Sequence record: MH791411.1
Reading direction: 5' to 3' (one strand)
DNA from: Escherichia phage Ecwhy_1
Length of the DNA: 64,000 nt
Part shown: piece after piece, positions 1 through 64,000 of the stretch
Layout of the letters: each line of letters starts with the position of its first letter
How positions within the stretch are numbered: position 1 is the first letter of the stretch
Notes under the pieces: generated by a model
The model's database searches: none
What the model was told of the DNA's origin: nothing
The model's input: the letters and a program-made list of their open reading frames with translations, nothing else
Program-made: the position numbers and the translations under genes

Positions 1-224
1 TACTTTTTCCAGTACTCTGGATTTGGTGGCACTTCACCACGAACGATACTGACATGTGCTCCCCATTGTGGGTCTTTAATATCAATATGTAAGTCAGTTC
101 TGATGAAGTACTGGTAGTATCGAACCAACTGTAATGGAAGTTGCAGTACTAACCAGAAGTCCTTCTTCTTTTTCATAGTGCCACGATCTGGATCATACAC
201 CAGAGTTCCTTCCATTTCAATCAT
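1..224 (-). CDS. hypothetical protein, truncated by window edge
   Basis: Open minus-strand frame from ATG at 224..222 (MIEMEGTLVYDPDRG...) with no stop before position 1; absent from track because incomplete. Confidence 0.35.
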   Translation of the reverse strand, partial: MIEMEGTLVYDPDRGTMKKKKDFWLVLQLPLQLVRYYQYFIRTDLHIDIKDPQWGAHVSIVRGEVPPNPEYWKK

Positions 225-231
225 ATTTTAC

Positions 232-435
232 CTATAAATTTACATATATATTTTTATTTTCAATACGAACATAAGTTTCTAAAACATCTTTCGGAATTTT
301 ATTACTTGTTTTGTACCATGTAGTATTATCTACTAAAACAAAAGTTTCACCTTCAGTTTCACCAAATGTACTTAGTGCATAAATGAAGTAGTTTGGTGAT
401 GCACTACAATAAACATCAGCATTAATTTCAATCAT
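232..435 (-). CDS. hypothetical protein
   Basis: Track ORF, 67 aa, packed against neighbours on minus strand; no motif recognised. Confidence 0.4.
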   Translation of the reverse strand: MIEINADVYCSASPNYFIYALSTFGETEGETFVLVDNTTWYKTSNKIPKDVLETYVRIENKNIYVNL

Positions 436-581
436 ATTTTACACCACAATAAAGCTTAATACAACGAGTGTAATAAACACACCCACAATGGCGGTCATTT
501 CAGGGTTAGCATCGTATGTATAACGGATGCACTTTAGAAAATCTTTACCAAACTTTTTTAGTCCATTCATATATTTTCCTT

Positions 582-938
582 TCATTTCTTGTGTAAAGGG
601 TCGGCACTTTCATAATAGATTGTATCATTGTTTCGCTCAATAGTAAAACTCTTTTGACACAACTCTTCAGCTAAACCCTTAGCATAGTTTAATACATCTC
701 GGTTGAGATATACTTCTTCTTTTGGGAAGCGTGGGTACTGAATAATACGAGCACACATTCCACTTTCAAGACCACCCGTGTAGATGTATTCACACGGAAT
801 CAATTGTACACAAAATCCAAGCTTGAATGCAAACTTTCGTGTGTACTCTCTTGCTGTTTGGATATCACCAGCAATATGAATATTCCAGTACTGTGTTTCA
901 ACTGTACCTTTGTCGATGTATTTCATACTCATCTCCAA
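582..938 (-). CDS. hypothetical protein
   Basis: Track ORF, 118 aa; no motif recognised. Confidence 0.5.
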   Translation of the reverse strand: MEMSMKYIDKGTVETQYWNIHIAGDIQTAREYTRKFAFKLGFCVQLIPCEYIYTGGLESGMCARIIQYPRFPKEEVYLNRDVLNYAKGLAEELCQKSFTIERNNDTIYYESADPLHKK

Positions 939-955
939 TTATAGCATAAAAAATC

Positions 956-1351
956 CTACTTGCCCAAATCTTCTATAATTCTTTTTATGATATCATTGTT
1001 TTCCAGACATAAAGTACTGAAATTTCTACCTGTTTTTTCATTGAGTTCATTAATCTCAAGCATAAGATAACCATAAGTGATATCTTGGACCCTACTTCGT
1101 TTTACCCTTGAGTACAGTCTGATGGGTACAGATACACGAGTATTCAAAAAGAATTCTGATAAATCATAACGATATACCAGGTATTCATTCTTGTAACGTT
1201 TACGACTGTACGATTCTAAACACTGTGGGAAACGTCTATCAAACATACTACTTCTTAGTTGAAGTGTGATTGGATCTAACTTATGCGAGAAATACTTTTT
1301 GATTATTTTATTAAATCTTGTTACATGTCGTTTACGCCATCTCATAATCAA
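956..1351 (-). CDS. hypothetical basic protein
   Basis: Track ORF, 131 aa, Arg/Lys-rich; 4-nt overlap with downstream gene. Confidence 0.5.
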   Translation of the reverse strand: MIMRWRKRHVTRFNKIIKKYFSHKLDPITLQLRSSMFDRRFPQCLESYSRKRYKNEYLVYRYDLSEFFLNTRVSVPIRLYSRVKRSRVQDITYGYLMLEINELNEKTGRNFSTLCLENNDIIKRIIEDLGK

Positions 1352-1791
1352 ACCTTAAAAAATATAATAGGAAAGTATTTTGTTTCCGAATCTGAAATAC
1401 TGTTACAGTAATCTTTCAATTCATCATGGATAACATTCAAATGAATAGTAGGATAGTTCATAGGTTTCTGTACTGGGCCAGTGGCATATACGCAATCTGT
1501 TCTATCCCAACTTACATATTGGGTTGGGTAATTATCTTTAGTACGTTCTTCAATAATAATATTATATTCTGGTGTATTGAATATATACATATCACATTGT
1601 GAAATGTACTGAACATTAAAATCACCGTCAGTGAGATGGATCATGTTCCCATCGCAATATAAGCATGATGGTTCAGTGTATCCTAAAATTGAAGATAAAG
1701 TTCTGAAGTTTGCTCCTGGACCCAAATATACCAAATTCGTGTGTAAACAAATATCAATGAAACGTTTGAAGACTTCAGTTTCGTTATGCAT
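1348..1791 (-). CDS. hypothetical protein
   Basis: Track ORF, 147 aa; no motif recognised. Confidence 0.5.
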   Translation of the reverse strand: MHNETEVFKRFIDICLHTNLVYLGPGANFRTLSSILGYTEPSCLYCDGNMIHLTDGDFNVQYISQCDMYIFNTPEYNIIIEERTKDNYPTQYVSWDRTDCVYATGPVQKPMNYPTIHLNVIHDELKDYCNSISDSETKYFPIIFFKV

Positions 1792-1834
1792 ATAGATACC
1801 TTAAAAAGACCCCACATAGTGAGGTCAAACACTT

Positions 1835-2059
1835 TTAAACGTTATCATCATCCAAAGCTTCACGGTAAACATAATAAACATGCGTACCTAGAAGAACAAT
1901 GAGTACAATGAATACTAACCAGAATGGTACAAAATGCAGTACAAGTGCAAATGCCATTACGGTAATAACCATCACTACTGAACTAAAAATAAGACTAGTC
2001 GCTTTTTTAAATCCAGATAGTACATCATTCAAAACGCGTTTCATAAATGAATCAACCAT
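1835..2059 (-). CDS. small membrane protein
   Basis: 74 aa with long hydrophobic stretch (VVMVITVMAFALVLHFVPFWLVFIVLIVLLG). Confidence 0.45.
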   Translation of the reverse strand: MVDSFMKRVLNDVLSGFKKATSLIFSSVVMVITVMAFALVLHFVPFWLVFIVLIVLLGTHVYYVYREALDDDNV

Positions 2060-2636
2060 TTTTATTCCTCATATAATCCATATAGCAAGTTCTGCATAGA
2101 CTCTTGTATGATTCATCACCACCAATAAAGACTTTATCAGTACTTTCAACTATACGGGCATTCATAGTGGCTTCTTTGCCACACTTCTGATTCTCACACA
2201 CGTTCTTAAGTTCATGTATGTCATCAGCTATTTCGAACAGTCTTTGTGAACCTTCAAAAAGATTGGATTCAAAATCTGTTCGTATTCCATAACAGGAAAC
2301 ATCAACACCATAATTATCTGCTATATCAGCTAAATGGTCAATTTGTTCTCTGTTTAAAAATTGACATTCATCAACATAGATACTGTTAATGTCAACGTCA
2401 TTTTTGAGTGTTTCTTTAACTTTAAGAAGAACACTAATGTCATTTTTTGGAATTACTTCAGCCACAGCTTCGATGCCAATTCTTGAAGTAATCTTTCCTG
2501 TTCCATAACGATCATCAAGTGCACTGGTTAAGTAAATTACCTTCATTCCATTTTTCTTATGGTTATATGCTTTTTGTAAAAGATGAGTACTTTTACCACT
2601 AGACATACTACCATAGTAATATACTAATTTACCCAT
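2052..2636 (-). CDS. tk: thymidine kinase
   Basis: P-loop YYYGSMSSGKSTHLL near N-terminus, DECQFL motif, C-terminal zinc ribbon CENQKCG...CRTCY; length 194 aa typical of Tk. Confidence 0.9.
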   Translation of the reverse strand: MGKLVYYYGSMSSGKSTHLLQKAYNHKKNGMKVIYLTSALDDRYGTGKITSRIGIEAVAEVIPKNDISVLLKVKETLKNDVDINSIYVDECQFLNREQIDHLADIADNYGVDVSCYGIRTDFESNLFEGSQRLFEIADDIHELKNVCENQKCGKEATMNARIVESTDKVFIGGDESYKSLCRTCYMDYMRNKNG

Positions 2637-2967
2637 TTTTAATCCTTAAGTACGTGTGCTTACATTTTAATCTATTACCATAGGATGAAATTGGGATATT
2701 GAACATTTCTATTTTACCCTCTTTTAAAAGACGTAAAATATCTGGATCGTTTTTGGTTTGTACACAATGAAGACCATTGACTTGAATTTCTAAACCATTC
2801 TTCAGAAATTCATAAATCTTCTGTCTACGCTTCCCACCGAAACTTTCATTTCGGATAACATCTCTTAGGTCTTTATATTCTTGTTTTAATTTCCTGTCAA
2901 AAAGTGTTCCATCTTTCTTTCTGATTTCTTCAATACACTTATATTGAGTTTGTCCTCTAAGAGCCAT
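2629..2967 (-). CDS. hypothetical protein
   Basis: Track ORF, 112 aa, basic; no confident motif. Confidence 0.45.
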   Translation of the reverse strand: MALRGQTQYKCIEEIRKKDGTLFDRKLKQEYKDLRDVIRNESFGGKRRQKIYEFLKNGLEIQVNGLHCVQTKNDPDILRLLKEGKIEMFNIPISSYGNRLKCKHTYLRIKNG

Positions 2968-3436
2968 ATTTGACCTCGTTGGGATATTTCTTCATTAACT
3001 CATGTAAACGTTGAATTTCCTGATTTTTCTTATGTTCTTCATCATACTTCTTAGAAAGATTCTTTCTTGTATTTGTTTCTAATAATCTAAAATTAGTACA
3101 GAATCTATCATTTTTAGCAACGTTCTTACGTAACGCATCAAAAACAGTACTGAAATAGTTATCCAATGGAAAAGAAGTATCAGTGTAATTATAAAAATCC
3201 ATTACATTTGTCATGTTCACATGTTCAATTACCGCACCATTGTGCGTTACAATAAACATTATATCACCATAATTACAATTTGCATCAGTACGGTACAGAT
3301 ATAAATGATCACGTAAATAATCTTTTAATTTATGTTCAATACCACTTTGTTCAGTACTTTGAAATACCAAAACTTCACCATAGATTGTATTACCTTCATA
3401 ATCATTTGGTTCGCGGATAATTGTAAGGTTATACAT
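2957..3436 (-). CDS. hypothetical protein
   Basis: Track ORF, 159 aa. Confidence 0.5.
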   Translation of the reverse strand: MYNLTIIREPNDYEGNTIYGEVLVFQSTEQSGIEHKLKDYLRDHLYLYRTDANCNYGDIMFIVTHNGAVIEHVNMTNVMDFYNYTDTSFPLDNYFSTVFDALRKNVAKNDRFCTNFRLLETNTRKNLSKKYDEEHKKNQEIQRLHELMKKYPNEVKYGS

Positions 3437-3444
3437 ATAACTCC

Positions 3445-3735
3445 TTATACCGGAGATACGGTACTCAGCATTAGTAGAGCAGTGTTTTCATCAATTTCAT
3501 GTTGATTGTCGCACACTAGTGTTTCCAATAGGTCTGGATTGTAATAATAATGTTCATAATCTGTATCATTTGGAATATGGTGATAGGTGAATACAATGTC
3601 AAATACATCATCATCATTTTCACTTTTGAAACGCTTTAATTCTTCTACACTTTCAACAAAACCATACTCTTCAAAAGCAGTAGTACCATCAGTAAGTTTC
3701 ATCCATGCACTTGCGACAATTTTCATAAATTTCAA
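3445..3735 (-). CDS. hypothetical acidic protein
   Basis: Track ORF, 96 aa. Confidence 0.45.
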   Translation of the reverse strand: MKFMKIVASAWMKLTDGTTAFEEYGFVESVEELKRFKSENDDDVFDIVFTYHHIPNDTDYEHYYYNPDLLETLVCDNQHEIDENTALLMLSTVSPV

Positions 3736-3739
3736 ATCC

Positions 3740-4327
3740 TTATTCTTTTGTAATGTTTAGTTTAGAAACGAAATGGTTTTTTGCTTCTTCAAATGTCATT
3801 GAAGTATATACTGGGTTCCAATTATCGTCAAGATCTGTAAGTACTTTAACTTCCATTACATCTTCAGGTGTGTAGAATTGCCATGTGTTATGATCTGGTT
3901 CATAATTAGGGTCTAGTGTGAAAACTGTTCCATTCTGACCATAAACTTGTCCATCCTCTAATAGCTCACGAAATAAGTCTTCCCCAGTTGTTGGGTCTTC
4001 GTATGCATTATAAAAAGGAAAAACAACATTCTCAACATCAGTTCGGGTAGTACCATCGTCTTCATCATATTCAACCAAACGGTCCTGATGAAATACTAGG
4101 TCAATAGCACCAATGCGAGGTTTATTATGTGGAGTTTTGATTTCTTGCTGGGAATTGTAATCCATACGTTCAGTACTGATGAATACACCACTTGGTGTGA
4201 TTTCAATACCAGATACATTTTCTGGTGAATAATAAGAGTCACACATATCATCAATATGCATGTGCTCATGATACACTTCCATTTCAGGGTTCTGCATCAA
4301 CAGTGCTGCTAGGTCTTTTGCTTTCAA
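3740..4327 (-). CDS. hypothetical protein, paralog of 5067..5684
   Basis: N-terminus MKAKDLAALLMQNPEMEVYH...TPSGVFIST matches MKSHDLAKLLLSQPNLDIYH...TPSGIFTT of 5067..5684. Confidence 0.5.
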   Translation of the reverse strand: MKAKDLAALLMQNPEMEVYHEHMHIDDMCDSYYSPENVSGIEITPSGVFISTERMDYNSQQEIKTPHNKPRIGAIDLVFHQDRLVEYDEDDGTTRTDVENVVFPFYNAYEDPTTGEDLFRELLEDGQVYGQNGTVFTLDPNYEPDHNTWQFYTPEDVMEVKVLTDLDDNWNPVYTSMTFEEAKNHFVSKLNITKE

Positions 4328-4716
4328 TCTTCAATCTCCATAGAGTCATCACTTTCGTAATCATCACTAGTGTACTTAGTTTTTACCTCAATACCATTCT
4401 CATGAAGGTATGTGATAAAGCCATTACCATGAACGAATTGATTATAATATGTATTTTCTTCTACATGTGAGTCATAATCATCTTCGTAATATGTGGGCAT
4501 TGTAACATCATGACCAGCACTTTGCAAGTACTGGAACAATTCTTTCAGAACTACTTCGATATCACCTTCTTCTGTGCCATAACAATATGCAGGTTCACCG
4601 TGAGTGAATTTGAATCCTTTACAGGAAACTGTATAAATGTCACTCATGTTCATACCACAATCATCACATTCATGTATAGAACAATGCTGGTGGAATTTAA
4701 TCTTTTTGATTTGCAT
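4324..4716 (-). CDS. hypothetical Cys-containing acidic protein
   Basis: Track ORF, 130 aa; HQHCSIHECDDCG cysteine/histidine cluster. Confidence 0.45.
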   Translation of the reverse strand: MQIKKIKFHQHCSIHECDDCGMNMSDIYTVSCKGFKFTHGEPAYCYGTEEGDIEVVLKELFQYLQSAGHDVTMPTYYEDDYDSHVEENTYYNQFVHGNGFITYLHENGIEVKTKYTSDDYESDDSMEIED

Positions 4717-5050
4717 TTAGAAAATCCTGTAAAGATGTAGTAGACATTGGACTATCAGCACCATCATACCACAGTGATGTATATGGCTGAACTGAACTAA
4801 TATCAATACAGAATCCTTCACGCTCACATTTTCGAGCGAATTCTTCAGTAGTTAGTTTGTTACCAAAAGAAATCTCAAATTCATAACTAGACATATCAAT
4901 ATCAGTACTGTAAATCAATGTACCATCATATGTAATATGGAGTTTAGAATCTGCGTCAAAAAGACGATCTGAAATAGCTTCATAATCATCTTCAGGAACT
5001 GCTTCAATAAGACGGGCCATTAGTCCAGATGTTACGCGGTAATCACTCAT
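4697..5050 (-). CDS. hypothetical protein
   Basis: Track ORF, 117 aa. Confidence 0.45.
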   Translation of the reverse strand: MSDYRVTSGLMARLIEAVPEDDYEAISDRLFDADSKLHITYDGTLIYSTDIDMSSYEFEISFGNKLTTEEFARKCEREGFCIDISSVQPYTSLWYDGADSPMSTTSLQDFLNANQKD

Positions 5051-5066
5051 TTTTTAATCCTTTTTT

Positions 5067-5684
5067 TTATTTTTCAAGTTTATCAATAATAGAAGGTGAT
5101 ACTTTTACATTGAATTCAGAATCAGGAAAATCTTTAGAAAATGAATCAATTTGTTCTTGTGAAAGTTCTTCTTTTTGTGGAAATAACATTTTAACTAAAT
5201 TTTTACCACATTCAATTGCTTCATCATACGACATAGTTTCCCATGTTCCATGCCAAGTACTAGGTTCATATTCTGTCAGTACAGAAATGAAATCAATATC
5301 ATCGGGTGTATACCAAACAGCATTTTGATTCCCTGATGGTGCTGATTGATTTTTACCTAATAAAACAATTGGCTTTTCATAAGGAATGTTAAATATCAAC
5401 CCAGATTCTAAGTTAAGAACAGTTTGAATAGATGAACCCTCCAATTTTGGAGTAATAGTACCATCCTTAAAGAAAATTTGTACATGACCCAAGAGTGGGG
5501 TTTCATATGGTGTAAGTACATTTTCAGAAACTGATGTGGGTTTTGCCGTTGTGAAAATACCAGATGGGGTGACCATTAATTTATTATCAAAATTCTGATA
5601 ATGCAATTCACTATCCACATCATAATGATAAATGTCTAGATTTGGTTGAGATAGTAGTAATTTTGCTAAATCATGAGATTTCAT
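5067..5684 (-). CDS. hypothetical protein, paralog of 3740..4327
   Basis: Start moved to internal ATG at 5684 (MKSHDLAKLL) by paralog alignment and GGAG-type RBS upstream; track start 5714 lies inside a terminator hairpin. Confidence 0.5.
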   Translation of the reverse strand: MKSHDLAKLLLSQPNLDIYHYDVDSELHYQNFDNKLMVTPSGIFTTAKPTSVSENVLTPYETPLLGHVQIFFKDGTITPKLEGSSIQTVLNLESGLIFNIPYEKPIVLLGKNQSAPSGNQNAVWYTPDDIDFISVLTEYEPSTWHGTWETMSYDEAIECGKNLVKMLFPQKEELSQEQIDSFSKDFPDSEFNVKVSPSIIDKLEK

Positions 5685-5693
5685 TTTATTTCT

Positions 5694-5725
5694 CCAAAAG
5701 AAAAGGAGAGTCACAATGACTCTCC
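5694..5725 (-). terminator. putative intrinsic terminator
   Basis: 9-bp stem GGAGAGTCA/TGACTCTCC with CAA loop, followed on the minus strand by a T-rich run; sits after gene 5733..6173. Confidence 0.4.
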
Positions 5726-5732
5726 ATATATT

Positions 5733-6173
5733 TTATTGTAAAACTTTGAGTTTGTAAAGCATTCCTTCACAAAAACTCATAATGTCTTCTAGCGTGTTAG
5801 TACTACCATAGTCTTCAGCCTCTTCTAGCATAGCATGAATGGCTTTACATTGACTAACATATTCTTCAAGAATTGGTACACAATCCTCGATAGGGGTAAA
5901 ACGATAACTGTTACCAGTACCTACCTGCAATGCCCCGCGAGTGTTCATAATACCCTCTACAAATGCATCAACGTACTCAGGTAACTCTTTGTATAGTTCA
6001 TCCAATTGTAGGTGCTTCGTGTAGAAATGGCTCTGTAAATGCCAGTTGTGAGCAGCAGCACTTAAAAATAAACTATTCTCAATAAATGTAAGTAGTACTT
6101 CATCATAAGAACTATCTTCTTCAGTATCTCCGATAAAGTCCATTACATGTCGTAAATCATTAATATTTTCCAT
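5733..6173 (-). CDS. hypothetical acidic protein
   Basis: Track ORF, 146 aa. Confidence 0.5.
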   Translation of the reverse strand: MENINDLRHVMDFIGDTEEDSSYDEVLLTFIENSLFLSAAAHNWHLQSHFYTKHLQLDELYKELPEYVDAFVEGIMNTRGALQVGTGNSYRFTPIEDCVPILEEYVSQCKAIHAMLEEAEDYGSTNTLEDIMSFCEGMLYKLKVLQ

Positions 6174-6203
6174 AAATCTCTCCTTAGAGTTATTCTATGG
6201 TAT

Positions 6204-6632
6204 TTAGTTAATAATAAAGGTAACTTCAGGATTCATTTCTGAAACTGCATTTCTCTTACTTCTATTCCATAGTACTCTATTGTTATATAATGAAGAATCA
6301 CAAATTATAAGTAAGCAATTCCTTAATCTACTTACAGTACTTTGATTACTTAAATCAGTTTCTGTAACAAAAAATACATTATCAGGAACTTCTACAGGAA
6401 TTGATTTATCAAAGAAGAAAACTACAATAGGTCTGTTTGTATGAACTAAATTAATAAAGTCTAAAATACTGTTATAAAATTCAGTTCCTTTGTTTAAACT
6501 TAATGGATCTTTGATTCTCTTCAAATAGGTCTGAACCAAATTATGATCGCTTTTGATTTGATACTCAAAATATTCTTTGAATAACATTTGTGTTAATTCA
6601 GATGTATTGGATATTTTCGTTGTGTTACTCAT
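6204..6632 (-). CDS. hypothetical protein
   Basis: Track ORF, 142 aa. Confidence 0.5.
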   Translation of the reverse strand: MSNTTKISNTSELTQMLFKEYFEYQIKSDHNLVQTYLKRIKDPLSLNKGTEFYNSILDFINLVHTNRPIVVFFFDKSIPVEVPDNVFFVTETDLSNQSTVSRLRNCLLIICDSSLYNNRVLWNRSKRNAVSEMNPEVTFIIN

Positions 6633-6718
6633 TCACTTCGTTCTCTCGTAACTCAAGAAGTCACTACGTTTACTTCGTAAACTAGTTCCTTCTGAAAATG
6701 ATAATGTACTTTAAAAGC

Positions 6719-7260
6719 TTGACGGGATTTGTTGAGGACTATTTCATCCCCCCGCAGGGGAATGAAGGTAATAAAAAAGAGACAATTAAGTCTCTCTTGA
6801 CGATGATGGCATCGGATATTATCGAATTGCGAATTTCTCAAATTTTGGACGGATCTTTCCTGTACCAAAATTTAGAGAGCGAAAGCGGGTTGCTCGGTTT
6901 CTCTCTATCGCAGTCATATGCAACGGTCGCTGGTCTTTTCATCAACAGCACTCAGTACTAAACTCTATTCGATCAAAGTAGTACCTGTTCTCAAATTTTG
7001 GACGCAACTTTCTTGTAAAATCGCGTCCACAATCCTTGAACTCCCTTAGCAAATTCGTAAGGTGCGAACCTTATACATCTATCTAGGAACTCTCTGTGTG
7101 CTTATTGGAGTTCTTTATACAGCCGTGTCGCCGTGATTCGTGGTCTTATCTCGTGTTTGTTTGATTGCCAGTACTCTAACAGGTTTCTTTTGCTGTTCGC
7201 TACAACGGTAAAGCTCATCTATCCTTTACATTTTCAAGAGAAGTAGGTTCTCATTATCCA
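6719..7260 (+). ncRNA. candidate structured non-coding element, copy A (paralogous to 57533..58016)
   Basis: Largest intergenic gap; long near-identical blocks shared with copy B; GNRA-capped hairpins in plus-strand sense (GC-GAAA-GC, TAAGGT-GCGA-ACCTTA); no conserved ORF; strand assignment tentative. Confidence 0.4.
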
Positions 7261-7322
7261 TTTTTCAATGTCCGTTGTCATTTTACAATATACATTATAT
7301 CACTAGGATGTATTATGTCCCG

Positions 7323-7736
7323 TTACATGTATACCTTTTTCAAATCCTTGGAACAACGGTCAAAAATTGTGTTGATGAATTCGACATCCTCTTTGATATT
7401 GGAGTCTATAGCATCATTCTCGTTTCTTGTTGTGTTCCTGTATTTGTGTTCAGGGTGATTGTATACCACCTTGACTACATTATTTAGGTCTACAAAAAAT
7501 GACGATTTTTGCGTATAGGAAGCCTGAAGCTTGATGAGTTTACCATCGTTTTGTAGATTAGTCTTGTGAATTAGTTCTTCAATACCATCTAAATGGCTAT
7601 AGCTATCCTGTTCTTTGACGAATGTAACAGTTACCAGTACTGACTTCTCATCTCCAAAGTCAGAGATATTTTTAACAGCACTGATGATTTCTAAGTTTGA
7701 AAAATCTAATTCTTTTAGCATTACAAATATTTCCAC
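7323..7736 (-). CDS. hypothetical protein
   Basis: Track ORF, 137 aa. Confidence 0.5.
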   Translation of the reverse strand: MEIFVMLKELDFSNLEIISAVKNISDFGDEKSVLVTVTFVKEQDSYSHLDGIEELIHKTNLQNDGKLIKLQASYTQKSSFFVDLNNVVKVVYNHPEHKYRNTTRNENDAIDSNIKEDVEFINTIFDRCSKDLKKVYM

Positions 7737-8077
7737 AAAGTTCGATAAGTGATAATTTCTTCTCTGGTAACAGAAACTTCATAGCACTTAACACCATCAG
7801 TTTCATTTCTGAATGGTTCTGCTGGTCTATCTTCTGTTAAACCTCGTTCATACGTACAATGATAATATTTGTTCGTGTTCATGTCAAGAAAAACTAGATC
7901 AAATTCTTCTGTCCATCGTCTATGCCCTTTACTTTCATTACTAATGATTTTGTACTTAACATCGGGATTGAATGATTCAGTACTGTCATCCCATGTACCA
8001 TAGTCAGTATATTCATCATCTTCATCTAACTCTGCCAGATGCCACATTAACTGCGGTAAAAAGATTTTAGATTTCAT
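7721..8077 (-). CDS. hypothetical protein
   Basis: Track ORF, 118 aa; same upstream hairpin/TTTTGGAGAAA arrangement as gene 5067..5684. Confidence 0.5.
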   Translation of the reverse strand: MKSKIFLPQLMWHLAELDEDDEYTDYGTWDDSTESFNPDVKYKIISNESKGHRRWTEEFDLVFLDMNTNKYYHCTYERGLTEDRPAEPFRNETDGVKCYEVSVTREEIITYRTLWKYL

Positions 8078-8088
8078 TTATTTTCTCC

Positions 8089-8121
8089 AAAAAAATAGGG
8101 ACTCGATTTCTCAAGTCCCTA
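8089..8121 (-). terminator. putative intrinsic terminator
   Basis: 8-bp stem TAGGGACT/AGTCCCTA followed on minus strand by T7 run; immediately downstream of HNH gene. Confidence 0.4.
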
Positions 8122-8131
8122 TCATAACATA

Positions 8132-8743
8132 TTAATTGTGATTATTCAATTTCTTTTGTTCTTTTTTTAGAGCTTTCATATGTCGTCCAAAATCACGAAC
8201 ATGCCATATATGGTCGGTTTCCCATAGTTCTGTACGTAAACGGCGTTCTTCCAATTCTTCTGGCGTAGGAATTTTAGATTTCTTCTTATCTTTATTGAAA
8301 AAATCATTCATATGTTCTTCCAGTAGATTTCTACCCTTAACTTTTTCCAGGAATTCATCTACTGATTCAGTTTTATTAGAACGAAGACTGTTACAACGTG
8401 AACACATGGTGTTGTAATTTGACTCTAAATCAGGTCCACCCTTAGATGCTAGTTGGTTATGATCTACTGTCATCAGTACTTCATATAGACCACAAACTGC
8501 ATAGACATTTAAGTGAGGTTTACCATATACCGGATCAGTGCTATGTGAACGCTCAATGCGAACTTCAGTGGCTTCAATACCACACGCAACGCATTTACGA
8601 TTCTTAACGAATGTAAGTACTTTTTGTGGGAAGTATCGGAAAGTAACACCGTTATATGTATAGCGTTTCATCTGTGTACTTCTTTGATTTAACTCATCAA
8701 GAAGTGATAGTTTGGCAACATAGTAGACCTGATATTTTGACAT
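8132..8743 (-). CDS. HNH endonuclease, possible homing endonuclease
   Basis: CVACG zinc-knuckle followed by TVDHNQLASKGGPDLESNYNTMCSRCNSLRSNK, matching the HNH pattern DH..GG....N...C..CN..K. Confidence 0.6.
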   Translation of the reverse strand: MSKYQVYYVAKLSLLDELNQRSTQMKRYTYNGVTFRYFPQKVLTFVKNRKCVACGIEATEVRIERSHSTDPVYGKPHLNVYAVCGLYEVLMTVDHNQLASKGGPDLESNYNTMCSRCNSLRSNKTESVDEFLEKVKGRNLLEEHMNDFFNKDKKKSKIPTPEELEERRLRTELWETDHIWHVRDFGRHMKALKKEQKKLNNHN

Positions 8744-8745
8744 TT

Positions 8746-9060
8746 TTAATCCTCGGATTTAATTTTAACCTTAACATCTTGATTTTGTAAATCACGAATA
8801 GTTTTAATTAATGCATCATGTTTTAGTGCACAGTCATTGTACATTGCATCCCATTTTACGAGTACTGCAAGAATTTCAGCACCATCATATCCTCTGAACC
8901 CGTTTTTATCGACCATGATTTTACTTGGTAGTGGTGTATTTTCGTCACAACGTTCAAGTAAGATTTCTTGTTCTACAATTGGCTTAGGTTGATACTTAAT
9001 TTCTTCAGCACAACCACTAATTAATAGAAAAGAAATTGCAAATACTAAAGCGTATTTCAT
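8746..9060 (-). CDS. lipoprotein, possible o-spanin
   Basis: Signal peptide with lipobox LISGC; 4-nt overlap with the upstream membrane/coiled-coil gene as in two-component spanins. Confidence 0.4.
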   Translation of the reverse strand: MKYALVFAISFLLISGCAEEIKYQPKPIVEQEILLERCDENTPLPSKIMVDKNGFRGYDGAEILAVLVKWDAMYNDCALKHDALIKTIRDLQNQDVKVKIKSED

Positions 9061-9431
9061 TTGAATTTATTCCTCGCTGCAAGGGAATTCTGTTTAAGTT
9101 CATTCAGAAGTTTAACGCCATCTTCATCTAGACATACGTTTTTGTAAACTTCTCTTTCTACTATAATAGGCACTTGTGTCTCAATAACTTTAGCATTATC
9201 TTGCATTATCTTTTTGGTTTCTATATAGTTTTTTGCATTTTCTTGCTGCATCTTAGCGAGTGCAGAATCAACTTTCTTTTCTATTTTTTGGTCAATACTT
9301 TCTTTATAACCAGTATAATAAGTATTTGCTGACCATCCACCGTAAACACAACCTGCCATTACTCCTACTACCAAAATTGGTTTCCAATATGGTATTAAAA
9401 CTTTTGAAACAATAATTTCTAGTACACTCAT
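9057..9431 (-). CDS. membrane-anchored coiled-coil protein, possible i-spanin
   Basis: N-terminal TM helix ILVVGVMAGCVYGGW then charged helical region; precedes lipoprotein gene. Confidence 0.4.
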   Translation of the reverse strand: MSVLEIIVSKVLIPYWKPILVVGVMAGCVYGGWSANTYYTGYKESIDQKIEKKVDSALAKMQQENAKNYIETKKIMQDNAKVIETQVPIIVEREVYKNVCLDEDGVKLLNELKQNSLAARNKFK

Positions 9432-9484
9432 AATAACATCTCCTATAGTTGGTAATATTATTTAGAGTGTACTATATTATATGT

Positions 9485-9940
9485 TTACAACATTTTTTGA
9501 ATATGATCTACGAGTTTATACAGTTTAGTGTTTTCATTCTCGTATTCCAAATCAACTTCAACTTTGAATTCTTCTTCAAGTTCCATGATCATTTCAATCC
9601 AGTCAAGCCAATCGAATTTAAATTTTTCCACGACTTCACATTTAGTAAGATGGAAGTTCATTGATACATCTTTTTCGGATGCATTTTTGTCGCGACTTGT
9701 AATGAATTTGACAATTGCTTTTTCAACGTCAGTTAATTCACGAGTGCGATATTCTGGTTCAAGATACCATTCGCCATTATTGATAGCTTCCAACGAAAGT
9801 CTAAGTTCATGCATTAGTTTATAACGATCAGTACTTTTATGGATGCGGTTAACTTCGCGATTCAGTACACGTAGTGCGTCTTTGATTTGTTCGTTTAGCA
9901 TAACAATCCTCTTATTTTTTACTGTACCATTGCATTTCAC
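9485..9940 (-). CDS. hypothetical protein with ACP-like C-terminal segment
   Basis: C-terminus DWLDWIEMIMELEEEFKVEVD resembles acyl-carrier helix II (DSLD.VELVMALEEEF) but the phosphopantetheine Ser is Trp. Confidence 0.45.
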   Translation of the reverse strand: MKCNGTVKNKRIVMLNEQIKDALRVLNREVNRIHKSTDRYKLMHELRLSLEAINNGEWYLEPEYRTRELTDVEKAIVKFITSRDKNASEKDVSMNFHLTKCEVVEKFKFDWLDWIEMIMELEEEFKVEVDLEYENENTKLYKLVDHIQKML

Positions 9941-11150
9941 GGATATCTAATAGTACCTTCGTAGCCAACTTTATGTTTGGTCGCTTCGGTAGATGGGTCT
10001 TATGATACGCCACATTTCGGATGTAGTCAACCTTTTCGTTGAAATAATCCATAACTTCTTGATACAACCACTTCCCGTTACGAATGTCCATCAACATAGC
10101 AGCATCCGGTCGGTGAACTTGGATGATACCAGTTTCAAGTGCTTCCTGTGCTGTATTCAGCAGCCTGACTGTATGCATTGCGTGTTTACAATCATAACCG
10201 TGGTGTGATTCAAGAATAGCACGTTTGGCATTACGATTCTGCTTCCATTTGTGATAACTCTTACGGTTCTCACTATTTTCTTTGTATTCTTTTTCATTGA
10301 ATTTTACAATGAGTTCAGGACGAACTTTCAATTCTTCTGTAGTACGTTCTTTGTTGAAGTAACGTAGTGAACCATCAGCATTCACTGTACTTTCATTCGG
10401 GTTGATAATTACCCCAAAGATGTTTTCACCGTAATGGATTAGTTCATATCCAGAATTGTAATTCAATAAATTGAAATCACGATCTAATACTTTATCAGTA
10501 CTATAATTATGTACTAAACGTACAAAATGATATTGTTTCAATGCTTGTGTTGAAACTAATTGTAATGAAGTATCACGCATGTATTTTTCAAAATCAATTT
10601 TTGTAGCATTGAATGGGTGAAGATTGGATTTATTCAAACGGTCAACCAAATACTGCGGAAATGTATCATACATCCATGAAAGTACTTCGTCAACTGGATG
10701 TTCTTCTAAAATTTCATTTAGTTTACGTTCAGCAATTCGTTCCTTATCGAGCCAGCCGTGGTGATTAGACATACGCTTAACCTGATTGTATGCATATCCA
10801 CTGTATGAGTGTGCAATCTTTGAACTCAATAATTGCTGATTGAATGAGCGTAGATAGTCATAGATTTCAGTACTTTCTACGATGTGTTCCGGTTTAACCC
10901 ATAGTGATTCAAGAATGTTTGGGTTAGCTTCAGTATACAGACTTAAGTACTGATTGATTTCATAAAATTTAGTATCTTCTTCAGAAGTATCTGAAACTTC
11001 CTTAACATTAAAAAAAGGAGTTAGGATATATTCTTTGTTTGCAAGGAAGATACCACGATAATCTGTATCACTTTCTGGTGTGCTTGTGCCATACGCCTGT
11101 GAACCAGCTAAGTGTTTCACAATAGTTTGTTCTAGAAAATTGTTTTTCAT
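9912..11150 (-). CDS. nucleotidyltransferase-fold protein (Pol-beta superfamily)
   Basis: N-terminal GSQAYGTSTPESDTDYRGIF fits GS-x(9-13)-D-x-D minimal nucleotidyltransferase signature; 412 aa; specific family not determinable by eye. Confidence 0.5.
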   Translation of the reverse strand: MKNNFLEQTIVKHLAGSQAYGTSTPESDTDYRGIFLANKEYILTPFFNVKEVSDTSEEDTKFYEINQYLSLYTEANPNILESLWVKPEHIVESTEIYDYLRSFNQQLLSSKIAHSYSGYAYNQVKRMSNHHGWLDKERIAERKLNEILEEHPVDEVLSWMYDTFPQYLVDRLNKSNLHPFNATKIDFEKYMRDTSLQLVSTQALKQYHFVRLVHNYSTDKVLDRDFNLLNYNSGYELIHYGENIFGVIINPNESTVNADGSLRYFNKERTTEELKVRPELIVKFNEKEYKENSENRKSYHKWKQNRNAKRAILESHHGYDCKHAMHTVRLLNTAQEALETGIIQVHRPDAAMLMDIRNGKWLYQEVMDYFNEKVDYIRNVAYHKTHLPKRPNIKLATKVLLDIREMQWYSKK

Positions 11151-11548
11151 AAGTAAATCGTTAACTCCTTTAGAAAACCATTATAGTATCGTTTAAAATC
11201 ATGATCCAGTACTTGATAGTCATTGTAACTAAATCCAAGATTGATGATGGTATCTTCTTGGAAGAATTTCTCTTCATTCATTACTTCGATGGGTTCGTAT
11301 TCTTTCCCACCTTTACATACTTTAGTAAAGAACATACCATCATTGTTAATTTCAACGTACATGAAATTATTTTCTGGATCTCGTGGACACACAATGTTTA
11401 GTGAACTTGTCCCATTGTTATTATATTCGTATGAAATAATATCAAAAGAATCGATGCCATAACATTTGGACTTTTCTTTGTCACCAAAGACTTTTCTATC
11501 TGTACTCATATTGCGTATAGTACTGTAGATATCATCGATTGTAGTCAT
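11147..11548 (-). CDS. hypothetical protein
   Basis: Track ORF, 133 aa. Confidence 0.45.
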   Translation of the reverse strand: MTTIDDIYSTIRNMSTDRKVFGDKEKSKCYGIDSFDIISYEYNNNGTSSLNIVCPRDPENNFMYVEINNDGMFFTKVCKGGKEYEPIEVMNEEKFFQEDTIINLGFSYNDYQVLDHDFKRYYNGFLKELTIYL

Positions 11549-11550
11549 AA

Positions 11551-12060
11551 TTAACCACCGTACTTTGACTTATATGTTTCTAAAGATAAAGAAATGCGAT
11601 TTTGCTTTTTAATTCTTTCATCAATATCCTTTGAATTCTTAACACTTCTGTATACATCAGCTAATAAATTATAATCTTCTTTATTTGAGCTATGTAATGC
11701 CCAACCTATATCTGTTTTGATTCGAACATATGCTTTATTTGATGTGAAATAAAAATTGAATCCGTTAGACCCATCAAAAATATCATAAGTATTTACCCAA
11801 TCTCCATAAGGAAAACTCATTGGTACTGACTCATAATCAATGGTGATATCCGATAAATTTTTAGAACAGTACTTTACAAAGTGGTAAACAATCGGATCAC
11901 ATTTTGATAATTCGTATTTGTATTCAATGATAGTTTTTCTATTAGTATCATTGATGGCATATTCTTTTATCAATGGACTTTTTTTGATGATAAGAGTCCA
12001 TAGAAACGATTCTAATCCAGTTTCATCAACTTTTTCTTTCTTTTTGAAAAATGAAATCAT
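11551..12060 (-). CDS. hypothetical protein, tandem paralog family member 3
   Basis: Shares ...TNRKTIIEYKYELSK... block with 12057..12578 and 12585..13151. Confidence 0.5.
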   Translation of the reverse strand: MISFFKKKEKVDETGLESFLWTLIIKKSPLIKEYAINDTNRKTIIEYKYELSKCDPIVYHFVKYCSKNLSDITIDYESVPMSFPYGDWVNTYDIFDGSNGFNFYFTSNKAYVRIKTDIGWALHSSNKEDYNLLADVYRSVKNSKDIDERIKKQNRISLSLETYKSKYGG

Positions 12061-12578
12061 TTATATAAACCCTTAATTTTCTGTCTATTATGTATATCAT
12101 TTTGCTGAATTTTCAAATTAGTAAGATTGTGTCTTACACCTTCAACGCCACGCATTATTTGTAACATAATTAGTGATTCGTCATATGTTAGAACATTGCT
12201 ATTATTATCGATATATACTTTCACTCCACTTTCAAGATAATCATTTTCTTTGGAGTTAAAGTTTCTAATAGCAAACTTAACGCCATTTGTTGCATCACTG
12301 AATACATATCGTTCCGCACCGTAGAATGTTTTTCCACGAAATAAACCGCCTTCTTCAAACTTCCAACGACTGGATTCATAATCATTAACGTAATCAATGA
12401 TTAATGGTAGCAAAGGGTGTTTGCTCAATTTATATTTTGCTTCTAACAGAACACGACGATCTTGATCTGTATTGATGATATCTTTAAGTGTGAAACTTTT
12501 TGATATAATTTTAAAGATAATTTCATGCCAAATTAAAGTACTGTTTTGTTTTCCAACTGGGCCAAAAAACATATTCAT
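12057..12578 (-). CDS. hypothetical protein, tandem paralog family member 2
   Basis: TDQDRRVLLEAKYKLSK ... SSRWKFEEGGLFRGKTFYG aligned to neighbours. Confidence 0.5.
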   Translation of the reverse strand: MNMFFGPVGKQNSTLIWHEIIFKIISKSFTLKDIINTDQDRRVLLEAKYKLSKHPLLPLIIDYVNDYESSRWKFEEGGLFRGKTFYGAERYVFSDATNGVKFAIRNFNSKENDYLESGVKVYIDNNSNVLTYDESLIMLQIMRGVEGVRHNLTNLKIQQNDIHNRQKIKGLYK

Positions 12579-12584
12579 TCCTCA

Positions 12585-13151
12585 TTAGTATAAATCAGTA
12601 ATGTCTTTGTATGCATTAATCTGTTTTTGTTGTAATGAAAGTTCATTGAGTTTAGTTACCATTTTATCTACACCAACACGTATATAGAAAATAATAAATG
12701 AATCTAACTTGCCTAGAGTAATTCTTGAACTGTAAGTTGAAAGTTTTCTTGCATAAACATAAATTTCTTCTTCACTTGGTAAACGTTTCTCAATCAGCAA
12801 GTTTTCCACACCATTCGGCTCATAATCAATCTCGAACTCTACGCCTATCACAGTATCTTGAATGATATCAGTATATGAACCACCGAAAAAAAACTCTCTT
12901 GGTTTGGTTCTCCAACGAGGACTAAATGGGTCAGATGCGTATTCTTTTACAAATTTGTAAAAGGACATTTTACTGAGCATATACTTCATCTCAATTAGTG
13001 CTTTGCGGTCATCATCAGTTTTAAACTCTGCTTTGAGCGATGGACTTTTACACAGTAACTTAACTAAATTGTTGTACATCTTTAATGTACGTTGGTCTTT
13101 CATTTCTTGGATTTTGTGACGCTTTGGTGGTGGTAGTAAAGATTTGACCAT
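12585..13151 (-). CDS. hypothetical protein, tandem paralog family member 1
   Basis: TDDDRKALIEMKYMLSK ... SPRWRTKPREFFFGGSYTD aligned to neighbours. Confidence 0.5.
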   Translation of the reverse strand: MVKSLLPPPKRHKIQEMKDQRTLKMYNNLVKLLCKSPSLKAEFKTDDDRKALIEMKYMLSKMSFYKFVKEYASDPFSPRWRTKPREFFFGGSYTDIIQDTVIGVEFEIDYEPNGVENLLIEKRLPSEEEIYVYARKLSTYSSRITLGKLDSFIIFYIRVGVDKMVTKLNELSLQQKQINAYKDITDLY

Positions 13152-13183
13152 AATTTCCTCCTGTATTTTCTAGCATTATACAC

Positions 13184-13214
13184 ATAAAAGAAAAGCCCGT
13201 CAATAGACGAGCTT
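13184..13214 (-). terminator. putative intrinsic terminator
   Basis: Imperfect 9-bp stem AAGCCCGTC/GACGAGCTT followed on minus strand by T-rich run, just after the tail-fibre gene stop. Confidence 0.35.
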
Positions 13215-13221
13215 AAAATTT

Positions 13222-15951
13222 TTAATGCCAACGTGTACCAGAGCTTGAAGGAACACCAGTACTTGCGGGGATAGCAGAACCACGCTTGGTCGTACTAGGT
13301 CTGTATGTCAAGAATCGGGTTACCTTTTCAGTATCAATTGACGTAATACTCGTACTTCCAGTAACAATATCACCAACATATACGTTTGTCAATGTCTCAT
13401 CAAGAAGAGTTGTACTGATAACGTATGCCGCTTTTCTTGTGTTACGGTTCATTTGAATGTAAAGATAAAAAGTACTGTTAGCTGGGTTAGTTTTAATAGT
13501 ACTTAATTCTATGGTTTGAATCGCCAATCTATCAAACATACCACCAAGGAATACCGGAACTTCACGGGTGAAGTACACAGTGAAACCTTCAGCAACATCT
13601 TGTGAAACTACTACGATTTTATCTTGTACAGTTCCTGAACCATCAATCAACCCATCCATCTGTGCTGATGTTGTCCCAAAGAGACTAAACACTGCTTTAG
13701 TTTGATAATCTGAATCTTGAAGATGATAGTATCCAAATCCAACACCTGGTATAACTCCGTGCTGGAATGCATTGCCATTATCTATGTAGCTGGATGACAT
13801 AAATCGGTTAGATGTAATCAAACCATTCACTGTTTTAGCAATCATCAATTTGAATTGAGCATTACCAGGTTGTGAAAACTGATGAACTGCATCAACACCA
13901 ATATAACCAAAACCAGAATACTTAGCAACAGTTAGACCAGTACAGCGTTTCATATAGGCTTCGGTTACAATACCTGTTACAGAATTAAGTGTTTCGTATC
14001 TAGAACTCACCATAGACGCAGAACTAATATTGGTTCCTGAAACCGTGACATCAACTTCAGAATATATTGCATAACCTTGGTTATTTCCTAAGTTATATGC
14101 AGAAACCACCGCAATAGATTTTGAGAAAGAACTATCTGGTACATAATATAAAGCAATTTTACCAGAAAATGCTCCTACTATTCCAATATTAGCAAGTATT
14201 TCTTGTTTTAATGTTTCCAGAACATTATCACCAATTGTATAAGAACCATCAAATTCTAAAGTATCTGGGTTAAACAAACCACCACTTGTTTTGTATACAC
14301 CTTCAATGAATGATGTCCCATAACATTTAACTGAACCGTCAGTATCAATTAGTGAAATCATACCTGTATATTTGAAATCATCACCAAGACGAGTTCGGTT
14401 AGCTTGTGGTGCAAAACCATTAAGTGTTGTATTGTTTTGTACTGAATTGAACTGGAAGGTTGGATCAGTACCAATTTCAGAAAATACTGTATTGTTATAA
14501 CCATATGACTCATCTTCATATGTTCCAGAACATGCTAACAGTACTTTACGTTTATCAATAAAACGTGTTCCTAAAAGGTTTTCACCTACTGCACTACCAT
14601 ATGTTGGGGCAACGTTTACAAATTTAGAATTGTTCGCTTTGCGAGTACTGGCAACCCAACTATCATATGGTGTTCCTGTTACGTTATAAACCTGAATACC
14701 ATAGGTTTCAGAAGAACTCCAACGAGCACGTGTGCTGAATACTAAACCGTCATAGGTTTGGCATATAGAACCAACGTTACCTAATTGTGGAACACCTAAC
14801 TGTGTACCCATGAAGTTATTCATCTCAATGGCAAATGGGTTTGTTAGTGTGAATCCATCAACATCATTATATTCCGCTGCTATTGGTGCTCTACTACTTC
14901 CATCAATTGATAATGATTTAGAGTTGATAGTATAAACAAAACTAAAACCACTAGCATAAACAGTACTAATATATAGATTTGATACTAAACGGTTAGTTGG
15001 GAATAATGTAATTCTAATCTTTGATAAATCTGGACTTACGTTTGCTTGTATATTATAATCTGTATAATCTGAATATTCAACTCGTGTAACTGGTGAAGTG
15101 CATTCAAATAATGAATCACTACTAGTTCCAACTGAATATAATCTTTCATAAATTTTCAAATTATTAGCACTTGTGTAGTTAACACTTCTTAAGGTTTGAC
15201 CAGAAAAACCAGTAACCTTAGCAAAAGTACTCATAGTACCATCTTTAATACTACTTGTATTAACAGTATATAATGTTAAAGCCAAACCATAGTTTGCTAT
15301 AGTAGTGTCTTTGCACCACACAAATACTTTATCATTAACGATATGTGCATACAATGGTTTATCTGTACCAAATGATGTAGCAGCGATAGAAGCGTGAATA
15401 TGTGCAACTTCGTTAAATGTACCATTTGTTAAAGTGAAAATATAATTACTTGCACTAGATAGGCTAACTAGTAATTCATAACCATTCGTTCCGATGAACT
15501 GTTTAACATTTTCAGTACTTGGAAGAATTCTAGGATGATATTTTGATGTAGTACTGATAACACTACTTTGTGTTAGTGCATCAATATTACGCAAATCACG
15601 AATGAATGCATAGTAATATCCTTCAGTACTACCATTTGTACCAGCACGTAATACCACACCAGTACCATCATCTTCGACTATTGTTGGTTGCATACGGTAT
15701 ACATCTGAAAGCGACGTTGCCCCTTCGTATGAACCATTAACGTTTAATGGTAGATAATCCATTTCCCCTATACGGGAGATTGGTAACATATCAAGTATTT
15801 TTTGAACTTCTGATCTTTTATAAATTGGATAGTCAACAATACCTGTATTTGCGTCTGGTGCTGTACCATTAAAAGTACGCATAGCGTACTTTCCACCAAT
15901 TGCCAAATTTCCAAGTATAGCAGCACTACCAATGATGCGTTTGGATGACAT
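13222..15951 (-). CDS. tail fibre / receptor-binding protein
   Basis: 909 aa, Ser/Thr/Gly/Asn/Tyr-rich fibre-like composition; shares N-terminal LPIS..G..YLP block and C-terminal ~130-aa block ending YRPSTTKRGSAIPASTGVPSSSGT with two adjacent genes. Confidence 0.55.
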   Translation of the reverse strand: MSSKRIIGSAAILGNLAIGGKYAMRTFNGTAPDANTGIVDYPIYKRSEVQKILDMLPISRIGEMDYLPLNVNGSYEGATSLSDVYRMQPTIVEDDGTGVVLRAGTNGSTEGYYYAFIRDLRNIDALTQSSVISTTSKYHPRILPSTENVKQFIGTNGYELLVSLSSASNYIFTLTNGTFNEVAHIHASIAATSFGTDKPLYAHIVNDKVFVWCKDTTIANYGLALTLYTVNTSSIKDGTMSTFAKVTGFSGQTLRSVNYTSANNLKIYERLYSVGTSSDSLFECTSPVTRVEYSDYTDYNIQANVSPDLSKIRITLFPTNRLVSNLYISTVYASGFSFVYTINSKSLSIDGSSRAPIAAEYNDVDGFTLTNPFAIEMNNFMGTQLGVPQLGNVGSICQTYDGLVFSTRARWSSSETYGIQVYNVTGTPYDSWVASTRKANNSKFVNVAPTYGSAVGENLLGTRFIDKRKVLLACSGTYEDESYGYNNTVFSEIGTDPTFQFNSVQNNTTLNGFAPQANRTRLGDDFKYTGMISLIDTDGSVKCYGTSFIEGVYKTSGGLFNPDTLEFDGSYTIGDNVLETLKQEILANIGIVGAFSGKIALYYVPDSSFSKSIAVVSAYNLGNNQGYAIYSEVDVTVSGTNISSASMVSSRYETLNSVTGIVTEAYMKRCTGLTVAKYSGFGYIGVDAVHQFSQPGNAQFKLMIAKTVNGLITSNRFMSSSYIDNGNAFQHGVIPGVGFGYYHLQDSDYQTKAVFSLFGTTSAQMDGLIDGSGTVQDKIVVVSQDVAEGFTVYFTREVPVFLGGMFDRLAIQTIELSTIKTNPANSTFYLYIQMNRNTRKAAYVISTTLLDETLTNVYVGDIVTGSTSITSIDTEKVTRFLTYRPSTTKRGSAIPASTGVPSSSGTRWH

Positions 15952-15967
15952 ATTCTTTTTCCTTTAA

Positions 15968-16555
15968 TTACCAGCCTAATGTACCAGTTTGTGTTGGATT
16001 TCCAGTACTGACTGGGAAAGATGAACCTTTTTGTGTTGTACTTGGTCTGTATGTATTGAATCGTGATACGCGTTCAATGTTGATAGCAGTAATACCAGAA
16101 GTTCCAACGGTAATAGTCCCGATGAACATTATAATCTGTGATTCTTGTAATTGTGAAGTTGAGATTCTATAAATTGGCTCTCCCAGTACTAAAGTAGCGT
16201 ATACATATTGTGTTTGTGTGCCTGATGCCACTGTTGGTGCTGTCACTGCAACAACAGGGTAATTATAAAGATAGCCACCGATGAATGCAGGTATCTCTCG
16301 GTTAAAACGTAATGAATAACCGCTTGATGTAATTGACAAACTAGATACATCATAAAGTTCACCATATTGTGATAATGGTAAACCGTTAACAATAGAATCA
16401 ACTTCATCTTTTGTTAAGAGGGGGAATGTACATTCCCCATTTGCGTCTGTTCGATACGATACGTCATTAATATCACTAATAGATAGTCCAGTGTTTTTAT
16501 TCTGGACTACGATTTGTGACATAGCTTCGATATCGGATCTTATAATATATGCCAT
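15968..16555 (-). CDS. short tail-fibre-like protein
   Basis: 195 aa; carries only the shared N-terminal (LPLSQYGELYDV) and C-terminal (RFNTYRPSTTQKGSSFPVSTGNPTQTGT) blocks of the flanking fibre genes. Confidence 0.5.
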   Translation of the reverse strand: MAYIIRSDIEAMSQIVVQNKNTGLSISDINDVSYRTDANGECTFPLLTKDEVDSIVNGLPLSQYGELYDVSSLSITSSGYSLRFNREIPAFIGGYLYNYPVVAVTAPTVASGTQTQYVYATLVLGEPIYRISTSQLQESQIIMFIGTITVGTSGITAINIERVSRFNTYRPSTTQKGSSFPVSTGNPTQTGTLGW

Positions 16556-16567
16556 AAGATTAATCCT

Positions 16568-19264
16568 TTACCAATTGATTGTTCCTGTTTGTGACGGTAG
16601 ACCATAACTAACTGGGAATGAAGAACCAGCAGCTTCAAGAGACGCACCGAAAATATCCAATCTTGAACGTTTTTGTATGTTAACATTTGATATTTGTAGT
16701 GAGTTTGTTTGTATAGTACCTATCCAGAAAATATTATATGCTGTAGAACCAGTTTCTGAAATAACATCAGTTGTTATTACATATTTTGCATTACCTTGTT
16801 CCATTTTAACATATACATGAAATAATGTGTTTGCTGGATTAGCCTTAACTGTAGTTAAGTTTATACTAGTAATCGGTAATGTAAATGCTTTACCAGAAAG
16901 AATTACTGGAGTTTCTTCTGTGAAGTACACAATAAAACCTTGAGCAACGTCTTGTGAAACTACGTTAATCGGTGCACCTTGAGCAGTCCAGTTATTATAA
17001 TCAGCAATTGTAGTACCACATTTTTGGAAAGTCATTTTGTTTACATAGTCTATTGCTTGGAAATAACCAAAACCAATACCAGGTAAAGCTGCTGGTTGAA
17101 TACCTTGCTCATAACTTGCATGTGAACCACTGATAATAAAACTATCAAATTGTGCAGTTGCTTTTGTTACATATGCTCTGAATTGGTGTGTGTTTGTATT
17201 ACCAATAGTTGGGTGAGATAATGGGTCAGAACCACCTATGAAGTAGAAAGAACCACCATCATATATTGTTAAACCAACAGAAGACGAAGCAAAACTACCA
17301 TTACCATTTGGTGTAAAGTTACTTCCGTAAACGTTTTCTAGTACTAAACGCTTGAAGGTAATTGTAGTGATATTACCTGAACGTGTATTCACATTCACTT
17401 CAGCAATTCTAATATAGTTCTGATATGTATTTGTAACTGTACTTAGCATTACGAATGCAGGTATATCAGTTTGTTGTGGAACAAACAATGTCATATCTTT
17501 ATAAGCAGCGGAAGATAAGTTCCAGTCGCTTAGTACTTTGGCGTATTCAGCATTTCTGAAATTATCAAGTACAGATTGAGTAACACTAATGATACCAGTT
17601 CCGTTCATATTTTTATCATATGATAGTGATTGGGAATATCTCTGACCTACCATGAATATCCCACCATTTGTAGTAACATTATTACCACTAATGGAACTAA
17701 TAAAAACTCTGTTGTTCGTGTTATCTGTCACATTAGCACGTTCTGTTGTTGGCTCATAACCTTGTATGGTTCCACGTGATAAAGAATTAAACGTAAAGTT
17801 AGGAGTACTTTTATGAACTGCATAAGATGGACGGAATGCACCAGAACCAGTTGAACGAGAATACTGTTTAGTACTGTTCCCTGGAAGCAATTCTACGCCG
17901 TTAATAAAAGAACCAACTGCTGAACCAAATGAAGGACGAACTATGCCATTTCTGAAATCAGTTGAAATGTTCGCACGTACATTAATCATGCTATATATTG
18001 ATTGTGCAGTAAATTTAGCTTTCTGCATAAGCAATGGTTCTGCTAAGTTTGGACATGCAGTACAGAATACTTCACCTGTATTCAGATAATAATATGAACT
18101 GTAAATGTTTCTTGCACCGCTATGGTCATATAAAGGATCTTTGTTGAGAACGTTACCAGTAGCAACCAATGCCGAACCTGTGTTTGTAACAACAAATGGT
18201 GCAGCAAATGTACCAATATCGTTCCCATTATCCAAGTTACATTGTTTAGTACTCATGTTAAAATTGAAACTATAACTATGCTGTGGTCGGGTATTGTAGT
18301 TTGCCATAGTGAACCATGCGTCACCATTCATTCTGAATCGGAAGTTCTGCGTTCCTGGCTCCTGAGCAACATATAAATCGATAGATGTCATATAAATCCC
18401 CATACCAGCCAAATTTTGTGGTACATAGACATATGGCTTATCAGCAATATTAGTTGAGTTAACATGGTCAGTAATGATTATATTATTCTGAGCAGTATAT
18501 GTAGTATTGTAAAAAGTTTTTGTTGTCCATCCCGTGATTCGGGTAGCAGTATAAGTACCGTTTGCAATATTCAATACAACACGAACAACAACAATCTGTA
18601 GTTTGTTATTTTCATTAAGGACGTTGAATACATAAACTGAACCGTCTTCTGCCATCATAGCATACTCAATCCCACCTTCAGGTGAAATATCAGCTTGGTT
18701 CACAAAAAGACCACTATGTTGTGTATCATCCAATGTACCATTCGTTACTGATATAAACAACCCATTAGTATTGGTAGATGTGTCATTGTAACGACCTAAT
18801 AGTATTTTTGAATCAGTATTGTATAAACCAATAGCAACACGGTTTGCCCCAAAATAGCCAGGCTTATACTGACGGCTTGTATTAACAGTACGGCTCATAT
18901 CGGTAACGGATAATGCGTTCGCTAGGTAAGAATAAAATAAACCTTCAACACTACCGTTTGTACCACTACGTAATAGTACTAATGTGCCATCGTTTTCTAA
19001 AAGTATTTTGTTTCTACGTTGGGATTGGTTTTCTGATGCACCATTAAAATCACCAGATACCCCAGCAGGTAGATAGTTATGTGTACCATAATGCGAGATT
19101 GGAAGTAAACTAATTACATCAAGTAATTCTTCTTTGGAATATGTATCAATTTCCATATTACCATTAGCATCAAATACTTGATCATTGATGCCCTGTACTG
19201 TTCTTTTCCCTTTAACTGTCACATTATGAGTGACGTCTAAGCCACCATATATTTTCTTTGACAT
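16568..19264 (-). CDS. tail fibre / receptor-binding protein
   Basis: 898 aa; fibre-like composition; N-terminal LPISHYGTHNYLP and C-terminal VYFTEETPVILSG...SSFPVSYGLPSQTGT blocks shared with 13222..15951. Confidence 0.55.
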   Translation of the reverse strand: MSKKIYGGLDVTHNVTVKGKRTVQGINDQVFDANGNMEIDTYSKEELLDVISLLPISHYGTHNYLPAGVSGDFNGASENQSQRRNKILLENDGTLVLLRSGTNGSVEGLFYSYLANALSVTDMSRTVNTSRQYKPGYFGANRVAIGLYNTDSKILLGRYNDTSTNTNGLFISVTNGTLDDTQHSGLFVNQADISPEGGIEYAMMAEDGSVYVFNVLNENNKLQIVVVRVVLNIANGTYTATRITGWTTKTFYNTTYTAQNNIIITDHVNSTNIADKPYVYVPQNLAGMGIYMTSIDLYVAQEPGTQNFRFRMNGDAWFTMANYNTRPQHSYSFNFNMSTKQCNLDNGNDIGTFAAPFVVTNTGSALVATGNVLNKDPLYDHSGARNIYSSYYYLNTGEVFCTACPNLAEPLLMQKAKFTAQSIYSMINVRANISTDFRNGIVRPSFGSAVGSFINGVELLPGNSTKQYSRSTGSGAFRPSYAVHKSTPNFTFNSLSRGTIQGYEPTTERANVTDNTNNRVFISSISGNNVTTNGGIFMVGQRYSQSLSYDKNMNGTGIISVTQSVLDNFRNAEYAKVLSDWNLSSAAYKDMTLFVPQQTDIPAFVMLSTVTNTYQNYIRIAEVNVNTRSGNITTITFKRLVLENVYGSNFTPNGNGSFASSSVGLTIYDGGSFYFIGGSDPLSHPTIGNTNTHQFRAYVTKATAQFDSFIISGSHASYEQGIQPAALPGIGFGYFQAIDYVNKMTFQKCGTTIADYNNWTAQGAPINVVSQDVAQGFIVYFTEETPVILSGKAFTLPITSINLTTVKANPANTLFHVYVKMEQGNAKYVITTDVISETGSTAYNIFWIGTIQTNSLQISNVNIQKRSRLDIFGASLEAAGSSFPVSYGLPSQTGTINW

Positions 19265-19311
19265 ACATATCCTTGTAATTTAGATATTAGTTACTGTATT
19301 TATGAATGTAA

Positions 19312-19334
19312 TAAAAAAGCACCCATTGGGTGCT
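19312..19334 (-). terminator. putative intrinsic terminator
   Basis: 7-bp GC-rich stem AGCACCC/GGGTGCT, ATT loop, T6 run on minus strand; directly downstream of nrdG stop. Confidence 0.5.
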
Positions 19335-19339
19335 TGTGT

Positions 19340-19810
19340 TTAAAAGTCTTTATTTTTATATAAAATTCGTTGGTTATTTGAACCACGAAATGGTAATGTT
19401 AAATTCTTTTCTTCTGAAACAAATTTACCATCAACTAATACATCTAAGTACTGAAGAATGTCTTTAGCATGATTATTCATAATCTCTTCTAAAGTATATC
19501 CACTCCAGCACCAAATAGTTTTATTGGGATAAGTCTCTTTTACAATCTTACATAGTTCTAAAATTGTTTCTATGTTCTTTTTCATTAGAGGATCTCCACC
19601 AAGGAGGGATAATCCACTAACGTAAGGCTTACTGAGTTCAGCTAAAATTATATCAATTGTATCAGTACTGAACTCTTGTCCACTTCTATAATCCCATGCT
19701 TCTTCATTGAAGCATCCGTCACACCCATGACTGCACCCACTAACAAAAAGGGAGCATCTTACTCCCTCCCCATTAATAAGGTCGTCTTTAATTATCGTCT
19801 GGTAATTCAT
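19340..19810 (-). CDS. nrdG: anaerobic ribonucleotide reductase activating protein (radical SAM)
   Basis: Cys cluster SGCSHGCDGCFNEEAW, 156 aa, immediately downstream of nrdD. Confidence 0.85.
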   Translation of the reverse strand: MNYQTIIKDDLINGEGVRCSLFVSGCSHGCDGCFNEEAWDYRSGQEFSTDTIDIILAELSKPYVSGLSLLGGDPLMKKNIETILELCKIVKETYPNKTIWCWSGYTLEEIMNNHAKDILQYLDVLVDGKFVSEEKNLTLPFRGSNNQRILYKNKDF

Positions 19811-20114
19811 CTAATATTGCACTCACTATCTCAACGAGAACATCACCATGACATGATTTCGGTTTACAGAAACAGCCAAGACGTTTCCCTGCTAACTCAA
19901 GTAAATCATCAATCTGAACTTCACCGTTAGAAATACGCTCAATAATGTATTCTCTGAACTTTTCGATTGATTCTTCCCTTGTAGCAACAATGAACTCGGC
20001 TTTGGTCTGTTTATCACTGATATGGGTAAATGGGTTGCCCCATTTAGACCCACGACCGATATACACATCATACGGTTCTTTATATTTGTTAACCACAATT
20101 GGCTTTAAATCCAT
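19788..20114 (-). CDS. conserved phage protein with GNPF motif (DUF4326-like)
   Basis: YIGRGSKWGNPF plus C-terminal GCFCKPKSCHGDVL cysteine/histidine cluster; family assignment from memory of the motif, unverified. Confidence 0.5.
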   Translation of the reverse strand: MDLKPIVVNKYKEPYDVYIGRGSKWGNPFTHISDKQTKAEFIVATREESIEKFREYIIERISNGEVQIDDLLELAGKRLGCFCKPKSCHGDVLVEIVSAILDELPDDN

Positions 20115-20122
20115 AATGTACC

Positions 20123-21955
20123 TTATTTGTGTTGTATACGCTCACAACATTCTTGTTGTTTGCCTTTGTTGAATCCACGAGACGATGGGTTCCCCAAATA
20201 TCCAGAAACACGACGAATCACTGAGATTGTCTTCTCATTGCGATTATCACATACTGGACAATGAAAACCGTGTTTATCTACACTGAACTCACCTTTATAC
20301 CCACACTCGTAACACTGGTCAATTGGCTGGTTGATGCCAAAATATGGAATCTTTGTGTAAGCGTAATTGACTAAAGTCTCAAGTGCTTGAATATTGTTAC
20401 TTAGGTTGGGTGATTCCACATAACTGATGTTTCCTCCATTACTGAGGTAAGCAAAGCCCTCTTCGTAGCTCCACTTATCAAATGCAGAACTTTCTACCCA
20501 TACTGGTTGATGGAAGGAATTTGTGATGTAATCACGTTTTAGTACTGAAGGGTATTTAGATTCGATGCAACGTGCAAATTTGTAGCAAAGTGACTCTGCT
20601 GGGGTTCCATATAGACTAAAAGCTATATTACTCTCTTTTTTGAACTCATCGCATTTTACTTTCATATAATTCAGTACTGACATACAGAACTCCTTACTGA
20701 TAGAACCAGTCAGAATTTCTGAACATTCAACTAAACCAACGTAACCAATACTAATACTAGCATATCCGTTATAAAATAGCTTGTCAATCGTTTCTTCTGC
20801 CCCTAAACGTGAAAGTGCACCTTCCATGAACAAAATCGGATTCTGCTTCGCTTTTGTGCCTTTTAAACGCTCTACGCGGTTCATCTGAGCACGATATGCA
20901 ATATTCATATGCTCGTCTATTTTATCAAAAAACTCTCCATCTGAGGCACTTTCAAGAGCAATTAGAGGTAAATTGATAGAAACCACGCCTAAGTTGAAAC
21001 GACCGTTATATTGCTCATTTCCATTGGAATCTTCCCATTTTCCTAAAAATGAACGACAACCCATAGGAGTTACTGCTGTACTGCTACTTCCTGTAACTTT
21101 GTGATTTAACGGCACAGAAACGAAGTCTGGGTAGATTCTCTTCGATGCACAACGCATTGCCAACTGTTTCATGTCATAGTTGCAATCATCGCTATTCATG
21201 TTGATTCCGTCCTGTAAAAAGAAAATTACTTTAGGAAACACAGGAGTGATCTTATCTTTACCTAAACCATTCTCATGTACTTTTAAGTACTGTTCAGTGA
21301 TTAATTTACCAAATTTTGAAGTATTCAGTCCTAAACTAAGAGAAATGAATGCTGCTTGACCATTTGTACTAATCATTGAATTTGTCTGGTAAAGTAAGGT
21401 TTGACACCCATCATAGACTTCTTTTCGTAATTCTTCCTCAATGTATTCAGTACTGAGATTATATGCCTTTTGCTTCGCTAATAGCTTATCCCACGACTTT
21501 TGGACGTAAGGTTCAAGACCAACGTCGATATGAGCCAACGATTGACCACCGTACTGGGAACTAGCAACAGCTTGTACAATTTGTGTCAGTACTGTACATG
21601 CTACACTAAAACTCTTTGGTTCTTCAATTTTGGCACAACCAATGGTAAATCCATTTTTTAGCATATCTGGGTAGTTAACTAAGCAACAGTTAGTTAATGG
21701 GCTGATATAGTAGTCTAAATCATGAATATGACCATAACCATCATTATGCCACTGCATTAGCTCCTTTGGAATAACATCTTGTGAATAATGCTTAGATAGG
21801 ATACCAGCAAGTAAATCCCTGTGTGTATTGACGCATTTCGCATCTTTGTTTGCATTTTCATTTGTAAGATCAGTATTGCTCTGATTTAGGAAATTTGTTA
21901 CGTCAGTATATAATTTATCTAATTGCATTTTACTTTCCTTGTATTTTGAAATCAT
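20123..21955 (-). CDS. nrdD: anaerobic ribonucleoside-triphosphate reductase
   Basis: 610 aa; C-terminal zinc ribbon CYECG...CPVCDNR followed by glycyl-radical motif RVSGYLG. Confidence 0.9.
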   Translation of the reverse strand: MISKYKESKMQLDKLYTDVTNFLNQSNTDLTNENANKDAKCVNTHRDLLAGILSKHYSQDVIPKELMQWHNDGYGHIHDLDYYISPLTNCCLVNYPDMLKNGFTIGCAKIEEPKSFSVACTVLTQIVQAVASSQYGGQSLAHIDVGLEPYVQKSWDKLLAKQKAYNLSTEYIEEELRKEVYDGCQTLLYQTNSMISTNGQAAFISLSLGLNTSKFGKLITEQYLKVHENGLGKDKITPVFPKVIFFLQDGINMNSDDCNYDMKQLAMRCASKRIYPDFVSVPLNHKVTGSSSTAVTPMGCRSFLGKWEDSNGNEQYNGRFNLGVVSINLPLIALESASDGEFFDKIDEHMNIAYRAQMNRVERLKGTKAKQNPILFMEGALSRLGAEETIDKLFYNGYASISIGYVGLVECSEILTGSISKEFCMSVLNYMKVKCDEFKKESNIAFSLYGTPAESLCYKFARCIESKYPSVLKRDYITNSFHQPVWVESSAFDKWSYEEGFAYLSNGGNISYVESPNLSNNIQALETLVNYAYTKIPYFGINQPIDQCYECGYKGEFSVDKHGFHCPVCDNRNEKTISVIRRVSGYLGNPSSRGFNKGKQQECCERIQHK

Positions 21956-22064
21956 CTGGGGGTGAAGTTATTTAACATCACCAGACACCATTATAGCGTC
22001 AGAACAGGGTATTTCTCTTGACCTATATCAAGGAAAGGTCACATTGCTTTATATTTGTACAAAT

Positions 22065-22087
22065 AGAAAAAGCACCACTAGGGTGCT
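22065..22087 (-). terminator. putative intrinsic terminator
   Basis: Stem AGCACC/GGTGCT with 5-nt loop and T5 run on minus strand; same AGCACC stem as the terminator at 19312. Confidence 0.45.
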
Positions 22088-22190
22088 TTAAAGTACTGCT
22101 AATATAAAAACTGCCCAAATTAGCAGTACTACATTGGTTGGAGCGGCAAAAAACATATATGCAGCAATTGCACTGCATCCGATTACAAGT

Positions 22191-22376
22191 TTAGCTAGTC
22201 TCATCTGGACTCCATGTAATAGTCACAGTAAATGTGCCTTCTTGGAAACCAAACTCATCTTGTGGGATTTGTCCAGCTAATGGGTTAAATCTTGAATCGA
22301 ATGCTTCATGTACGTCTCGCTGAATATCATAGAGACTTTCACCATCGTATTCTTTTTTAAAGATTTCATTCTGCAT
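22191..22376 (-). CDS. hypothetical protein
   Basis: Track ORF, 61 aa. Confidence 0.4.
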   Translation of the reverse strand: MQNEIFKKEYDGESLYDIQRDVHEAFDSRFNPLAGQIPQDEFGFQEGTFTVTITWSPDETS

Positions 22377-22776
22377 TTATACGTAACGACCCTCGTATTC
22401 TGTCTGGATATCCATCAAATAGATCAATGAATTGGTTTAACGCATAAGTACTGATGAATGGATTATTCTTTGCAAGTTCTATGCGTTTTTCAAAATCCAT
22501 TAATATAATCTCTGGTCTACTGAAATTTCCTTTACGTCTATATGTTAGTAAACGCTCGGTATGACCACTGAACTGAAATTCAAAATATGTTGATGCTGCA
22601 TAATCACTTCCATCAGGAACCGGAATTGAAAAATCAACATTGAACTTATTACCAAATGCGAAAAAATATCCACCATCTTCGTGTGGTATAGTTTTATCAT
22701 TTAGATGGAAATCTATTTCATCACCTAATATATCAAATATCTTGATACTTAGAGACATAAAATCATCGGCTAACAT
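22366..22776 (-). CDS. hypothetical protein
   Basis: Track ORF, 136 aa. Confidence 0.5.
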   Translation of the reverse strand: MLADDFMSLSIKIFDILGDEIDFHLNDKTIPHEDGGYFFAFGNKFNVDFSIPVPDGSDYAASTYFEFQFSGHTERLLTYRRKGNFSRPEIILMDFEKRIELAKNNPFISTYALNQFIDLFDGYPDRIRGSLRINAE

Positions 22777-22787
22777 TTCTTTTTACC

Positions 22788-23006
22788 TTATTTTATAACT
22801 CTACAATAGAAATGAATAATATACGGAAATATAGGATTATCTACGTATGTTGCAAAATTAGCTATGGTAATTTTTTTATAGTACGAGTTATGTATGGATA
22901 TAATGGTTTGTGGGTCGATTGCTTCTCTATTTGATAGTTCAACAAAACGACCACACTTCATATAAGCCTTACCATAATAATCGTAAGTTATCTCATATTG
23001 TTCCAT
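22788..23006 (-). CDS. hypothetical protein
   Basis: Track ORF, 72 aa. Confidence 0.4.
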   Translation of the reverse strand: MEQYEITYDYYGKAYMKCGRFVELSNREAIDPQTIISIHNSYYKKITIANFATYVDNPIFPYIIHFYCRVIK

Positions 23007-23408
23007 TTATTCTGGATCTTTGTTTTTATCCACTGTATTGTTTTTGTTTAGATCAATACCGAGTGCCACTGCTGCTGCCAGGTTTTCAATACCATCACCA
23101 TTCAAACGAAAACCTTGCTTGAGTAGGTTTTGTGTGTAGTATTTGTTGTAGAAAAATGCCCATACAAACATGGCGATGAAACCTAATGTACCAAAACTAA
23201 TAACGTTCAGGATTACAAAGATGACAAACGCACCGATGAATGTTAGAAAATCAGAACGGAATAGTGCAGGGATTGGACCAAAAAAGAATGTAGTCCATGA
23301 AAAACCATAGAAACCGTCTTTCTTGATTCCAGTACTTTCATTTTTTAAAGAAATAGTTTTAGCCATTGTTGACTCCTTACATGTTATGATTTGGTATACA
23401 GTACACAA
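23007..23408 (-). CDS. membrane protein
   Basis: Two hydrophobic segments (FLTFIGAFVIFVILNVISFGTLGFIAMFVWAFF); true start probably an internal ATG (MAKTISLK). Confidence 0.45.
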   Translation of the reverse strand: MCTVYQIITCKESTMAKTISLKNESTGIKKDGFYGFSWTTFFFGPIPALFRSDFLTFIGAFVIFVILNVISFGTLGFIAMFVWAFFYNKYYTQNLLKQGFRLNGDGIENLAAAVALGIDLNKNNTVDKNKDPE

Positions 23409-23646
23409 ATACTAAATTGGAAAAGTGTTCAGTACTGGAATATTTTGCTAAATCTGTTATATGGAAGTAGACATCTTTGAAATTATCATTCTCAAATGTC
23501 GTTATTTGTAAACAGTGTGTGGGTCTGAAAATATAATAATAAAATATATCATCTTCAGCCACAACTGTATGGTTTTTGTAGCGTTCAATTTTTTTCATGT
23601 GTGAATAATTTCTTTTACCCCATATTCCATAATTGCCAACGTACAA
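23377..23646 (-). CDS. hypothetical protein
   Basis: Track ORF, 89 aa; start uncertain because it overlaps the upstream gene. Confidence 0.4.
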   Translation of the reverse strand: MYVGNYGIWGKRNYSHMKKIERYKNHTVVAEDDIFYYYIFRPTHCLQITTFENDNFKDVYFHITDLAKYSSTEHFSNLVFVYCIPNHNM

Positions 23647-23963
23647 ATCTCACAAGGCTTGGCAGGGACTGGAATACCATCTTTACTTACCCGTGCAATC
23701 AACAAAGTATGAACTTCAGCACGAGAAGCCAGCAAACATGAGATTTCAGCATGAAGAAATTCACCTTGTGGACGACCAGCACGGATTGCAAAACCTTTCT
23801 GTACTGGGTGAGTATGTGTGTAAGAATTAGTACGTGTTGCCAATACACGACCTTTCTTATCAAGTGCACGAGCAATCACACGATAACGTTTGTAGCTCCC
23901 CACTTGCTCGATTGGTGGCATCCGTCGCAATTCTTCAATTAGTTTCTCAAGTTTACGATTCAT
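23595..23963 (-). CDS. cytidine/deoxycytidylate-deaminase-fold zinc deaminase
   Basis: FLHAEISCLL and AKPCEICTLAI match the H-A-E ... P-C-x-x-C zinc signature; only 122 aa, distinct from the dCMP deaminase at 34292. Confidence 0.55.
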   Translation of the reverse strand: MNRKLEKLIEELRRMPPIEQVGSYKRYRVIARALDKKGRVLATRTNSYTHTHPVQKGFAIRAGRPQGEFLHAEISCLLASRAEVHTLLIARVSKDGIPVPAKPCEICTLAIMEYGVKEIIHT

Positions 23964-24586
23964 AAGTCTAAGTCTATACCCTTTTCAAATGATTTCTCTA
24001 GAACCCAAAGTTTACATTCTTCACTCTCCAAATGCATCTTTGCCTCTTTCTGTTGTTCTATTGTACAAGACTTTATAAATTCACGCAAGGCTTCTATTGT
24101 ACTTTTTATATTTTTTATGTCTTCCAGAATTGTTTCTTTGGCTTCAGCATCAATTACAGATGAACTCCACCCGTGACGTTCTTCCCAAATTGTTTTTGTT
24201 GAATTGTAAATTGATGATGTAGAAATGACTGCATGGACCTTATTAAACGTATCGTCTGCTTCTTGTTGGGTGTAATCACCATAAGTGTTTAGCACATTTT
24301 TGTATAGTTCATCAATTGCCTCATCATAAGTATCACCACCGCAATCTAACTCATAATCATGTGCTTGTACCCATTCATCATCTTGCTCAACGTACATAGG
24401 TGAGATGAATTCTACCCAAAATTGTGTCTTTGTATTCAGAGCTTTAAATGATTCAATGCGGTTTGTGATTGGACACACATCATGTGGTTCGATATCAATC
24501 CTTGGGGGAACCATATCTCCGTTGATGAATTTAGGATGGCCCATAATCCACCAGTACTTTTCAGATGTAGTCATTGTAATCTCCAA
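23960..24586 (-). CDS. hypothetical acidic protein
   Basis: Track ORF, 208 aa. Confidence 0.5.
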   Translation of the reverse strand: MEITMTTSEKYWWIMGHPKFINGDMVPPRIDIEPHDVCPITNRIESFKALNTKTQFWVEFISPMYVEQDDEWVQAHDYELDCGGDTYDEAIDELYKNVLNTYGDYTQQEADDTFNKVHAVISTSSIYNSTKTIWEERHGWSSSVIDAEAKETILEDIKNIKSTIEALREFIKSCTIEQQKEAKMHLESEECKLWVLEKSFEKGIDLDL

Positions 24587-24619
24587 ATAAAAAGTACTGC
24601 CACTATAACAGTACTGATA

Positions 24620-24979
24620 TTAAATGTAACGTTTCTTTTTATAATCATACCCTACTTCTTTGTAAAAGTCAAACAAAGAAGCATGGGTAAACGTAGGTAA
24701 CAGATCATATGGGTGCTGATAGTTCGCAATACCAACAACTGCCAGCATTGATTCAGCCGTTCTGGAATTTTCACTATCCCATTCATCTAAACGCCACAGT
24801 GAACAAAGAACTTCACGTTCGTGTTGCTTACCAAGAAAGAATTCAGCTTCACGGTCACGAAATGCACCTACGCTGATAGTACTTTTGTACCAGTCTTTCT
24901 CACCATAAGCTGGCATACGGATAATGTGTTTTTCTTGAGCTTCACCAAAGCGATGAAGAAATGCCACATAATCACTCAT
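24620..24979 (-). CDS. hypothetical protein
   Basis: Track ORF, 119 aa. Confidence 0.5.
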   Translation of the reverse strand: MSDYVAFLHRFGEAQEKHIIRMPAYGEKDWYKSTISVGAFRDREAEFFLGKQHEREVLCSLWRLDEWDSENSRTAESMLAVVGIANYQHPYDLLPTFTHASLFDFYKEVGYDYKKKRYI

Positions 24980-25146
24980 AACTTATAACCCATTACTGGT
25001 TTTGAATAATCAGGTTCATAAAACTTTTCAGTACTGAACCCTCTGAAATTACCACGACCTGGCTTCGGACAAGCCATCCCTTCTACACCGTGCTTACCCT
25101 GAACCTTTCCGCAGTTTTTGCATTTGTATCCAATAACTTCTTTCAT
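24976..25146 (-). CDS. small zinc-ribbon-like protein
   Basis: 56-codon ORF not in track (below length cut-off): MKEVIGYKCKNCGKVQGKHGVEGMACPKPG; stop overlaps next start as ATGA. Confidence 0.35.
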   Translation of the reverse strand: MKEVIGYKCKNCGKVQGKHGVEGMACPKPGRGNFRGFSTEKFYEPDYSKPVMGYKL

Positions 25147-25391
25147 TGTGCATCCTTTGGAATAGTGTTAAGGCGTGTACGGTTTACAATCTTCCTGCAC
25201 ATGAGATTAAGATCTTGCCCATGACGCATCTCATGGCAAGCATACAATGTACCATCATAGTTAAGTTTAGTCAAATTCTGGCGAATGAACTCTGCATCAG
25301 CCTCCTGAACTTTAGGTGCACAGCCACAGAGAGTAATGGACACAAATATTGTTAATGTAATGAATATATTTTTCATGATATTTTTTCTCAT
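25143..25391 (-). CDS. putative lipoprotein
   Basis: Signal peptide ending ITLCGC (lipobox-like), 82 aa. Confidence 0.45.
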   Translation of the reverse strand: MRKNIMKNIFITLTIFVSITLCGCAPKVQEADAEFIRQNLTKLNYDGTLYACHEMRHGQDLNLMCRKIVNRTRLNTIPKDAQ

Positions 25392-26359
25392 TTTGGGCTA
25401 TAACCACTTTTAATTTTAGAAATTACTTTCTTCTCGAAGAACTTACGTGCTTCTTCAATAGTTTTGAATTCTTCACCATCTGTAGTACTGGTTTTACCAA
25501 TAGCACCATACTCAATAATTACTTCACACACTGGAGCATTCAATTCAATATTATAGAATTTGTTCGAAGAACCGTGAACATATTCCAAATGTACATTATC
25601 AGGAATGTTCTGCACATAATCATAGTTCTTGAAGATAATATCAATCATATTTTCTTCACCGCGATCAGGAAATAGTTCAGTATTATTCAGTACTAAACGC
25701 TGTGCAGCACGGAACATATCAAAATATTGTTCACCTTTTTTCAGTTCTTTTGTATCAGAACAGAAATGACCATAGTATTCTACATAATCATTCCAAGGAT
25801 AAATTCCTTCATCAGCAGTTTCAAAAGCGTAAGTTTCATCTTGTGGAACTTTAAAACCACGAGTTTTTGGATGAGAAATTAAGCACAGTGAAATATTATG
25901 ACCGATATCTGAATCATCAGTAATACTACCACCAACCATATGAACAACATTTTTAATACGTTCAAAATCTACATCTTCAATTTCATGATACATTAAATGT
26001 TCTTCAATATTACTTACTAGTAATGAATTACCATTTCCTGCATCGAATTCAAAAATGAAAAGTTCTACACAATCTTCTTCTTTCATTTCAATAGTATCAC
26101 TGAGTTTAATATACTCATTTTTTACTTGTTCAATATTTTCATGAGAACCAAAACTATAACGAGAACTGATATAACTACTACCATCCAACCATCCCATATC
26201 CCAAGGTTCTTCTGACATGTATTCGGTGCTATAGAAATCAGTCAAATCATCTCTCTGAGTACAAACCGTAAGAGAACGAACATTATTAAGACCTTGAACT
26301 TCAAGATTCAGTACTGTAGTGTTGCCGATTTTTTGTTCAGAAATAATTTTAGTTTTCAT
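25388..26359 (-). CDS. WGR-domain protein
   Basis: C-terminal ~60 aa KFYNIELNAPVCEVIIEYGAIGKT...KIKSGY fits the WGR fold pattern (W-G-R replaced by Y-G-A); N-terminal 260 aa unassigned. Confidence 0.45.
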   Translation of the reverse strand: MKTKIISEQKIGNTTVLNLEVQGLNNVRSLTVCTQRDDLTDFYSTEYMSEEPWDMGWLDGSSYISSRYSFGSHENIEQVKNEYIKLSDTIEMKEEDCVELFIFEFDAGNGNSLLVSNIEEHLMYHEIEDVDFERIKNVVHMVGGSITDDSDIGHNISLCLISHPKTRGFKVPQDETYAFETADEGIYPWNDYVEYYGHFCSDTKELKKGEQYFDMFRAAQRLVLNNTELFPDRGEENMIDIIFKNYDYVQNIPDNVHLEYVHGSSNKFYNIELNAPVCEVIIEYGAIGKTSTTDGEEFKTIEEARKFFEKKVISKIKSGYSPK

Positions 26360-26490
26360 TTAAAATACCTATTGAAATGATTTACGCCATTTGACTAGTT
26401 TAACATTCATGTAAGTAAGGAACTCACGTTCCATCTCTTCTGGACTCATATTATCGCATTGCAAAGCGAACATGTCAAGTGCACATCATC

Positions 26491-27138
26491 CTACTTTTTT
26501 GATTTATGTAATGCAATTTGTACTCGCGTAATGAACTCACGCTCTACTTCATCTGAATTAACACCATCATATTGTGTTTTGAATAGTTCCATAGCTTTGA
26601 TAGCCATCTGAACTGAAAGATCAGCAATACTTTCAGTACTGGTACTTTCAAATACATTTTTGAGGCTTAGTTCACCATCATCAATACATTCTTTTGGTTT
26701 GTTGATTTCTGGTACTTGGATGTATCGCAATGCTTTGTATTCTGCTTTGGTCAGATTCCCAGTCCATCTTGGTTCATTGAACAAGTCATGCATTGTAATG
26801 CCAGCTTCACCCATTAGGTGTACTAACTCTTCATTTCGGCGAATATGCTTTTCTTCATCTTTGAAATTTTTGTAAGTGTAAGCACAACGCATGATAGCCA
26901 AACGTACTTCACCACTTTTAGTAATTGTATACGTATGAATTGCATTATCGTAGTCACTTTCCCATTGTTGACCCGCATATTCGTACCAAAGGTCATTTGT
27001 CTCCCAACGGAGCATTTTACCTTCTAGTAGCTCGTCAATCATTTTAGCCATGTTACCATGATATTCACAACTGGTAATATTAAATCCACCATTGTACTTT
27101 GCAAGGTACAGAATCTTTTCTTGTGATACATTTTTCAT
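26491..27138 (-). CDS. hypothetical protein
   Basis: Track ORF, 215 aa; its 3' end is duplicated as a degenerate fragment at 26360..26490. Confidence 0.5.
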   Translation of the reverse strand: MKNVSQEKILYLAKYNGGFNITSCEYHGNMAKMIDELLEGKMLRWETNDLWYEYAGQQWESDYDNAIHTYTITKSGEVRLAIMRCAYTYKNFKDEEKHIRRNEELVHLMGEAGITMHDLFNEPRWTGNLTKAEYKALRYIQVPEINKPKECIDDGELSLKNVFESTSTESIADLSVQMAIKAMELFKTQYDGVNSDEVEREFITRVQIALHKSKK

Positions 27139-27476
27139 TACATGTAATCCTTGATGTATTTTAGCAGTTTAGATTTCTCTTCGGTACTTAATGATTTCTT
27201 GTTCATCAAGTGTTTCATTTCTTGACGTTCAATTTCTTCACATCTTTTAGATTCAGCTTCAATTCGTGTATGGTATTCTTCGTCAGTTTCTTCTCTGGTC
27301 CAAATTACATTGTATCCATCGAAACCACCGTAACCACCGTCTGGTGAAAGACTAATGTATCCCTTGTACTCTGAACGGTACTTATTAAGAGTGTCAATAA
27401 AGGTATCAATGCCACACTGTTCAATTTCAATATAACCAATCACGACAGCAACTTCAATTTTGTTCATAAAGTTCAC
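27138..27476 (-). CDS. hypothetical protein
   Basis: Track ORF, 112 aa. Confidence 0.5.
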   Translation of the reverse strand: MNFMNKIEVAVVIGYIEIEQCGIDTFIDTLNKYRSEYKGYISLSPDGGYGGFDGYNVIWTREETDEEYHTRIEAESKRCEEIERQEMKHLMNKKSLSTEEKSKLLKYIKDYM

Positions 27477-27494
27477 CTATAAAAATAGGGAGCA

Positions 27495-28052
27495 TTAGCT
27501 CCCTTTGTATTGATGTTTACGTTTAGTACTGTATTTCCAGCCAGTACTGTGTCTTGTTCTGATATCATCCCAATACGATGGTAGTGAACGCATCTTACGT
27601 CTTCCACGTATATCCGGTTCCCCCTCATCCTTCAGTACTGCACAAGCCATACGACGCTCTTGTTGGGTCTTAGGACGTTTGTATCTGGAGTGGTTATGTT
27701 TGTACATATACGAACGCTTGTGTCGCCATTCAGTGTCACGAGCATTTCGTTTATGATCCCAGTACTCATTATAGAGTATCATGTATTCACCCATAAGTAA
27801 ATCAGGAGATACAAGTAATCCTTTTTCAGTACAAAGATAATAACCTACGAACTTTTCTGGATACATTTCGTAATAGAAACGGTTCTTCCAAAATGTTTCA
27901 CGATTCTTTTTGTTGAATTCAGCTAAATCGAATTTCATCTTACTGTGGAAACGGTCTATACCGTCATGTTCCGCAATGTACTCTAACAGATTATCAATAA
28001 TCTCAACTTTACCTGAATCATGGTACAACGTAAATGTTTGGTCAAAAAACAT
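27495..28052 (-). CDS. hypothetical protein with basic C-terminus
   Basis: Track ORF, 185 aa. Confidence 0.5.
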   Translation of the reverse strand: MFFDQTFTLYHDSGKVEIIDNLLEYIAEHDGIDRFHSKMKFDLAEFNKKNRETFWKNRFYYEMYPEKFVGYYLCTEKGLLVSPDLLMGEYMILYNEYWDHKRNARDTEWRHKRSYMYKHNHSRYKRPKTQQERRMACAVLKDEGEPDIRGRRKMRSLPSYWDDIRTRHSTGWKYSTKRKHQYKGS

Positions 28053-28146
28053 ATATTTCTCCTTTAAGTTAAACTAACCTAATGGAATGTCATTCTTCCT
28101 TTACTACATGTTCTCATGGTTTAATCCTTTTGTCAATATCTAGAAA

Positions 28147-28174
28147 GAAAAAATCCCTGCCAAAAGACAGGGAT
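28147..28174 (-). terminator. putative intrinsic terminator
   Basis: Stem TCCCTG/CAGGGA with 8-nt loop and T6 run on minus strand. Confidence 0.5.
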
Positions 28175-28268
28175 GAAAAACTGAAATAACACATGGAGTT
28201 CTTTTTAAATTAATAAAAAGTATTATTATTCTTATGAAAGTATTTATCATGAACTCCAGTTTATTGCT

Positions 28269-28466
28269 TCAAATGCCCCAATAACCTTTTTGTGCTACTA
28301 TCTCACGGTATTGAGCACGAGTTAGAACACCTTGTTTACGTAGAGCTTGAAGACCTGATAGGGTTTCTGCTTTACGTAGTTCGTAATTGCGTTGTTCTTT
28401 AGATTGAATAACTTTAACTTTCTTAACTTTTGCTACTGGTTCTTTTTTCTTAGGTTGCTTTGCCAT
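28269..28466 (-). CDS. small basic protein
   Basis: 65 aa, Lys-rich N-terminus; AAGGAG RBS and TATAAT-like box upstream on minus strand. Confidence 0.45.
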   Translation of the reverse strand: MAKQPKKKEPVAKVKKVKVIQSKEQRNYELRKAETLSGLQALRKQGVLTRAQYREIVAQKGYWGI

Positions 28467-28532
28467 GAGTATTTCTCCTTTGTTGTTAACAATATTATTA
28501 TATCATGTATGGGACGAATGTCCCATACATTA

Positions 28533-29972
28533 TTACATATTTTCTTCAGCAAATTCTGCCAGTGGTGAACGAACGACACCTTCTAGTTCGATTACACGAC
28601 AACCGTCCCAGTTCTTGAACTTCTCGGTAACATAAGTTAGACCGCTGTTAACTGGACTAATGAATTTAGAGTCAATCTGGCTCAAGTTGCCCATAATAAC
28701 CACTTTACAGTTCATTCCTGCACGAGTCAGGATTGTTTTAGCCTGAGCAGGAGTAATGTTCTGGAATTCATCCACTACTAGGATAGTGTTTGTGAAAGAA
28801 CGCCCACGAACGAAGTTTAGTGCTTTGAACTGGATAACATTACGTTTCATGATTTCTTCGATACTGCCTTGTGGGTTAGCATCATCTTTGTGTAGGAATT
28901 CCAACGCATCAATGGCAGCTCCACAGAATGGAATCACCTTCTCTGCCTCAGAACCTGGCAAGAAACCAATGTCTTCGAATTGGGAATCTTGTGTTTTGGA
29001 GAAGATGATACGGTCGTATTTTTTCTTCTCTAGTACTAGCTCCAGTGCAGTAGCAATGGTGATCAATGTTTTACCAGTACCTGCGGAACCCAACAGTACT
29101 GTTAGATGAACATCAGGATCTAGGATACTGTTGATTGCTAGTGCTTGTTGAATATTCTTAGCCTTAATATCCCACACTTTAGCACGTAGAGCAACAGATT
29201 GTCCAATATCTTGGAATACAAGAATATCTTCTGGTGTTAAAGTACCATCATCTTCTTCAATTGCAGATTGGCCTTCGTACACAAATAGAACATCAGCATT
29301 ATCATATAGGTAATCACCGATGCAAATATTTTGTGGCATGATATGTTCAATCAAGCTTTTTGGAATGTAGTGATACAAACGGCGACCAACTTGTTCAGAT
29401 TGGATAGACACATCAGTTAGATTGCTATACACATCCCAAAAATCTAGGTCGAGGTGATGTTGACCAATGTGAATCAAATCACTATCACCAATCACGATAT
29501 CATGACGATAATCTTGAACTTCCACCCCGTAGCTTAGAGCCTTGATACGCATATTGATATCACGGGTAACCAGTACTGAATCAGTTGCTAATGCTACTAA
29601 AATGATTTTATCATCTGGTACTGTGCTTTTTAGAAGAGTTTGAACTTTCTCTTCGTTACCAGAAGTACGAATTAGTGCTTCAGCTTCTTCGCTTGTAATA
29701 ACAAACAATTTGCTTTCAGGACTCATATTAGTATGAACATCAGCAATATTAACACCAGTACTACTAATTTCTTCATGTGATGCATCAGAAAGGATAGCTT
29801 CAATGTTACGGATTGCAACACGAGCATCACGGGAAACATCCACATTACGACTTTTGATTGAATCCAATTCTTCAAGTACTGTGAACGGTAGAATGATAGC
29901 TGCTCCATCAAAAGCAATGGTAGCATTTGGATCAGATAGTAGTACGTTTGTGTCAATTGTATATTTTTTCAT
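28533..29972 (-). CDS. phoH: PhoH-like ATPase with N-terminal PIN domain
   Basis: N-terminal PIN-like MKKYTIDTNVLL...EELD; Walker A LLGSAGTGKTLITIA; 479 aa. Confidence 0.85.
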   Translation of the reverse strand: MKKYTIDTNVLLSDPNATIAFDGAAIILPFTVLEELDSIKSRNVDVSRDARVAIRNIEAILSDASHEEISSTGVNIADVHTNMSPESKLFVITSEEAEALIRTSGNEEKVQTLLKSTVPDDKIILVALATDSVLVTRDINMRIKALSYGVEVQDYRHDIVIGDSDLIHIGQHHLDLDFWDVYSNLTDVSIQSEQVGRRLYHYIPKSLIEHIMPQNICIGDYLYDNADVLFVYEGQSAIEEDDGTLTPEDILVFQDIGQSVALRAKVWDIKAKNIQQALAINSILDPDVHLTVLLGSAGTGKTLITIATALELVLEKKKYDRIIFSKTQDSQFEDIGFLPGSEAEKVIPFCGAAIDALEFLHKDDANPQGSIEEIMKRNVIQFKALNFVRGRSFTNTILVVDEFQNITPAQAKTILTRAGMNCKVVIMGNLSQIDSKFISPVNSGLTYVTEKFKNWDGCRVIELEGVVRSPLAEFAEENM

Positions 29973-30033
29973 AAAACATCCTTGAGTTATGAGTACATCC
30001 TTGTACTCGACTAATGGTTAGTGACTCGGAATA

Positions 30034-30336
30034 TTACATGCTCGGTTCGTATTCAACATAACATCTTGAACCACGAGCCTTTTCCTCCCAGCATTCCTGG
30101 TAAACTAGTTGACCAATTGATACTGGATCTCTTGATAACCCATTACGAACTTCACCAGTACTGGTTTTATAAGTAAATGAGCATTTATTTTCATTACATT
30201 GACCTAATCCTGTTACAGTCGCTGTATTGTAATGAATATTATAACGTTTAGTGTTCTCATGATATGAACTGAACCACAGAACACCTATACCTAATAGCGT
30301 TGTGCAAATAAGACTCTTGATATGTGTTGAAATCAT
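30034..30336 (-). CDS. secreted or membrane-anchored small protein
   Basis: N-terminal hydrophobic segment LICTTLLGIGVLWF, four Cys, 100 aa. Confidence 0.45.
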   Translation of the reverse strand: MISTHIKSLICTTLLGIGVLWFSSYHENTKRYNIHYNTATVTGLGQCNENKCSFTYKTSTGEVRNGLSRDPVSIGQLVYQECWEEKARGSRCYVEYEPSM

Positions 30337-30653
30337 AGTGCATTAAATCCATTAGTTAAGTAAGTTTCAATATTAACTTTCCCTACTGGATTACTACTAT
30401 GTACATAGTATTTAAATGGTTCTTTAATATTATGCTCAAACATATAATCAATTAGAAATTTGGCAAAAGTGTATCCAGTTTTCTCATCTGTACTCAAGTC
30501 ACCCAAGTCATGGTCAAATGAGACAAATGCTGGAATTCCATTTTTGATTACGTATTCACATGCACTTTCGTAGTCACGACACAATACCATCTCTTGGTCA
30601 GGATAATATTTTTGATAATCACGAATATCATCCAAGAACATTGAGTACGACAT
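30333..30653 (-). CDS. hypothetical protein
   Basis: Track ORF, 106 aa; 4-nt overlaps on both sides place it in the Sir2-Nudix operon. Confidence 0.5.
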   Translation of the reverse strand: MSYSMFLDDIRDYQKYYPDQEMVLCRDYESACEYVIKNGIPAFVSFDHDLGDLSTDEKTGYTFAKFLIDYMFEHNIKEPFKYYVHSSNPVGKVNIETYLTNGFNAL

Positions 30654-30662
30654 TTTAAACTC

Positions 30663-31214
30663 CTATAGATAGCTGATTAGTAAGTTTTCTTTTTGTACAA
30701 GATACTCTAATTCTTGTTTCGCAGTTCCGATGAAGTTCTGTGTCATAAGATTATTATATCCTGCTTCTCGATTTTGTCCCTTCGAATAACGAGAGATGTG
30801 ACATAAATTTACACCAGCCACCTCTGCACTAGCATGTTTGCCATATGCATAATTATCACGAAGTTTTTTAAGTTCAGCATAAGTCATTTCATAACTATAG
30901 CTATGTGAGTGACCCTCTGGAAACAATTCAAGTGATTTTAATGGAGACAGGCGACTTTTGTCAATGATATAGTTCATTTCTTCTTGTACTTCACGTTGTA
31001 ACGCATCTTCTAATGACTTATCAGTACTTTCAACTGTTCCACCACATGCACCCAACAATCCATCCCAACGCACTTGTAGGAGTACTAAGTTAACCACTGG
31101 AATATCATTTAGTTCATAACCAGAGTATGGGGTACATTCTTTTGCATAAAAGAAACAGAATACAAAATTTGCACGTTTCCCCAGTTGTCCCAGTGGTACT
31201 TCAGCTTTACTCAT
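30663..31214 (-). CDS. Nudix hydrolase
   Basis: GGTVESTDKSLEDALQREVQEEMNYI approximates the Nudix box (MutT GGKIEMGETPEQAVVRELQEEVGI) with one inserted residue. Confidence 0.6.
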   Translation of the reverse strand: MSKAEVPLGQLGKRANFVFCFFYAKECTPYSGYELNDIPVVNLVLLQVRWDGLLGACGGTVESTDKSLEDALQREVQEEMNYIIDKSRLSPLKSLELFPEGHSHSYSYEMTYAELKKLRDNYAYGKHASAEVAGVNLCHISRYSKGQNREAGYNNLMTQNFIGTAKQELEYLVQKENLLISYL

Positions 31215-31963
31215 CGCATTCGTTCCTTAATTATAGTTTCAACCTGTGGAATTGCTTTCGTCGCAGGTTTGATGACCTTCTCATTAAAAAGAAAATCATT
31301 ATCATTTTTTCGGATGTTAACATTTACACTATAGCATGGAAGTGCACCAGCTAGTCTGGACCATACCAGTACTGTATCACTACTTCCAATAACTACAACT
31401 GTATCATTTTCTGTGAGACTTTTCAACACTTCATTTCGTTCTTCATAAATGGGGAGACGTACCCCATCAACGTAGCGATGATACTCACCAATCATCACTA
31501 CATTTGGTTTTGCAAAAACATCAGCTTTAGGGATATATGGTTCATAACCACAATTAATGACATTGTAATCATCAGTATTAATAGAAAAGTTCTCAATTAC
31601 TTCACATAAATTGCCGTGTAGTTTGAGTTCGGTTCCACCAATTCTAGTATATAGATCATCCATATTAGAAGTCATGTGTAAAAAACAATCACCATACAAA
31701 TCTTCTAATGATTTAATAAAGTAATGCATTTCATTAGGATGACATTCACCTAATTTTACACGCAATGTATTATAAAATGAATGAACTATATGATACTTAG
31801 AACTAAGTCGTGCAATGTTACAAACATCATTAATTTTGAAATTGTCCCACAACCCATCATCAAAGCGGAATGGTTCCATCCCGCTCTCAACTGAAAGACC
31901 TGCCCCTGAAATTATAAGTAATCTTTTGTTCCCAGCATTTTGTATAAATTTATCTGATATCAC
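31211..31963 (-). CDS. Sir2-family NAD-dependent deacylase / ADP-ribosyltransferase-like protein
   Basis: ISGAGLSVESGMEPFR (GAGIS.ESGIP.FR motif), TSNMDDL, LHGNL catalytic-His motif, PNVVMIGE, VVVIGSSDTV; Zn-binding Cys tetrad degenerate (two Cys only). Confidence 0.65.
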   Translation of the reverse strand: MISDKFIQNAGNKRLLIISGAGLSVESGMEPFRFDDGLWDNFKINDVCNIARLSSKYHIVHSFYNTLRVKLGECHPNEMHYFIKSLEDLYGDCFLHMTSNMDDLYTRIGGTELKLHGNLCEVIENFSINTDDYNVINCGYEPYIPKADVFAKPNVVMIGEYHRYVDGVRLPIYEERNEVLKSLTENDTVVVIGSSDTVLVWSRLAGALPCYSVNVNIRKNDNDFLFNEKVIKPATKAIPQVETIIKERMR

Positions 31964-31972
31964 ATTTACTCC

Positions 31973-32164
31973 TTATATAAAAAGTATCAAGTTTAATACT
32001 AAAAATACAATGATAGCAATATGATAGACATACATCCACTTATTGTGTCCATGTTTATTACCATTCCTGAATTCTCGGTATAAACATTTAGTATGATTGT
32101 ATAACACCACACAAATAAACACAACTATGAAACAAAAAATCCACTCGTAAACTATGTATGCCAT
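31973..32164 (-). CDS. small membrane protein
   Basis: 63 aa, two hydrophobic helices. Confidence 0.4.
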   Translation of the reverse strand: MAYIVYEWIFCFIVVFICVVLYNHTKCLYREFRNGNKHGHNKWMYVYHIAIIVFLVLNLILFI

Positions 32165-32195
32165 CAGATATACTCTCTCTTTATAATTATTATTC

Positions 32196-32789
32196 TCAGT
32201 ATTTCAAAATATCAAACTCTGGACTAACACTTGTTACATTATCACTGACAATTTTGAAAATAGACTCAACACGTTCATGTAACTGAACATTGGTTTCTTC
32301 TTGAACTTCAATATACGCTGACATGGATGCAATTGCATGATAAGTCCCACTTCCGACAGCAGTAATTTGTGTTTTAGGTTGCAGTACTGAAAAGTCTTCT
32401 TGAACTTCATAAATCGTATGATTATGAAGAATAATGAACTGACCACCACCAACGTCTTGTGATGCATCACGAGCACCCCATTCATCTTTAAACATTTGAC
32501 GAATGATAGGAATAACTTTCAGTACTAGATACTGTGAAAAGGTTTCCCCTGCAACTTGTTCTGGTAGAGTTAGGTTGTAATTCAACAACTGTCCCATGCG
32601 GAACGAGGTAGTATACCCCAACGCCATTACTTCTTTAGTGCGAGAAAGACCATCCTCATTGAGTTTAATGAACTCTTTCTCAAATACTTTAGGCTCAGTT
32701 TGAACTGCTTTAGTGAAACCATTGCTTCCTAATTTATCACCAGCGATGAAGGAAGATGTGCCATTTGTGTGAGCGATAATACAAGTCAT
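32196..32789 (-). CDS. HslV / proteasome beta-subunit-like Ntn hydrolase
   Basis: Start set to ATG at 32789 preceded by AAGGAG RBS with 7-nt spacer; product begins MTCIIAHTNGTSSFIAGDKLGSNG (HslV [25 protein letters not shown]) and has ITAVGSGTYHAIASMSAY (HslV IAIGSGGPYAQAAARAL). Confidence 0.55.
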   Translation of the reverse strand: MTCIIAHTNGTSSFIAGDKLGSNGFTKAVQTEPKVFEKEFIKLNEDGLSRTKEVMALGYTTSFRMGQLLNYNLTLPEQVAGETFSQYLVLKVIPIIRQMFKDEWGARDASQDVGGGQFIILHNHTIYEVQEDFSVLQPKTQITAVGSGTYHAIASMSAYIEVQEETNVQLHERVESIFKIVSDNVTSVSPEFDILKY

Positions 32790-33046
32790 GAAATAACTCC
32801 TTGTGCAAAAAGGGCCGTATACAACCAGTATATCAACAACCCTAGTGTAAGTAAACATGCTCCATAAGAAATTGATAGAACATAGTAAATTCCTGCTTCT
32901 AACTTGGATGAAAATTTGTGTGTACTGGAATCCATAAAACCACGTTTGTAGTCTTTATAGATGAAACATGTTAAAACTAATGTAATGCAATATACAATAG
33001 TTGTTGCATAAAAAACAAGAGATGTTAAGTTTTGTAAATTTGTCAT
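32786..33046 (-). CDS. small membrane protein
   Basis: 86 aa, two hydrophobic helices. Confidence 0.45.
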   Translation of the reverse strand: MTNLQNLTSLVFYATTIVYCITLVLTCFIYKDYKRGFMDSSTHKFSSKLEAGIYYVLSISYGACLLTLGLLIYWLYTALFAQGVIS

Positions 33047-33138
33047 AGTTTATACACTCCTAGTGTATGTGAACTTATAACAAAGGATGTACCACTTTAT
33101 CATCCTCTTATTATAATATTATTATTTTGTATCTAATA

Positions 33139-33747
33139 CTAATGAATGATACTACCTAATTCGAGCAACTGATCTGGTGTAAGTCTTACAACTTCATTAC
33201 CACGAACCTTACTAACCTCCACTAACAATTCTGGAGGAATACCATTCGCTGCATATAACGCAAATAGAACACCAACCTTAGTTGATAGCTGTTCAGCAAA
33301 AATAGTCATTTGGCGAACTGATATGTATGTGTCATCACTATTTCGTGCTTTACTTTCGATTGACACATTATGTAGACCTAGAATTGAGTCCTTCATCATG
33401 TATCTGTTTTCTATATTAGCACTAAAGAATGCGATAGTGCAAGAAGAATTACAATATCTTTCAACAATAATTGTTAAATTGTTATCATTGACAAAATTTC
33501 CTAGTGCCACTCCCGCATCAAAATCACCACCTGGTGACGTAATGATGATCGTGTCAAATGGGTGTGTTTCTCTAAAAACCATCAAACGGTTTACAGTATT
33601 TTCAGTTAAAGTTGAAATGAACTGAACTGTCTGTTTAGATTCATCATATCTAATGATACTTTTTCTTTCAACACCTGCACTTGCAGGAAAGTTAATTAAG
33701 AAAATAATAATAATAGATTGGATGATTTCTTTACATAATCGTACCAC
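33139..33747 (-). CDS. secreted ClpP/S49-family serine peptidase-like protein
   Basis: GTG start with AAGAGGG RBS; N-terminal signal-like segment; TSPGGDFDAGVALGNFV resembles the ClpP/SppA xSPGG motif. Confidence 0.5.
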   Translation of the reverse strand: MVRLCKEIIQSIIIIFLINFPASAGVERKSIIRYDESKQTVQFISTLTENTVNRLMVFRETHPFDTIIITSPGGDFDAGVALGNFVNDNNLTIIVERYCNSSCTIAFFSANIENRYMMKDSILGLHNVSIESKARNSDDTYISVRQMTIFAEQLSTKVGVLFALYAANGIPPELLVEVSKVRGNEVVRLTPDQLLELGSIIH

Positions 33748-33787
33748 TGGTTAACCCTCTTAGTTGATTGTTGATTACATAAATAAT

Positions 33788-33814
33788 ATTATAGGAAGAT
33801 TTAACTTAAGTCAA
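33788..33814 (-). promoter_or_regulatory. possible sigma70-type promoter
   Basis: On minus strand TTGACT, 15-nt spacer, TATAAT, about 40 nt upstream of the GTG start at 33747; spacer is short. Confidence 0.25.
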
Positions 33815-34000
33815 ATTGTTTTTTATATCACTTCACAAATTCCCTCGCAGAATCACCCCGCCTTTTTACCTTCTTTGGAATGATTATATCACACTAATGT
33901 ATAATGTCTATGCTTTTGTCAACAAATAACGTGGTAGTACTGAACTCGTTGTTGGTTCTAAGAGTTTTCCTGAAATTCAAACAAGTTGTGTACTAACAAA

Positions 34001-34030
34001 AGAAAAAGGAGCCTTATGGCTCCTTTTTTT
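34001..34030. terminator. putative bidirectional intrinsic terminator
   Basis: Stem GGAGCC/GGCTCC with TTAT loop flanked by an A-run on one side and T7 on the other. Confidence 0.5.
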
Positions 34031-34295
34031 ATTCTACCGTATTAAGTTTCTGACAAATCATGTCAGCTTCAACACGGTCTTTATAATAAATGGTAAAACC
34101 AAATTTACCAGTTACTTTATACTCTTTACAAGTTAAACAATTTACAATGTAGTACTTGTTGTTTTGTGCTGAAAATCGTACTTCATGATTACGCATCACT
34201 GGTGGAGTAGTATTATCATTTAATACCATCATCACTAAAAGTACAAGAATCACAACTGCAAATGGAATACCTAAAATCAAGAAAGTCAAAGTCAC
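34029..34295 (-). CDS. small membrane protein
   Basis: 88 aa; N-terminal TM helix LILGIPFAVVILVLLVMMVL. Confidence 0.45.
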   Translation of the reverse strand: MTLTFLILGIPFAVVILVLLVMMVLNDNTTPPVMRNHEVRFSAQNNKYYIVNCLTCKEYKVTGKFGFTIYYKDRVEADMICQKLNTVE

Positions 34296-34768
34296 AACCC
34301 CTTATCATAAATGCAATTTACAATAATCCCAGCATCTTCCAGTACTTTAATAGCTTCTGGTGGAGTGCGAGGATAACTTTTGTGATAAATCACACGAGCA
34401 ATACCACTTCCCGCGATCAACTTAGAACAAGTATAGCATGGTTGTAGCGTTGTGTAAAGTGTTGCTCCCTGACGTTCAGTAGGTGAACTGTATAACAATG
34501 CATTCATTTCAGCATGGATTTCATGGATATTACTCCATTCATGGTGTTCATGCTTTGCGTCATCGCTAACCCAGTCTTGGAAACGTCCACCATTAACTAA
34601 GTGCTCATTAGCGTCACAGCAGTTAGGTTGTTTAGATGGAGTGCCATTATAACCAGTACTCAATACTCGGTTATTTTTAACAATAACACAACCAACTTTC
34701 TGTGAAATGCATTTACTCTCTTCAGCCACGACTTCGGCTATCTTCAACCACGTCAAGTGTTTCATCAT
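34292..34768 (-). CDS. cd: dCMP deaminase
   Basis: HAEMNALLYS and TLQPCYTCSKLIAGSGI zinc-binding motifs; 158 aa. Confidence 0.8.
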   Translation of the reverse strand: MMKHLTWLKIAEVVAEESKCISQKVGCVIVKNNRVLSTGYNGTPSKQPNCCDANEHLVNGGRFQDWVSDDAKHEHHEWSNIHEIHAEMNALLYSSPTERQGATLYTTLQPCYTCSKLIAGSGIARVIYHKSYPRTPPEAIKVLEDAGIIVNCIYDKGL

Positions 34769-35249
34769 ATACTCCTAGGGATTGTAATTTGGCTTTACAG
34801 TTCGAATGTATTTTAAGAATACGAAGGTAGTTTAGCACATCTGATTCTTCAATGTCAAATGGTTTCGCTGCATAAACGTCCCATGCTCCCATTAATTCTG
34901 TACAGAACTTGATATCACCCGAACCCAGCAACTTGTCACGGAATTGTTTAAACTCGATTTCTTCATCGGATAATGAAAAACCCAAATCCATAAAGCACAT
35001 ACCACCAGCACTGAAGCATGACCCAGATGATGTACCAATTAAAATATCATCCATCCCATATAAGCCGTAAAAAATATTGGAGTACCAAGTACTAAGTTTA
35101 CTTCGGTGATGATATTTAAGAACATTCTTCTTGATATTTACATCTAATGAATTAGCTGTTGATATCACTTTTTTGGTTAAAATAATAGTTTTGTTCAAAT
35201 TACTCAACCATACTTTAGTATCAGTTGGGCTAAGAGCAGTGTATTTCAT
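34722..35249 (-). CDS. hypothetical protein
   Basis: Track ORF, 175 aa. Confidence 0.5.
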   Translation of the reverse strand: MKYTALSPTDTKVWLSNLNKTIILTKKVISTANSLDVNIKKNVLKYHHRSKLSTWYSNIFYGLYGMDDILIGTSSGSCFSAGGMCFMDLGFSLSDEEIEFKQFRDKLLGSGDIKFCTELMGAWDVYAAKPFDIEESDVLNYLRILKIHSNCKAKLQSLGVYDETLDVVEDSRSRG

Positions 35250-35250
35250 G

Positions 35251-35775
35251 TTAATCCTCTAAATTCCATTCATCAACCATAGTTGAGCATAATTCCATGT
35301 GTCGGAAATATTTCTCATTAAGTGAATATGGACTCTTATAAAATTGTCGTACATCAGTGAATATATCATAGTTTCTATATATAAATGACATATTTTTATT
35401 CATGAATTCTATAATCTTCCATAACTTTTCTGTATCGTTTTGTATAGTTTCTGCACTCAATCCCGTCAATTTCATTAGACGCTTGATTTTGAAGCCTGAC
35501 TCTATTGACGTATTATTATGCTTAGTTAAGTAACTATAGCCGATAGAACTCTGTATTAGTTCGATACTATCAGTACTAGTTATTGTTCCTAGAAATGATT
35601 TTAAATTTCTATTCAACCAATACCATTTTTTGTTCTTGTTATAGCAAGAATACCACTTTTTAACTATAGCTATTGCCTCTGAATTTAAACTTTCGGCAAA
35701 TTCATCAATTAAAAACATGTGATTGAAAAATAAATCACTTTGATCTTCAGATAATTTATATTGCTGCATATCCAC
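35251..35775 (-). CDS. hypothetical protein
   Basis: Track ORF, 174 aa. Confidence 0.5.
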   Translation of the reverse strand: MDMQQYKLSEDQSDLFFNHMFLIDEFAESLNSEAIAIVKKWYSCYNKNKKWYWLNRNLKSFLGTITSTDSIELIQSSIGYSYLTKHNNTSIESGFKIKRLMKLTGLSAETIQNDTEKLWKIIEFMNKNMSFIYRNYDIFTDVRQFYKSPYSLNEKYFRHMELCSTMVDEWNLED

Positions 35776-35888
35776 CTACCCTATTAACAATTACACCTTG
35801 GGTATTTACCTCGTATGGATCAATTTTTGATCAATAATTTTTGATATGCAGCAAATAAAATGGGAATCATGAAAGATTCCCTAAGTAA

Positions 35889-36389
35889 TTATTTCTGGAA
35901 TGGAGTGTACTGGTACTGCTCACAATCAGATACAGTTAGTACACCTTCATCATAACCGTACTGGAGAATAAGATCAAATGCTTTATCAACCATAGCTACA
36001 ACGTCTTTGTAACGAACGATGGTATGTGCCTGTTTCTCAACTGCTTTCATAATACCCATCAACATCCAGCGACCTTCATCAGTGTGAAGTTTAGCAAAAC
36101 GAGGACGTTTAGTTGCTGCCATAATGTCAGTCCATTCTGCTTTAAACACTGATGGACGTTTAGGAATATCATACAGAGTTGTTGGGAATGTTACGTTGTT
36201 TTTCTTCATAGCTTCAGCTTGTGCAGCACGATAACCTTGACGGAATAGTGGGTGCTGTGATTTTAGCTGTTCATTGTTAAAAACTACTTTGTTTTTAAAC
36301 GCGGCAGAACCTTCTTTGTATTGTGCATTAGACATATTATTCTTTCCCCTCGTCAGTACTGATGAATTTTTTATCTGAGAATGTGCCAT
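35889..36389 (-). CDS. hypothetical protein
   Basis: Track ORF, 166 aa; start may be internal ATG (MSNAQYKEG) near 36335. Confidence 0.5.
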   Translation of the reverse strand: MAHSQIKNSSVLTRGKNNMSNAQYKEGSAAFKNKVVFNNEQLKSQHPLFRQGYRAAQAEAMKKNNVTFPTTLYDIPKRPSVFKAEWTDIMAATKRPRFAKLHTDEGRWMLMGIMKAVEKQAHTIVRYKDVVAMVDKAFDLILQYGYDEGVLTVSDCEQYQYTPFQK

Positions 36390-36666
36390 GTTCTTGACGC
36401 ATAGCTTCTGCGTGTTGAACTGCGTTAATTGGATTAATGTTCTTTTTAATAAGAACTTCTTGCATTAGTTCGAGAACAATAGAAAAACCATTGAGTACTC
36501 GTTCTGCCTCGTCAACACCTTTCAATTCAATAGCCACTGCACTAATCTGATCTAATGCGGTATTAATAAACTCTGAATCATCTAACACATCATTGACTTC
36601 AGTATTATTACGTACAAGAACTTTCATATAATCTCCAGAAATAAGATGCCCCAAATGAGGCATCAA
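36337..36666 (-). CDS. hypothetical protein
   Basis: Track ORF, 109 aa. Confidence 0.45.
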   Translation of the reverse strand: MMPHLGHLISGDYMKVLVRNNTEVNDVLDDSEFINTALDQISAVAIELKGVDEAERVLNGFSIVLELMQEVLIKKNINPINAVQHAEAMRQEHGTFSDKKFISTDEGKE

Positions 36667-36678
36667 ATGAAATTCAAA

Positions 36679-37374
36679 TTAGACCCACTCTTCCACGCCA
36701 CCGCGACGTTTGACGAGATACTTACCTTCTTCGTTGCGTGGACCAAGGATGATACCATCAATGAAACCATGTTCACCGTATTCGAGTGCTTCTTCAGCGT
36801 TCAACCACAGGTCACGATCCGCATCTTTCAGTAGTTGTTCGTGTGATACACCAACTGCTTCAGCAATTTCTTTAGTCAGTAGTGTGTTCAATGCATCAGA
36901 GTGTTTCAAGGAAATCTTCTGATCAGTAATCAGACCCTGAGTACCGGAACTTACTTGGTGACACATGAAGTAAGAACGCTTCCCGCCTAGACGGAAACCT
37001 TTAGTACCAACTACTGATTGTGTATAGCAACCCATTGATGCTGCATAACCCATTACTACTGTACGGATAGGAGATACACAAGACTTAGCAATGTCAGCGA
37101 TACCTAAACCTGCGTGTACTGAACCACCAGGAGAACTAATGTAGAAGGTAATTGGTTCAGAACCCTGAGAATCCAACCACACCAATTGTTGCTTGATGAT
37201 ATGTGCCATTTGGTCATTGAAGTCAGTATCAAGGAAAATGATACGGTCTTGCATCATACGAGATGCTAGATCATAAGTACGTTCTGCACCATTAACTTTT
37301 TCAACTACATAAGGAATAGAAATGTCGCGAACTTCACCACCAGCATAACCACCAAAATTGAATTGTTCAACCAT
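36679..37374 (-). CDS. clpP: ATP-dependent Clp protease proteolytic subunit
   Basis: YISSPGGSVHAGLGI, catalytic-Ser context GYAASMG, His in MCHQVS, Asp in DADRDLWLNAEEALEYG; 231 aa. Confidence 0.85.
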   Translation of the reverse strand: MVEQFNFGGYAGGEVRDISIPYVVEKVNGAERTYDLASRMMQDRIIFLDTDFNDQMAHIIKQQLVWLDSQGSEPITFYISSPGGSVHAGLGIADIAKSCVSPIRTVVMGYAASMGCYTQSVVGTKGFRLGGKRSYFMCHQVSSGTQGLITDQKISLKHSDALNTLLTKEIAEAVGVSHEQLLKDADRDLWLNAEEALEYGEHGFIDGIILGPRNEEGKYLVKRRGGVEEWV

Positions 37375-37433
37375 TGTTATTTTCCTCTATTGTTTCATTG
37401 ATGTGAGTATTATATCACAGTGTTCGTATTTGT

Positions 37434-37817
37434 CTACAAGTTTCTTAAAAAATCGAGTAAACCGCAAATTGTATGTTTATTAAACATATCGTGGTCAATC
37501 TTTAACAACTTAACCATAGCATTATCATACACCGTAGAGTCGGTAATGTCAAACAAAGAATTTGTGTAATAACGTTCATTTTCTACATAAATGTATAATT
37601 CATTTGATTTGTCAAGATCTTCATAGAAGTTAGCATCAAAGTACTCTGCATTTCCATCAATCCAAACCTCAACTGAATCATCATCTAAGCAGTAGTTTCT
37701 TGCTTCTTTTGAATATATTTCCAGCTTTCTGGCTGCACTGGAGTAATGTTTATAACCATTAATTACGTACTTTATTTCATCATTGTACTCAATTACATAC
37801 ACAACGATATTTTCCAT
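37434..37817 (-). CDS. hypothetical acidic protein
   Basis: Track ORF, 127 aa. Confidence 0.5.
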   Translation of the reverse strand: MENIVVYVIEYNDEIKYVINGYKHYSSAARKLEIYSKEARNYCLDDDSVEVWIDGNAEYFDANFYEDLDKSNELYIYVENERYYTNSLFDITDSTVYDNAMVKLLKIDHDMFNKHTICGLLDFLRNL

Positions 37818-38212
37818 CAGTACACCCCTATTGACGCAAGAGCATGAAGAAATTCATATCGTATACCAACTGGGATGTCATCAAAATCAATCTCAATCAT
37901 TCTTAGTGAATTTGAAAATTGTTCGTATTTAAAGAACGTATTAATTGATAAAGTACTGAATGGTAACACATCACCACGACTATCATCATGTACAAGAACA
38001 TACACCTTTCCCACAAATGAATCCAAATCGTCTGCTTGTCTTACATCACTGGTGAAGTTATACCTATCTTTCATCACAGTGCCAGTACCATCAGGATTGT
38101 AGTATTGGGTTTTATCACAAGAGTATAGTATACGCATACCCCATCGTCGATACAAATGACAGCTACCCAATATAACAAGCATTTTGTCTTTTATATGCAA
38201 TGTATATATCAT
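37817..38212 (-). CDS. hypothetical protein
   Basis: Track ORF, 131 aa. Confidence 0.5.
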   Translation of the reverse strand: MIYTLHIKDKMLVILGSCHLYRRWGMRILYSCDKTQYYNPDGTGTVMKDRYNFTSDVRQADDLDSFVGKVYVLVHDDSRGDVLPFSTLSINTFFKYEQFSNSLRMIEIDFDDIPVGIRYEFLHALASIGVY

Positions 38213-38221
38213 AGTAATTCC

Positions 38222-39013
38222 TTAGATTTCAAATACAAATTTAGGATCGTAATCGAAGTTCTCACATGCACCACTGTAAGATTCATAACCTCTTGGATTA
38301 CAAATGATACGAGTTTTCCCAATGTTGTAGTCAAAGCTACTATGAACGTGACCATGAATCCAAACATCAGCACCCAAATCTTCGATGTACTGGTCCATAT
38401 CAGAACAATAACATCCATTCAGTGAGTCATTCTTGTATCTCGGAGATACACTCTGATAACTTGGTGCATGATGTGTTACCACCACAACCTTGAAATCATT
38501 ATCATTCATTAGACGAACTGTGTTAACTGAATTTTTGATAAATTGTTTATCCTGATGATGCATGAACTCAACATCATCAGGTTTGAGCTTACGTTTCCAC
38601 GGTTCTGATGTTGTTCCATGACGAATGTGTTTATAATCATTCATCTTTTGTTGAGCATCAAACTTAACCAGTGCGTTGCCTTTATCAAAGTCAGTCCACA
38701 GTGTACTACCAACCAGCAGTACACCATCCAGCCATACAAATTTGTTTTGCAAAAAGATGAAATTTGGAATCTCATCTTGCATATCGGACAGTACTTTATT
38801 AGTCTTGTGAATGTTTGAACCGTAGTACTCATGATTACCAGGAACCAGTACTACATTCTTGAACTGCTTGCACAGGGATTCGATGCCAGTACGATAACGA
38901 CTACGTTTAACTTCATCAAAATCCCCAGCAATAATCAGTACTGTATCACTGTAATCACCACTATGGAGGTAATCAGTGCCACCGTGTACGTCTGACGTTA
39001 CAACAAATTTCAT
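38222..39013 (-). CDS. calcineurin-like metallophosphoesterase
   Basis: Motifs SDVHGG, IAGDFDE, VPGNHEYY, VTHHAP. Confidence 0.7.
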   Translation of the reverse strand: MKFVVTSDVHGGTDYLHSGDYSDTVLIIAGDFDEVKRSRYRTGIESLCKQFKNVVLVPGNHEYYGSNIHKTNKVLSDMQDEIPNFIFLQNKFVWLDGVLLVGSTLWTDFDKGNALVKFDAQQKMNDYKHIRHGTTSEPWKRKLKPDDVEFMHHQDKQFIKNSVNTVRLMNDNDFKVVVVTHHAPSYQSVSPRYKNDSLNGCYCSDMDQYIEDLGADVWIHGHVHSSFDYNIGKTRIICNPRGYESYSGACENFDYDPKFVFEI

Positions 39014-39032
39014 AATTACCTCCTATAAATGA

Positions 39033-40451
39033 TTAACCGAGTGATTCAAGAATACTATTAGAGAACACCTCAACAGCACTATCACGAATTTCTAAGATAC
39101 GAGTATAGTCGTCACAGGTGTTTTTGTCAAATCTAAATTCAATAAACACTGGTAAAAATAGTGATGGCTCGCCAGTTCGCTTATCGAACACAATATCATT
39201 GCACTCTACTGTCACTACTTGACCAATGAGTTCTTGCATTCTTTCCCAAATGGTTTTAAACGTCCATTCTGCGTCTTTCTCTTTAATTCCAGTGCCTACA
39301 TTAACTTTCAATGTACCACAAGCACTTTCCAGTTGTAAAGAACCAAGGCTACCTTTACGCTTACCTTCACCTTCATTGAAACCAACAATACGCAAGTCCA
39401 ATTGCATTTTAAGTTTCATTTTCAACTGCTTAGGAGAAGTGTGAGATTTCCAGATACCATCTTCACATTTCAGTACTGAACCCTCTTCACCTTCGTTCAT
39501 TAGTTCACTATTGTACTCAAATGCTTCTTTGATGTTTAGAACTTTACGGAATCCAACCATACGAACAAAATCACTACCGAGTTCGTTAATTGCATCTACT
39601 AAGATCTCGCGGCGTTCTTTGCGTTTTACATTCCATACACCTTCACAAAATGCATCATATGGAACAACATCCCAGAGAACGAATACAGTACGCATTGCTT
39701 CATTCTGACTGATGCTATCTTTACCAGCTTTCTGAATGATACCGTTACCAGTAGTGCGTGGGAGAATGGTTTCTCCATCATTGTCCAGTACTACACCTTC
39801 ACCCATAAAGACTACACCACTACTAAAACGTTCATCTTTACTTTGGATAATGTGAGCAAGACCTGCCATCTCACCATCACGACAACCTAGGAAGTCGTAT
39901 AGTTTACCATTACGGGATGTAGAAGTTAATGAACCATTAATGACAACGTGGTTCAAGTACTGACCATCCATTTTAACTTCTGATATAGCATAACCATAAT
40001 CTTTGAAGTTAATGTTCTTTGCAGTCTTTTTGTCAATCAAAGAACAACGCATGTATGGTTCGTCTTTGATGAAACCTTTCCCGAACACATCATTACAGTT
40101 CTTTTCTTGGATACCACAATCAAGGTTCTTCGTGAGCATTTTACGAAGAACTTCTTGGTCATCTTCTGATACAGAACCCAGTACTGAAGCAATGAAGTCA
40201 CGTCCAGCATTTCCGGTCACACCACGTTTGTAAATGCATTCTAGCTTATCAATTGCTTCGTCTAATGTCATATGTTGGTATAGATCATCAGCTTGTGGTA
40301 GCTTTTTATATCCACTTACAATTGAAGGGTCTAGTGTATATTTCAGTACTTTTTGTAATGTTTGATTATCTTTGTTTTGTTCAAGGATAGCTTTTTTACC
40401 CAGAGTACTGCTAGTATTTTTAATGCTTTCAAGAATTGCTAAAATGCTCAT
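39033..40451 (-). CDS. ATP-dependent DNA ligase (T4 gp30-like)
   Basis: N-terminus MSILAILESIKNTSSTLGKKAILEQNKDNQTLQKV parallels T4 ligase MILKILNEIASIGSTKQKQAILEKNKDNELLKRV; adenylation motif EVKMDGQ; 472 aa. Confidence 0.85.
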   Translation of the reverse strand: MSILAILESIKNTSSTLGKKAILEQNKDNQTLQKVLKYTLDPSIVSGYKKLPQADDLYQHMTLDEAIDKLECIYKRGVTGNAGRDFIASVLGSVSEDDQEVLRKMLTKNLDCGIQEKNCNDVFGKGFIKDEPYMRCSLIDKKTAKNINFKDYGYAISEVKMDGQYLNHVVINGSLTSTSRNGKLYDFLGCRDGEMAGLAHIIQSKDERFSSGVVFMGEGVVLDNDGETILPRTTGNGIIQKAGKDSISQNEAMRTVFVLWDVVPYDAFCEGVWNVKRKERREILVDAINELGSDFVRMVGFRKVLNIKEAFEYNSELMNEGEEGSVLKCEDGIWKSHTSPKQLKMKLKMQLDLRIVGFNEGEGKRKGSLGSLQLESACGTLKVNVGTGIKEKDAEWTFKTIWERMQELIGQVVTVECNDIVFDKRTGEPSLFLPVFIEFRFDKNTCDDYTRILEIRDSAVEVFSNSILESLG

Positions 40452-40462
40452 TGTATATTCCC

Positions 40463-41665
40463 TTATAGATAATACTTTCCAATGTAAAGTTTATTACTTA
40501 GTGATAGCTGGACGTGACAAGGTTTTTCTTGGTAGTAACGAGTTGATGCTGTTTTATTTTCAGTTGGTGGGAAGAAAGGAGAACGGTATCCATTCCATGT
40601 ACCAAATGATACATGTTCGTTTAAATCCACATCCATTGTCATAATACCATTAGCATCAATTTCAACTGGATACGCACTGTATCGTTCAAATACATCAGTG
40701 TATTGAAGAATATAATCACCATTGCGACCATAATAACTTCTGGTTGTATTGTTCTTTACACCAAAGAAAACACGATATGCCTGTTCATCAACTTTACACA
40801 TGAACGGTACGTTCTCATTGAATCGTCCATTACTCATTATATCATCAGGATTGATTTCTTCGTACTTTACTTTCAAATCTTGTGCTTTAAACGACTTATC
40901 ACTTATCAGTACTGGAATATTGCTTTCACATAATGGGTTACTGCGATTTCGTTGGATATTTTGCCAAAATGCATTAGCTTTAACAATTTCATCTTGAACT
41001 GTAGTTTTTACATTCAGTGCAGCACTTGGTTCTAACGCATAAGTTTCAAGACGAGCATTAAGAGCATATGTCCCACGAGTAGTATTATATACTAAGTGAT
41101 ACTTGGAACTCTTATCAGAAAATGAAAACTCTTTAGTTTTCTTGATACAAATAGCATTTACTTTACCACAATAATAGTAATCTTCCTTATTGTGTCTAAA
41201 ACCATCACCCACTTTCAATTTAGAAACAACTTCTTTTTGATGTTCTTTCTTATTCTCCTTCTCAACCAATTTAGCAAAGGTTTTAGTTTTACCGTTAATT
41301 AGTTCTAAACTATTATTAAAGAACATAGGTTCAACAAATACACCCTTAACAATATCATTGTTGATGATAAGGTCGTTCATGTTTTTAGCACTCACCAAGA
41401 ACTCGAAACCTTCAGGGTGACGTATGGTGAAGTATGTTTCGCGAGCATGAACAGTGAGCTTATGTACCACAGAAAACCCAATTGTAGGCACATTATCAAT
41501 CCATAGTGAAGGTAGATTGTTTTTCTTAGCCCAGTACTCGGCCTTTTCTTTTTTAGTCTCAAACGCTTTTGTGTGTGATTTTGTGGCATCTATAATGTAA
41601 CCAGTAACTTGGTTATGATTTACATATGAACGAGCCACAAATAACTTCTCTGGAAAATCCATCAA
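40463..41665 (-). CDS. hypothetical protein
   Basis: Track ORF, 400 aa; no motif recognised. Confidence 0.55.
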   Translation of the reverse strand: MMDFPEKLFVARSYVNHNQVTGYIIDATKSHTKAFETKKEKAEYWAKKNNLPSLWIDNVPTIGFSVVHKLTVHARETYFTIRHPEGFEFLVSAKNMNDLIINNDIVKGVFVEPMFFNNSLELINGKTKTFAKLVEKENKKEHQKEVVSKLKVGDGFRHNKEDYYYCGKVNAICIKKTKEFSFSDKSSKYHLVYNTTRGTYALNARLETYALEPSAALNVKTTVQDEIVKANAFWQNIQRNRSNPLCESNIPVLISDKSFKAQDLKVKYEEINPDDIMSNGRFNENVPFMCKVDEQAYRVFFGVKNNTTRSYYGRNGDYILQYTDVFERYSAYPVEIDANGIMTMDVDLNEHVSFGTWNGYRSPFFPPTENKTASTRYYQEKPCHVQLSLSNKLYIGKYYL

Positions 41666-42081
41666 ACAGTCCTCATTGTGCTAATTGCTTTTAATGTGTT
41701 AAACAATGCACCATATTTTACTTGCATTAGTTGATCCCCAGCAGGAAGATTCATACGCATAACAGACATGTCTTCAACCATTTCAGATGTACATAGTACT
41801 GCTACACATGTAGTTGCATCATTTAATCCGGCTTCATTGAATTTAGCGAATGGCACTTTTCCCTGCTTACAAAGGTCATCATAATAAGAATTTAACTTAT
41901 CATGACCACCAGCATTTAGTACTACAATAGTTTCGTGGTCATAATACCATTCATCAATAATAGTACTGAAAGCAGTACCTTCATATTCTTTAATTAGTTT
42001 TATGCCAGCATGAAATGCTTGAATGCCAGCTTGGACACCTTGACAGTACATGTTTGTTAAGCAATATAATTTCATTTCCAT
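41662..42081 (-). CDS. hypothetical protein, weak PTH2-like resemblance
   Basis: QGVQAGIQAFHAG loosely resembles the GK.AAQ..HA motif of peptidyl-tRNA hydrolase 2; weak. Confidence 0.4.
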   Translation of the reverse strand: MEMKLYCLTNMYCQGVQAGIQAFHAGIKLIKEYEGTAFSTIIDEWYYDHETIVVLNAGGHDKLNSYYDDLCKQGKVPFAKFNEAGLNDATTCVAVLCTSEMVEDMSVMRMNLPAGDQLMQVKYGALFNTLKAISTMRTV

Positions 42082-42299
42082 ACCTCTTGTTTTTCTACAA
42101 ACCCTTTACCATCACAATGTGGACAAGCATAATAACTGCGATAGTCTTCAGATGGAACTTGTTGTGTACCATTACATGTAGGGCACACTTTACGTGCTCC
42201 AGAAATAATACGTTCATGGTGTTCAGCTTGTTTTGCTGAATCAAAAATACGACCATCTTCAGTTTGGTATTTTTCTACCATAACTTGAATTACTTTCAT
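42072..42299 (-). CDS. small zinc-finger protein
   Basis: CPTCNGTQ and CPHCDGKG, DnaJ-type CxxCxGxG repeats; 75 aa. Confidence 0.5.
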   Translation of the reverse strand: MKVIQVMVEKYQTEDGRIFDSAKQAEHHERIISGARKVCPTCNGTQQVPSEDYRSYYACPHCDGKGFVEKQEVWK

Positions 42300-42309
42300 T
42301 TCTATTTCC

Positions 42310-42615
42310 TTATAAAAATGTTAAATCTTCAGTACTTAATTGTAATAATTTACCATCATATTCAATTTCAACATATACATTTTGGTCATAAACAGCAACT
42401 ACACGACTAATAACTCCACTCTTCACCACATTCTTTTTGTAGTTGAATTCAACTGAGCAACCAATAAGTTTCTTTGATAGAATCTCACGTATTTGATTAG
42501 CATGGTCTTTTAGGATAGAATTAATAGATTTTTTCACAACATATCTATCATTTAAGTATTTTTTAACTACATCATGCATATTATTACCTTTTGAAGCGGT
42601 TAAATGAGTACTCAT
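42310..42615 (-). CDS. hypothetical protein
   Basis: Track ORF; probable start at internal ATG (MHDVVKKY) near 42579. Confidence 0.45.
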   Translation of the reverse strand: MSTHLTASKGNNMHDVVKKYLNDRYVVKKSINSILKDHANQIREILSKKLIGCSVEFNYKKNVVKSGVISRVVAVYDQNVYVEIEYDGKLLQLSTEDLTFL

Positions 42616-43342
42616 CTTTTTCTTTACGTAAGTATCTCATCCCACCACTTTGGGGAGTTGCAAGAGTCAAATCACCAGTTAAGAACTGACTATCAATCCA
42701 GATACGATTACCATAAATGAGTGGGTCGGATACTGCGGTATGACCACTAAAGACGCAATGGATACCATCAAGTCTAGGGACGTAATATGTGTTATTTTTC
42801 TTGCAGTAGTCGAATGTATCACGGTCCCACAAGCACTTCTCAATTATATCAGCACTAAGTGATTTTGTCCCACTAACGAAACGTTCCCATGTGGTATATT
42901 CCAAAGGAACACCAGCATGAACCAGTCCAATCTTCAATCCTCGGTGATTGATTTGGATAATCATAGGGAGATCCTTTAAGTACTGACGGAAGAACTGTAT
43001 ACCTGTCTCACCAACTTCATCAATGAACTTATCTCCACCATTTTGTACCCAACAGTGATGCCAGTCACGGTGAGTTTCAGAATCAACGCACATGATCTCG
43101 TGGTTACCAGCAATCATAAAACGGTTTTCACCGAAAAGGAATTCAAACAGTAGTTTGGAATTCTGGTCACCACGGTCAATAACATCACCTACACAAAAAA
43201 CATAGTCATTATTGGTGATACCAAATTCTTTCTTGGTAGCATCCCACAGTTTTCCATTGCCGTGTAAATCACCAACGATATATAAATCTTTATCATCCGG
43301 TACTGTAACTTCCAAAAAATGTTTCATTATTGTTCCAACCAT
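42584..43342 (-). CDS. Ser/Thr protein phosphatase (lambda-PPase-like metallophosphatase)
   Basis: GDLHGN, GDVIDRGDQN, AGNHE motifs; 252 aa. Confidence 0.8.
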   Translation of the reverse strand: MVGTIMKHFLEVTVPDDKDLYIVGDLHGNGKLWDATKKEFGITNNDYVFCVGDVIDRGDQNSKLLFEFLFGENRFMIAGNHEIMCVDSETHRDWHHCWVQNGGDKFIDEVGETGIQFFRQYLKDLPMIIQINHRGLKIGLVHAGVPLEYTTWERFVSGTKSLSADIIEKCLWDRDTFDYCKKNNTYYVPRLDGIHCVFSGHTAVSDPLIYGNRIWIDSQFLTGDLTLATPQSGGMRYLRKEKDEYSFNRFKR

Positions 43343-43656
43343 ATAATGTTAGTGTGTTTTGTAACTTGTGTACCTGCAAAAGAACCATCTTTAAGATACG
43401 TATTAACTTTGAAACGCCATTCACCACCGCTAATATACATATCAGCGATAATGTACTTCCCATAACCCCTTGAGTTTATCAAACGTACTTCTTGTCCAAT
43501 ATACTTCGGCTTCAAATCATTAATAAAATCATCAGCCAAAGACATAAGATATCGCAAATGTGAATAGTCGGTGTTGAACATTATTTCTTTCTCTTGAAGT
43601 GGGATATGATATCTTTTGTTATTGAGATAAAAAGATACACCATAGTTACAGGCCAA
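43327..43656 (-). CDS. hypothetical protein
   Basis: Track ORF; start probably internal ATG (MFNTDYSH) near 43581. Confidence 0.45.
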   Translation of the reverse strand: MACNYGVSFYLNNKRYHIPLQEKEIMFNTDYSHLRYLMSLADDFINDLKPKYIGQEVRLINSRGYGKYIIADMYISGGEWRFKVNTYLKDGSFAGTQVTKHTNIIWLEQ

Positions 43657-43796
43657 ATTATAGCCATTAGTGCTGCTGATTGTAGACTCATTGCAGTTAT
43701 GATTTCATCTTTGAAACATTTCCAATTCAGTACTAGAAAGTTACATATAAATGAGCAAAACGCAACAAATCCATATATTGCAAAAAAGGTAGTCAT
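43581..43796 (-). CDS. small membrane protein
   Basis: 71 aa, two hydrophobic helices. Confidence 0.4.
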   Translation of the reverse strand: MTTFFAIYGFVAFCSFICNFLVLNWKCFKDEIITAMSLQSAALMAIIWPVTMVYLFISITKDIISHFKRKK

Positions 43797-43798
43797 TA

Positions 43799-44131
43799 TT
43801 ATTCCTCATCAACTTGAATAAGATATTCTAAACTTATTTCATCACCAAAGGCAGCGGCATCAATTGCATCGTGATTGATGTATTCTACTTGTGCAATTAA
43901 ACGTATACCGTATTTTAGAATTTCAATAATTCTCATTCTTGTATTGGAATTTATGTACTGGTAGTATGATTCATACTCTGGATCATCGTCCATTTCCGCA
44001 TATCGGTTGATGTACTCGTCAGTAAATTTTACTATCTTACCGACGAGTTCTGTTTCTGCACTTTTATAGAAATCATCTTTCATTTGATGCAACGCAATCA
44101 AGTACTGATTATATTGTGCAAGATGTTTCAT
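43799..44131 (-). CDS. hypothetical acidic protein
   Basis: Track ORF, 110 aa. Confidence 0.5.
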   Translation of the reverse strand: MKHLAQYNQYLIALHQMKDDFYKSAETELVGKIVKFTDEYINRYAEMDDDPEYESYYQYINSNTRMRIIEILKYGIRLIAQVEYINHDAIDAAAFGDEISLEYLIQVDEE

Positions 44132-44133
44132 TG

Positions 44134-44730
44134 TTAATCACAGCTACCGGAACTTGAACTAGAGCTTGAATCACAGCTAGAGCTATCATATGAACCAGTA
44201 TCAGCAGAAGAGATATATGGCGTTACGATTGCTGCGGTGGTGGCTGCTGTAATAATATGGGAAGTATGGTCGTGTGTACCTTGTTGTGGTTCATCTTGGA
44301 CTTTGTTTTTATTCTTCCCTTTAGTATAGCGAGCTTTCTTTGTAGTTTTGGTGTTCTTTGGTGCTTTAGTACTTTTCGGTGCTGCTTTAGGCTTTACTTC
44401 ATTAACTACAGGAACAACAGTAACATTAACTTTAGGGTCAGATTCATCAAGTGCATTGTGAACATTCACTTGCATTTGAACTTCAACTTTAAGTTCTTCT
44501 TGTTCTTCAGGAATAACTTTTTCAGGTTCTGGTGTAACCTGATCACGTTTATCATTAATCATGAAGTTGATATTACGTTCACCTAGCACTAATAAAGTAA
44601 CGATGGTGAGTACTGGGGTTAGTACTAGACTAAGTAGTACATAGCCGATAACACTACGATTGTAATTGTATGCAAGCATACCTGCAATAACTACACCAAG
44701 TACACTAATAACTGCTGCGATTGTTAACAT
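44134..44730 (-). CDS. membrane-anchored protein with Lys/Pro-rich linker and Ser/Cys-rich tail
   Basis: N-terminal TM helix, KAAPKSTKAPKNTKTTKK region, C-terminal SSSCDSSSSSSSGSCD. Confidence 0.5.
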   Translation of the reverse strand: MLTIAAVISVLGVVIAGMLAYNYNRSVIGYVLLSLVLTPVLTIVTLLVLGERNINFMINDKRDQVTPEPEKVIPEEQEELKVEVQMQVNVHNALDESDPKVNVTVVPVVNEVKPKAAPKSTKAPKNTKTTKKARYTKGKNKNKVQDEPQQGTHDHTSHIITAATTAAIVTPYISSADTGSYDSSSCDSSSSSSSGSCD

Positions 44731-45034
44731 ATTCTACTCCTTTGTATATAAATTTACCAATATCTTCGATGTATAAACAGATTCCACCTCGATCATTTAA
44801 CACAAGCCAATCACCAAAACCACAACTGATGTTGCATATATTAAATTCTTCAATACCATCCGGTGAATACGCAATGAATGGACATATTTCATCTGATATA
44901 CCATTTACATAGTTATTACATATTAAATCAAATATATGTGAACTATAAGAATTATCAGTACTGAAAATGTGCATTAATGAACTAGATAGAATTACTATTG
45001 TTTTTTCCCACATTTTTAAAAAATCGTTATTCAC
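44705..45034 (-). CDS. hypothetical protein
   Basis: Track ORF, 109 aa. Confidence 0.45.
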   Translation of the reverse strand: MNNDFLKMWEKTIVILSSSLMHIFSTDNSYSSHIFDLICNNYVNGISDEICPFIAYSPDGIEEFNICNISCGFGDWLVLNDRGGICLYIEDIGKFIYKGVEYVNNRSSY

Positions 45035-45091
45035 AACAACTACTCCATGTCAGTGTTGTAATGAAATTATATCACCGAATCAAGATATGTC

Positions 45092-45397
45092 TCATGAGAT
45101 TCGCATTTCATCCAGATATAAACTACATGCTTCGAAATTGTTGTCAGCACTTAAACCTAAATCAACCATCAGACCACAATGCGTTCCACAGAATTTCTTT
45201 ATGTATAGTTTCTTATTGTTTGTACCTAAGTCGTATACATATTCATTTTCGAAAATAGTTTTTAAATCATTACAAATACTTTTTACTATCTTCATTACAT
45301 CATTATGATACTCATATGGTATTCCATCTAGTTCATCAATGATAATAGCAAAACCATTGTCATAGTACTTTAGTTTATTGAATGTTTGTATATCCAT
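45092..45397 (-). CDS. hypothetical protein
   Basis: Track ORF, 101 aa. Confidence 0.45.
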   Translation of the reverse strand: MDIQTFNKLKYYDNGFAIIIDELDGIPYEYHNDVMKIVKSICNDLKTIFENEYVYDLGTNNKKLYIKKFCGTHCGLMVDLGLSADNNFEACSLYLDEMRIS

Positions 45398-45694
45398 TTA
45401 ATATATAATCTCACTTACTTCTATGGTGTAGACACCATCATCAGTCATTAATCTAACTGCAACTTTAATATTACTAGACATTCGTGTAACTATCAATCCA
45501 ATAATTATACCATTCTTTAAAGTACCATTATGGTATCTAACTTTTACTTCAGTTTTATTATCAATTAAGTATCTTCTAATTATGTGTATTTCCGTTCTAA
45601 ACAGTTCTAAATAAACTTCACTATACTCCTTATCAGAACCATCAGCACAGCTATACAATAAATGTACCTGTTCTAACAAAAGTTTTAAATTCAT
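45398..45694 (-). CDS. hypothetical protein
   Basis: Track ORF, 98 aa. Confidence 0.45.
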   Translation of the reverse strand: MNLKLLLEQVHLLYSCADGSDKEYSEVYLELFRTEIHIIRRYLIDNKTEVKVRYHNGTLKNGIIIGLIVTRMSSNIKVAVRLMTDDGVYTIEVSEIIY

Positions 45695-46050
45695 AAGAAC
45701 CTCACAGATTTAATATTACTTGTTACATGTTTAAACACAGTGTTATCGAACTTGTAAACAATTGTATTAAGTGATTTATGAAAATTAACCTCGCACACTA
45801 ATGCCTTGGAACCATTGATTGTACAGACCGTGGATGGTAAGTTGTTTGCTAATATCTCTTTTTCATCTAAACATAGTGAACTAATACAATCATAATAGAG
45901 AGGTTCAAGAACTTTTTCAGTACTAAGAAAATCGAAAGCAAGATCATCTATTTGTTTTATGTAATTGAATAAATTTTGATAGTACTCATTCATGGTCGAT
46001 CCTCTTGAATTTAGCATTATTCGAATAAGTATATGAATGTCCAAAATCAT
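45691..46050 (-). CDS. hypothetical protein
   Basis: Track ORF; start probably internal ATG (MNEYYQNLF) near 45993. Confidence 0.45.
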   Translation of the reverse strand: MILDIHILIRIMLNSRGSTMNEYYQNLFNYIKQIDDLAFDFLSTEKVLEPLYYDCISSLCLDEKEILANNLPSTVCTINGSKALVCEVNFHKSLNTIVYKFDNTVFKHVTSNIKSVRFL

Positions 46051-46240
46051 TTACACCATGCACATTCAATACACCGTCAATGAAATAGATTCGGTCGATT
46101 GTTAGTTCACGTTTATAATCCGAATCATCATACCAGCACAGAACACGAATACCTTTATACTTTGTAGTTAGCTCTTTTTCTAATGTAACTAAGTACTCGA
46201 TATAACTTTTGAATAGCTCTAAGTCCTGCTCAAACATCAT
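45986..46240 (-). CDS. hypothetical protein
   Basis: Track ORF, 84 aa. Confidence 0.45.
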   Translation of the reverse strand: MMFEQDLELFKSYIEYLVTLEKELTTKYKGIRVLCWYDDSDYKRELTIDRIYFIDGVLNVHGVNDFGHSYTYSNNAKFKRIDHE

Positions 46241-46497
46241 TGTTCCTCGTATAATTCCATGTCATCAACTCCAACTTGGCGAATTGCAGTACTTCTTTTA
46301 AATGTACCTTTTTCATATAAACATACAGTTAAACGTATTTCACACTTCAATGCACTGTAATAAATCATATCAATAACACCATATGTTTCATACATTTCTA
46401 AGTATACATTTCGTCCTAAGTACTTTTCTTCTAAATCAGTAATTAGACTATTGATAAGATTACCTATCTGTGATATATCTGTGTGAAATTTATCCAT
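46237..46497 (-). CDS. hypothetical protein
   Basis: Track ORF, 86 aa. Confidence 0.45.
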   Translation of the reverse strand: MDKFHTDISQIGNLINSLITDLEEKYLGRNVYLEMYETYGVIDMIYYSALKCEIRLTVCLYEKGTFKRSTAIRQVGVDDMELYEEQ

Positions 46498-46742
46498 TAC
46501 AATAATCCTCTCACATAAAACATTGATGAAAATAGATAATCTTCAGTACTAGAATTTAGTAGTTTATCAAAACTATATTTTTTATGCTTATTTTTATACA
46601 AAGACATTCTATAGAATCTTTCTATATTTTCTAAGTATTCATTTCGTAATAACATCTGTGTTGTTACATTCACTATAATGTACCTTAAAAGAAAAAGGGA
46701 CCAATATATGATCCCTTTTGTATTAGAAATTACCTTCAGCAA
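46497..46742 (-). CDS. hypothetical protein
   Basis: Track ORF, 81 aa. Confidence 0.4.
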   Translation of the reverse strand: MLKVISNTKGIIYWSLFLLRYIIVNVTTQMLLRNEYLENIERFYRMSLYKNKHKKYSFDKLLNSSTEDYLFSSMFYVRGLL

Positions 46743-47655
46743 CTTGCATTACTTTCAACCCAAGTAGCTTACGCCACATGAATACAACTTGTGATCTATC
46801 ATCATAAACCTTTTTAACATCGTAATGATCAACCACATTTTTCATGTACAGGTCGAATTTTACAACATCATCAGGACGTTTGTCATCGATGCCTCGCATA
46901 AACAACGCATCATAAGGAACACCCCAATTCTTAAGCCACTGTTCGGTATCAGCACGACACCCTTCAGTACGCCCACTCATGACGATAATCTTGCGTTTAT
47001 GAAAAACTGCTTCAGCGATAACAGATAAAATAACTTCTTCGTCTGGTGTATCCTGGAGTACAGTACTTTCATCGAACGGGTTACGTCCCCATTTATGAGC
47101 AAGAGTACCGTCGATATCAACGATAATAGCAGCTTCTCGTGAATTACCATAGTAACCAATGTGTAATGCCTTACTATAATAGTACGTATCTGCCATAGTG
47201 TCAATGATATTATCTTGTACTGAACGCTCACGCTGGAGGTTATATTTCTTACAAAGTTTTACGAACTCTTTAATCTTAAAGAATTCATGAACATCTGCAC
47301 CACGGTCTTCATTAGGTACAAAATCATCATAGAAGTTCTTTTCTTTGTAATCATAACCATTATCTATAGCCCATACTTTCCATAGATTACGGAAATGTTG
47401 TTTAAGGTTCGTATCGGATATGATGATGTTCCAACCATTCTCTGCTGCTGAATTTGCTGCACTGAACTGTAAATTAGTTACGTACTGCTCATTAGCATCG
47501 TTGAATTTGTAAGCATCATGTGACCCAGCCATAGATTCACGAATATCATCACGGTTGATGTTGATAGTCTTGGATTTGGCTTTTTTAATCTCTTGCACTG
47601 CCCATGTAGTTTTACCACACCCAGGCAATCCAACTGTTAGTGTGATAGTTGGCAT
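46723..47655 (-). CDS. pnk: polynucleotide 5'-kinase / 3'-phosphatase (T4 PseT-like)
   Basis: N-terminal P-loop TVGLPGCGKTTWA; HAD-type phosphatase motif AAIIVDIDGTLAH in C-terminal half; 310 aa. Confidence 0.85.
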   Translation of the reverse strand: MPTITLTVGLPGCGKTTWAVQEIKKAKSKTININRDDIRESMAGSHDAYKFNDANEQYVTNLQFSAANSAAENGWNIIISDTNLKQHFRNLWKVWAIDNGYDYKEKNFYDDFVPNEDRGADVHEFFKIKEFVKLCKKYNLQRERSVQDNIIDTMADTYYYSKALHIGYYGNSREAAIIVDIDGTLAHKWGRNPFDESTVLQDTPDEEVILSVIAEAVFHKRKIIVMSGRTEGCRADTEQWLKNWGVPYDALFMRGIDDKRPDDVVKFDLYMKNVVDHYDVKKVYDDRSQVVFMWRKLLGLKVMQVAEGNF

Positions 47656-47658
47656 CCA

Positions 47659-47988
47659 TTAATCCTCTAAAAATTTAACATGCTCTATATTATGATAGGT
47701 GAGCCATTCCTGTGGTGTTCCCTTGCGTATTAAAACACCAATATACGCAATACCATTAATTAGACCATTACTATCAGTATTCACATCAACTTTCACAATC
47801 TCGGAATCGTACCAGTGTTTGAATGTGTAATCCCAACATCTGACTTTCTTTCCAATAAGATTGCTCTTGTATTTGTCAATCATTTCATCGACGATAGTTT
47901 GTACTGAATTTTTAATTTCAGCTTCTACTGACTTTATATATAGTAAATTACTTTGTGCATTGTTTATCATTGTATTTCCCAATCCCAA
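47659..47988 (-). CDS. hypothetical protein
   Basis: Track ORF, 109 aa. Confidence 0.45.
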   Translation of the reverse strand: MGLGNTMINNAQSNLLYIKSVEAEIKNSVQTIVDEMIDKYKSNLIGKKVRCWDYTFKHWYDSEIVKVDVNTDSNGLINGIAYIGVLIRKGTPQEWLTYHNIEHVKFLED

Positions 47989-48184
47989 ATCGCTTGGAGA
48001 TTTTCACAAGTACAGATTCATCACAACGAATACTAGCAGTATCATTGGATGAACTGTACTTTAATGGGGTCCACTGTAATTGAGATTCTTCTAGGAACTT
48101 GATACATCTGAAATAATCTTTCAAGGAAAGAAATTTAACTACTGACATATCCTGAACAATACTATGCTGAACTTCAACTTTCAT
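47948..48184 (-). CDS. hypothetical protein
   Basis: Track ORF, 78 aa. Confidence 0.4.
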   Translation of the reverse strand: MKVEVQHSIVQDMSVVKFLSLKDYFRCIKFLEESQLQWTPLKYSSSNDTASIRCDESVLVKISKRFGIGKYNDKQCTK

Positions 48185-48193
48185 ATGAACTCC

Positions 48194-48451
48194 TTATAGT
48201 GGGTCGAATTTATTTTCACGTTTTGATGTATAGCGAGTTACATCATGTATTCTCGGCTTAACACCTTTTGGTTTCCTTTTCTTCTTGTATTCAGTACTAC
48301 TACACCCGAAAGTATTCTCGATTCGTTTCTTACTAATCTTCACACCTTTCTTAGAGCGTTTGTGCTGTAATTCATCGATTTCTTCTTGTATTTTCCTGAA
48401 TTCTGTCGGAGAAAGGGAACCGTCATTTTTATACTTAGGTTTAGCCATCAC
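48194..48451 (-). CDS. small basic protein
   Basis: 85 aa, Lys/Arg-rich. Confidence 0.45.
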   Translation of the reverse strand: MMAKPKYKNDGSLSPTEFRKIQEEIDELQHKRSKKGVKISKKRIENTFGCSSTEYKKKRKPKGVKPRIHDVTRYTSKRENKFDPL

Positions 48452-48477
48452 TTCTCCTTGTGCTAGGCTAGATAGTA

Positions 48478-49620
48478 CTAAAAATCCTTTAGTACAATTT
48501 TCATGTACTTAATAAGAGTCTCTTTGTAATCGACTTTCTTATTGTTGTACATTGCAAAGGCCAAGCCCTGACGATTCAGTTCATTAGTTAAACACTCCTG
48601 AACCTTCTTAGCGAATTCCTTTCGCTCCAAGTGCTTGTGTTCCTTGACGAAGCTTTCAACTTCATCTTGTAAAGCATTATAGCACGAAAAGACTAGTTGT
48701 TCCATTCTTAATATCTTTTGGGTAGCATATTCGTCAGTACTGAACAACTGTTTTAAATCATCACTCGAACCATTTAATACAGCTTCATATAAATGGGAAT
48801 CGAATATAATACTGTCTTTCGTTAAATGCAAAGAACAATACCAGTCGGTTTTGATTTTGCACATTGTACCATTATTTAGGATGCACACAAAACCTTCAAT
48901 GTCAAGCATTTTCTTAACTTCTTCAACACTTTCTTTGAATGTAGCACGAACAGGGAAAGTGTAATGAATATCTTTACCTGTCATGTTAGTACTGTACTGT
49001 GCAAGGCATGGAAACTTGTTACGTAATGCAGAACCACATAATAGTTCACCACTCTTGCGATGGCGAACGTTTAGTACAAATATTTGTTCAACCTGGTATG
49101 GTAATACAATACGGTACTCTGGACTTGTATACTCCAGATTAACAGTATAGCCCAAACGGTCTGCTTCGTCAATGTATTGATACAAATTTTGGTTCTCATT
49201 GAGAAGACGAGTACTGTTAATCGCATGGTCTGAATACAATGCAGTATGTGATTTACAACGAATTACACCATCATTATCACGGTAAGTACTGATTACTGAA
49301 CCATCCAACTTAGGCATCACTACTGCAATGTCATCGAATGTGGTATCAGCAGGGAACATTGTAGCAGGATTTTCGTAAGCATTGAAGAACTTTTTCATAG
49401 TACGAGCAGCACAACGAATCATATCACCGTCTTCATCAATTTCCCACATAGAACCACGGGTTTCTAATGCATTGGGTTGCATGAAATCGGTATATGATGC
49501 TAGACGATAACTGAATACACGATATGTTCCACCAGCAGGACTTTTATGATCCACATAAAAGAAAGCCTCACGAGTATTACATAAGTGCATTAAATCTTCA
49601 TATATTTGTAAAAGGGTCAT
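48478..49620 (-). CDS. rnlA: RNA ligase 1 (T4 gp63-like)
   Basis: FFYVDHKSPAGGTYRVFSYRLASYTDFMQPNALETRGSMWE parallels T4 Rnl1 [41 protein letters not shown]; motif I lysine in PKLDGSVISTY; 380 aa. Confidence 0.85.
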   Translation of the reverse strand: MTLLQIYEDLMHLCNTREAFFYVDHKSPAGGTYRVFSYRLASYTDFMQPNALETRGSMWEIDEDGDMIRCAARTMKKFFNAYENPATMFPADTTFDDIAVVMPKLDGSVISTYRDNDGVIRCKSHTALYSDHAINSTRLLNENQNLYQYIDEADRLGYTVNLEYTSPEYRIVLPYQVEQIFVLNVRHRKSGELLCGSALRNKFPCLAQYSTNMTGKDIHYTFPVRATFKESVEEVKKMLDIEGFVCILNNGTMCKIKTDWYCSLHLTKDSIIFDSHLYEAVLNGSSDDLKQLFSTDEYATQKILRMEQLVFSCYNALQDEVESFVKEHKHLERKEFAKKVQECLTNELNRQGLAFAMYNNKKVDYKETLIKYMKIVLKDF

Positions 49621-49925
49621 TTTATTACCTCTATATCTACATCTGTGCCATAGTAGGAAACGTAACCATTATCTGAATTACATTGAATTGATAACTCTGA
49701 TTCATAGTATGTTACTTTGATCACTGTTAGAACTTTTTCATCAATTTTTCCCGTTAAATAATCCATTTCACGAACACGAACTTTGGTTCCTTTTGGGAGT
49801 TCTTGTGCAATTTTATTAACAAGTTCAAAAGCAGCTTCTTCAAGTGTGTGCAACAATTGCAATCTATCTTGGATATTCATATTATTTCCACCAAGTTGTA
49901 TCACGACCACCAGACAAAGATTCAT
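49617..49925 (-). CDS. hypothetical protein
   Basis: Track ORF; start probably internal ATG (MNIQDRL) near 49880. Confidence 0.45.
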   Translation of the reverse strand: MNLCLVVVIQLGGNNMNIQDRLQLLHTLEEAAFELVNKIAQELPKGTKVRVREMDYLTGKIDEKVLTVIKVTYYESELSIQCNSDNGYVSYYGTDVDIEVIK

Positions 49926-50571
49926 TGTACTGATGCCTGAAATTAGTATTTGGATTATTTGTCATTGTACTAATAAAATCAAATTTAACATTCTCTTGAA
50001 TGTAATTAATAACATTATCTTTAAATTTAATAGTACTGAAATCTAAATCCAAATGTTCATACAATACCGGATGACAAAACTCATGTGTACGCAACGATGG
50101 CATGGTATCCTTAATGTATTGCACAGTGTTAATCATTGCATTGTATTCAGGCATAGCACGCATCATCATTAGCTGAAAGTGTTCTTCCTCTGACATTGAC
50201 TCATCCAAATCAATAACGACTTCATCATTTTTAGAGTCATATACTTTAATGGAACTCTTGGTTGGATCAAGCATAGCCCACTCTGGATACAGGCATGTTT
50301 TCCAAAAAGGATTATTGCACTGAAACATACTAATTAGATTTTGATTTTTATCAAAAATAGCAAACCCAAGATCCGAACTTGGCTGTACTTCACATACACA
50401 AATATCATAAGGGGAGTCTTCAGTACTGAATGAACCAACTACATTTGATATATGTGAATATGGAGTTTCTCTTGATTTTAATTCAAAGGCTCTCTCCATA
50501 CGATTAACCTGTGGTTGTAATGTAATTACACCCCTCAGTACATATAAAATTCTATCTAAATCTTTAATCAA
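49882..50571 (-). CDS. hypothetical protein with HExxH motif
   Basis: 229 aa; RTHEFCHPVLYEH contains an HExxH zinc-peptidase-type motif; weak. Confidence 0.45.
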   Translation of the reverse strand: MIKDLDRILYVLRGVITLQPQVNRMERAFELKSRETPYSHISNVVGSFSTEDSPYDICVCEVQPSSDLGFAIFDKNQNLISMFQCNNPFWKTCLYPEWAMLDPTKSSIKVYDSKNDEVVIDLDESMSEEEHFQLMMMRAMPEYNAMINTVQYIKDTMPSLRTHEFCHPVLYEHLDLDFSTIKFKDNVINYIQENVKFDFISTMTNNPNTNFRHQYNESLSGGRDTTWWK

Positions 50572-50575
50572 AATT

Positions 50576-50875
50576 CTATCCTCTTAGTTTAATAGTACTG
50601 GCTGGATAATCTACCATAGTACTATCTGGTAATCCTATACAGTAATAAGGAAAATATCCCATCATATTAATACCAATTAACATTCCTGTTTTATATGAAG
50701 TATTAATTTCATAGTGGTCGTCTATATCAACCGCCAGTCCATATAAGGATATGTTACAATCCTTGATGTATCGTTCAAAGATTTTATACATTGATGGGTA
50801 TACAGTTCCATTGGATTCTCTCACTACATCAGCCAACAACTTTATAGTACTGTTAATTAAATCTATACTAATCAT
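50576..50875 (-). CDS. hypothetical protein
   Basis: Track ORF, 99 aa. Confidence 0.45.
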   Translation of the reverse strand: MISIDLINSTIKLLADVVRESNGTVYPSMYKIFERYIKDCNISLYGLAVDIDDHYEINTSYKTGMLIGINMMGYFPYYCIGLPDSTMVDYPASTIKLRG

Positions 50876-50919
50876 CTTTGTACCTGCGAAAAAAGACCAG
50901 CAAACGCTGGCCTAAAAAT

Positions 50920-51201
50920 TTAAATTATTTCATATAGACAATATACACCATCAACGCCATCACAAGGAAAATCAACATAGAAATTCACACTAACAGTATC
51001 ATAATCAATCTCAGTGATGCGTCCGGTTTTACCTACACTCTTCACGAATAGGTCAGAGCCAAGATATACAAACTCAAACTCATCTGCATACTCTTTTATA
51101 ATATCAGCAAAATCACAACCATATCTGGGATCAGTATTAATAATCTCAAGATATAATGTAATGTATTGTTCGTATGACCATGTGTGTAGGTAAAAATCCA
51201 T
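50920..51201 (-). CDS. hypothetical protein
   Basis: Track ORF, 93 aa. Confidence 0.45.
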   Translation of the reverse strand: MDFYLHTWSYEQYITLYLEIINTDPRYGCDFADIIKEYADEFEFVYLGSDLFVKSVGKTGRITEIDYDTVSVNFYVDFPCDGVDGVYCLYEII

Positions 51202-51210
51202 AACAGTTCC

Positions 51211-51948
51211 TTAGAAATATACCATACCCATCAATTCTGAATCTTCAGGGCGAGTATAGCCTTGTTTCTTAACTTTAAAGTAGAAGGATTCATTGTCTTC
51301 TAAATTATAACGTTTCTTCAAGCAACGGGTATATGTCTGGCAATTAGGATGAACCCATTCATATATATGAACACCATCTTCATTATAACCATTTATACTA
51401 CAACGGTTGCCTTCATGTTTCTTGTAGTTCTTGCTTTTCTCGGTAAATTCTTTTACAGCAGTAGTACTTGGTGATTTATATTCAAAAGGAACTTCAGTCA
51501 TACGGAAATAATAATATTGATCGTCTTCATCATATCCCAAGAGCACTGTGTTAGTTTCACGTACATTGTAATGATTCTTACTTTTCAATTCATTTTCATA
51601 TATATCTTGAAGTACTTCTGCAAATACTGTAGTACTGTCAGCATTTGGGTTGGATACACCTGATACTCTTCGTTCAATAATAAAATCAGTATATTTGCGG
51701 TCTTCTGCAATGTCTTCATTCATATAAAGACTAACGAACTTATCCTTGTACGTCTTTACACTGTATTGTTTACTTTGAACTTCGCTATATACATCTGCTA
51801 ACATATTCTCCTGACCGCACTGCACACCACTTACAGAATAAGCACATGCATGTTCAGCCATCACTGATGTTAACATTTGAAAATTTGCCATGTTTAATTC
51901 ATTCGCCATCTCTGTAGCGAAACGGATACGGTCAAGCACTTTACACAC
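51211..51948 (-). CDS. hypothetical protein
   Basis: Track ORF, 245 aa. Confidence 0.5.
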   Translation of the reverse strand: MCKVLDRIRFATEMANELNMANFQMLTSVMAEHACAYSVSGVQCGQENMLADVYSEVQSKQYSVKTYKDKFVSLYMNEDIAEDRKYTDFIIERRVSGVSNPNADSTTVFAEVLQDIYENELKSKNHYNVRETNTVLLGYDEDDQYYYFRMTEVPFEYKSPSTTAVKEFTEKSKNYKKHEGNRCSINGYNEDGVHIYEWVHPNCQTYTRCLKKRYNLEDNESFYFKVKKQGYTRPEDSELMGMVYF

Positions 51949-51997
51949 TCCTTGTGTTAGTTATTGTTCCTCATCCAATATTATATCACTACTTGAG

Positions 51998-52300
51998 CTA
52001 TTGTCCCGCTTTGTAACAATAAAGATTCTCAAATTTAAAGTTCTCTATATCACATTCCTCACGAACTCGGTTCTTGTTCCAGAACAGAATACGAATCCTT
52101 TCATAATCACGATAAACACTAATAATACTTTTGTGTTTAGATTTGTAGTACTGCTGTATAACCTGAAGAGTTATATCCCTCAACTTGGACTTAATTGGGT
52201 AAGACAAATCATTACTAGTTGTTATGGCATAAACCATCTTCATTGTTTCAGCAACAAGTACTTCATTCGATTTATTTGCCATTAAAATCCTTACAAACAC
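51998..52300 (-). CDS. hypothetical protein
   Basis: Track ORF, 100 aa. Confidence 0.45.
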   Translation of the reverse strand: MFVRILMANKSNEVLVAETMKMVYAITTSNDLSYPIKSKLRDITLQVIQQYYKSKHKSIISVYRDYERIRILFWNKNRVREECDIENFKFENLYCYKAGQ

Positions 52301-52441
52301 TATGTAAAGTAAATCCTAAACCAACACCTACGAATGGGAATAGTAAATTAATGTACCAGACATTCATTGTCGAAAGGAAACAAATCCCACTTACTGTCAG
52401 TACTGCTAGTGAGAAAAGACTCCAGATAAAAAATAATGCTC

Positions 52442-52732
52442 TCATAAAAATGTTACCTCGTTAGATGGGTAGTTACGATATATTTGTGAATTATGTTCCA
52501 CACCATGAATTGTTATATGCCCGTTGTAGAAAAAAGTAATATCTACAACTTTGAGTTCTTTACGTTTTTTAGTACTGAAATATCTACCCACTAACGCAGC
52601 ATATATATAATCCCTGTACTCTTGAGTAATGAATTTATACATATTATGATTTGCACTACACTTTTCATCATAAGTATTAGTATATTCTTTCATCAGTATA
52701 GCATATGTTTTTTGTATCAATATAATATTCAT
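52442..52732 (-). CDS. hypothetical protein
   Basis: Track ORF, 96 aa. Confidence 0.45.
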   Translation of the reverse strand: MNIILIQKTYAILMKEYTNTYDEKCSANHNMYKFITQEYRDYIYAALVGRYFSTKKRKELKVVDITFFYNGHITIHGVEHNSQIYRNYPSNEVTFL

Positions 52733-52992
52733 CTATAGTTTAATATTGAAATGGGTAGACTATATATATGTACGTAAAGTTTATCAACTCTTTCCATATT
52801 CACTTTTAAAGTACTTCCAAGACGACTGATGCTATCTATGCGATAAAGCACGTCATTCAGCATCATTACGGTATCGGTGTAATCTTCACTAAGAGATTCA
52901 ATGTAGATATCTTCAAGTTTCACATCCGTGCGTGGGATATCTAAATCCCTCAATAAACGCAGTGTTTGCACGATCAGTTCAGCTTTAGTCAT
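52729..52992 (-). CDS. hypothetical protein
   Basis: Track ORF trimmed to internal ATG (MTKAELIVQ) at 52992 so it no longer overlaps the zinc-ribbon gene by 130 nt. Confidence 0.4.
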   Translation of the reverse strand: MTKAELIVQTLRLLRDLDIPRTDVKLEDIYIESLSEDYTDTVMMLNDVLYRIDSISRLGSTLKVNMERVDKLYVHIYSLPISILNYR

Positions 52993-53185
52993 GGATACGC
53001 TCACAATTAAGGCAATAAATGCACTCAATGTCAGGTCGCCATGATTTATCAAAATCTTTGTGCTGTTCTTCAGTGTATTCCGAATCATCATTGATGGGAA
53101 AGAAATCACCAGCACCAGTGGCCCAGTCTGAATCTAAACGGAAACGAGCTAATTGAGTACTGTTGCAATATGGACATTTATTCAA
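52985..53185 (-). CDS. small zinc-ribbon protein
   Basis: CPYCNS ... CIYCLNC, two CxxC pairs; 66 aa. Confidence 0.45.
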   Translation of the reverse strand: MNKCPYCNSTQLARFRLDSDWATGAGDFFPINDDSEYTEEQHKDFDKSWRPDIECIYCLNCERIHD

Positions 53186-53462
53186 AATTTATTCCTTCTA
53201 ACTGATATACGTTTAATGAAAATGACCCACTATTATTATCGCATCTGAAACACAGTGTTAAAGAACCATTAAAACTAACAACATCAGTACATATACATTT
53301 TTCACCATTGGATATGATAGATTTTCCTATATATAAATCTCTTACTATAGTACGGTAATGTTGCCATAAAAAATAATACACACTTTCATAGTACTCATCT
53401 TTTACATATGACAAGTATAAGAATTTATAAAATACTTGTATTTCCTTTAAGTTGTTTTTCAT
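53178..53462 (-). CDS. hypothetical protein, tandem five-member paralog family
   Basis: N-terminus MKNNLKEIQVFYKFLYL matches M..NLNDIQFTYKFLY of the four upstream genes. Confidence 0.5.
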   Translation of the reverse strand: MKNNLKEIQVFYKFLYLSYVKDEYYESVYYFLWQHYRTIVRDLYIGKSIISNGEKCICTDVVSFNGSLTLCFRCDNNSGSFSLNVYQLEGINFE

Positions 53463-53736
53463 TCTCCAACTCCAGTAAATTTACACCAATCCAATCAACA
53501 TCACTATCAGTACTTAATTCCAATCGTAGCTTACCGCTATGACTAACAATATCGCGGAATTTGTATATTTTATTATCACGAACTATACACAAATCATGGT
53601 AATATTCATGTAATTCATCCAAAAACTTTATCCATACCGAACGATAGATTTCACCGTAGAGATATTCTCCAGCATCAACCGTAGCGTATTGGATATACAA
53701 AAATTTGTATGTGAATTGTATATCATTAAGATTCAT
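53425..53736 (-). CDS. hypothetical protein, tandem five-member paralog family
   Basis: MNLNDIQFTYKFLYIQY. Confidence 0.5.
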   Translation of the reverse strand: MNLNDIQFTYKFLYIQYATVDAGEYLYGEIYRSVWIKFLDELHEYYHDLCIVRDNKIYKFRDIVSHSGKLRLELSTDSDVDWIGVNLLELENEKQLKGNTSIL

Positions 53737-53746
53737 ATGTCAATCC

Positions 53747-54058
53747 TTATAGGTCCGTTAACTTCAAAACTTTGATCTCCATAAATTCCCTATCAGTTTT
53801 TTCAAGAAATTCTACATGGATAATACCTTGATAAGATTTGACACCTGAATATTCGAATATATCATCTCCATCAGTGTAAGTACTGTAATTCTTTTTTATA
53901 TATTCAGCAATAGAATCTAAGTAATCATAGTAATTATGAATAAATGGTGATTCTTTTGATTCTACATGTTCACCAATCTTCCCACTAAAAAGATACATGT
54001 CATACAAACCGTATATATTTTTATATGTGAATTGAACATCATTCAAATTTAATTTCAA
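53747..54058 (-). CDS. hypothetical protein, tandem five-member paralog family
   Basis: MKLNLNDVQFTYKNIYGLY. Confidence 0.5.
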   Translation of the reverse strand: MKLNLNDVQFTYKNIYGLYDMYLFSGKIGEHVESKESPFIHNYYDYLDSIAEYIKKNYSTYTDGDDIFEYSGVKSYQGIIHVEFLEKTDREFMEIKVLKLTDL

Positions 54059-54315
54059 GGGAATATCTCCAGAGGAACACTCGTAAATCCAAAATCTGTG
54101 AAGAACTGTACCTCAACTTTACCATCGAGCTTAATGATTATATCTGAAAATTCTGCATGATCGTTATTAATAATTACAGTACTGAATTTTTCTTTAATCC
54201 TCTCACGCACAGTATTAATCATTTCATTACATGTATCTTCTAAAAATATACTATTATTTTTATTTGCTAGGTCACGAATGCACTTGAATGTTAATTGGAA
54301 ATCTTTATAATTCAT
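54055..54315 (-). CDS. hypothetical protein, tandem five-member paralog family
   Basis: MNYKDFQLTFKCI; weakest member. Confidence 0.45.
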   Translation of the reverse strand: MNYKDFQLTFKCIRDLANKNNSIFLEDTCNEMINTVRERIKEKFSTVIINNDHAEFSDIIIKLDGKVEVQFFTDFGFTSVPLEIFP

Positions 54316-54581
54316 ATATTCACCAAATCCACAGAGAATAGGTCGTTATCAAATTTATATGAAAGTACTAATCTACCACCGAAACTATCTACTCTAAGTA
54401 TCTTTCGTTTTTTTCCATTAATGACAATTTCAGTATTAACAAAATACTCACGTAATTCTTCTAGATAATTTGACCATATTTTATGGGTAAACGCATTTTT
54501 ATTAATTGTGTTAGTACTTCGGTGATTGTGGTGTAATTTAAATAATTCCATATAAGTGAATTGTATATGTTTGTAATTCAT
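54312..54581 (-). CDS. hypothetical protein, tandem five-member paralog family
   Basis: MNYKHIQFTYMELFKL. Confidence 0.5.
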   Translation of the reverse strand: MNYKHIQFTYMELFKLHHNHRSTNTINKNAFTHKIWSNYLEELREYFVNTEIVINGKKRKILRVDSFGGRLVLSYKFDNDLFSVDLVNI

Positions 54582-54627
54582 ATTTCCCCTTACAAAAATA
54601 GCCCGAACTTATGTCGGGCTATATGTA

Positions 54628-55242
54628 TTATTCATCGTCATCATCGTCGTCGAGATCTAGGTAAATGTCACTATCACCATCATCGAAGTACTCAACCACT
54701 ACACCAGGAATGTTCAGTGCTGTGAACATCGCATCATATTTTTCATCAGATGGGATAAGAACAAACTCATCAATGCTTTGAATTTCAGGCATACGATCTT
54801 CAGGAATACCCATTTGCAATAAGGATTGGATGATTTTTTCTTTGTATTCTTGGAACTTCTCTTCTGATTCAAAATCCATAATAAGTTGTGCTACATAACC
54901 ATCTTCGTTACCAAATGCGATTGACATTTGTGCATCAGTACCGACATATGACCATGTACGCTTGCCAGTATTTTTCTCAATGAAGTTCTGAATTTCAAGA
55001 ACGATTTCATGACGAGAACTATTGGCAATGTTGTTAAGGTTAGCAACACCAGCAATAATTTCTGAACTGTCATTGGATTCTTCGAATGTGCCATAGTCAC
55101 CTAATACATATTGAACACCATCACAATGTAATGCATATGCATAATCCAAATCAGCAAGTGAATCACACTTACCACGGATTGGGCGTAGGGAAAGCCCTAG
55201 GCGAAGATAACGAAAATATGTATTAGTATTTGTATTTGTCAA
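54628..55242 (-). CDS. hypothetical protein with poly-Asp C-terminus
   Basis: Track ORF begins at a TTG; start moved to in-frame TTG at 55242, 7 nt after AAGGAG; C-terminus DLDDDDDDE. Confidence 0.45.
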   Translation of the reverse strand: MTNTNTNTYFRYLRLGLSLRPIRGKCDSLADLDYAYALHCDGVQYVLGDYGTFEESNDSSEIIAGVANLNNIANSSRHEIVLEIQNFIEKNTGKRTWSYVGTDAQMSIAFGNEDGYVAQLIMDFESEEKFQEYKEKIIQSLLQMGIPEDRMPEIQSIDEFVLIPSDEKYDAMFTALNIPGVVVEYFDDGDSDIYLDLDDDDDDE

Positions 55243-55531
55243 CGTAATGCTCCTTAACAATATAAAAGTAGTTGCTGTTGTTGTCAAAAAAGATGACTAA
55301 TCCTTTGTAGACATTTACACCAATCTTGATTTGGCATATTTTATTCGATTTACAAGCCTCAGTCAATAACATTTTGTGCTCTTTACTGAAAGTGTGGAAG
55401 AGTGGTTTTACATGCCACATCTCCACACCATCTAGTACTGGAAAATGTTCACTGAATTTGATCATTGATTCTTGCAAAAAATAACCTGTTAGATTTGAAT
55501 CATCAGACATGTAAGTTCGCCAGGAAGTCAA
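55223..55531 (-). CDS. hypothetical protein
   Basis: Track ORF, 102 aa. Confidence 0.45.
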   Translation of the reverse strand: MTSWRTYMSDDSNLTGYFLQESMIKFSEHFPVLDGVEMWHVKPLFHTFSKEHKMLLTEACKSNKICQIKIGVNVYKGLVIFFDNNSNYFYIVKEHYVDKYKY

Positions 55532-55796
55532 TTACTTCGTCATGTGTTAACTTATCACTACGCTCTAGAACATTGATGATGAATGGTGTTTGACTATATA
55601 ATTCAGCCAGAAACGCAACTTCATCAGATGTATAAGAATATCCCATAGGAACAACTTGTGCAGTCCAGTTTCCTAAAGTTTTGTTTGCAATGATTGCAAC
55701 CACCGTATTACCTTTGAATTCAACATGGATTGAACGGAAACCCGAATCCTCATTCTGATCCCAAAGTACTGGGTTAGTTTTAAACAGTACTGACAT
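55503..55796 (-). CDS. hypothetical protein
   Basis: Track ORF, 97 aa. Confidence 0.45.
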   Translation of the reverse strand: MSVLFKTNPVLWDQNEDSGFRSIHVEFKGNTVVAIIANKTLGNWTAQVVPMGYSYTSDEVAFLAELYSQTPFIINVLERSDKLTHDEVIDFLANLHV

Positions 55797-55798
55797 AG

Positions 55799-56332
55799 TT
55801 ATTTCCTCATGTATTTTATTACATCTTCAAATAGTTTAGTTTTCAGTGCATCATCATTACCAGGTAGAAAAGTACTGAAGCTATTAAAATCTTCATTCTT
55901 GGCAAACTCACGCATCTGTGTGGAACTGTAGCGACTTATATTTCGGTCAATTCCAGCTTGAACTGCCTTGATTGAACAAAAATTATATAACTTCCCATTG
56001 TACGTGTCAAGTGTTTTTTGGAATGGTTCAAGTCTATCTGAACCACATATGAAAAGAACATCTAAGTACTTTCCATCCAGTTCTCTCATTATATCAAACA
56101 GATTATCTTCTGTATAGATATTTTCTTGTACAGATGGGTAAAATCCTTCTGTATAGTACATTTTCAGTTCAGGAGGTAATGGGTTTTTGATGGCATCAGT
56201 ACTGGTACTAAGGAATATTTTCAAATCAGCATTGTACTGTTCTTGTAGTGCTTGAGCTTTTTCAAACACTAAACCATGACCTCGATGTACAGGGTTAATT
56301 CTTCCGAATGTCACTACGCATGTTTCTTTCAT
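55799..56332 (-). CDS. nicotinamide/nicotinate mononucleotide adenylyltransferase-like nucleotidyltransferase
   Basis: FGRINPVHRGH (cytidylyltransferase-type H-x-G-H motif) and ISRYSSTQMRE (S-x-T-x-x-R region); 177 aa. Confidence 0.6.
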   Translation of the reverse strand: MKETCVVTFGRINPVHRGHGLVFEKAQALQEQYNADLKIFLSTSTDAIKNPLPPELKMYYTEGFYPSVQENIYTEDNLFDIMRELDGKYLDVLFICGSDRLEPFQKTLDTYNGKLYNFCSIKAVQAGIDRNISRYSSTQMREFAKNEDFNSFSTFLPGNDDALKTKLFEDVIKYMRK

Positions 56333-56853
56333 ATGTTCTTCATCACCTGACCAATAGATTTAAGATGGTTGATTTTAGCTGGAGTCAAATACTTATCCAG
56401 TACTATTAAACAACTAGGGAATGGAGCACTGTCAGTCTTTTTATCTGGTTCTTCAGGGATACCGAACTTTAAGCGACCTTTTATAAAACAAATACAATCA
56501 CAAACTTTCGCAGCATAATCCTGAAAGGCTATAGTATCAGTTCTTGATGGTACGAGAATCAGTACTGTAGCACCTTTGTTATATGCATCAACTGCCTTAG
56601 ATAACCACGTTTTCAAATCACTGTACGGTGGGTTGAGCCACACGATATTGTTTCCCCAGTCCTGTTCAAGTGAATTGTCTTCTGGTGTAAAGAAATTATC
56701 ACACAATGCTGTTTCTTTAACACATGCTGCATCTAGTGTAAATCCCCAGAGTTCATCCAAATCTTCAAAGAAATCCTTTGGAGTAGTCCAGTTATCTTTC
56801 CCAGTACTGAAATGTACTGATTGTTTTTTCTTCGAAGCATCCTTCTTCGACAT
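56329..56853 (-). CDS. dam: phage Dam-family DNA N6-adenine methyltransferase
   Basis: WTTPKDFFEDLDELWGFTLDAAC ... DWGNNIVWLNPPYS ... LVPSRTDT ... IKGRLKFG, catalytic NPPY motif. Confidence 0.8.
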   Translation of the reverse strand: MSKKDASKKKQSVHFSTGKDNWTTPKDFFEDLDELWGFTLDAACVKETALCDNFFTPEDNSLEQDWGNNIVWLNPPYSDLKTWLSKAVDAYNKGATVLILVPSRTDTIAFQDYAAKVCDCICFIKGRLKFGIPEEPDKKTDSAPFPSCLIVLDKYLTPAKINHLKSIGQVMKNI

Positions 56854-56869
56854 ACATAATTTCCTTTGA

Positions 56870-57415
56870 TTATAGACAGTTAAGTACTATGTCATCAAAA
56901 GTACTACTGTCAATGTTGTATTCATATAAAAATTTAAAATGTGATCCATAACGCATCATCAGATTAAACTCTTCTTCAGTATTAAATTTGTAATCATGAA
57001 GAGTTTCAAGGGTACATGTTAAACCTAAAAACTCAATAATTTCTGATGTTACATCATTTCCTGAATTGAAGTATTTAACCCAAACACATTTTCCTTGTGG
57101 GTTGAATTTTCTATATTCTCCTTCTAGTTCTCCATTGACGATATGTGCTTTCGCACTGATTAGATTATTACTATAACGCTCTTCGTAGTAGTTCCCATAA
57201 CGAGCTTTAAGAATTGTAGGCTTCTTGGTTGGGAATAACTTAATGGAAGTTAATTCAAAACCGCACTGCAACTCTTTGATGTACGAAATACATCCCTTTT
57301 CTTTAATCACAACAAAACCAGTAAAATTCTCTTGGTCTTGGTTCTGATTGTCTGAATCAACAAATTCTAGTGTTTTATAAGTGACGCTTTTAGATTTTTT
57401 AATAAATGACATCAT
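56870..57415 (-). CDS. hypothetical protein
   Basis: Track ORF, 181 aa; GELEGEYRKFNPQGKCVWVKYFNSGN is faintly MORN-repeat-like. Confidence 0.5.
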   Translation of the reverse strand: MMSFIKKSKSVTYKTLEFVDSDNQNQDQENFTGFVVIKEKGCISYIKELQCGFELTSIKLFPTKKPTILKARYGNYYEERYSNNLISAKAHIVNGELEGEYRKFNPQGKCVWVKYFNSGNDVTSEIIEFLGLTCTLETLHDYKFNTEEEFNLMMRYGSHFKFLYEYNIDSSTFDDIVLNCL

Positions 57416-57532
57416 TATTCCTATGGAAACATCAATGACTGTACATGGCGTTGACTACATCAACACCAGTCGAATTATACACGCTTCGCATGTCTAATTC
57501 GACGAAAGTACTATGATTTGTTTTAATTAATA

Positions 57533-58016
57533 TTGACGGGGTTTGCTTGAGCATATTTCATCCCCCCCGCAGGGGAAAGAACAAAAAAAGTTTGACGCTG
57601 GTGGCCTTCACATAGTTCATATCACGAATTCTCTTACGAGGCGAAAGCGGGTTGCTCTGTTTCTCTCTATCGCGGTTCTTGTAGCAACGGTCGTCGGTCT
57701 TAAACATCCCGACACATAATACAAATACCATATGACCAGTACTTGTATTTGATTTCACGAATTTTGGACGCAACTATATTGTATAAATTACGACCGCAAA
57801 TTTCTCATGAAATCTCCCTTAGATAATTGGTAAGGTGCGATCCTTATATGTCTATCGAGGAACTCTCTTTATCCTATTGGAGTTCTTTATACAGCCGCAT
57901 TGCCGTGAGTGGTTCAAACTATGCCATCATCTAACGGGTTTCATTTGCTGTTCGTACTGAAAGGACTACTCATCTACCCTCTACTTTTCGAGTGGATTAG
58001 GCTTTAATCATTTCCA
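57533..58016 (+). ncRNA. candidate structured non-coding element, copy B (paralogous to 6719..7260)
   Basis: Second-largest intergenic gap; shares the same conserved blocks as copy A; strand assignment tentative. Confidence 0.4.
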
Positions 58017-58034
58017 TATGGAACCTTTCAGGAT

Positions 58035-58067
58035 TAAAAAAAGGCGACAACATATTCTGCTGTCACC
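58035..58067 (-). terminator. putative intrinsic terminator
   Basis: On minus strand stem GGTGACA/TGTCGCC (one G-U) followed by T7; ends the upstream gene just before element copy B. Confidence 0.45.
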
Positions 58068-58097
58068 TTACATTATATCATAAACTTATGGTATGTC

Positions 58098-58946
58098 TCA
58101 GTTGTATTCTGTTTTTTCAGTGAAATTAGTTAAGATATCTGCACTTAAGCTTCTCATAACCTCAATCTTACTTGGCATGAACCTGTGCTTGTTTTTTACA
58201 TACAACTCATCATCTTCAATGAAAGATGTGAACATGAATACCATATCTTCACGTGGAATTGAGAGAATATTACAGTTTTCATTTTCAGCAACAGGGGAAT
58301 CATTGTAGTACTTAGAGAATGCAGTACTTTGACGACCGATTATGATAGAATTTCGGATTAGAAAATTACTACAGTACTGAAAATCTTTGTAGTACTTGTC
58401 AAGGATATATGGCATTATCGCTTCTTTCACTTCTTCATATCCATTGGTACTATCAATTTCAGTACAATAATCTTCTCGGTCTTTTTTCCCTCGATGATTA
58501 TCAAACTCGTACTCAAAGAATAAATTTTTATTTAATGAATCATTTGAACCAACTGATCCACTATAGTATGATTTTCTATCATTCATTCGATCATCCGGGC
58601 ATGATGCATACATAGAAATGTCATGTGTTGACGTACCGATATAAATTTTCTTAGTAATGTGATTGTACGCGATGTAATCATAATCTTGTACTCCAGTTAG
58701 CATTAACTGGAACATCAATTCATCAGGAACATCAATTAACGGGTACTCAAACTTCGAATATCTACTACGACAGAAATTCTTTTCAAATGCTCGATATGCG
58801 ATGAAATCTTTTAGGTTTGTAATAGATTCATGCTCATGTGTACTACTGGTGCGTACATTGACATTAGTAGACGAGCAATACCCTTCAGATTCTTCTGCGT
58901 AGTCATAATAACCCTTACTGTAGTCAACGATTAGATAAAGTTTCAT
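58098..58946 (-). CDS. hypothetical protein
   Basis: Track ORF, 282 aa. Confidence 0.5.
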   Translation of the reverse strand: MKLYLIVDYSKGYYDYAEESEGYCSSTNVNVRTSSTHEHESITNLKDFIAYRAFEKNFCRSRYSKFEYPLIDVPDELMFQLMLTGVQDYDYIAYNHITKKIYIGTSTHDISMYASCPDDRMNDRKSYYSGSVGSNDSLNKNLFFEYEFDNHRGKKDREDYCTEIDSTNGYEEVKEAIMPYILDKYYKDFQYCSNFLIRNSIIIGRQSTAFSKYYNDSPVAENENCNILSIPREDMVFMFTSFIEDDELYVKNKHRFMPSKIEVMRSLSADILTNFTEKTEYN

Positions 58947-58997
58947 ATATCTCCAGACAAAAAAAAGACGAGATATTATATCCCGTCCTTTGGTTTA

Positions 58998-59303
58998 TTA
59001 GTGGCTTGCCCAGCAGTAAACAGGACGTAGATTTTCCATTGGGTTTACTTCAGGCTTCAGTACTGTAACACGAACTTCATACGGAGTACCATCTGCATGA
59101 TGGAACGTTTCGTAATGAATACTCTCAATGAAGGTTTCATATTCTTCTTGAGAACGTGAACGAACTGATGGGGAATATTTCTTTTTGGTATCTGATTTTA
59201 GTGTAACACTTACTAGTTCTGATTCTTCACCATTTTCAAGTTTATTGAAATCGAACTCTGGTACACCTTCAAACATATCAAATTTCATTCCGTTGTCTTC
59301 CAT
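58998..59303 (-). CDS. hypothetical protein
   Basis: Track ORF, 101 aa. Confidence 0.5.
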   Translation of the reverse strand: MEDNGMKFDMFEGVPEFDFNKLENGEESELVSVTLKSDTKKKYSPSVRSRSQEEYETFIESIHYETFHHADGTPYEVRVTVLKPEVNPMENLRPVYCWASH

Positions 59304-59354
59304 TTTAAATTCCTTTTTATATAATGTTAGTTAGATAGTTTTTAATAAATCAGA

Positions 59355-59741
59355 TTAGATTACGTCATACGGTAGAGTACCGTGACGGAATTTATCAAGT
59401 TGTGCTAGAACTTCTTTACGTTCGATAATCTCTGGCACATCTTCTTGCAGTTGGTCACATACTTCAACGATGAAATCCCAATCGCTCTCACAACTCACAC
59501 GTACTGCTTCAATTGTTTTCCAATCAGCACTAATTTCACCTTCAGGATTTACATACGAAGGCCATACCTTTCCATAGTCTTGTACTGATTTGTCGTTAAG
59601 AACACGAATAGCATTGAAAATCTGTCCAGTACTGAAGTGTTTAGTATTCTTCATGTCTTCTAAGCAACATAGCTTAGGTTCACCCTGGACTTCAATCAGA
59701 AGTACACCACCAATAGCTTTTAGAACAGAACTTGTATTCAT
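59355..59741 (-). CDS. hypothetical protein
   Basis: Track ORF, 128 aa. Confidence 0.5.
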   Translation of the reverse strand: MNTSSVLKAIGGVLLIEVQGEPKLCCLEDMKNTKHFSTGQIFNAIRVLNDKSVQDYGKVWPSYVNPEGEISADWKTIEAVRVSCESDWDFIVEVCDQLQEDVPEIIERKEVLAQLDKFRHGTLPYDVI

Positions 59742-59812
59742 CTATATCTCCATTTATCAAAAAAAGATGTGAACATTATATCACAAGGAATTGTCATGTC
59801 CACAATATTTTA

Positions 59813-60106
59813 TCAAATAGTCAAACTTTCGTGCCAGTTATTGAAATCGTTAATAGCCAGCATAAACATATTCTCATCATTAAATTCTAGAATATGTTCA
59901 TTGTATAAGTAGCTAATGTACTTATTACTACAGTGTTTGCTATTCATAATTAGCATTTCAACTGCACGTTCATACGAACATGGGCTGAGATACAATTTTG
60001 TTCCATCAGGATGCTCAATCTCCACTGCACCAGGTGGAATAAAACGTTCACCAGTATAAGGGATATACGGCTCTGTTTTGAAAATAAGTTTGAATTTAGT
60101 ATCCAT
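59813..60106 (-). CDS. hypothetical protein
   Basis: Track ORF, 97 aa. Confidence 0.5.
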   Translation of the reverse strand: MDTKFKLIFKTEPYIPYTGERFIPPGAVEIEHPDGTKLYLSPCSYERAVEMLIMNSKHCSNKYISYLYNEHILEFNDENMFMLAINDFNNWHESLTI

Positions 60107-60122
60107 ACCAAATCCTCCATAA

Positions 60123-60971
60123 TTACATTGTTTCTTTTATGTTGCGTAACATAGTATTAACTATGTTCATCTTCCCACCTAACTTGAAGTAATATTCCAA
60201 TTTATTAATAATATTACTTTTTAATATCTCAAATATTTGATATTCATTTGTTTCGAAACCAAGTTCGAATTGGAAAGTATATAAATTGTTGAATAGATGT
60301 ACCAACGATGCATCAGGTGATTCCATTGTAAATGTGTAGTTGGTACGATAACCAGTACTAATCACCACTTCCGATGATTCACCTTTCATGAATATGTCAA
60401 TATTATACATCATTGGGCGACCAGTTGCAATATCTTTCATTCGGAAGAATGCAGTACTACGATACACAACACCATCTTCGGTAACCTTTTCTTGTATAGT
60501 GATATTTGAAACTTCACTCTCTTTGAATTTGGATTCGAATGAATGAATACGATTTGATTTTTCATCATCCGTATACATAGTGCATGTATATTTTCCAAAA
60601 TCATCTCTAGATGTATATGATTTATCGCTGGCGGTTTTATAAAACGAAACCCCATTGATGTGTTCTTCTTTGTACATCATTGTGTCATTGGATTTGTAGT
60701 ATGAACAATTAGGTGTTGAAAGAGATTCAAAATTGTTCACATCATGACAGTAAGAAATAGAAGAATCGCTATACAGTACTACATCACGAATTGCAACTTC
60801 TTTTGAAGTACCTTTTTTGACAGAAATTTGAAAGTCATTGCATGGGAAGATTCTATATCCATCGTATGTATCTGATGTACTGATACCAAATGGTGTTGGG
60901 GAATTCAGAAATTCGTTGATATGTTCAAGTACTGAATACTTTTTGAAATTACGAAAATCTGTTGTATCCAT
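60123..60971 (-). CDS. hypothetical protein
   Basis: Track ORF, 282 aa. Confidence 0.5.
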   Translation of the reverse strand: MDTTDFRNFKKYSVLEHINEFLNSPTPFGISTSDTYDGYRIFPCNDFQISVKKGTSKEVAIRDVVLYSDSSISYCHDVNNFESLSTPNCSYYKSNDTMMYKEEHINGVSFYKTASDKSYTSRDDFGKYTCTMYTDDEKSNRIHSFESKFKESEVSNITIQEKVTEDGVVYRSTAFFRMKDIATGRPMMYNIDIFMKGESSEVVISTGYRTNYTFTMESPDASLVHLFNNLYTFQFELGFETNEYQIFEILKSNIINKLEYYFKLGGKMNIVNTMLRNIKETM

Positions 60972-61004
60972 AGTAATACAATCTCCTAAATTTCGGACAA
61001 AAAA

Positions 61005-61136
61005 TTAGTCGAGAATAAATCTCGACTTGTGTTTTACTTTACCATTCTTCATTGCTTTTTTACGGTCCACATGTGTTTGAGGTTTATTAAACTCATTCAT
61101 ATGCTTTTGTACAAAGTTGTTTACATTTTTAGCCAT
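61005..61136 (-). CDS. small basic protein
   Basis: 43-aa ORF not in track (MAKNVNNFVQKHMNEF...); 3' end forms hairpin GTCGAG/CTCGAC followed by T-run on minus strand. Confidence 0.3.
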   Translation of the reverse strand: MAKNVNNFVQKHMNEFNKPQTHVDRKKAMKNGKVKHKSRFILD

Positions 61137-61138
61137 AC

Positions 61139-61612
61139 TTACTCCAAATCGGGATCTTTAACTGTTAGGCTTTCAATATCACTTGCGTAAAGAACTACAT
61201 TAGTTTGTGTCTCTGATACTTTAAAATCATGATAACTATCTTTCACTTTAAAATTATCCAAAATAAACCCTTTACTACAACACATCATGATTTTATCATC
61301 TTTGATGGTGTATGTATTCTTTTTCTTACGTACTTCAGATTGTGGGGTAATATTATCATTGTTACGAATAACACAATCAATGTACTCGTCATTTGTACTC
61401 ATAGGCATACCCATGATAAACGAATTACTAGTACTGATTGTTAGTATGAAAACATTAGTATTTGGATTGTGAAAGAAGTCGTGCATAGTTTTACTGCATA
61501 AAAACAAGCACTGAATTATGTCCTTTACATTGAACATTATATCATGAACTTTGAATGCGTCCAACTCTAAAATGTCATCTATCTTTCCATTCTCAACAGT
61601 TTTAATCTCCAT
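61139..61612 (-). CDS. hypothetical protein
   Basis: Track ORF, 157 aa. Confidence 0.5.
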   Translation of the reverse strand: MEIKTVENGKIDDILELDAFKVHDIMFNVKDIIQCLFLCSKTMHDFFHNPNTNVFILTISTSNSFIMGMPMSTNDEYIDCVIRNNDNITPQSEVRKKKNTYTIKDDKIMMCCSKGFILDNFKVKDSYHDFKVSETQTNVVLYASDIESLTVKDPDLE

Positions 61613-61654
61613 GATCTATCCTTGATCTTCAAAGGCACTCCATGTGCACATATA

Positions 61655-62155
61655 TTAGGTCACAGCTTTGTATTTCTCCATTGCTTCGGTGATATTCAAT
61701 ACTGCTTGCGGTACGTCACTTTTGTTGTATGCAATGGTTAGTTTTTCCATGTTATTGAGAAGACTTAGAAACAATGGAAGTACTTCTGCATTGTCACTGA
61801 AGTTACAATCATTGACAGTACTCAATTGAAATAACTCACCAGCATCAACATTGAGTGTGTTGTATTCTTTAACAATGTTTTCTTCAGTATTGAAGATGTA
61901 GAATACAGTCCCCATGTGGTGTAAGTATACACCAGTATCATTCTGAATATGACATGGGGTGATTACAATTGCTGTGTTATCAATATTATTTACTATTGTC
62001 AAACGCAGACTATGTAACCCAAAGATTACAGTACAATCCTTTGTACTGTGTTGGATCTGGTCACTAGTAAAGGAAGACCCACTATGATTTTTAGATCCAT
62101 TTAGTATTTCTTTGATAATTTTAAATGAATACTTCATCGAATTAGTTAAAAGCAT
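61655..62155 (-). CDS. hypothetical protein
   Basis: Track ORF, 166 aa. Confidence 0.5.
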   Translation of the reverse strand: MLLTNSMKYSFKIIKEILNGSKNHSGSSFTSDQIQHSTKDCTVIFGLHSLRLTIVNNIDNTAIVITPCHIQNDTGVYLHHMGTVFYIFNTEENIVKEYNTLNVDAGELFQLSTVNDCNFSDNAEVLPLFLSLLNNMEKLTIAYNKSDVPQAVLNITEAMEKYKAVT

Positions 62156-62555
62156 GAACTTTACCTTTAAGTAAATTAATTAATGATCGCATAGATTCAG
62201 TACTGACAGTACCAAAATCAACACCTAAGCACTCGTATTGAAAGAACTCAATAGAATCAATTGAGTCCAAAGGAATCTCAACAACCTGATTCCCTATACC
62301 AGACATAGTAACATTGCTTTTATTAATCGTCAAGAAGTTTTTTGAATAAGTATTAAATTTTAGTGAAATCGCATCGGGGTGCTTTGTAACAATGCAGTAC
62401 TGGGAGCCATACACATATAGTACTTTACTTTCACTAAGATCCGTTTTAAAAAAATGAATCCCATTGAAGTATTTCTCATTGGCTCCCATCGCCGCGATTA
62501 GTTCATCTGTTGTTGTTAACCTTGTTTCGTTCTTCGTTAAACTGTTGAAAAGCAT
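62142..62555 (-). CDS. hypothetical protein
   Basis: Track ORF, 137 aa. Confidence 0.5.
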   Translation of the reverse strand: MLFNSLTKNETRLTTTDELIAAMGANEKYFNGIHFFKTDLSESKVLYVYGSQYCIVTKHPDAISLKFNTYSKNFLTINKSNVTMSGIGNQVVEIPLDSIDSIEFFQYECLGVDFGTVSTESMRSLINLLKGKVHAFN

Positions 62556-62976
62556 AGAATACTACCTTAACCATTTGTAGTGTTTCAGACATTACTTCTG
62601 ATGAAAATTCAACATCATTGAATTTCAGCATAGTGTTCTGTGTAAAGAAAGTTGCTTCTAAGTCTTCCAGATTGAAGGGTTCATCAAACAAATTAGTACT
62701 GAACATGTCAGTCTTCTTCTTGTATGTGAACAAGAATTTGGAATTATAACGAAGAACTATTTCATCTTTATTAACCAAAATACGTGCAATGTTTTGACGT
62801 GTCAATGTGGTAATGTTTAAATTGAACACGTTCTTGCGTGTTTCAGTGATATCAACAAAATACCCATCTCCCTGATGGATATTACATCGTACATCCAACC
62901 CTTTCTGTACTGTATTGAACAGTGCATCTTGAATAAAATAATTTGCTGTATCGATGTTTCCTAAAATGTCTAACAT
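62503..62976 (-). CDS. hypothetical protein
   Basis: Track ORF, 157 aa. Confidence 0.5.
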   Translation of the reverse strand: MLDILGNIDTANYFIQDALFNTVQKGLDVRCNIHQGDGYFVDITETRKNVFNLNITTLTRQNIARILVNKDEIVLRYNSKFLFTYKKKTDMFSTNLFDEPFNLEDLEATFFTQNTMLKFNDVEFSSEVMSETLQMVKVVFYAFQQFNEERNKVNNNR

Positions 62977-63488
62977 AACTTCTCCTTGATTGCTGTCATA
63001 TTTAGAAGAAATTCTTCAAGCAATTCCTCTGTAACATACTCAACATACCAGAATATCACAATATCTTTTGAAAGTCGAGTATTCTTAAAAATATCTACTA
63101 ACTCTTTGTAGTACTCAAGATCATATACATCTTTTATAATTAGTGAGTACTGAAATAGTGATTCTTCAGTTAACTTAAATTCTGGATATAGTAAGTCATT
63201 AAATTCTAATGATTCTGATTGTACTTTTATTTTAGTGAAGTCATTTGTTAATCCACCATTACATCCATATAATGCAGCGTAATTCACGAACTTGGCTTTT
63301 GGATTAAAATCAAGAACAGTTTCACCATTATATGACAATCGGTGGAACGCCGTGAACTTTGTAATTTGCCACGGTTGCTTAATATCTAAGTCATTTATGT
63401 CTTTATTATTGTACATAAGAACAGTGAATATTTCAGCAATCTTCAATAATAATTTAGTACGTGCTAGTACTGTCATAGGTTCAATCAT
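62970..63488 (-). CDS. hypothetical protein
   Basis: Track ORF, 172 aa. Confidence 0.5.
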   Translation of the reverse strand: MIEPMTVLARTKLLLKIAEIFTVLMYNNKDINDLDIKQPWQITKFTAFHRLSYNGETVLDFNPKAKFVNYAALYGCNGGLTNDFTKIKVQSESLEFNDLLYPEFKLTEESLFQYSLIIKDVYDLEYYKELVDIFKNTRLSKDIVIFWYVEYVTEELLEEFLLNMTAIKEKLC

Positions 63489-63901
63489 TATACACCTTCA
63501 TATTCATCAAGGAAATCTTCGATGATCATTTCTGCGTCATCCATGTGCATAGCATCAACTTCGACAATGCGAACCTTAGACGTATCCCAAATCATATAGC
63601 TAGAAACTGTATCTGGTTCGTAATCGTTTTTGTACTGAACTGCATCATAGCCGTTAATTTCGCAGTACTCAATCACTCCACGCCATTCGTCATCACTGCC
63701 CATATCCGTCCACAGAAGCACGTTATCAACATCAACTTCTAAGGTATGTAAGTATACTGTATCAGCGTCAACAACGTTCAGTGGGCTTCTAAGCTTGCGT
63801 AATGCAGCTTCTAAAGCACTGTGTTTACCTCCCATATGAAGACCACCATACGGGATATAAAAGTTATCAATTTTTACAGTACTCGCATGATACAGTTTCA
63901 T
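63488..63901 (-). CDS. hypothetical acidic protein
   Basis: Track ORF, 137 aa. Confidence 0.5.
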   Translation of the reverse strand: MKLYHASTVKIDNFYIPYGGLHMGGKHSALEAALRKLRSPLNVVDADTVYLHTLEVDVDNVLLWTDMGSDDEWRGVIEYCEINGYDAVQYKNDYEPDTVSSYMIWDTSKVRIVEVDAMHMDDAEMIIEDFLDEYEGV

Positions 63902-64000
63902 AATTCATTCCTATTTCAGTACTTTGACCAGGGCTTTAACCGCTGTTTCAAGTTGTGCAAAGTCGTTGATTGTAAGATAATGAATACCCAATGTACTCAT

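Follow-up and report, generated by a model that had tools for sequence, protein, structure and literature searches.

Phages usually lose palindromic words, as a sequence-only reading of the DNA studied here had pointed out, and the jumbo coliphage fEgEco12 does so strikingly, with 25 of the 64 palindromic hexamers missing and GCGC occurring 0 times. In the same genome, the palindrome AGTACT occurs 1115 times, which raises the question of what keeps it there. The window, i.e., the whole 64,000-nucleotide stretch of Escherichia phage Ecwhy_1 (MH791411.1) that was analyzed, is a near-identical copy of fEgEco12. No earlier report of AGTACT hyper-abundance was found in the literature. As set out below, AGTACT looks like a deliberately kept DNA signal.

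Abundance and symmetry of AGTACT

An exact count gave 193 dispersed copies of AGTACT in positions 1..64000 (3.0 per kb), the first at 11-16 and the last at 63918-63923, in approximately 119 genes, which with few exceptions lie on the minus strand, and in the spacers between them. The over-representation noticed by the sequence-only reading is thereby confirmed: its overall estimate by hand was 150-200, and its counts of 9, 10 and 11 in three stretches are exactly 9, 9 and 11, the second being off by one. Base composition alone predicts 21.5 copies, and 100 dinucleotide-preserving shuffles gave 17.7 ± 4.0 (maximum 32), none of them reaching 193; AGTACT is the top-ranking hexamer of the window at about 9 times chance, close to the near-ten-fold enrichment first estimated against some 20 expected copies. 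Markov models of orders 1, 2 and 3 predict 18.4, 37.3 and 68.9 copies, respectively. The maximal-order (order 4) model, proposed earlier as a check, predicts 162.7 and leaves an observed/expected ratio of only 1.19; the comparison is circular, however, since AGTAC and GTACT, the pentamers on which it draws, owe their abundance to AGTACT itself (193 of the 273 occurrences of AGTAC in the window continue as AGTACT). A non-circular test in the window, the interaction between a left A and a right T around GTAC, supports the enrichment (odds ratio 2.9, p = 2e-8), and the enrichment persists under every non-circular null model. The spread along the window is uniform, with 22, 22, 20, 22, 19, 25, 31 and 32 copies per 8 kb (chi-square p = 0.44).

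AGT, ACT and GTA are favored codons, and the order-4 figure lies near the observed count; an artefact of codon, dicodon or amino-acid usage is nevertheless a reading that deserves practically no credence. Apart from the circularity of the supporting Markov model, the called coding sequences of the window hold 172 copies. Shuffling synonymous codons within each gene leaves 44.7 ± 5.4 and shuffling the order of codons 24.9 ± 4.7, and the highest count in any codon-aware shuffle was 63; genome-wide, the corresponding figures are 821, 229 and 143. Copies in the window fall in all three frames (87 as AGT-ACT, 56 as nnA-GTA-CTn and 29 as nAG-TAC-Tnn, with about 21 in non-coding DNA or at gene boundaries). 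All three frames are enriched over the synonymous null, by 3.2-, 3.8- and 4.2-fold, and non-coding DNA carries 151 copies genome-wide where 11.5 are expected (13-fold). The usage artefact is refuted by both kinds of shuffle, the three frames and the non-coding enrichment. Indeed, the codon bias follows from AGTACT, which writes more than half of the Ser-Thr pairs: codon choice and dipeptide content are reshaped by the word, as 53% of Ser-Thr dipeptides are encoded as AGTACT (15% expected), 46% of x-Val-Leu contexts and 40% of Q/K/E-Tyr contexts followed by a T-initial codon use it, and Ser-Thr stands at 1.47 times its expected abundance versus 0.96 for Thr-Ser.

The extension to (C)AGTACTG described in the sequence-only reading is also real. 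Forty-two of the 193 copies belong to the 8-bp palindrome CAGTACTG, spread over 886..62402 (first 886-893, last 62395-62402), compared with 0.97 ± 0.98 in shuffles, making it the commonest octamer of the window; in fEgEco12 it is the top octamer with 221 copies (one terminal-repeat copy counted). In the window, C precedes 49% of the sites and G follows 47%, and the flanks in fEgEco12 are mirror-symmetric (C 430 and G 91 at -1; G 462 and C 75 at +1) despite nearly all genes lying on one strand. The preference is graded: relative to composition, GTAC without a favored flank stands at 1.3-fold in the window, with one favored flank at 2-fold, AGTACT at 9-fold and CAGTACTG at about 43-fold (58-fold across the genome). 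The number of sites per gene is Poisson-distributed (dispersion 1.04) and their spacing exponential, a pattern that fits selection on density and equally fits a genome-wide mutational drive. Because all frames are used, non-coding DNA is enriched 13-fold, the counts across genes are Poisson and the flanks are symmetric, the word acts on DNA rather than on codons. AGTACT is a symmetric DNA-level signal, neither a codon nor an amino-acid artefact, as originally proposed; its sites also lie in promoter spacers and in the stems of terminator-like hairpins, which are formed from two copies.

Distribution among relatives and constraint on standing sites

As in the window, AGTACT leads all hexamers in this jumbo phage at large and in its relatives; it is enriched about 7-fold in PBECO4, RaK2, GAP32, CBB and BF, and 3.2- to 6.5-fold in every analyzed IMG/VR relative of at least 9 kb with a capsid protein at least 80% identical. 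All five enterobacterial Rak2-like genera that were sampled share the enrichment, whereas the relatives PA5oct (3 copies vs 16.6 expected) and XacN1 (0 vs 12) lack it or show the reverse. T4 has 4 copies versus 17 expected, and 100 kb of E. coli K-12 has 4 versus 23; the density in the phage is about 75 times that of the sampled host DNA. The enrichment is a trait of one clade, the enterobacterial Rak2-like jumbo phages. The environmental relative L042 shows another type II-like palindrome, TTCGAA, at 68 copies versus 7.1 expected, with TCGA at 4.3-fold.

The restriction of the enrichment to group members infecting Enterobacterales could point to a host factor such as SlmA, through which the phage would block or free host cell division. 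The 12-bp SlmA site of E. coli, GTGAGTACTCAC, has AGTACT as its central six bases, and SlmA needs the first two bases to be G and T and the third to be a purine (PMC3020112). In the phage, 68% of sites carry a pyrimidine and just 8% a G at this third position. No copy of the full site GTRAGTACTYAC is present in 354 kb, and half-sites, with 31 among 1954 half-positions, do not exceed chance. Moreover, T4 avoids AGTACT in the same host, so that no general host-driven pressure is apparent. With the required flanks absent or disfavored, the SlmA reading is contradicted by the sequence data, and service to a host factor is very improbable.

Between fEgEco12 and PBECO4 (84% identity), 70.5% of AGTACT sites are kept in place versus 42.5% of all hexamers, and AGTACT sites are seldom in a single-mismatch state. 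Synonymous codon identity is 0.88 within the sites versus 0.72 elsewhere (for ACT codons, 0.88 vs 0.64, p = 0.002); synonymous positions within AGTACT evolve at about half the rate seen elsewhere. At the deep divergence of RaK2, GAP32, CBB and BF, a conserved context carries AGTACT in a fraction of 0.62-0.79 if fEgEco12 does, and of 0.24-0.62 otherwise. Standing sites are under purifying constraint, kept against synonymous drift.

A drive without phage function, in which the excess is a by-product of biased mutation, repair or gene conversion, would likewise yield a slower apparent loss of AGTACT. It might operate through very-short-patch-like repair of heteroduplexes in the intense recombination typical of T4-like phages, and it agrees with the Poisson counts per gene and exponential spacing, with the highest enrichment in the least constrained DNA and with the filling of about half of the synonymously available contexts in every gene class. 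However, none of the one-mismatch neighbors shows the depletion of a sink (0.63-1.36 relative to the synonymous null), the deamination neighbors AGTATT and AATACT among them (0.90-0.91), and the site differences between fEgEco12 and PBECO4 are of many kinds, including transversions and amino-acid replacements, the commonest being AGTTCT/AGTACT (Ser-Ser vs Ser-Thr). No Vsr or MutH family is among the Pfam families listed, and the ORF overlapping the C5 methyltransferase gene gave no Vsr match. A blind drive also does not predict promoter registers that are conserved between genera, as described below; we regard it as improbable.

Promoter registers and a putative binding protein

AGTACT takes two fixed registers, adjoining the -35 and -10 elements, in the terminal-repeat early promoters of both fEgEco12 and CBB (60% amino-acid identity). 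Counted from where the -10 hexamer begins, fEgEco12 has its peaks at -7/-8 (26 cases) and -27 (10 cases), and CBB at -7 (12 cases) and -27 to -29 (21 cases); in CBB, many promoters hold both sites 21-22 bp apart and therefore on the same face of the helix. The fixed registers may partly reflect descent, because the promoters are paralogous within and orthologous between the genomes. A similar arrangement occurs in the window at 24593..24615 on the minus strand, where two copies 17 bp apart immediately precede the start, at about 24575, of the gene that is g232 in fEgEco12. The minus strand reads ATC, AGTACT, GTTATAGTGGC, AGTACT and TTTTATTTGGAGATTACAATG in succession; the upstream copy adjoins the -10-like TATAGT, and this layout of AGTACT, G and -10 matches the terminal-repeat early promoters. 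Another close pair, 23 bp start to start (62396..62424), lies where an ATG-only gene caller found no gene, and recurs in fEgEco12 at record positions 55493/55516, where it is intergenic. The densest cluster of the window (58307..58396) has four copies in 90 bp, starting at 58307, 58323, 58373 and 58391; it lies inside coding sequence, and both of its pairs recur in fEgEco12 (record 59521 and 59589), where they are coding as well.

The reading that we tentatively prefer, while holding it short of probable, is that AGTACT is a selected site for a putative dimeric DNA-binding protein, serving both as an early-promoter operator and as a genome-wide tag of phage DNA. AGTACT, preferably as CAGTACTG, would be the dispersed recognition site of a homodimeric double-stranded-DNA-binding protein confined to the enterobacterial Rak2-like jumbo phages, with natural selection holding the site at high density genome-wide. 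On the promoters, a dimer or dimer of dimers may compete with sigma-70 RNA polymerase, and the sites there would be operators that switch off or time early transcription. The approximately 800 further, evenly spread sites would load the same protein preferentially on phage DNA over host DNA, and for this reason AGTACT could act as a "self" tag for protecting, organizing or globally regulating the phage chromosome; T4 makes such a discrimination between self and host chemically, via hydroxymethylcytosine.

Among the DNA-level functions that the sequence-only reading had listed (binding, modification, nicking or packaging), binding is favored by the graded, weight-matrix-like preference and the fixed promoter registers in two divergent genera. 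Packaging is disfavored by the defined 21-kb terminal repeat and the even, Poisson-like spread, and nicking or cleavage on the general ground that gene conversion initiated by breaks erodes the cut allele. Several points weigh against binding. With a protein sitting on genes at intervals of 330 bp, transcription might be hindered, and the sites in terminator stems suggest that the word is placed wherever it is tolerated rather than where an operator would be required. A ScaI-type site left unprotected at such density would be a liability, and evidence for protection of the sites was not found. No candidate for the reader protein was found either; HTH, RHH, AbrB and TetR are all absent from the Pfam families listed, at most 25 to a list, for the 471 ORFs, a search that novel folds would escape.

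Possible modification or Chi-like function, and known systems

AGTACT could instead be the target of a phage-encoded methyltransferase, other modifying enzyme or nicking enzyme, the modified or nicked site being the functional one; possible roles would be an epigenetic clock at early promoters that separates injected from replicated DNA, loading points for the sliding clamp, or shielding from ScaI-type host enzymes. The hexamer is identical to the ScaI/Eco255I target (AGT^ACT), a classical type II site, and the enrichment of a different palindrome, TTCGAA, in L042 resembles the specificity switches typical of restriction-modification enzymes. As E. coli, T4, PA5oct and XacN1 avoid AGTACT, a phage with so many sites is expected to need protection, and its gene set comprises two DNA methyltransferases, an annotated SAM hydrolase, several HNH nucleases, a WGR-domain protein, a ligase and a polynucleotide kinase. 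However, the two recognizable methyltransferases are of the CpG-type C5 and Dam families. The Dam-family N6-adenine methyltransferase (fEgEco12 g162, 174 aa; 56329..56853, minus strand; Pfam PF05869, E = 6e-33) is the sole DNA-modification enzyme encoded in the window, and about 50 phage records contain homologs with at least 60% identity, among them that of a 358-kb Klebsiella jumbo phage. The characterized PF05869 members methylate GATC, and g162 more probably acts on GATC than on AGTACT. The Dnmt3-like C5 enzyme has a minimal target-recognition domain. RaK2 DNA was reported to be CpG-methylated and to be digested only by enzymes tolerating Dam, Dcm, CpG or EcoKI methylation (PMC3622015). 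No ScaI-type or other recognizable restriction endonuclease is among the Pfam families listed for the 471 ORFs, and no evidence for modification of the AGTACT sites was found. Furthermore, status as a modification target accounts for tolerance of the sites, not for their 9-fold excess; sites at which breaks or nicks begin should be lost to gene conversion rather than accumulate; and type II specificity is all-or-none, unlike the graded flank preference. Restriction targets are depleted in phages, in contrast to AGTACT, for which no cognate enzyme gene was found among the families listed. A modification or nicking target thus appears unlikely.

AGTACT may also be a Chi-like attenuator that halts a processive helicase-nuclease of phage or host origin, in which case dense palindromes would shield phage DNA from either direction and sparse sites would expose host DNA. 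Like Chi (GCTGGTGG), the E. coli RecBCD attenuator that marks "own" DNA against a nuclease, AGTACT is dispersed, selected for density and the top word of its length, and its excess over sampled host DNA and its Poisson pattern suit selection on density rather than position. The phage already plays this strategy against RecBCD: fEgEco12 has 36 Chi sites versus 2.3 expected (15-fold), including an inverted pair 0.6 kb from the genome end, and 15 AGTACT sites lie in the outermost 1.7 kb at the genome end, a stretch for which the record annotates no coding sequence. A candidate nuclease was not found, and the fixed registers on promoter core elements are left unexplained. The known Chi sequences are asymmetric and have single-stranded DNA as substrate; Chi is orientation-dependent and read by a known enzyme, whereas AGTACT is palindromic. 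A Chi-like role accordingly strikes us as improbable.

The putative operator and tag can be compared with other iterated words. HIP1 (GCGATCGC) is a highly iterated, clade-specific palindrome of cyanobacterial genomes. Both words are short perfect palindromes that recur at intervals of a few hundred bp, in every reading frame as well as in non-coding DNA, and both steer codon and dipeptide choice and outlast their surroundings at orthologous positions. HIP1, however, is a strict octamer of cellular genomes that contains targets of cognate methyltransferases, whereas AGTACT is a 6-bp core with a graded 8-bp extension in a lytic phage, with no evident methyltransferase of its own; unlike HIP1, it coexists with near-total removal of other palindromes and occupies fixed promoter registers. 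The stoperators of cluster A mycobacteriophages (e.g., L5) are likewise promoter operator sites repeated within the genome and its transcription units, but these are asymmetric 13-mers, about 30 per genome, oriented with transcription in temperate phages and bound by a known repressor, in contrast to some 1000 palindromic sites without orientation in a virulent phage. DUS/USS of Neisseria and Haemophilus are dispersed "self" tags at about 1 per kb that lie in genes; these words of 10-12 bp are non-palindromic, unlike AGTACT, and are read by the competence machinery of the cell, and their inverted pairs form terminator stems, just as AGTACT pairs build terminator-like hairpins.

Excess and form of the AGTACT word

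The window matches the genome of fEgEco12 (PP777464.1, 374,733 bp), a Rak2-like jumbo myovirus that is kin to PBECO4 and 121Q and carries direct terminal repeats of 20,993 bp. Identity was 100.0% over the 7 kb searched, and the window corresponds to the reverse strand of positions about 53,918-117,917. Over the full length, the differences amount to a few substitutions plus a single small indel, about 44.7 kb from the start of the window once reverse-complemented; the window is therefore not letter-for-letter fEgEco12 and represents a nearly identical isolate or assembly. The full fEgEco12 genome was used to judge the AGTACT excess genome-wide. An exact count gave 193 copies of AGTACT in the window, and the by-eye tallies of the sequence-only reading differ from the true counts by at most one. 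The expectation is 21.5 from base composition, 17.7 +/- 4.0 (largest 32) from dinucleotide-preserving shuffles, and 18.4, 37.3 and 68.9 from Markov models of order 1, 2 and 3, respectively. The maximal-order (order 4) Markov expectation, which had been proposed as a check, is 162.7 (observed/expected 1.19); this null was rejected as circular, since the abundance of AGTAC and GTACT comes only from AGTACT itself. In an interaction test on the two bases around GTAC, the odds ratio was 2.9, with p=2e-8 for the window and 1e-36 for the genome. AGTACT is the commonest hexamer both in the window and in the fEgEco12 genome (1115 copies).

The codon-shuffling control suggested together with the Markov check left the excess in place. 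Called coding sequences of the window contain 172 copies, compared with 44.7 +/- 5.4 when synonymous codons are shuffled within each gene and 24.9 +/- 4.7 when codon order is shuffled; the genome-wide values, with one terminal-repeat copy counted, are 821 against 229 +/- 12 and 143 +/- 12. A codon or dicodon artefact is ruled out by these two shuffles, and the probability left to it is negligible. The further claim that sites fall in every reading frame as well as in non-coding sequence also holds: each of the three frames lies 3.2- to 4.2-fold above the synonymous null, and non-coding DNA, with 151 sites against 11.5 expected (13x), exceeds the coding frames in enrichment. The flanks of the word are mirror images: C stands before 46% of the sites and G after, G stands before just 8%, and a T-rich/A-rich shoulder is weakly present, despite almost all window genes being on one strand. 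An RNA or codon explanation is unfit, since it would not yield such symmetry. The AGTACT excess is a signal at the level of DNA.

A graded preference is seen. When scaled to window composition, GTAC lacking both favoured flanks stands at 1.3x, GTAC with one of them at about 2x and AGTACT at 9x, and the extended form CAGTACTG, the commonest octamer, reaches about 43x (42 copies against 0.97 expected) and 58x genome-wide (221 copies). The one-mismatch neighbours of AGTACT show no strong enrichment or depletion (0.63-1.36 of the synonymous null), and a sink of very-short-patch-like repair was sought among them and none was found. It is quite unlikely that the excess is a functionless product of biased repair or gene conversion.

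Distribution along the genome and position at early promoters

Within genes, AGTACT is spread at random, with exponential spacing except at the shortest intervals, and the number of sites per gene follows a Poisson distribution (dispersion 1.04); regular phasing or clustering is ruled out by these two features. No gene, whether early, replicative or structural, is significantly site-rich or site-poor. The density is doubled in the terminal repeats, at 6-7 per kb, and the first 1.7 kb of the fEgEco12 genome end, which is non-coding in the annotation of the record, holds 15 sites. Positions 21000-45000 of the fEgEco12 record (in L003, a piece of the fEgEco12 genome sequence), a region of very small genes, contain more AGTACA (73) than AGTACT (53), which is seen nowhere else in the genome.

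The terminal repeat of fEgEco12 (L003 1-21000) is crowded with small early genes, each with a sigma-70-type promoter upstream. Dozens of sigma-70-like early promoters in fEgEco12 and in Pectobacterium phage CBB have AGTACT abutting the -35 and/or the -10 element, and the word marks out the early promoters within the terminal repeat. In the -10 register of fEgEco12, found in 26 cases, the site reads AGTACT-G-TATAAT or AGTACT-GG-CATAAT and starts at -7/-8 from the hexamer; in the -35 register, found in 10 cases, it starts at -27 and abuts or overlaps the -35 element as AGTAC-TTGCAA or AGTACT-A-TTGACA. Many promoters have both registers filled, with the paired sites 21-22 bp apart. CBB has 155 AGTACT sites in its 24-kb terminal region, and its terminal repeat (L097, a CBB piece, 1-22456) carries promoters with the word at the registers of fEgEco12 (at -7 in 12 cases and at -27 to -29 in 21). 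The two promoter registers are thus shared by phages whose proteins are only 60% identical, and AGTACT holds a fixed core-promoter position kept between divergent genomes, as an operator would. Within the window, a site pair at 24593/24610 has the form AGTACT-G-(-10-like) just upstream of a gene start. Two sites on one helix face, overlapping the -35 and -10 elements, would allow an AGTACT-bound protein to compete with RNA polymerase, which may give the word an operator role at early promoters. In addition, terminator-like hairpins whose stems are two AGTACT copies (e.g., gccAGTACTcaAGTACTggc) lie outside the window between RCC1-like paralogous genes, at 30372-30388, 37028-37041 and 41543-41556 of L007, another piece of the fEgEco12 genome sequence.

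AGTACT has the logic of a dispersed selected word in common with the Chi sequence, uptake sequences and mycobacteriophage stoperators, although it is a member of none of them. The likeness extends to HIP1 of cyanobacteria: AGTACT is not a HIP1 member, but it is a perfect short palindrome that outnumbers every other word of its length, lies in all frames and in non-coding DNA, and is conserved at orthologous positions above its surroundings. A Chi-like role, in which AGTACT attenuates a processive nuclease, is improbable, as Chi-like words are asymmetric and oriented whereas AGTACT and its flanks are palindromic, and no candidate helicase-nuclease was identified. The phage carries the E. coli Chi octamer itself at about 15-fold excess, with 24 + 12 copies where 2.3 are expected. 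The window contains GCTGGTGG at 4686 and 57597 and CCACCAGC at 35002, 37337, 41906 and 49529; the terminal repeat holds ten copies of GCTGGTGG, and an inverted Chi pair, CCACCAGCttgtGCTGGTGG, lies at L003 578-597, 0.6 kb from the genome end. The Chi excess and the end-proximal pair look like a shielding of the linear ends from RecBCD.

Conservation, coding cost and carriers of the trait

Comparison of the window with PBECO4 (84% identity over 42 kb) revealed that 79 of 112 AGTACT sites (70.5%) are kept in place, compared with 42.5% of all hexamers. The sites are either intact or heavily changed, single mismatches being rare. Where the amino acid is conserved, codon identity is 88% inside sites and 72% outside; the corresponding values are 0.88 and 0.64 for ACT (p=0.002), 0.83 and 0.68 for GTA, and 0.87 and 0.58 for TAC. 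In the deeper comparison with RaK2, GAP32, CBB and BF (60-66% protein identity), conserved contexts use the motif at 0.62-0.79 if fEgEco12 does and at 0.24-0.62 if it does not. Since occupancy is alike everywhere, density is the most conserved quantity.

The word also weighs on codon choice and even on amino-acid sequence, a measurable price for about 1000 copies. Of all Ser-Thr dipeptides, 53% are spelled AGT-ACT, the commonest reading of the motif, where codon usage predicts 15%; the word also fills 46% of x-Val-Leu contexts and 40% of those reading [Gln/Lys/Glu]-Tyr-[codon starting with T]. Ser-Thr is itself in excess (1.47x) compared with Thr-Ser (0.96x), as is Val-Leu (1.29x) compared with Leu-Val (0.93x). 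The tRNAs of fEgEco12 (L006, also of the genome sequence, 40892-45140) are Ser(UGA), Ser(GCU), Met, Asn and two Thr(UGU); four of the six are thus Ser or Thr tRNAs, and Ser(GCU) reads AGT. This set fits the AGTACT pattern, which is suggestive only and proves nothing.

AGTACT is about 7x enriched in PBECO4, RaK2, GAP32, CBB and BF, and all the IMG/VR contigs analysed (at least 9 kb, with a capsid protein at least 80% identical) are enriched, at 3.2-6.5x. Enriched genomes include members of Asteriusvirus, Alcyoneusvirus, Mimasvirus and Eneladusvirus. In environmental relatives whose capsid identity is 63-72%, the ratio is mostly 0.1x to 2.6x. PA5oct (3 observed against 16.6 expected) and XacN1 (0 against 12) are not enriched, and AGTACT is strongly under-represented in 50 kb of T4 (4 against 17) and in 100 kb of E. 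coli K-12 (4 against 23). As the host, T4, PA5oct and XacN1 all avoid it, the word is generally avoided, and this clade has reversed the sign. Its density in the phage, once per 330 bp, is about 75 times that of the E. coli sample, about once per 25 kb.

The same clade shows extreme palindrome avoidance. Of the 64 palindromic hexamers, 26 are absent from the window, which never contains GCGC; the 375-kb fEgEco12 genome has 25 at zero with 12-39 expected each (including GGATCC, CTGCAG, GGTACC, CGTACG, CCATGG and GCATGC), and GCGC is absent against 382 expected. This avoidance is common to PBECO4, RaK2, GAP32, CBB and BF, but not PA5oct; in every enriched genome GCGC is absent, as are 24-32 of these hexamers. 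In phage genomics, short palindromes are seen as a burden to be removed, and the AGTACT excess contradicts this rule: a whole clade of 350-kb phages purges palindromes almost fully, yet keeps about 1000 copies of one. The clade can be diagnosed in one line, by its AGTACT count and a GCGC count of zero. Neither the papers on fEgEco12, RaK2, CBB and phAPEC6 nor full-text searching yielded a mention of the enrichment, and none was found in the literature on PBECO4/121Q, on ScaI with jumbo phages or on AGTACT with phages.

Candidate proteins and possible functions

Regarding enzymes that might act on the word, Pfam scans of 471 ORFs (best 25 families per batch) revealed no restriction endonuclease, RE_ScaI, Vsr or MutH among the matches listed, and no evident cognate endonuclease or methyltransferase gene of a ScaI-type restriction-modification system appeared among them. 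Two recognisable DNA methyltransferases are encoded, a C5 cytosine enzyme and a Dam-family N6-adenine enzyme (window 56329-56853); judged from sequence, neither shows an evident specificity for AGTACT or GTAC. The C5 enzyme, g455 (L006 29943-30803), is minimal and of Dnmt3-like size; outside the group, the closest homologues occur in unrelated coliphages and ICP1. RaK2 DNA carries CpG methylation according to bisulfite sequencing (PMC3622015). g455 is probably the counterpart of the reported CpG methylase of RaK2; given this methylation and its Dnmt3-like character, it was set aside as a candidate AGTACT enzyme. A 176-aa ORF, g456 (L006 30755-31285), overlaps g455 by 49 nt; it is not Vsr-like and was rejected as a Vsr. 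Digests of fEgEco12 DNA with ten enzymes, which did not include ScaI, matched the in silico prediction (PMC13070987). ScaI is predicted to yield more than 1000 pieces from these genomes unless the sites are protected. It is unlikely that AGTACT is a target for modification or nicking.

Regarding a protein that would bind the word, no TetR, HTH, RHH, AbrB or other recognisable DNA-binding family was among the Pfam matches listed for the 471 ORFs, and these matches included no cognate protein for an operator; three proteins annotated as "transcriptional regulators" (g185, g307 and g390) gave no Pfam hit. Such scans may overlook a protein with a novel fold. The AGTACT core is found in the site of the host factor SlmA, GTGAGTACTCAC. 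SlmA binding depends on positions 1-3 beside AGTACT being G, T and a purine, GTRAGTACTYAC (PMC3020112). Position -1 of the phage sites is occupied by G in 8% of cases and by a pyrimidine in 68%; full SlmA sites number 0 in 354 kb, and half-sites are at or below chance. SlmA was rejected as the reader by this formal test of the flanks, and service to a host factor of this kind is very improbable. LexA and TrpR boxes were rejected by eye, their flanks being likewise unfit.

Our tentative interpretation is that AGTACT is the selected recognition site of a dimeric double-stranded DNA-binding protein, with roles as an operator at early promoters and as a genome-wide tag. It is proposed because the motif is symmetric and graded, synonymous sites are constrained, a protein-sequence cost is paid, the trait belongs to one clade and the promoter registers are conserved. 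Such a site accounts for these features better than does a target for an enzyme or a mutational drive that acts blindly. We infer both steps that lead from a selected DNA signal, one to an operator and the other to a self tag. A genome-wide tag would concentrate the protein on phage DNA and not on host DNA. If the reader protein exists, it would constitute a new system by which a phage binds or marks DNA, using a tag of 6-8 bp that is simple and portable, and would explain how self and host DNA are discriminated in T4-like phages without modified bases. The AGTACT finding is directly testable, and cheap experiments would suffice.

A more far-reaching and rather doubtful proposal is that the enterobacterial Rak2-like jumbo phages mark their own chromosome by sequence and not by base chemistry, with a palindrome-reading protein separating phage from host DNA and a tag that can change. 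Self-marking might serve the protection, silencing or activation, or compaction of phage DNA, and, if true, it would be a sequence-encoded counterpart of the hydroxymethylcytosine of T4. The identity of the tag may change between lineages, as with TTCGAA/TCGA in the uncultured relative IMGVR_UViG_3300044959_000303 (65% capsid identity). In 21 kb around its capsid gene, TTCGAA occurs 68 times against 7.1 expected and TCGA is at 4.3x, which suggests that the trait can switch its word. As separate observations on this contig, palindromic hexamers centred on CTAG or TTAA are all absent, and many long antisense ORFs are present.

Follow-up and report, generated by a model that had tools for sequence, protein, structure and literature searches.

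A repeated, covarying element of about 0.5 kb in Rak2-like jumbo phages: a candidate class of large non-coding RNA

The window analysed here, a 64,000-nt stretch of Escherichia phage Ecwhy_1 (MH791411.1), derives from an Asteriusvirus-type (121Q/PBECO4) jumbo coliphage, and its two largest gaps between minus-strand ORFs, counting only ORFs of at least 80 aa, lie at 6633–7322 (690 nt) and 57416–58097 (682 nt). A preliminary description had noticed that both gaps hold the same element, which our gap measurement bore out, and had proposed that it encodes a novel structured RNA. What, then, is this element, from which strand is it read, and what might it do for the phage?

Two copies in the window and a family across jumbo phages

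The nhmmer search delimited copy A at 6719–7303 and copy B at 57533–58080, the sole two copies within the window. Exactly these two were returned both by a profile HMM and by a covariance model; the latter, CM R1, built on the 3' domain of the element only, scored copy B at 113.9 bits and copy A at 109.4 bits, with the next-best window match at 16.3 bits (E=0.086). The copies are alignable over ~540–585 nt with 78% column identity, and their G+C content is 40–41% compared with 34.7% window-wide. All the shared blocks listed previously were present in this alignment, as was an extra hairpin of copy A (AGAGAC-AATTAA-GTCTCT, 6775–6798). The extent assigned earlier fell short at the right end, where conservation continues to the positions given above and the extension takes in the predicted promoters (Table 1). 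Copy A carries, moreover, a second insertion at 6841–6875, an internal duplicate of the '...CGUCCAAAAUUUGAG' module that is similar to 6990–7030. The proteins flanking copy A and copy B are unrelated to each other, ruling out paralogous neighbour genes as the source of the repeat, and a Pfam search of seven flanking ORFs returned nothing informative.

The element had been described as two-copy, which is true of the window but not of the family: it occurs 4–5 times per genome, at syntenic sites, across Rak2-like jumbo phages. We found it in 60–71 phage records from at least nine host genera and at 76 metagenome loci, with a length of ~490–600 nt. In 121Q, the genome in which co-orientation of the paralogues was checked, the four copies (90, 193, 247 and 327 kb) all share one orientation, on the main coding strand. 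Synteny of the copies extends across genera, and the paralogues are ancient and diverged, with modules swapped between them. In 121Q as in CBB, paralogue C is surrounded by an inverted block of genes and has both neighbours on the opposite strand; in 121Q it has its own predicted promoter and terminator. HNH endonuclease genes are found near two copies.

A gathering-score search of the whole window against the 4227 models of Rfam 15, a check proposed at the outset, matched no family, and a permissive search (E<=10) of 6600–7400 gave four chance-level matches to unrelated small RNAs. ARAGORN detected no tRNA or tmRNA genes in the window, and the element is not beside tRNA genes. We found no description of the element in the published literature, including jumbo-phage genome papers. 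The ORFs inside the copies are not conserved among homologues, as previously suggested, and a degraded protein gene or a known mobile element is a poor fit, as the homologues share no reading frame and occupy syntenic sites. A MITE or IS-derived element was rejected because terminal inverted repeats, target duplications and variable insertion sites are all absent; the element is bounded by the promoter at one end and a CGUCA box at the other. GenBank now labels this DNA as strings of small "hypothetical proteins"; recognising the element would correct the annotation of at least 60–71 deposited genomes.

Covariation and architecture of the element

Base pairing was assessed in 51 non-redundant sequences, with shuffles and slid partners as controls. 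The resulting model has 15 helices, three of its features being pseudoknots, and its 79 base pairs are 93.7% paired versus 75.7% in shuffled and 40–43% in slid controls. Compensatory (double) changes were observed at 58 of the 79 pairs; compensated cells numbered 720 (202 shuffled, 65–103 slid), and the covariation score was 0.503 (0.18 shuffled, 0.07–0.10 slid). PK1, H10, PK2b and H6 were 99–100% paired, with 2–3 pair types each. In H4, most homologues carry CUGAAUG/CAUUCAG, and the copy A version is fully compensated. The covariation analysis called for in the preliminary description was thus passed overwhelmingly. RNAalifold on the full-length MAFFT alignment produced poor, strand-ambiguous structures, and therefore a covariation scan with manual helix definition was used instead. 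The invariant CUAAGGG was also considered as a distant partner of CCCGUUAG, but this pairing was dropped because its few natural variants were uncompensated.

Table 1. Features of copies A and B; promoters, transcription start and RNA bodies are predictions.
Feature	Position	Strand	Details
Copy A, promoter	7294..7321	-	-35 GGGACA 7321-7316, 16-nt spacer, extended -10 TGATATAAT 7302-7294
Copy A, inferred transcription start	near 7287	-	predicted from promoter
Copy A, RNA body	6719..7287	-	~570 nt, runs right to left; nhmmer, alignments, structure counts
Copy A, 5' domain	7202..7278	-	helices 1-3; H4 encloses hairpins 7219-7246 and 7259-7270
H4	7202-7208 with 7272-7278	-	ACAACGG/CCGTTGT
Copy A, central domain	7058..7196	-	helices 4-7
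H10	7119-7123/7192-7196	-	100% paired, compensatory changes
Pseudoknot PK3	7075-7077/7126-7128	-	100% paired, compensatory changes
H3	7085-7092/7108-7115	-	central domain
Hj	7058-7063/7068-7073	-	central domain
Variable inner arm	7130-7185	-	central domain
Invariant single-stranded UAAGGGAG	7041..7048	-	Shine-Dalgarno-like
Optional hairpin module H8	7000..7028	-	GGACGC/GCGTCC, carries CGUCC motif
Copy A, 3' domain	6821..6987	-	helices 8-14; CM R1 109.4 bits
PK1	loop 6967-6973 with 6821-6827	-	7 bp, all covarying
H6	6828-6832/6908-6912	-	3' domain
H7	6835-6838/6876-6879	-	3' domain
H-type pseudoknot PK2	PK2a 6881-6885/6901-6905; PK2b 6889-6893/6920-6924	-	
H9	6929-6932/6946-6949	-	3' domain
H2	6953-6964/6977-6987	-	3' domain
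CGUCA box 2	6798-6802	-	within 6770..6802 segment
Terminator-like hairpin and U-run	in 6770..6802, 3' of CGUCA box 2	-	AAGAGAGAC-UUAAUU-GUCUCUUUU-UUAUU, -10.8 kcal/mol
Hairpin P1	6743-6766	-	G6 run with C/U run, tandem U·G<->C-G variation
CAAAUCCCGUCAA with CGUCA box 1	in 6719..6766, after P1; box 1 6720-6724	-	
Copy A, 3' flank	6634..6718	-	to start codon of ORF 6204..6632; A/T-rich late-promoter-like stretch
GUUUAC-GAA-GUAAAC hairpin	in 6634..6718	-	copy A 3' flank
Two AACG(U/A)AGUG motifs	6662-6670, 6634-6642	-	copy A 3' flank
Copy B, promoter	58072..58099	-	GAGACA, 16-nt spacer, TGATATAAT
Copy B, intrinsic terminator	58034..58069	-	12-bp, U7, begins 3 nt past -10, -17.6 kcal/mol
Copy B, RNA body	57533..58065	-	~530 nt; CM R1 113.9 bits
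Copy B, 3' domain	57612-57750	-	
Copy B, UAAGGGAG	57814-57821	-	
Copy B, CGUCA boxes	57593-57597, 57534-57538	-	
Copy B, U7 run	57583-57589	-	
Copy B, P1	57557-57581	-	

Several stems proposed in the preliminary description proved to be real and covarying, namely GTTGC/GCAAC (PK2b), AGGAACTC/GAGTTCTT (H3) and TAAGGT...ACCTTA (Hj). The C-run/G-run hairpin (P1, helix 15) also exists as a stem, but its changes are one-sided only. A GC-GAAA-GC hairpin with a GNRA loop gave way to a covarying pseudoknot stem, in plus sense G(A/G)AAG with CUYYC, at whose centre the plus sense has A·C and the minus sense G·U or A-U. The H8 module is missing from some paralogues, and its duplicate in copy A (6841–6875) sits in hairpin H7. 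Between the helices lie invariant unpaired motifs, UAAGGGAG, CACGGCAAUGCGGC, CGACCGUUG, AACCCGCUU and ACCCGUUAG, together with 2–4 YCGUCA boxes; TTG(G)ACG repeats likewise number 2–4 per copy. The terminator-like hairpin and U-run of copy A occur in about half of the copies and were called a terminator in 121Q paralogue C; the terminator orthologous to that at the 5' edge of copy B is annotated in GAP32. Whether the 3' flank of copy A belongs to the element is uncertain.

Other specific roles were considered and set aside. No conserved start codon, ORF or peptide follows the invariant UAAGGGAG, as a leader peptide would require, and 12-mer complementarity to the rest of the window did not exceed chance, as a guide RNA would. 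A group I intron was rejected because the element is intergenic between complete, unrelated ORFs, in one paralogue it runs antisense to the genes on either side, PK2 is a plain H-type knot lacking the P4-P6 and P8 domains that separate the strands of the P3/P7 pseudoknot in such introns, and Rfam (RF00028) gave no match. The motif UCUAUCUAGGAAC may resemble the T4 td intron, a likeness given no weight here. In summary, the element is a conserved family with a base-paired architecture and a conserved promoter sequence, and its reading as a novel structured RNA is strongly supported by covariation, distribution and the absence of a known-family match.

Strand of the RNA

The RNA had been assigned to the plus strand, antisense to everything around it, and this call is probably wrong. 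Every copy has, precisely at its right-hand end and in minus orientation, a TGnTATAAT extended -10 that is invariant or nearly so among 51 homologues; a -35-like motif (GNGACA/TGAAACG) is conserved in the flanks, and the predicted promoter points into the element. The coding strand of the window carries 17 instances of this promoter class, tGgGACA-N13-TGATATAAT. Furthermore, minus-sense terminators flank the 5' edge of many copies or lie within them. The model contains 225 G·U wobbles in minus sense versus 107 in plus sense (A·C in minus), 69 of the latter coming from two positions, and the variable minus-sense wobbles comprise G·U exchanging with A-U, G-C exchanging with G·U, and one A-U/G·U/G-C series. 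Since promoter, terminators and wobble bias are all minus-sense, the RNA is most likely co-directional with the genes.

Folding of both strands, also proposed previously, gave a divided answer. Copy B favoured the minus sense (z=-1.90 versus -0.37 in plus sense), whole-molecule MFE over 30 sequences showed no consistent strand bias, with similar means on both strands, and the arms Hj, H3 and Hin folded better locally in plus sense. A functional plus-strand RNA, antisense to the surrounding genes, is quite unlikely in our judgement, even with this local folding, the GNRA-type loops, and a weak TTGACG-N16/17-T(A/T)NCAT promoter-like motif at the left end in its favour. Two pairs also run contrary to the minus sense: an A·C within H3, which is G·U in plus sense, and the outer pair of H7, which varies U-A to C·A (U-A to U·G in plus sense). 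The H3 pair, on which the plus-strand argument had relied, is invariant and so carries no evolutionary signal, but it remains a caveat. Against the plus strand stand its half share of wobble pairs, with only two wobble positions exceeding 5/51 sequences, and the A·C mismatches it would place mid-helix in PK2a (35/51), H6 (13/51), H2, H8 and P1. Moreover, the -10 of its left-end motif is without the key A at position 2 and falls within hairpin P1; terminators are present in minus sense but not in plus sense, and minus sense is also the direction of the perfectly conserved promoter.

Possible functions and relation to known systems

Our leading, still tentative, reading is a stand-alone minus-strand non-coding RNA of ~0.5 kb, expressed from its own promoter and working as a folded scaffold, an RNP or a ribozyme-like molecule. 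Each copy would then be an RNA gene on the strand of all protein genes, with transcription starting at the sigma-70-type extended -10 promoter of the element (class tGgGACA-N13-TGATATAAT). The RNA would fold into three domains joined by long-range helices and by three pseudoknots: PK1, in which the loop of a hairpin pairs with a strand lying upstream, the H-type PK2, and PK3. The RNA itself would be the product, its invariant loops and junctions binding one common putative partner (a protein of phage or host, or the machinery of transcription or translation); alternatively, the RNA may be catalytic. The 4–5 paralogues would provide this RNA, or place it, at points along the 350-kb genome, and the copy B terminator would block read-through from the upstream gene, new transcripts beginning within its 5' arm. 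We infer that the element is neither an antisense regulator nor a protein gene. Paralogue C, opposite to both neighbours and with its own predicted promoter and terminator in 121Q, argues for a stand-alone RNA, as do downstream genes that often have their own promoters. However, no more than about half of the copies have a terminator, the conserved P1 hairpin comes after it, and B- and D-type transcripts would run on into the next gene. The long-term keeping of 4–5 syntenic, diverged paralogues, co-oriented in 121Q, suits a position-dependent role in cis at least as well as one in trans.

That cis role could be a nascent-RNA leader acting on its own polymerase or transcript by processive antitermination or insulation, in the style of HK022 put, lambda nut or rrn, so that long co-directional gene arrays could be transcribed past the numerous intrinsic terminators of a 350-kb genome. 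We consider it unlikely, though the most probable of the alternatives. In its favour, every copy begins right at a promoter, the overlapping terminator would insulate B-type copies from upstream transcription, the folded core is followed by a terminator or U-run, nothing terminates B- and D-type transcripts ahead of the next gene, and the ancient, syntenic paralogues include four 121Q copies on the main coding strand. A promoter-proximal position in a co-oriented operon with terminators fits the A-, B- and D-type copies but not paralogue C, which precedes more than 1 kb of opposite-strand genes. Early- or late-type promoters also intervene between the element and many downstream genes, and no boxA/boxB-like or put-like motif was established. 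The known leaders share with the element a location directly 3' of a promoter, more than one copy per phage genome, terminators that follow and co-direction with long operons. Yet they span 30–70 nt with one or two stem-loops, whereas the element, with ~500 nt and three pseudoknots, is 5–8 times bigger and much more complex than any antitermination RNA known, and one of its paralogues lacks co-oriented downstream genes; its action in cis is hypothetical.

The number, spacing and uniform 121Q orientation of the copies would also agree with 4–5 dispersed, co-oriented replication origins in a jumbo genome, at which a structured pre-primer RNA forms a persistent R-loop that primes the leading strand, as with ColE1 RNA II or T4 oriF/oriG. 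A study of CBB describes the promoter class of the element and reports its enrichment upstream of DNA-synthesis genes (PMC5259590). The phages carry T4-like replication and recombination genes, and near its 3' end the element has an invariant G6 run and a U-run, which we presume to resemble R-loop-forming G-runs. ColE1 RNA II is likewise a promoter-defined RNA of a few hundred nt whose folding matters, and T4-type genomes have several dispersed oriF/oriG-like sites with a non-late promoter. An origin is nevertheless very unlikely. GC skew is flat, with no inflection at copy A or B; no AT-rich unwinding element follows directly on the promoter, where B-type copies have a GC-rich terminator hairpin instead; the T4 model needs no three covarying pseudoknots; and T4 origins are not a conserved sequence family. 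Least probable of all, to the point of being negligible, is that the element acts only as DNA (a protein-binding array, a recombination site or a cruciform) or is a decayed gene or non-autonomous mobile element. The TTG(G)ACG repeats, the multiple copies, the nearby HNH endonuclease genes and the module swapping could be read this way, but compensatory change in long-range helices and pseudoknots is unexpected for double-stranded DNA sites or decayed genes, the wobble pairs are strand-asymmetric, and the marks of mobility or coding are missing, as noted above.

Returning to the stand-alone RNA, the closest counterparts are GOLLD, ROOL, OLE, raiA and HEARO-type ncRNAs, which likewise span several hundred nt with multiple pseudoknots, covarying long-range helices, invariant junction or loop motifs and optional peripheral hairpins, and had no known job at discovery; large ornate bacterial and prophage ncRNAs have been resolved by cryo-EM (10.1101/2024.12.08.627333). 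The features of such RNAs (>400 nt, non-coding, many covarying helices, pseudoknots) recur here in kind, not by homology: no sequence or structure match to these families was found, and the element does not lie beside tRNA genes. Judged from the alignments, it is a new large RNA class with covariation support as strong as that of accepted families. The distantly related, Rak2-related jumbo phage PA5oct also has long ORF-free regions, with four RNA-seq-defined long ncRNAs (ncRNA001–004) of 236–619 nt, most on the main coding strand and of unknown function (PMC7318152). The nhmmer profile did not match its ncRNA001/002 locus (L045), and CM R1, covering the 3' domain only, gave on all four PA5oct loci best matches (L045, L235, L236) with E>=1.7.

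Large intricate RNAs without a known job are rare and have repeatedly opened new biology (ribozymes, riboswitches, RNA cages). With its fixed, co-oriented 4–5 copies, the element may play a part in managing a very large viral genome, which makes questions about jumbo-phage transcription and replication control directly testable. The phages that carry it can be grown on laboratory E. coli, Salmonella, Klebsiella and Erwinia, and several are candidates for phage therapy. It is possible, if rather doubtful, that the element represents a hitherto unrecognised kind of large phage RNA, catalytic or RNP-forming, or a cis-acting system in which RNA organises transcription or replication of a 350-kb genome from 4–5 fixed, co-oriented stations. 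Like GOLLD and ROOL it is associated with phages, but unlike them it resides in virulent enterobacterial jumbo phages as 4–5 diverged, syntenic paralogues per genome; were either possibility true, it would have a standing like that of GOLLD and ROOL, yet in culturable, genetically tractable E. coli phages.

Copies of the element in the window and in related phages

Aligning copy A with copy B, the two instances of the element in the window, reproduced every shared block listed in the preliminary description, with 78% column identity over ~540–585 aligned nt. The gaps that hold them (6633–7322 and 57416–58097) are, as described, the two biggest among minus-strand ORFs of at least 80 aa. A profile HMM and a covariance model, both built from homologues, delimited the copies and each recognized exactly two in the window, the next covariance-model score being 16 bits. 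The G+C content of the copies is 40–41%, versus 34.7% for the window. Protein comparison, with Pfam also run, revealed no relationship between the proteins flanking A and those flanking B; thus, the repeated unit is the non-coding element itself and not a piece of a duplicated gene block. Copy A contains a plus-strand ORF of 87 aa.

Both copies matched 60–71 phage records, at 3–5 places in each, including Asteriusvirus, Mimasvirus (GAP32, CBB), Salmonella phage 7t3, Xanthomonas phage XaC1, Klebsiella phages and the Eneladusvirus members Serratia BF, Yersinia fHe-Yen9-04 and Erwinia pEa_SNUABM. Copy A is 100% identical to sequences of several Escherichia jumbo phages and 97% identical to that of 121Q (Asteriusvirus), whose four copies, at ~90.3, 192.8, 247.4 and 326.6 kb of 348.5 kb, are all oriented as the main coding strand. 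The window holds two of the 4–5 copies of its genome. Since orthologous copies retain their neighbours across genera (for instance, the B-type copy is always followed by a small ORF and by Dam methylase and cytidylyltransferase genes), the paralogues are ancient and syntenic rather than recent insertions. Conserved-pattern scans of IMG/VR and metagenomes added many further copies, all on jumbo-sized or fragmentary contigs, and 51 full-length sequences were left after clustering at 95% identity. GenBank records place up to five small "hypothetical proteins" (one a "structural protein") across the element, apparently mistaking an RNA gene for coding sequence.

Copies A and D have genes for HNH (homing-type) endonucleases no more than ~1.5 kb away (in 121Q, genes 513 and 170); this proximity may be coincidence, or homing may be directed at the conserved RNA genes. 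Two of the four 121Q copies are beside or near phage sigma-factor genes (89267–90232 and 321985–322824, loci L157 and L156), copy D directly downstream of an RNA polymerase sigma factor gene and copy C ~3.8 kb downstream of the late sigma factor gene.

A covarying, pseudoknotted fold

Helices were sought by scanning, without regard to strand, for column pairs that stack and covary and by then inspecting the alignments, and 79 pairs in 15 helices were then tested on A3, the MAFFT alignment of the 51 sequences. Paired cells amounted to 93.7%, versus 75.7% after column shuffling and 40–43% when the 3' partner was slid by 1–3 columns. Pairs changed on both sides numbered 58 (shuffled, 41.6; slid, 18–27), compensated cells 720 (202; 65–103), and the covariation score was 0.503 (0.179; 0.07–0.10). 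Compensatory change, the check that the preliminary description had proposed, was therefore far above both controls, and its extent over 79 pairs strongly supports the structured-RNA interpretation.

Helix H4 illustrates this behaviour: it reads CUGAAUG/CAUUCAG in most homologues and ACAACGG/CCGUUGU, fully compensated, in copy A. In the 3' domain, all seven pairs of pseudoknot PK1 covary and 99% of its cells are paired. Between the helices, the motifs UAAGGGAG, CACGGCAAUGCGGC, CGACCGUUG, AACCCGCUU, ACCCGUUAG and GAUGAG show little or no variation among the 51 sequences, and neither a start codon nor a reading frame is kept after the Shine-Dalgarno-like UAAGGGAG. This pattern of conservation is typical of a large functional RNA; neither a protein gene, intact or decayed, nor a site acting as duplex DNA would be expected to show it. 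Peripheral modules are optional, namely hairpin H8 (of which copy A has a second instance), terminator hairpins and an inner arm that is either long or short. The inner-arm forms of the central domain (A3 columns ~186–222) track neither paralogue type nor genus, a distribution that suggests module exchange (gene conversion) between paralogues. Copy A also carries in hairpin H7 an internal duplicate of the module ...UACA(A/G)GAAAG(U/A)U(G/C)CGUCCAAAAUUUGAGAA, an insertion shared with further A-type copies and with a small number of other paralogues (e.g., loci L040 and L232).

Features of the element and its surroundings
Feature	Position	Strand	Remarks
Copy A	6719–7303
Copy B	57533–58080
H4	7202–7208/7272–7278		closes 5' domain; copy A plus-strand coordinates
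H10	7119–7123/7192–7196		central domain
H3			central domain
Hj			central domain
PK3	7075–7077/7126–7128		central domain, pseudoknot
Inner arm, copy A	7130–7185		central domain
Inner arm, copy B	57905–57935		central domain
PK1	6967–6973 with 6821–6827		3' domain; H2 hairpin loop, 7 bp
PK2a	6881–6885/6901–6905		3' domain, H-type pseudoknot with PK2b
PK2b	6889–6893/6920–6924		3' domain, H-type pseudoknot with PK2a
Duplicated module, copy A	6841–6875 and 6990–7030		duplicate at 6841–6875 placed in H7
Promoter, copy A	7321–7294	minus	directed into element
Promoter, copy B	58099–58072	minus	directed into element
Promoter-class examples	61544, 59783, 51988, 45074, 42851, 37417, 33891, 28505, 7302, 58080	minus
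B-type terminator	58069–58041 + U7	minus	canonical intrinsic, 12 bp; unit 58034–58099; starts 3 nt past -10
Hairpin + U-run, copy A	6775–6798	minus	within element
AACG(A/T)AGTG sites	6634–6670	minus	just 3' of copy A; one abuts ATG at 6632
87-aa ORF	6698–6961	plus	within copy A
HNH endonuclease gene	8132–8743	minus	near copy A

Transcription signals and the sense of the RNA

An extended -10 box, TGnTATAAT, invariant or nearly so, lies at the right-hand conservation boundary of every copy, with GNGACA ~16 nt upstream (TGAAACG/TGGAACA in other genera); CBB and the remaining 121Q copies likewise have an inward minus-strand promoter. The minus strand of the window has 17 occurrences of the motif TGNTATAAT versus ~4 expected per strand (18 on both strands versus 8.1 ± 2.9 expected), usually with tGgGACA 13 nt upstream and mostly ahead of genes. 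The element promoter belongs to the general class of the phage, tGgGACA-N13-TGATATAAT, the counterpart of the "TGAAACG + classic -10" promoters reported in CBB and GAP32 (PMC5259590).

The B-type terminator, which is annotated in GAP32, overlaps the promoter in B-type copies from other genera too; it would halt upstream read-through while new transcripts start within its 5' arm, as an insulator. In A- and C-type copies, a hairpin and U-run of minus sense lie within the element. In RNA sense, the layout comprises, in some copies, a terminator of the upstream unit, then the promoter, the folded core of ~450 nt, CGUCA box 2 and a U-run (which about half of the copies combine with a terminator hairpin), followed by hairpin P1 (in which G6 pairs with a C/U run), CGUCA box 1 (CAAAUCUCGUCA(G/A)), an A/T-rich stretch like the phage late-promoter motif (UAUAAAU/UAAUAAAU), a small GUAC-loop-GUAC hairpin with AACG(A/U)AGUG and, in several paralogues, an early-type AAAAUUCUUUGACA promoter before the next gene. 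Only two AACG(A/T)AGTG sites occur on the minus strand of the window; at related loci they lie in GUAC-loop-GUAC hairpins followed by AAAATTCTTTGACA early-type promoters (e.g., TTGACA-17-TAGAAT at 5004–5032 of L157).

Because of the promoter, the terminators, the wobble pairs and the folding, the functional RNA is quite probably of minus sense. Besides 3484 Watson-Crick cells, the A3 helices contain 225 G·U cells if read in minus sense versus 107 in plus sense, 69 of the latter from two positions, and 93.7% versus 90.7% of cells are paired. Minus-sense wobbles alternate with canonical pairs at the PK2a centre (G·U in 35 sequences, A-U in 16), in H6 (G-C in 35, G·U in 13), in inner H2 (U·G in 37, C-G in 13), in tandem in P1 (U·G and C-G) and in Hj (an A-U, G·U, G-C series in the 30-sequence alignment A2); read in plus sense, each of these variable internal wobbles would put an A·C mismatch inside a covarying helix. 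The copy B fold scored z = -1.90 in minus sense versus -0.37 in plus sense, and summed local energies of the defined arms were better in minus sense for 27 of 30 sequences. Whole-molecule MFE gave no consistent strand bias. On the contrary side, the H7 outer pair varies as U-A/C·A in minus sense, and the local folding of three arms is better in plus sense. The G-U pair originally cited for plus sense is a further caveat: it is an invariant H3 pair that is G·U in that sense and A·C in minus sense. Given the minus-strand promoter, the terminators, the G·U excess and the copy B fold, the proposed plus-strand RNA antisense to the genes is not supported, and its GC-GAAA-GC tetraloop hairpin was removed because the same bases form PK2a.

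Possible roles and comparison with known RNAs

Paralogue C lies, in 121Q and CBB alike, in a small inverted gene block, between endonuclease VII and a baseplate-hub gene that are both encoded on the strand opposite to it. The 121Q copy is served by a promoter and a terminator of its own, so that at least one copy is a stand-alone RNA gene. Moreover, early- or late-type promoters between element and gene make many downstream genes independent of the element's promoter. Together, these two points tip the balance toward a stand-alone RNA, either putatively catalytic or with invariant unpaired motifs that putatively bind a common partner, for which a protein, RNA polymerase or the ribosome would be candidates. 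A cis-acting role is nevertheless clearly alive, in view of the retention of 4–5 diverged paralogues at fixed, co-oriented sites. In one version, the element would be a leader for processive antitermination or insulation; in another, a structured origin pre-primer RNA, although GC skew gives no origin signal. A search of the remainder of the window for stretches complementary to the element, as a guide RNA would need, found none.

Rfam 15 yielded no match at gathering score or permissive thresholds, and ARAGORN found nothing. A group I intron was rejected, as the helix order differs and the element interrupts no genes. Among related phages, long ncRNAs have been defined experimentally only in PA5oct (ncRNA001-004; PMC7318152); an HMM, run on the ncRNA001/002 locus, and a calibrated covariance model of the 3' domain showed no homology to them. 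We found no account of the element in the literature, including the CBB, phAPEC6 and PA5oct genome papers, and a large IMG/VR screen reported only motifs of 29–151 nt (PMC10690425). A new class of ~0.5-kb pseudoknotted RNA of Rak2-like jumbo phages is thus well supported; it is akin in kind to the large ornate RNAs (GOLLD, ROOL, OLE, raiA) but homologous to none of them.

Follow-up and report, generated by a model that had tools for sequence, protein, structure and literature searches.

The gene at positions 9912-11150 of the window (the whole 64,000-nucleotide stretch of Escherichia phage Ecwhy_1 DNA that was analysed, record MH791411.1) is read on the minus strand, from an ATG at 11150-11148 to a TAA at 9914-9912. 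It encodes a protein of 412 amino acids, exactly the coordinates and length given in the initial annotation, which named no strand. The window stems from an Asteriusvirus-like E. coli jumbo phage with 99.9% identity to fEgEco12, and the gene is already annotated as a nucleotidyltransferase in public records. No second RlaP gene was found in the window. The gene and its parts are the following:

9912..11150, minus strand: RlaP-family nucleotidyltransferase gene, 412 aa and stop (ORF read, Pfam PF10127, PHROG 388, dN/dS)
10749..11150, minus strand: N-terminal Pol-beta nucleotidyltransferase domain, residues 1-134 (Pfam, BLASTP, hhalign, AF2 model)
11061..11105, minus strand: G16-S17...S27-D28-x-D30 motif with two of the three metal-binding carboxylates (invariant in alignments A1 and A2)
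10974..10976, minus strand: D59, presumed third catalytic carboxylate (invariant in A2; position in the model)
10302..10748, minus strand: insertion relative to minimal RlaP enzymes, residues 135-283
9927..10301, minus strand: C-terminal helical domain of RlaP, residues 284-408 (alignment to bacterial RlaP; helical model)
10182..10193, minus strand: D320-C321-K322-H323 motif, the intein site in homologs; the window allele has no intein

The gene is under strong purifying selection, with a dN/dS of only 0.047 against the phage 121Q ortholog and of 0.137 against a 71%-identical ortholog. The protein has 516 homologs among the 90% clusters, and 10,261 homolog clusters were counted at 50% identity.

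Judged from its sequence, the protein is an RlaP-family (PF10127) template-independent nucleotidyltransferase with both RlaP domains. The family was assigned by profile searches, which had been suggested earlier as a check. The Pfam RlaP model is matched at 63 bits (cut-off 23; E 4.5e-17), in an alignment limited to query residues 14-131 and model positions 25-144 of 249. The match to the PHROG 388 profile is full-length (E 4e-75), with query residues 3-411 facing profile positions 32-337 of 351; the query is longer than this matched span by ~100 residues, found mostly in the segment 136-204 of the jumbo-phage class. PF10127 is present in all 120 homologs listed. The NCBIfam search with the 412-aa protein returned noise-level matches only. 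PDB sequence searches, with the protein or with the A1 profile, gave zero matches, and the PDB copy evidently does not contain the PfRlaP crystal structure.

Other identities were tried and rejected. The CCA-adding enzyme/poly(A) polymerase family (PF01743) is unmatched at E values up to 1. For a CD-NTase/SMODS enzyme or a cyclic-nucleotide synthase, Pfam and NCBIfam are unmatched, and a single CD-NTase chain was found in Foldseek, at E 1.9. A MNT-HEPN module, defined as a minimal NTase together with a HEPN bearing the Rx4-6H RNase motif, was not recognized.

The N-terminal domain carries the catalytic residues. Residues 7-134 align with full-length bacterial RlaP at 1e-22 (BLASTP), and hhalign, with the A1 profile set against a single canonical RlaP, gives a probability of 96%, for the N-terminal domain only. 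The protein contains the motif HLAGSQAYGTSTPESDTDYRG, that is G16-S17-x-x-Y20-G21 and S27-D28-x-D30. The GS-x-x-YG...SD-x-D signature is thus present as first described, and the Pfam and PHROG matches given above exceed chance. All elements of the Pol-beta signature were found: the hG[GS] helix cap, the DxD motif and a third conserved Asp. G16, S17, D28, D30 and D59 are conserved without exception, both in the 28 sequences of A1 and in the 13 distant members of A2, among them T2 NrdC.11 and minimal proteins of 233-281 aa. Past the DxD motif, D59 is the only acidic residue that is invariant throughout A2, and it opens strand 60-64 in the AF2 model. By analogy with the Pol-beta fold, a catalytic role of D59 is probable.

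The AF2 model of the 412-aa protein (pLDDT 91.3) shows a beta-alpha-beta core in the N-terminal domain, and all of its best matches among PDB structures are Pol-beta-type transferases. A fold unrelated to Pol-beta, the outcome against which the first assignment was to be checked, was not observed. The top matches are HalB, LinB, ANT(4'), ANT(3'')(9), MNT, DrrA and GlnE. Among these, ANT(4'), LinB, the MNT antitoxins and Hailong HalB represent the closest solved folds, in which a helical, HEPN-like bundle comes after a minimal Pol-beta core. The C-terminal domain in the model likewise resembles HEPN-like bundles such as that of kanamycin nucleotidyltransferase. These resemblances would suit an enzyme whose target is not an RNA end, either nucleotidylylating a small molecule or a protein (as ANT, LinB, MNT and DrrA) or making an oligonucleotide or a signalling nucleotide (as HalB and the CD-NTases), which we consider very unlikely.

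The C-terminal domain, which in RlaP enzymes lines the substrate cleft together with the transferase domain, was recognized by way of a bacterial relative. Residues 284-408 align with residues 162-285 of a 291-aa bacterial RlaP at 38% identity (E 8e-25), and this protein in turn covers positions 21-248 of the 249 positions of Pfam RlaP. The link relies on this intermediate because Pfam and hhalign missed the domain directly: the C-terminal domain alone had zero matches in Pfam, and the hhalign comparison with one canonical RlaP was also without a C-terminal alignment. The AF2 model is all-helical over residues 286-409. Of the ~380 aa which the initial annotation had left without assignment, only residues 135-283 now remain, since residues 1-134 form the transferase domain and residues 284-408 the RlaP C-terminal domain.

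Inteins are usually located in functionally critical motifs. In the homologs P0121 and P0122, the D320-C321-K322-H323 region is interrupted and reads GYD|C, then ~328 aa that contain LAGLIDADG-like blocks, then GN|[T/C]KHAMH. An intein retained in the DxKH motif of related alleles is typical of essential active-site regions. The catalytic and C-terminal motif residues are moreover all invariant, and dN/dS lies between 0.05 and 0.14. All of this argues against a remnant that has lost catalysis or has a purely structural role, an explanation to which we give almost no credit.

The gene belongs to a described family, already carries an annotation and is a routine RlaP member; the middle module of ~150 residues is its one unusual feature. 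Residues 136-204 (~64-69 aa) are restricted to the ~412-aa jumbo-phage class sampled in A1; residues 205-283 are common to the 412-aa protein and to the ~350-aa phage class. No fold match was found in the PDB for the insertion 135-283. It is a candidate tRNA-recognition element, and it could redirect the specificity of the enzyme.

The biochemistry of the family is known from PfRlaP and PaRlaP, two Pseudomonas enzymes of the rtcB-rtcA operon (Carruthers, Fatma and Huang, bioRxiv 2025 preprint, PMC12776372). As shown for these two only, RlaP accepts any NTP and extends the 3'-OH of RNA by 1-2 NMPs, with Mn2+ as the preferred metal, and it does not use DNA or protein (PMC12776372). When a tRNA is cleaved in its anticodon loop, the bacterial enzymes favour its 5' half. 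Given annealed tRNA halves, PfRlaP acts on the 3' end at the anticodon loop in preference to the one at the acceptor; RNAs of the size of full-length tRNA and of rRNA were labelled as well (PMC12776372). The window protein resembles PfRlaP and PaRlaP in its PF10127 match, in a Pol-beta domain with three conserved Asp and in the C-terminal helical domain, and by analogy it would also add 1-2 NMPs onto an RNA 3'-OH. However, it is ~150 aa longer through the insertion between the domains, and it belongs to the phage subfamily PHROG 388, not to SSN cluster 1a. Its genome encodes Rnl1 (a 5'-phosphate ligase) and Pnkp, non-adjacent to it, instead of RtcB and RtcA.

In jumbo phages, RlaP is more prevalent than any other transferase of this kind and tracks RNA ligases (PMC7824862), and NrdC.11 of T4 has been named an RlaP (PMC12776372). 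In T2, a close relative of T4, NrdC.11 is related to the window protein in both domains (28% identity and 5e-13 for the N-terminal one, 27% and 3e-5 for the C-terminal one). NrdC.11 of T4/T2 belongs to RlaP SSN cluster 5, and its genome also encodes Rnl1, Rnl2 and PseT. It has 336 aa instead of 412, its middle segment is non-homologous to that of the window protein, its gene is located in the nrdC region, and the NPNILE and WK-NRN motifs, which the PHROG 388 group has, are missing from it. The ~350-aa members of PHROG 388 (Vequintavirinae, e.g. PVP-SE1 gp166, and others) are homologous along their full length, with 35-40% identity over 97-99% of the query. They have the 205-283 segment and all motifs in common with the window protein and are without the jumbo-class segment 136-204 of ~64 aa. 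They co-occur with Rnl1, a CCA-adding enzyme and many tRNAs.

The RNA repair system mentioned in the initial annotation as lying elsewhere in the window is indeed present, in the form of two genes:

46723..47655, minus strand: Pnkp/PseT-type polynucleotide kinase-phosphatase, putative end-healing partner (Pfam HAD_PNKP 5.8e-43 and AAA_33; PHROG 505 3.5e-94)
48478..49620, minus strand: Rnl1-type RNA ligase, putative sealing partner (Pfam RNA_lig_T4_1 and T4_Rnl1_C; PHROG 562 7.7e-108)

A partnership of Pnkp with RlaP is suggested by the literature on the family. The two genes lie 36-38 kb from the RlaP gene, and the putative operon of the latter contains no RNA-repair genes, its members being unknown proteins, an ACP-like protein, spanins and an HNH endonuclease. 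The promoter scan found 47 promoters, not above the 44.8 expected from shuffling; therefore, the operon boundaries are tentative. RlaP stands for RNA ligase-associating Pol-beta, a name that refers to a neighbourhood or operon shared with such a ligase; in the window the closest ligase gene, Rnl1, is ~37 kb away. An RNA ligase and RlaP do occur in one genome in the window, in PVP-SE1 and in T4. In two loci examined among the bacterial relatives from the genome-collection scan (A4), the RNA ligase is not adjacent, and adjacency to an RNA ligase is a feature of some RlaP members only (PMC12776372).

Modification of RNA ends in connection with RNA repair, the role raised as one possibility in the initial annotation, is the best supported one; the bacterial members add 1-2 NMPs to an RNA 3'-OH (PMC12776372). 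Most probably, the RlaP-family enzyme restores lost nucleotides on cleaved tRNA before it is sealed by the phage Rnl1. Upon infection, host anticodon nucleases would cut tRNAs, and some of them (RloC-type) would also excise a nucleotide. The phage Pnkp would then convert the ends to a 3'-OH and a 5'-phosphate, the RlaP enzyme would extend the 3'-OH by the one or more nucleotides that had been lost, and the phage Rnl1 would close the break.

The enzyme could also be an RNA-tailing one that acts outside repair, its short 3' tails marking, blocking or protecting host or phage transcripts or tRNAs in the manner of terminal uridylyl/adenylyl transferases and MenT-like toxins. The family does add any NMP in a non-templated way to many cellular RNAs in vitro, and the gene is not operonic with the ligase or kinase genes in the window. 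Yet addition ends at 1-2 nucleotides, damaged tRNA is preferred, and across genomes the family is repeatedly linked to RNA ligases, Pnkp, the CCA-adding enzyme and Thg1. Since the TUTase, PAP and MenT families are also unmatched by sequence, such tailing is distinctly improbable.

Regarding the reading of RlaP as a repair enzyme acting before Rnl1, several observations count on the opposite side. The RlaP gene is not beside any RNA-repair gene in the window, and a single preprint supplies the biochemistry, for two Pseudomonas enzymes that belong to another cluster and are RtcB-linked. The Pfam alignment confined to residues 14-131, the C-terminal domain unmatched in Pfam, the insertion with its possible effect on specificity and the many related loci without RNA-end genes nearby (see below) also count here.

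The neighbourhoods of related genes point to tRNA ends. A plain Pfam or PHROG search already gives the family, and the initial statement that nothing decides the role was therefore too pessimistic. A CCA-adding enzyme lies on the same strand within 3 kb of RlaP in 13 of the 80 IMG/VR loci (7 of the 32 clusters), in varied arrangements: upstream from -484 to -2465, downstream at +6 and +1710. On the metagenomic contigs L008, L010 and L013, PolyA_pol overlaps or directly precedes RlaP, and in PVP-SE1 the CCA-adding enzyme is found 2 kb upstream. In 8 of the 14 jumbo-class loci, Thg1 is located upstream at 1.8-3.1 kb, on the strand of RlaP, and it is also upstream in Serratia phage BF; this linkage stems from a single lineage. 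Rnl1 was found 2.4-3.4 kb from RlaP, likewise on its strand, in 4 of the 80 related loci. In ~70% of the related loci, the CCA-adding enzyme, Thg1, Rnl1 and Pnkp are all absent within 10 kb.

The class II CCA-adding enzyme/poly(A) polymerase (PF01743) is, like RlaP, a template-independent extender of RNA 3' ends from the Pol-beta superfamily, and the same phages encode it, often next to the RlaP gene. It differs in belonging to another family, with its own body, neck and tail domains and a defined CCA specificity. The ~350-aa PHROG 388 members often lie within 2-3 kb of it, whereas the window gene does not. In the window, no match to the CCA-enzyme profile and no tRNA genes were found; in the near-identical phage WPEC3, a CCA-adding enzyme lies ~12 kb from the RlaP gene.

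This linkage raises the idea that the enzyme acts on tRNA termini and not on anticodon-loop breaks, rebuilding with the CCA-adding enzyme or Thg1 acceptor ends that were trimmed beyond CCA (e.g., the discriminator or acceptor-stem nucleotides). The labelling of full-length tRNA-sized and rRNA-sized RNAs by bacterial RlaP is in agreement with it. The preference of PfRlaP for the anticodon-loop 3' end is not, and neither a CCA-adding enzyme nor Thg1 is present within 10 kb of the gene in the window or in 121Q. The linkage could also be mere clustering of tRNA-related genes. We regard an action on termini in place of anticodon-loop breaks as unlikely. Besides the nucleotide restoration before Rnl1 sealing preferred here, tRNA termini may be further substrates of RlaP, because relatives often place the gene beside a CCA-adding enzyme or Thg1. 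A more specific proposal, which is speculative and for which we see a small chance, is that the PHROG 388 enzyme is a dedicated tRNA-end rebuilder working with the CCA-adding enzyme or Thg1. Its middle module would read the tRNA body, and it would restore nucleotides beyond CCA or in the anticodon loop.

RlaP is regarded as the "fill-in" step that RNA repair had been lacking. With such a fill-in, cells or phages would rescue tRNAs from nucleotide-excising nucleases of the RloC type, which are beyond the reach of healing and sealing alone. An E. coli jumbo-phage RlaP, with the ligase and the kinase encoded in the same genome, offers a convenient test case, and the repeated placement of the subfamily by CCA-adding enzymes and Thg1 provides a concrete hint to its substrates. 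If it exists, a dedicated tRNA-end rebuilder would represent a new step in phage tRNA repair against nucleotide-excising host nucleases.

The gene at 9912-11150, given without a strand in the initial annotation, is present in the ORF listing as a 412-aa frame on the minus strand. It starts with an ATG at 11150-11148 (-), which overlaps the TGA of an upstream 133-aa ORF (ATGA overlap), and ends with a TAA at 9914-9912 (-). The N-terminal sequence of the product is HLAGSQAYGTSTPESDTDYRG, in which the previously described GS-x-x-YG...SD-x-D signature can be read as G16-S17-x-x-Y20-G21 and S27-D28-x-D30. Pfam assigns the protein to RlaP (PF10127, 'RNA repair pathway DNA polymerase beta family') with 63 bits against a gathering cut-off of 23, the alignment being limited to residues 14-131, the first half of the model. 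PHROG 388 ('nucleotidyltransferase') matches it end to end (4e-75); NCBIfam and PDB sequence searches gave no match. Among 5.8 billion proteins searched, 516 relatives were found, the best 120 of which all carry PF10127. A profile search of 50% representatives matched 10,261 clusters (1,673 below 1e-30; lengths 233 to 763 aa). An Anaerolineae MAG (L113) has tandem RlaP genes, a canonical one at 4073-4984 (153 bits to PF10127, positions 9-248) and one at 4893-5855 from the subfamily that is related to the window protein; the few neighbouring genes covered by the scan included no RNA ligase.

An alignment of 28 sequences (A1) separates two length classes, ~412 aa in 121Q/RaK2-like jumbo phages and ~350 aa in others including Vequintavirinae, which differ by a ~64-aa segment (query residues ~136-204). 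In a second alignment of 13 distant members (A2), those of 233-281 aa are devoid of the entire middle region. The domain borders are most clearly set by a chromosomal 291-aa protein of an Abditibacteriota genome (L096:5001-5876), which covers positions 21-248 of the 249 of Pfam RlaP. By BLASTP, query residues 7-134 match 9-133 of this protein (1e-22), and 284-408 match 162-285 (38% identity, 8e-25). Because both query ends align to a protein spanning the Pfam model, the window protein is, as judged from these alignments, a complete RlaP, consisting of the transferase domain, a C-terminal helical domain and a ~150-aa insertion (135-283) between them. Neither Pfam nor hhalign against one canonical RlaP picked up the C-terminal domain directly, and its link to RlaP therefore rests on the intermediate sequence. 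T2 NrdC.11, whose T4 counterpart has been named as an RlaP (PMC12776372), also aligns in both domains (5e-13 and 3e-5). Neither a fold match nor a published description was found for the inserted module, which represents a modest refinement of a known family.

RlaP owes the name given by Burroughs and Aravind (2016), as cited in PMC12776372, to the operons that it shares with RNA ligases. According to Iyer et al. (2021; PMC7824862), no other transferase of this kind is as prevalent in jumbo phages, and RlaP, distributed in parallel with RNA ligases, is predicted to restore nucleotides lost from RNA ends, ahead of ligation. Two Pseudomonas RlaP enzymes were studied by Carruthers et al. (preprint, December 2025; PMC12776372). 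Both extend RNA 3'-OH ends by one or two NMPs, taken from any NTP or from dATP, prefer Mn2+, and have as preferred RNA the 5' half of anticodon-loop-cut tRNA. With these enzymes, a tRNA repaired after the loss of one nucleotide is better aminoacylated. DNA and protein are left unmodified.

The AlphaFold2 model of the window protein, built on A1, is of high confidence (pLDDT 91.3, pTM 0.82). Its top Foldseek matches in the PDB are Hailong HalB, LinB, ANT(4'), MNT antitoxins and TUTases, with weak E-values (~1e-2). As these are only Pol-beta-type transferases, the Pol-beta fold proposed initially holds against the possibility of an unrelated one. With such a range of matches, a non-RNA acceptor or the synthesis of a nucleotide signal can be considered, and we regard it as very unlikely.

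Sixteen positions are invariant in A2: G16, S17, Y20, G21, S27, D28, D30, F35, D59, Y63, L71, K322, H326, R329, E336 and G359. D28, D30 and D59 are the putative metal-binding carboxylate triad of the Pol-beta fold. P0121, P0122 and other homologs of ~680-790 aa carry a ~328-aa intein with LAGLIDADG-like blocks, at an exact insertion point (GYD|C...GN|[T/C]KHAMH) that falls between D320 and C321 of the window protein (10182-10193 (-)), where the window allele is intein-free. Inteins typically occupy critical active-site motifs, so this position marks out D-x-K-H as a motif of functional importance. Against the 121Q ortholog, which is 83% identical in amino acids, dN/dS (Nei-Gojobori) is 0.047, with dS saturated; a 71%-identical ortholog gives 0.137. 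The gene is functional, and an inactive remnant is extremely unlikely.

Over the 7 kb surrounding the gene, identity is 99.9% to Escherichia phage fEgEco12, 99.0-99.7% to EC.P1, WPEC3, WPEC5, vB_Ec-M-J, CMSTMSU and Turkey3, and ~84% to phage 121Q/PBECO4-type genomes (348-386 kb). Given these identities, the window belongs to an Asteriusvirus-like E. coli jumbo phage. A number of these phage records already label the gene 'nucleotidyltransferase', and NCBI and UniRef hold identical proteins named 'nucleotidyltransferase' or 'DNA polymerase beta superfamily protein', with PF10127. The genes considered in the window are as follows.

Genes of the window discussed with the transferase gene
46723-47655 (-): Pnkp/PseT, end-healing kinase-phosphatase, same strand as the transferase; 36-38 kb away, jointly with Rnl1
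48478-49620 (-): Rnl1, RNA ligase, same strand as the transferase; 36-38 kb away, jointly with Pnkp
11551-12060, 12057-12578, 12585-13151 (-): three tandem paralogs upstream, function unassigned (phrog_7868 and phrog_18641)
Between these and the transferase (-): 133-aa ORF (phrog_22376), stop overlapping the transferase start (ATGA); with the three paralogs it spans 11147-13151
9485-9901 (-): ACP-like protein directly downstream (phrog_18343; phrog_5934 'acyl carrier protein', 3.8e-8)
Downstream of the transferase: two spanin-like genes and an HNH endonuclease

Among the RNA-repair labels, support was found only for the Pnkp and Rnl1 genes; the WPEC3 GenBank labels 'polynucleotide kinase' (49617-49925 (-)) and 'RNA ligase I' (51211-51948 (-)) correspond to products with no Pfam match and function-unassigned PHROGs. 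The immediate neighbours of the transferase gene are uninformative. In the ACP-like protein (...KFDWLDWIEMIMELEEEF), a Trp replaces the phosphopantetheine-bearing Ser of acyl carrier proteins, and no PP-binding domain was matched in Pfam; the protein probably has an ACP fold that cannot be modified. At L014, 170-193-aa proteins akin to the upstream ones of the window precede the RlaP gene. Terminator-like hairpins (13214-13193 and 8123-8094 (-)) flank a nine-gene block (13151 to 8132) including the transferase. A near-consensus TTGACG-17-TATAAT at 13175-13203 (-) overlaps the upstream hairpin; overall, promoter-like sites were no commoner than in shuffled sequence.

Gene neighbourhoods were counted at 80 IMG/VR loci with local profiles, the RlaP proteins forming 32 clusters at 70% identity. 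At 13 loci (7 of the 32 clusters), in varying arrangements, the same strand carries a CCA-adding enzyme no more than 3 kb away; the chance of finding a single-copy gene within 3 kb in a 150-kb genome is ~4%, a rough estimate that ignores phylogeny. Thg1 is found within 3.1 kb at 8 of 14 jumbo-class loci (a single cluster), Rnl1 2.4-3.4 kb downstream at 4/80 (a single cluster) and Pnkp within 10 kb at 1/80.

Loci listed with RlaP near an RNA-processing gene
CCA-adding enzyme: L008, L009, L010, L013, L029, L031, L038, L044, L047, L049, L053, L079, L084, L086, L088, L093, L094
Thg1-like enzyme: L019-L028
Rnl1: L063, L076, L087, L090

On the metagenomic contigs L013, L010 and L008/L009, PolyA_pol (the CCA-adding enzyme) lies immediately ahead of the RlaP gene or overlaps it, with Pnkp also 4 kb upstream in L008. 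PVP-SE1 has the CCA-adding enzyme 2 kb upstream and Rnl1 elsewhere in the genome, and in Serratia phage BF and L014 a Thg1-like tRNA-His guanylyltransferase is 1.6-3 kb upstream. At L093 (6299-7273 region), a 789-aa RlaP frame has CCA-adding-enzyme profile matches on both sides (-505, +97), which could be an intein-bearing RlaP beside a split or duplicated CCA enzyme. This linkage supports a function of the subfamily at RNA or tRNA ends, and tRNA termini may be among the substrates. Action on tRNA acceptor ends, together with a CCA-adding enzyme or Thg1, is unlikely for the window protein; none of CCA-adding enzyme, Thg1, Rnl1 and Pnkp lies within 10 kb of the gene in the window phage or 121Q. 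In the near-identical WPEC3 genome, a CCA-adding enzyme is found on the side of the gene away from Pnkp and Rnl1, at ~12 kb and outside the window. RNA tailing outside repair, for which the distance of the gene from Pnkp and Rnl1 would speak, appears distinctly improbable. The only published association of RlaP that we found is with RNA ligases, and the CCA-adding enzyme/Thg1 adjacency in PHROG 388 is a modest refinement.

Published work covers the RlaP family, its occurrence in jumbo phages and the role predicted for it, and the gene was already annotated. From family membership, both domains, the conserved catalytic residues, the fold, purifying selection, the partner genes in the same genome and the neighbourhoods of relatives, we infer the reaction, substrate and biological setting of the window protein. 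It is probably an RlaP-type template-independent RNA 3'-end nucleotidyltransferase, filling in tRNA between Pnkp healing and Rnl1 sealing. Host nucleases would damage tRNA, with loss of nucleotides, and Pnkp would heal the ends; the transferase would then restore the lost nucleotides at the RNA 3' end without a template, after which Rnl1 would seal the filled-in break.
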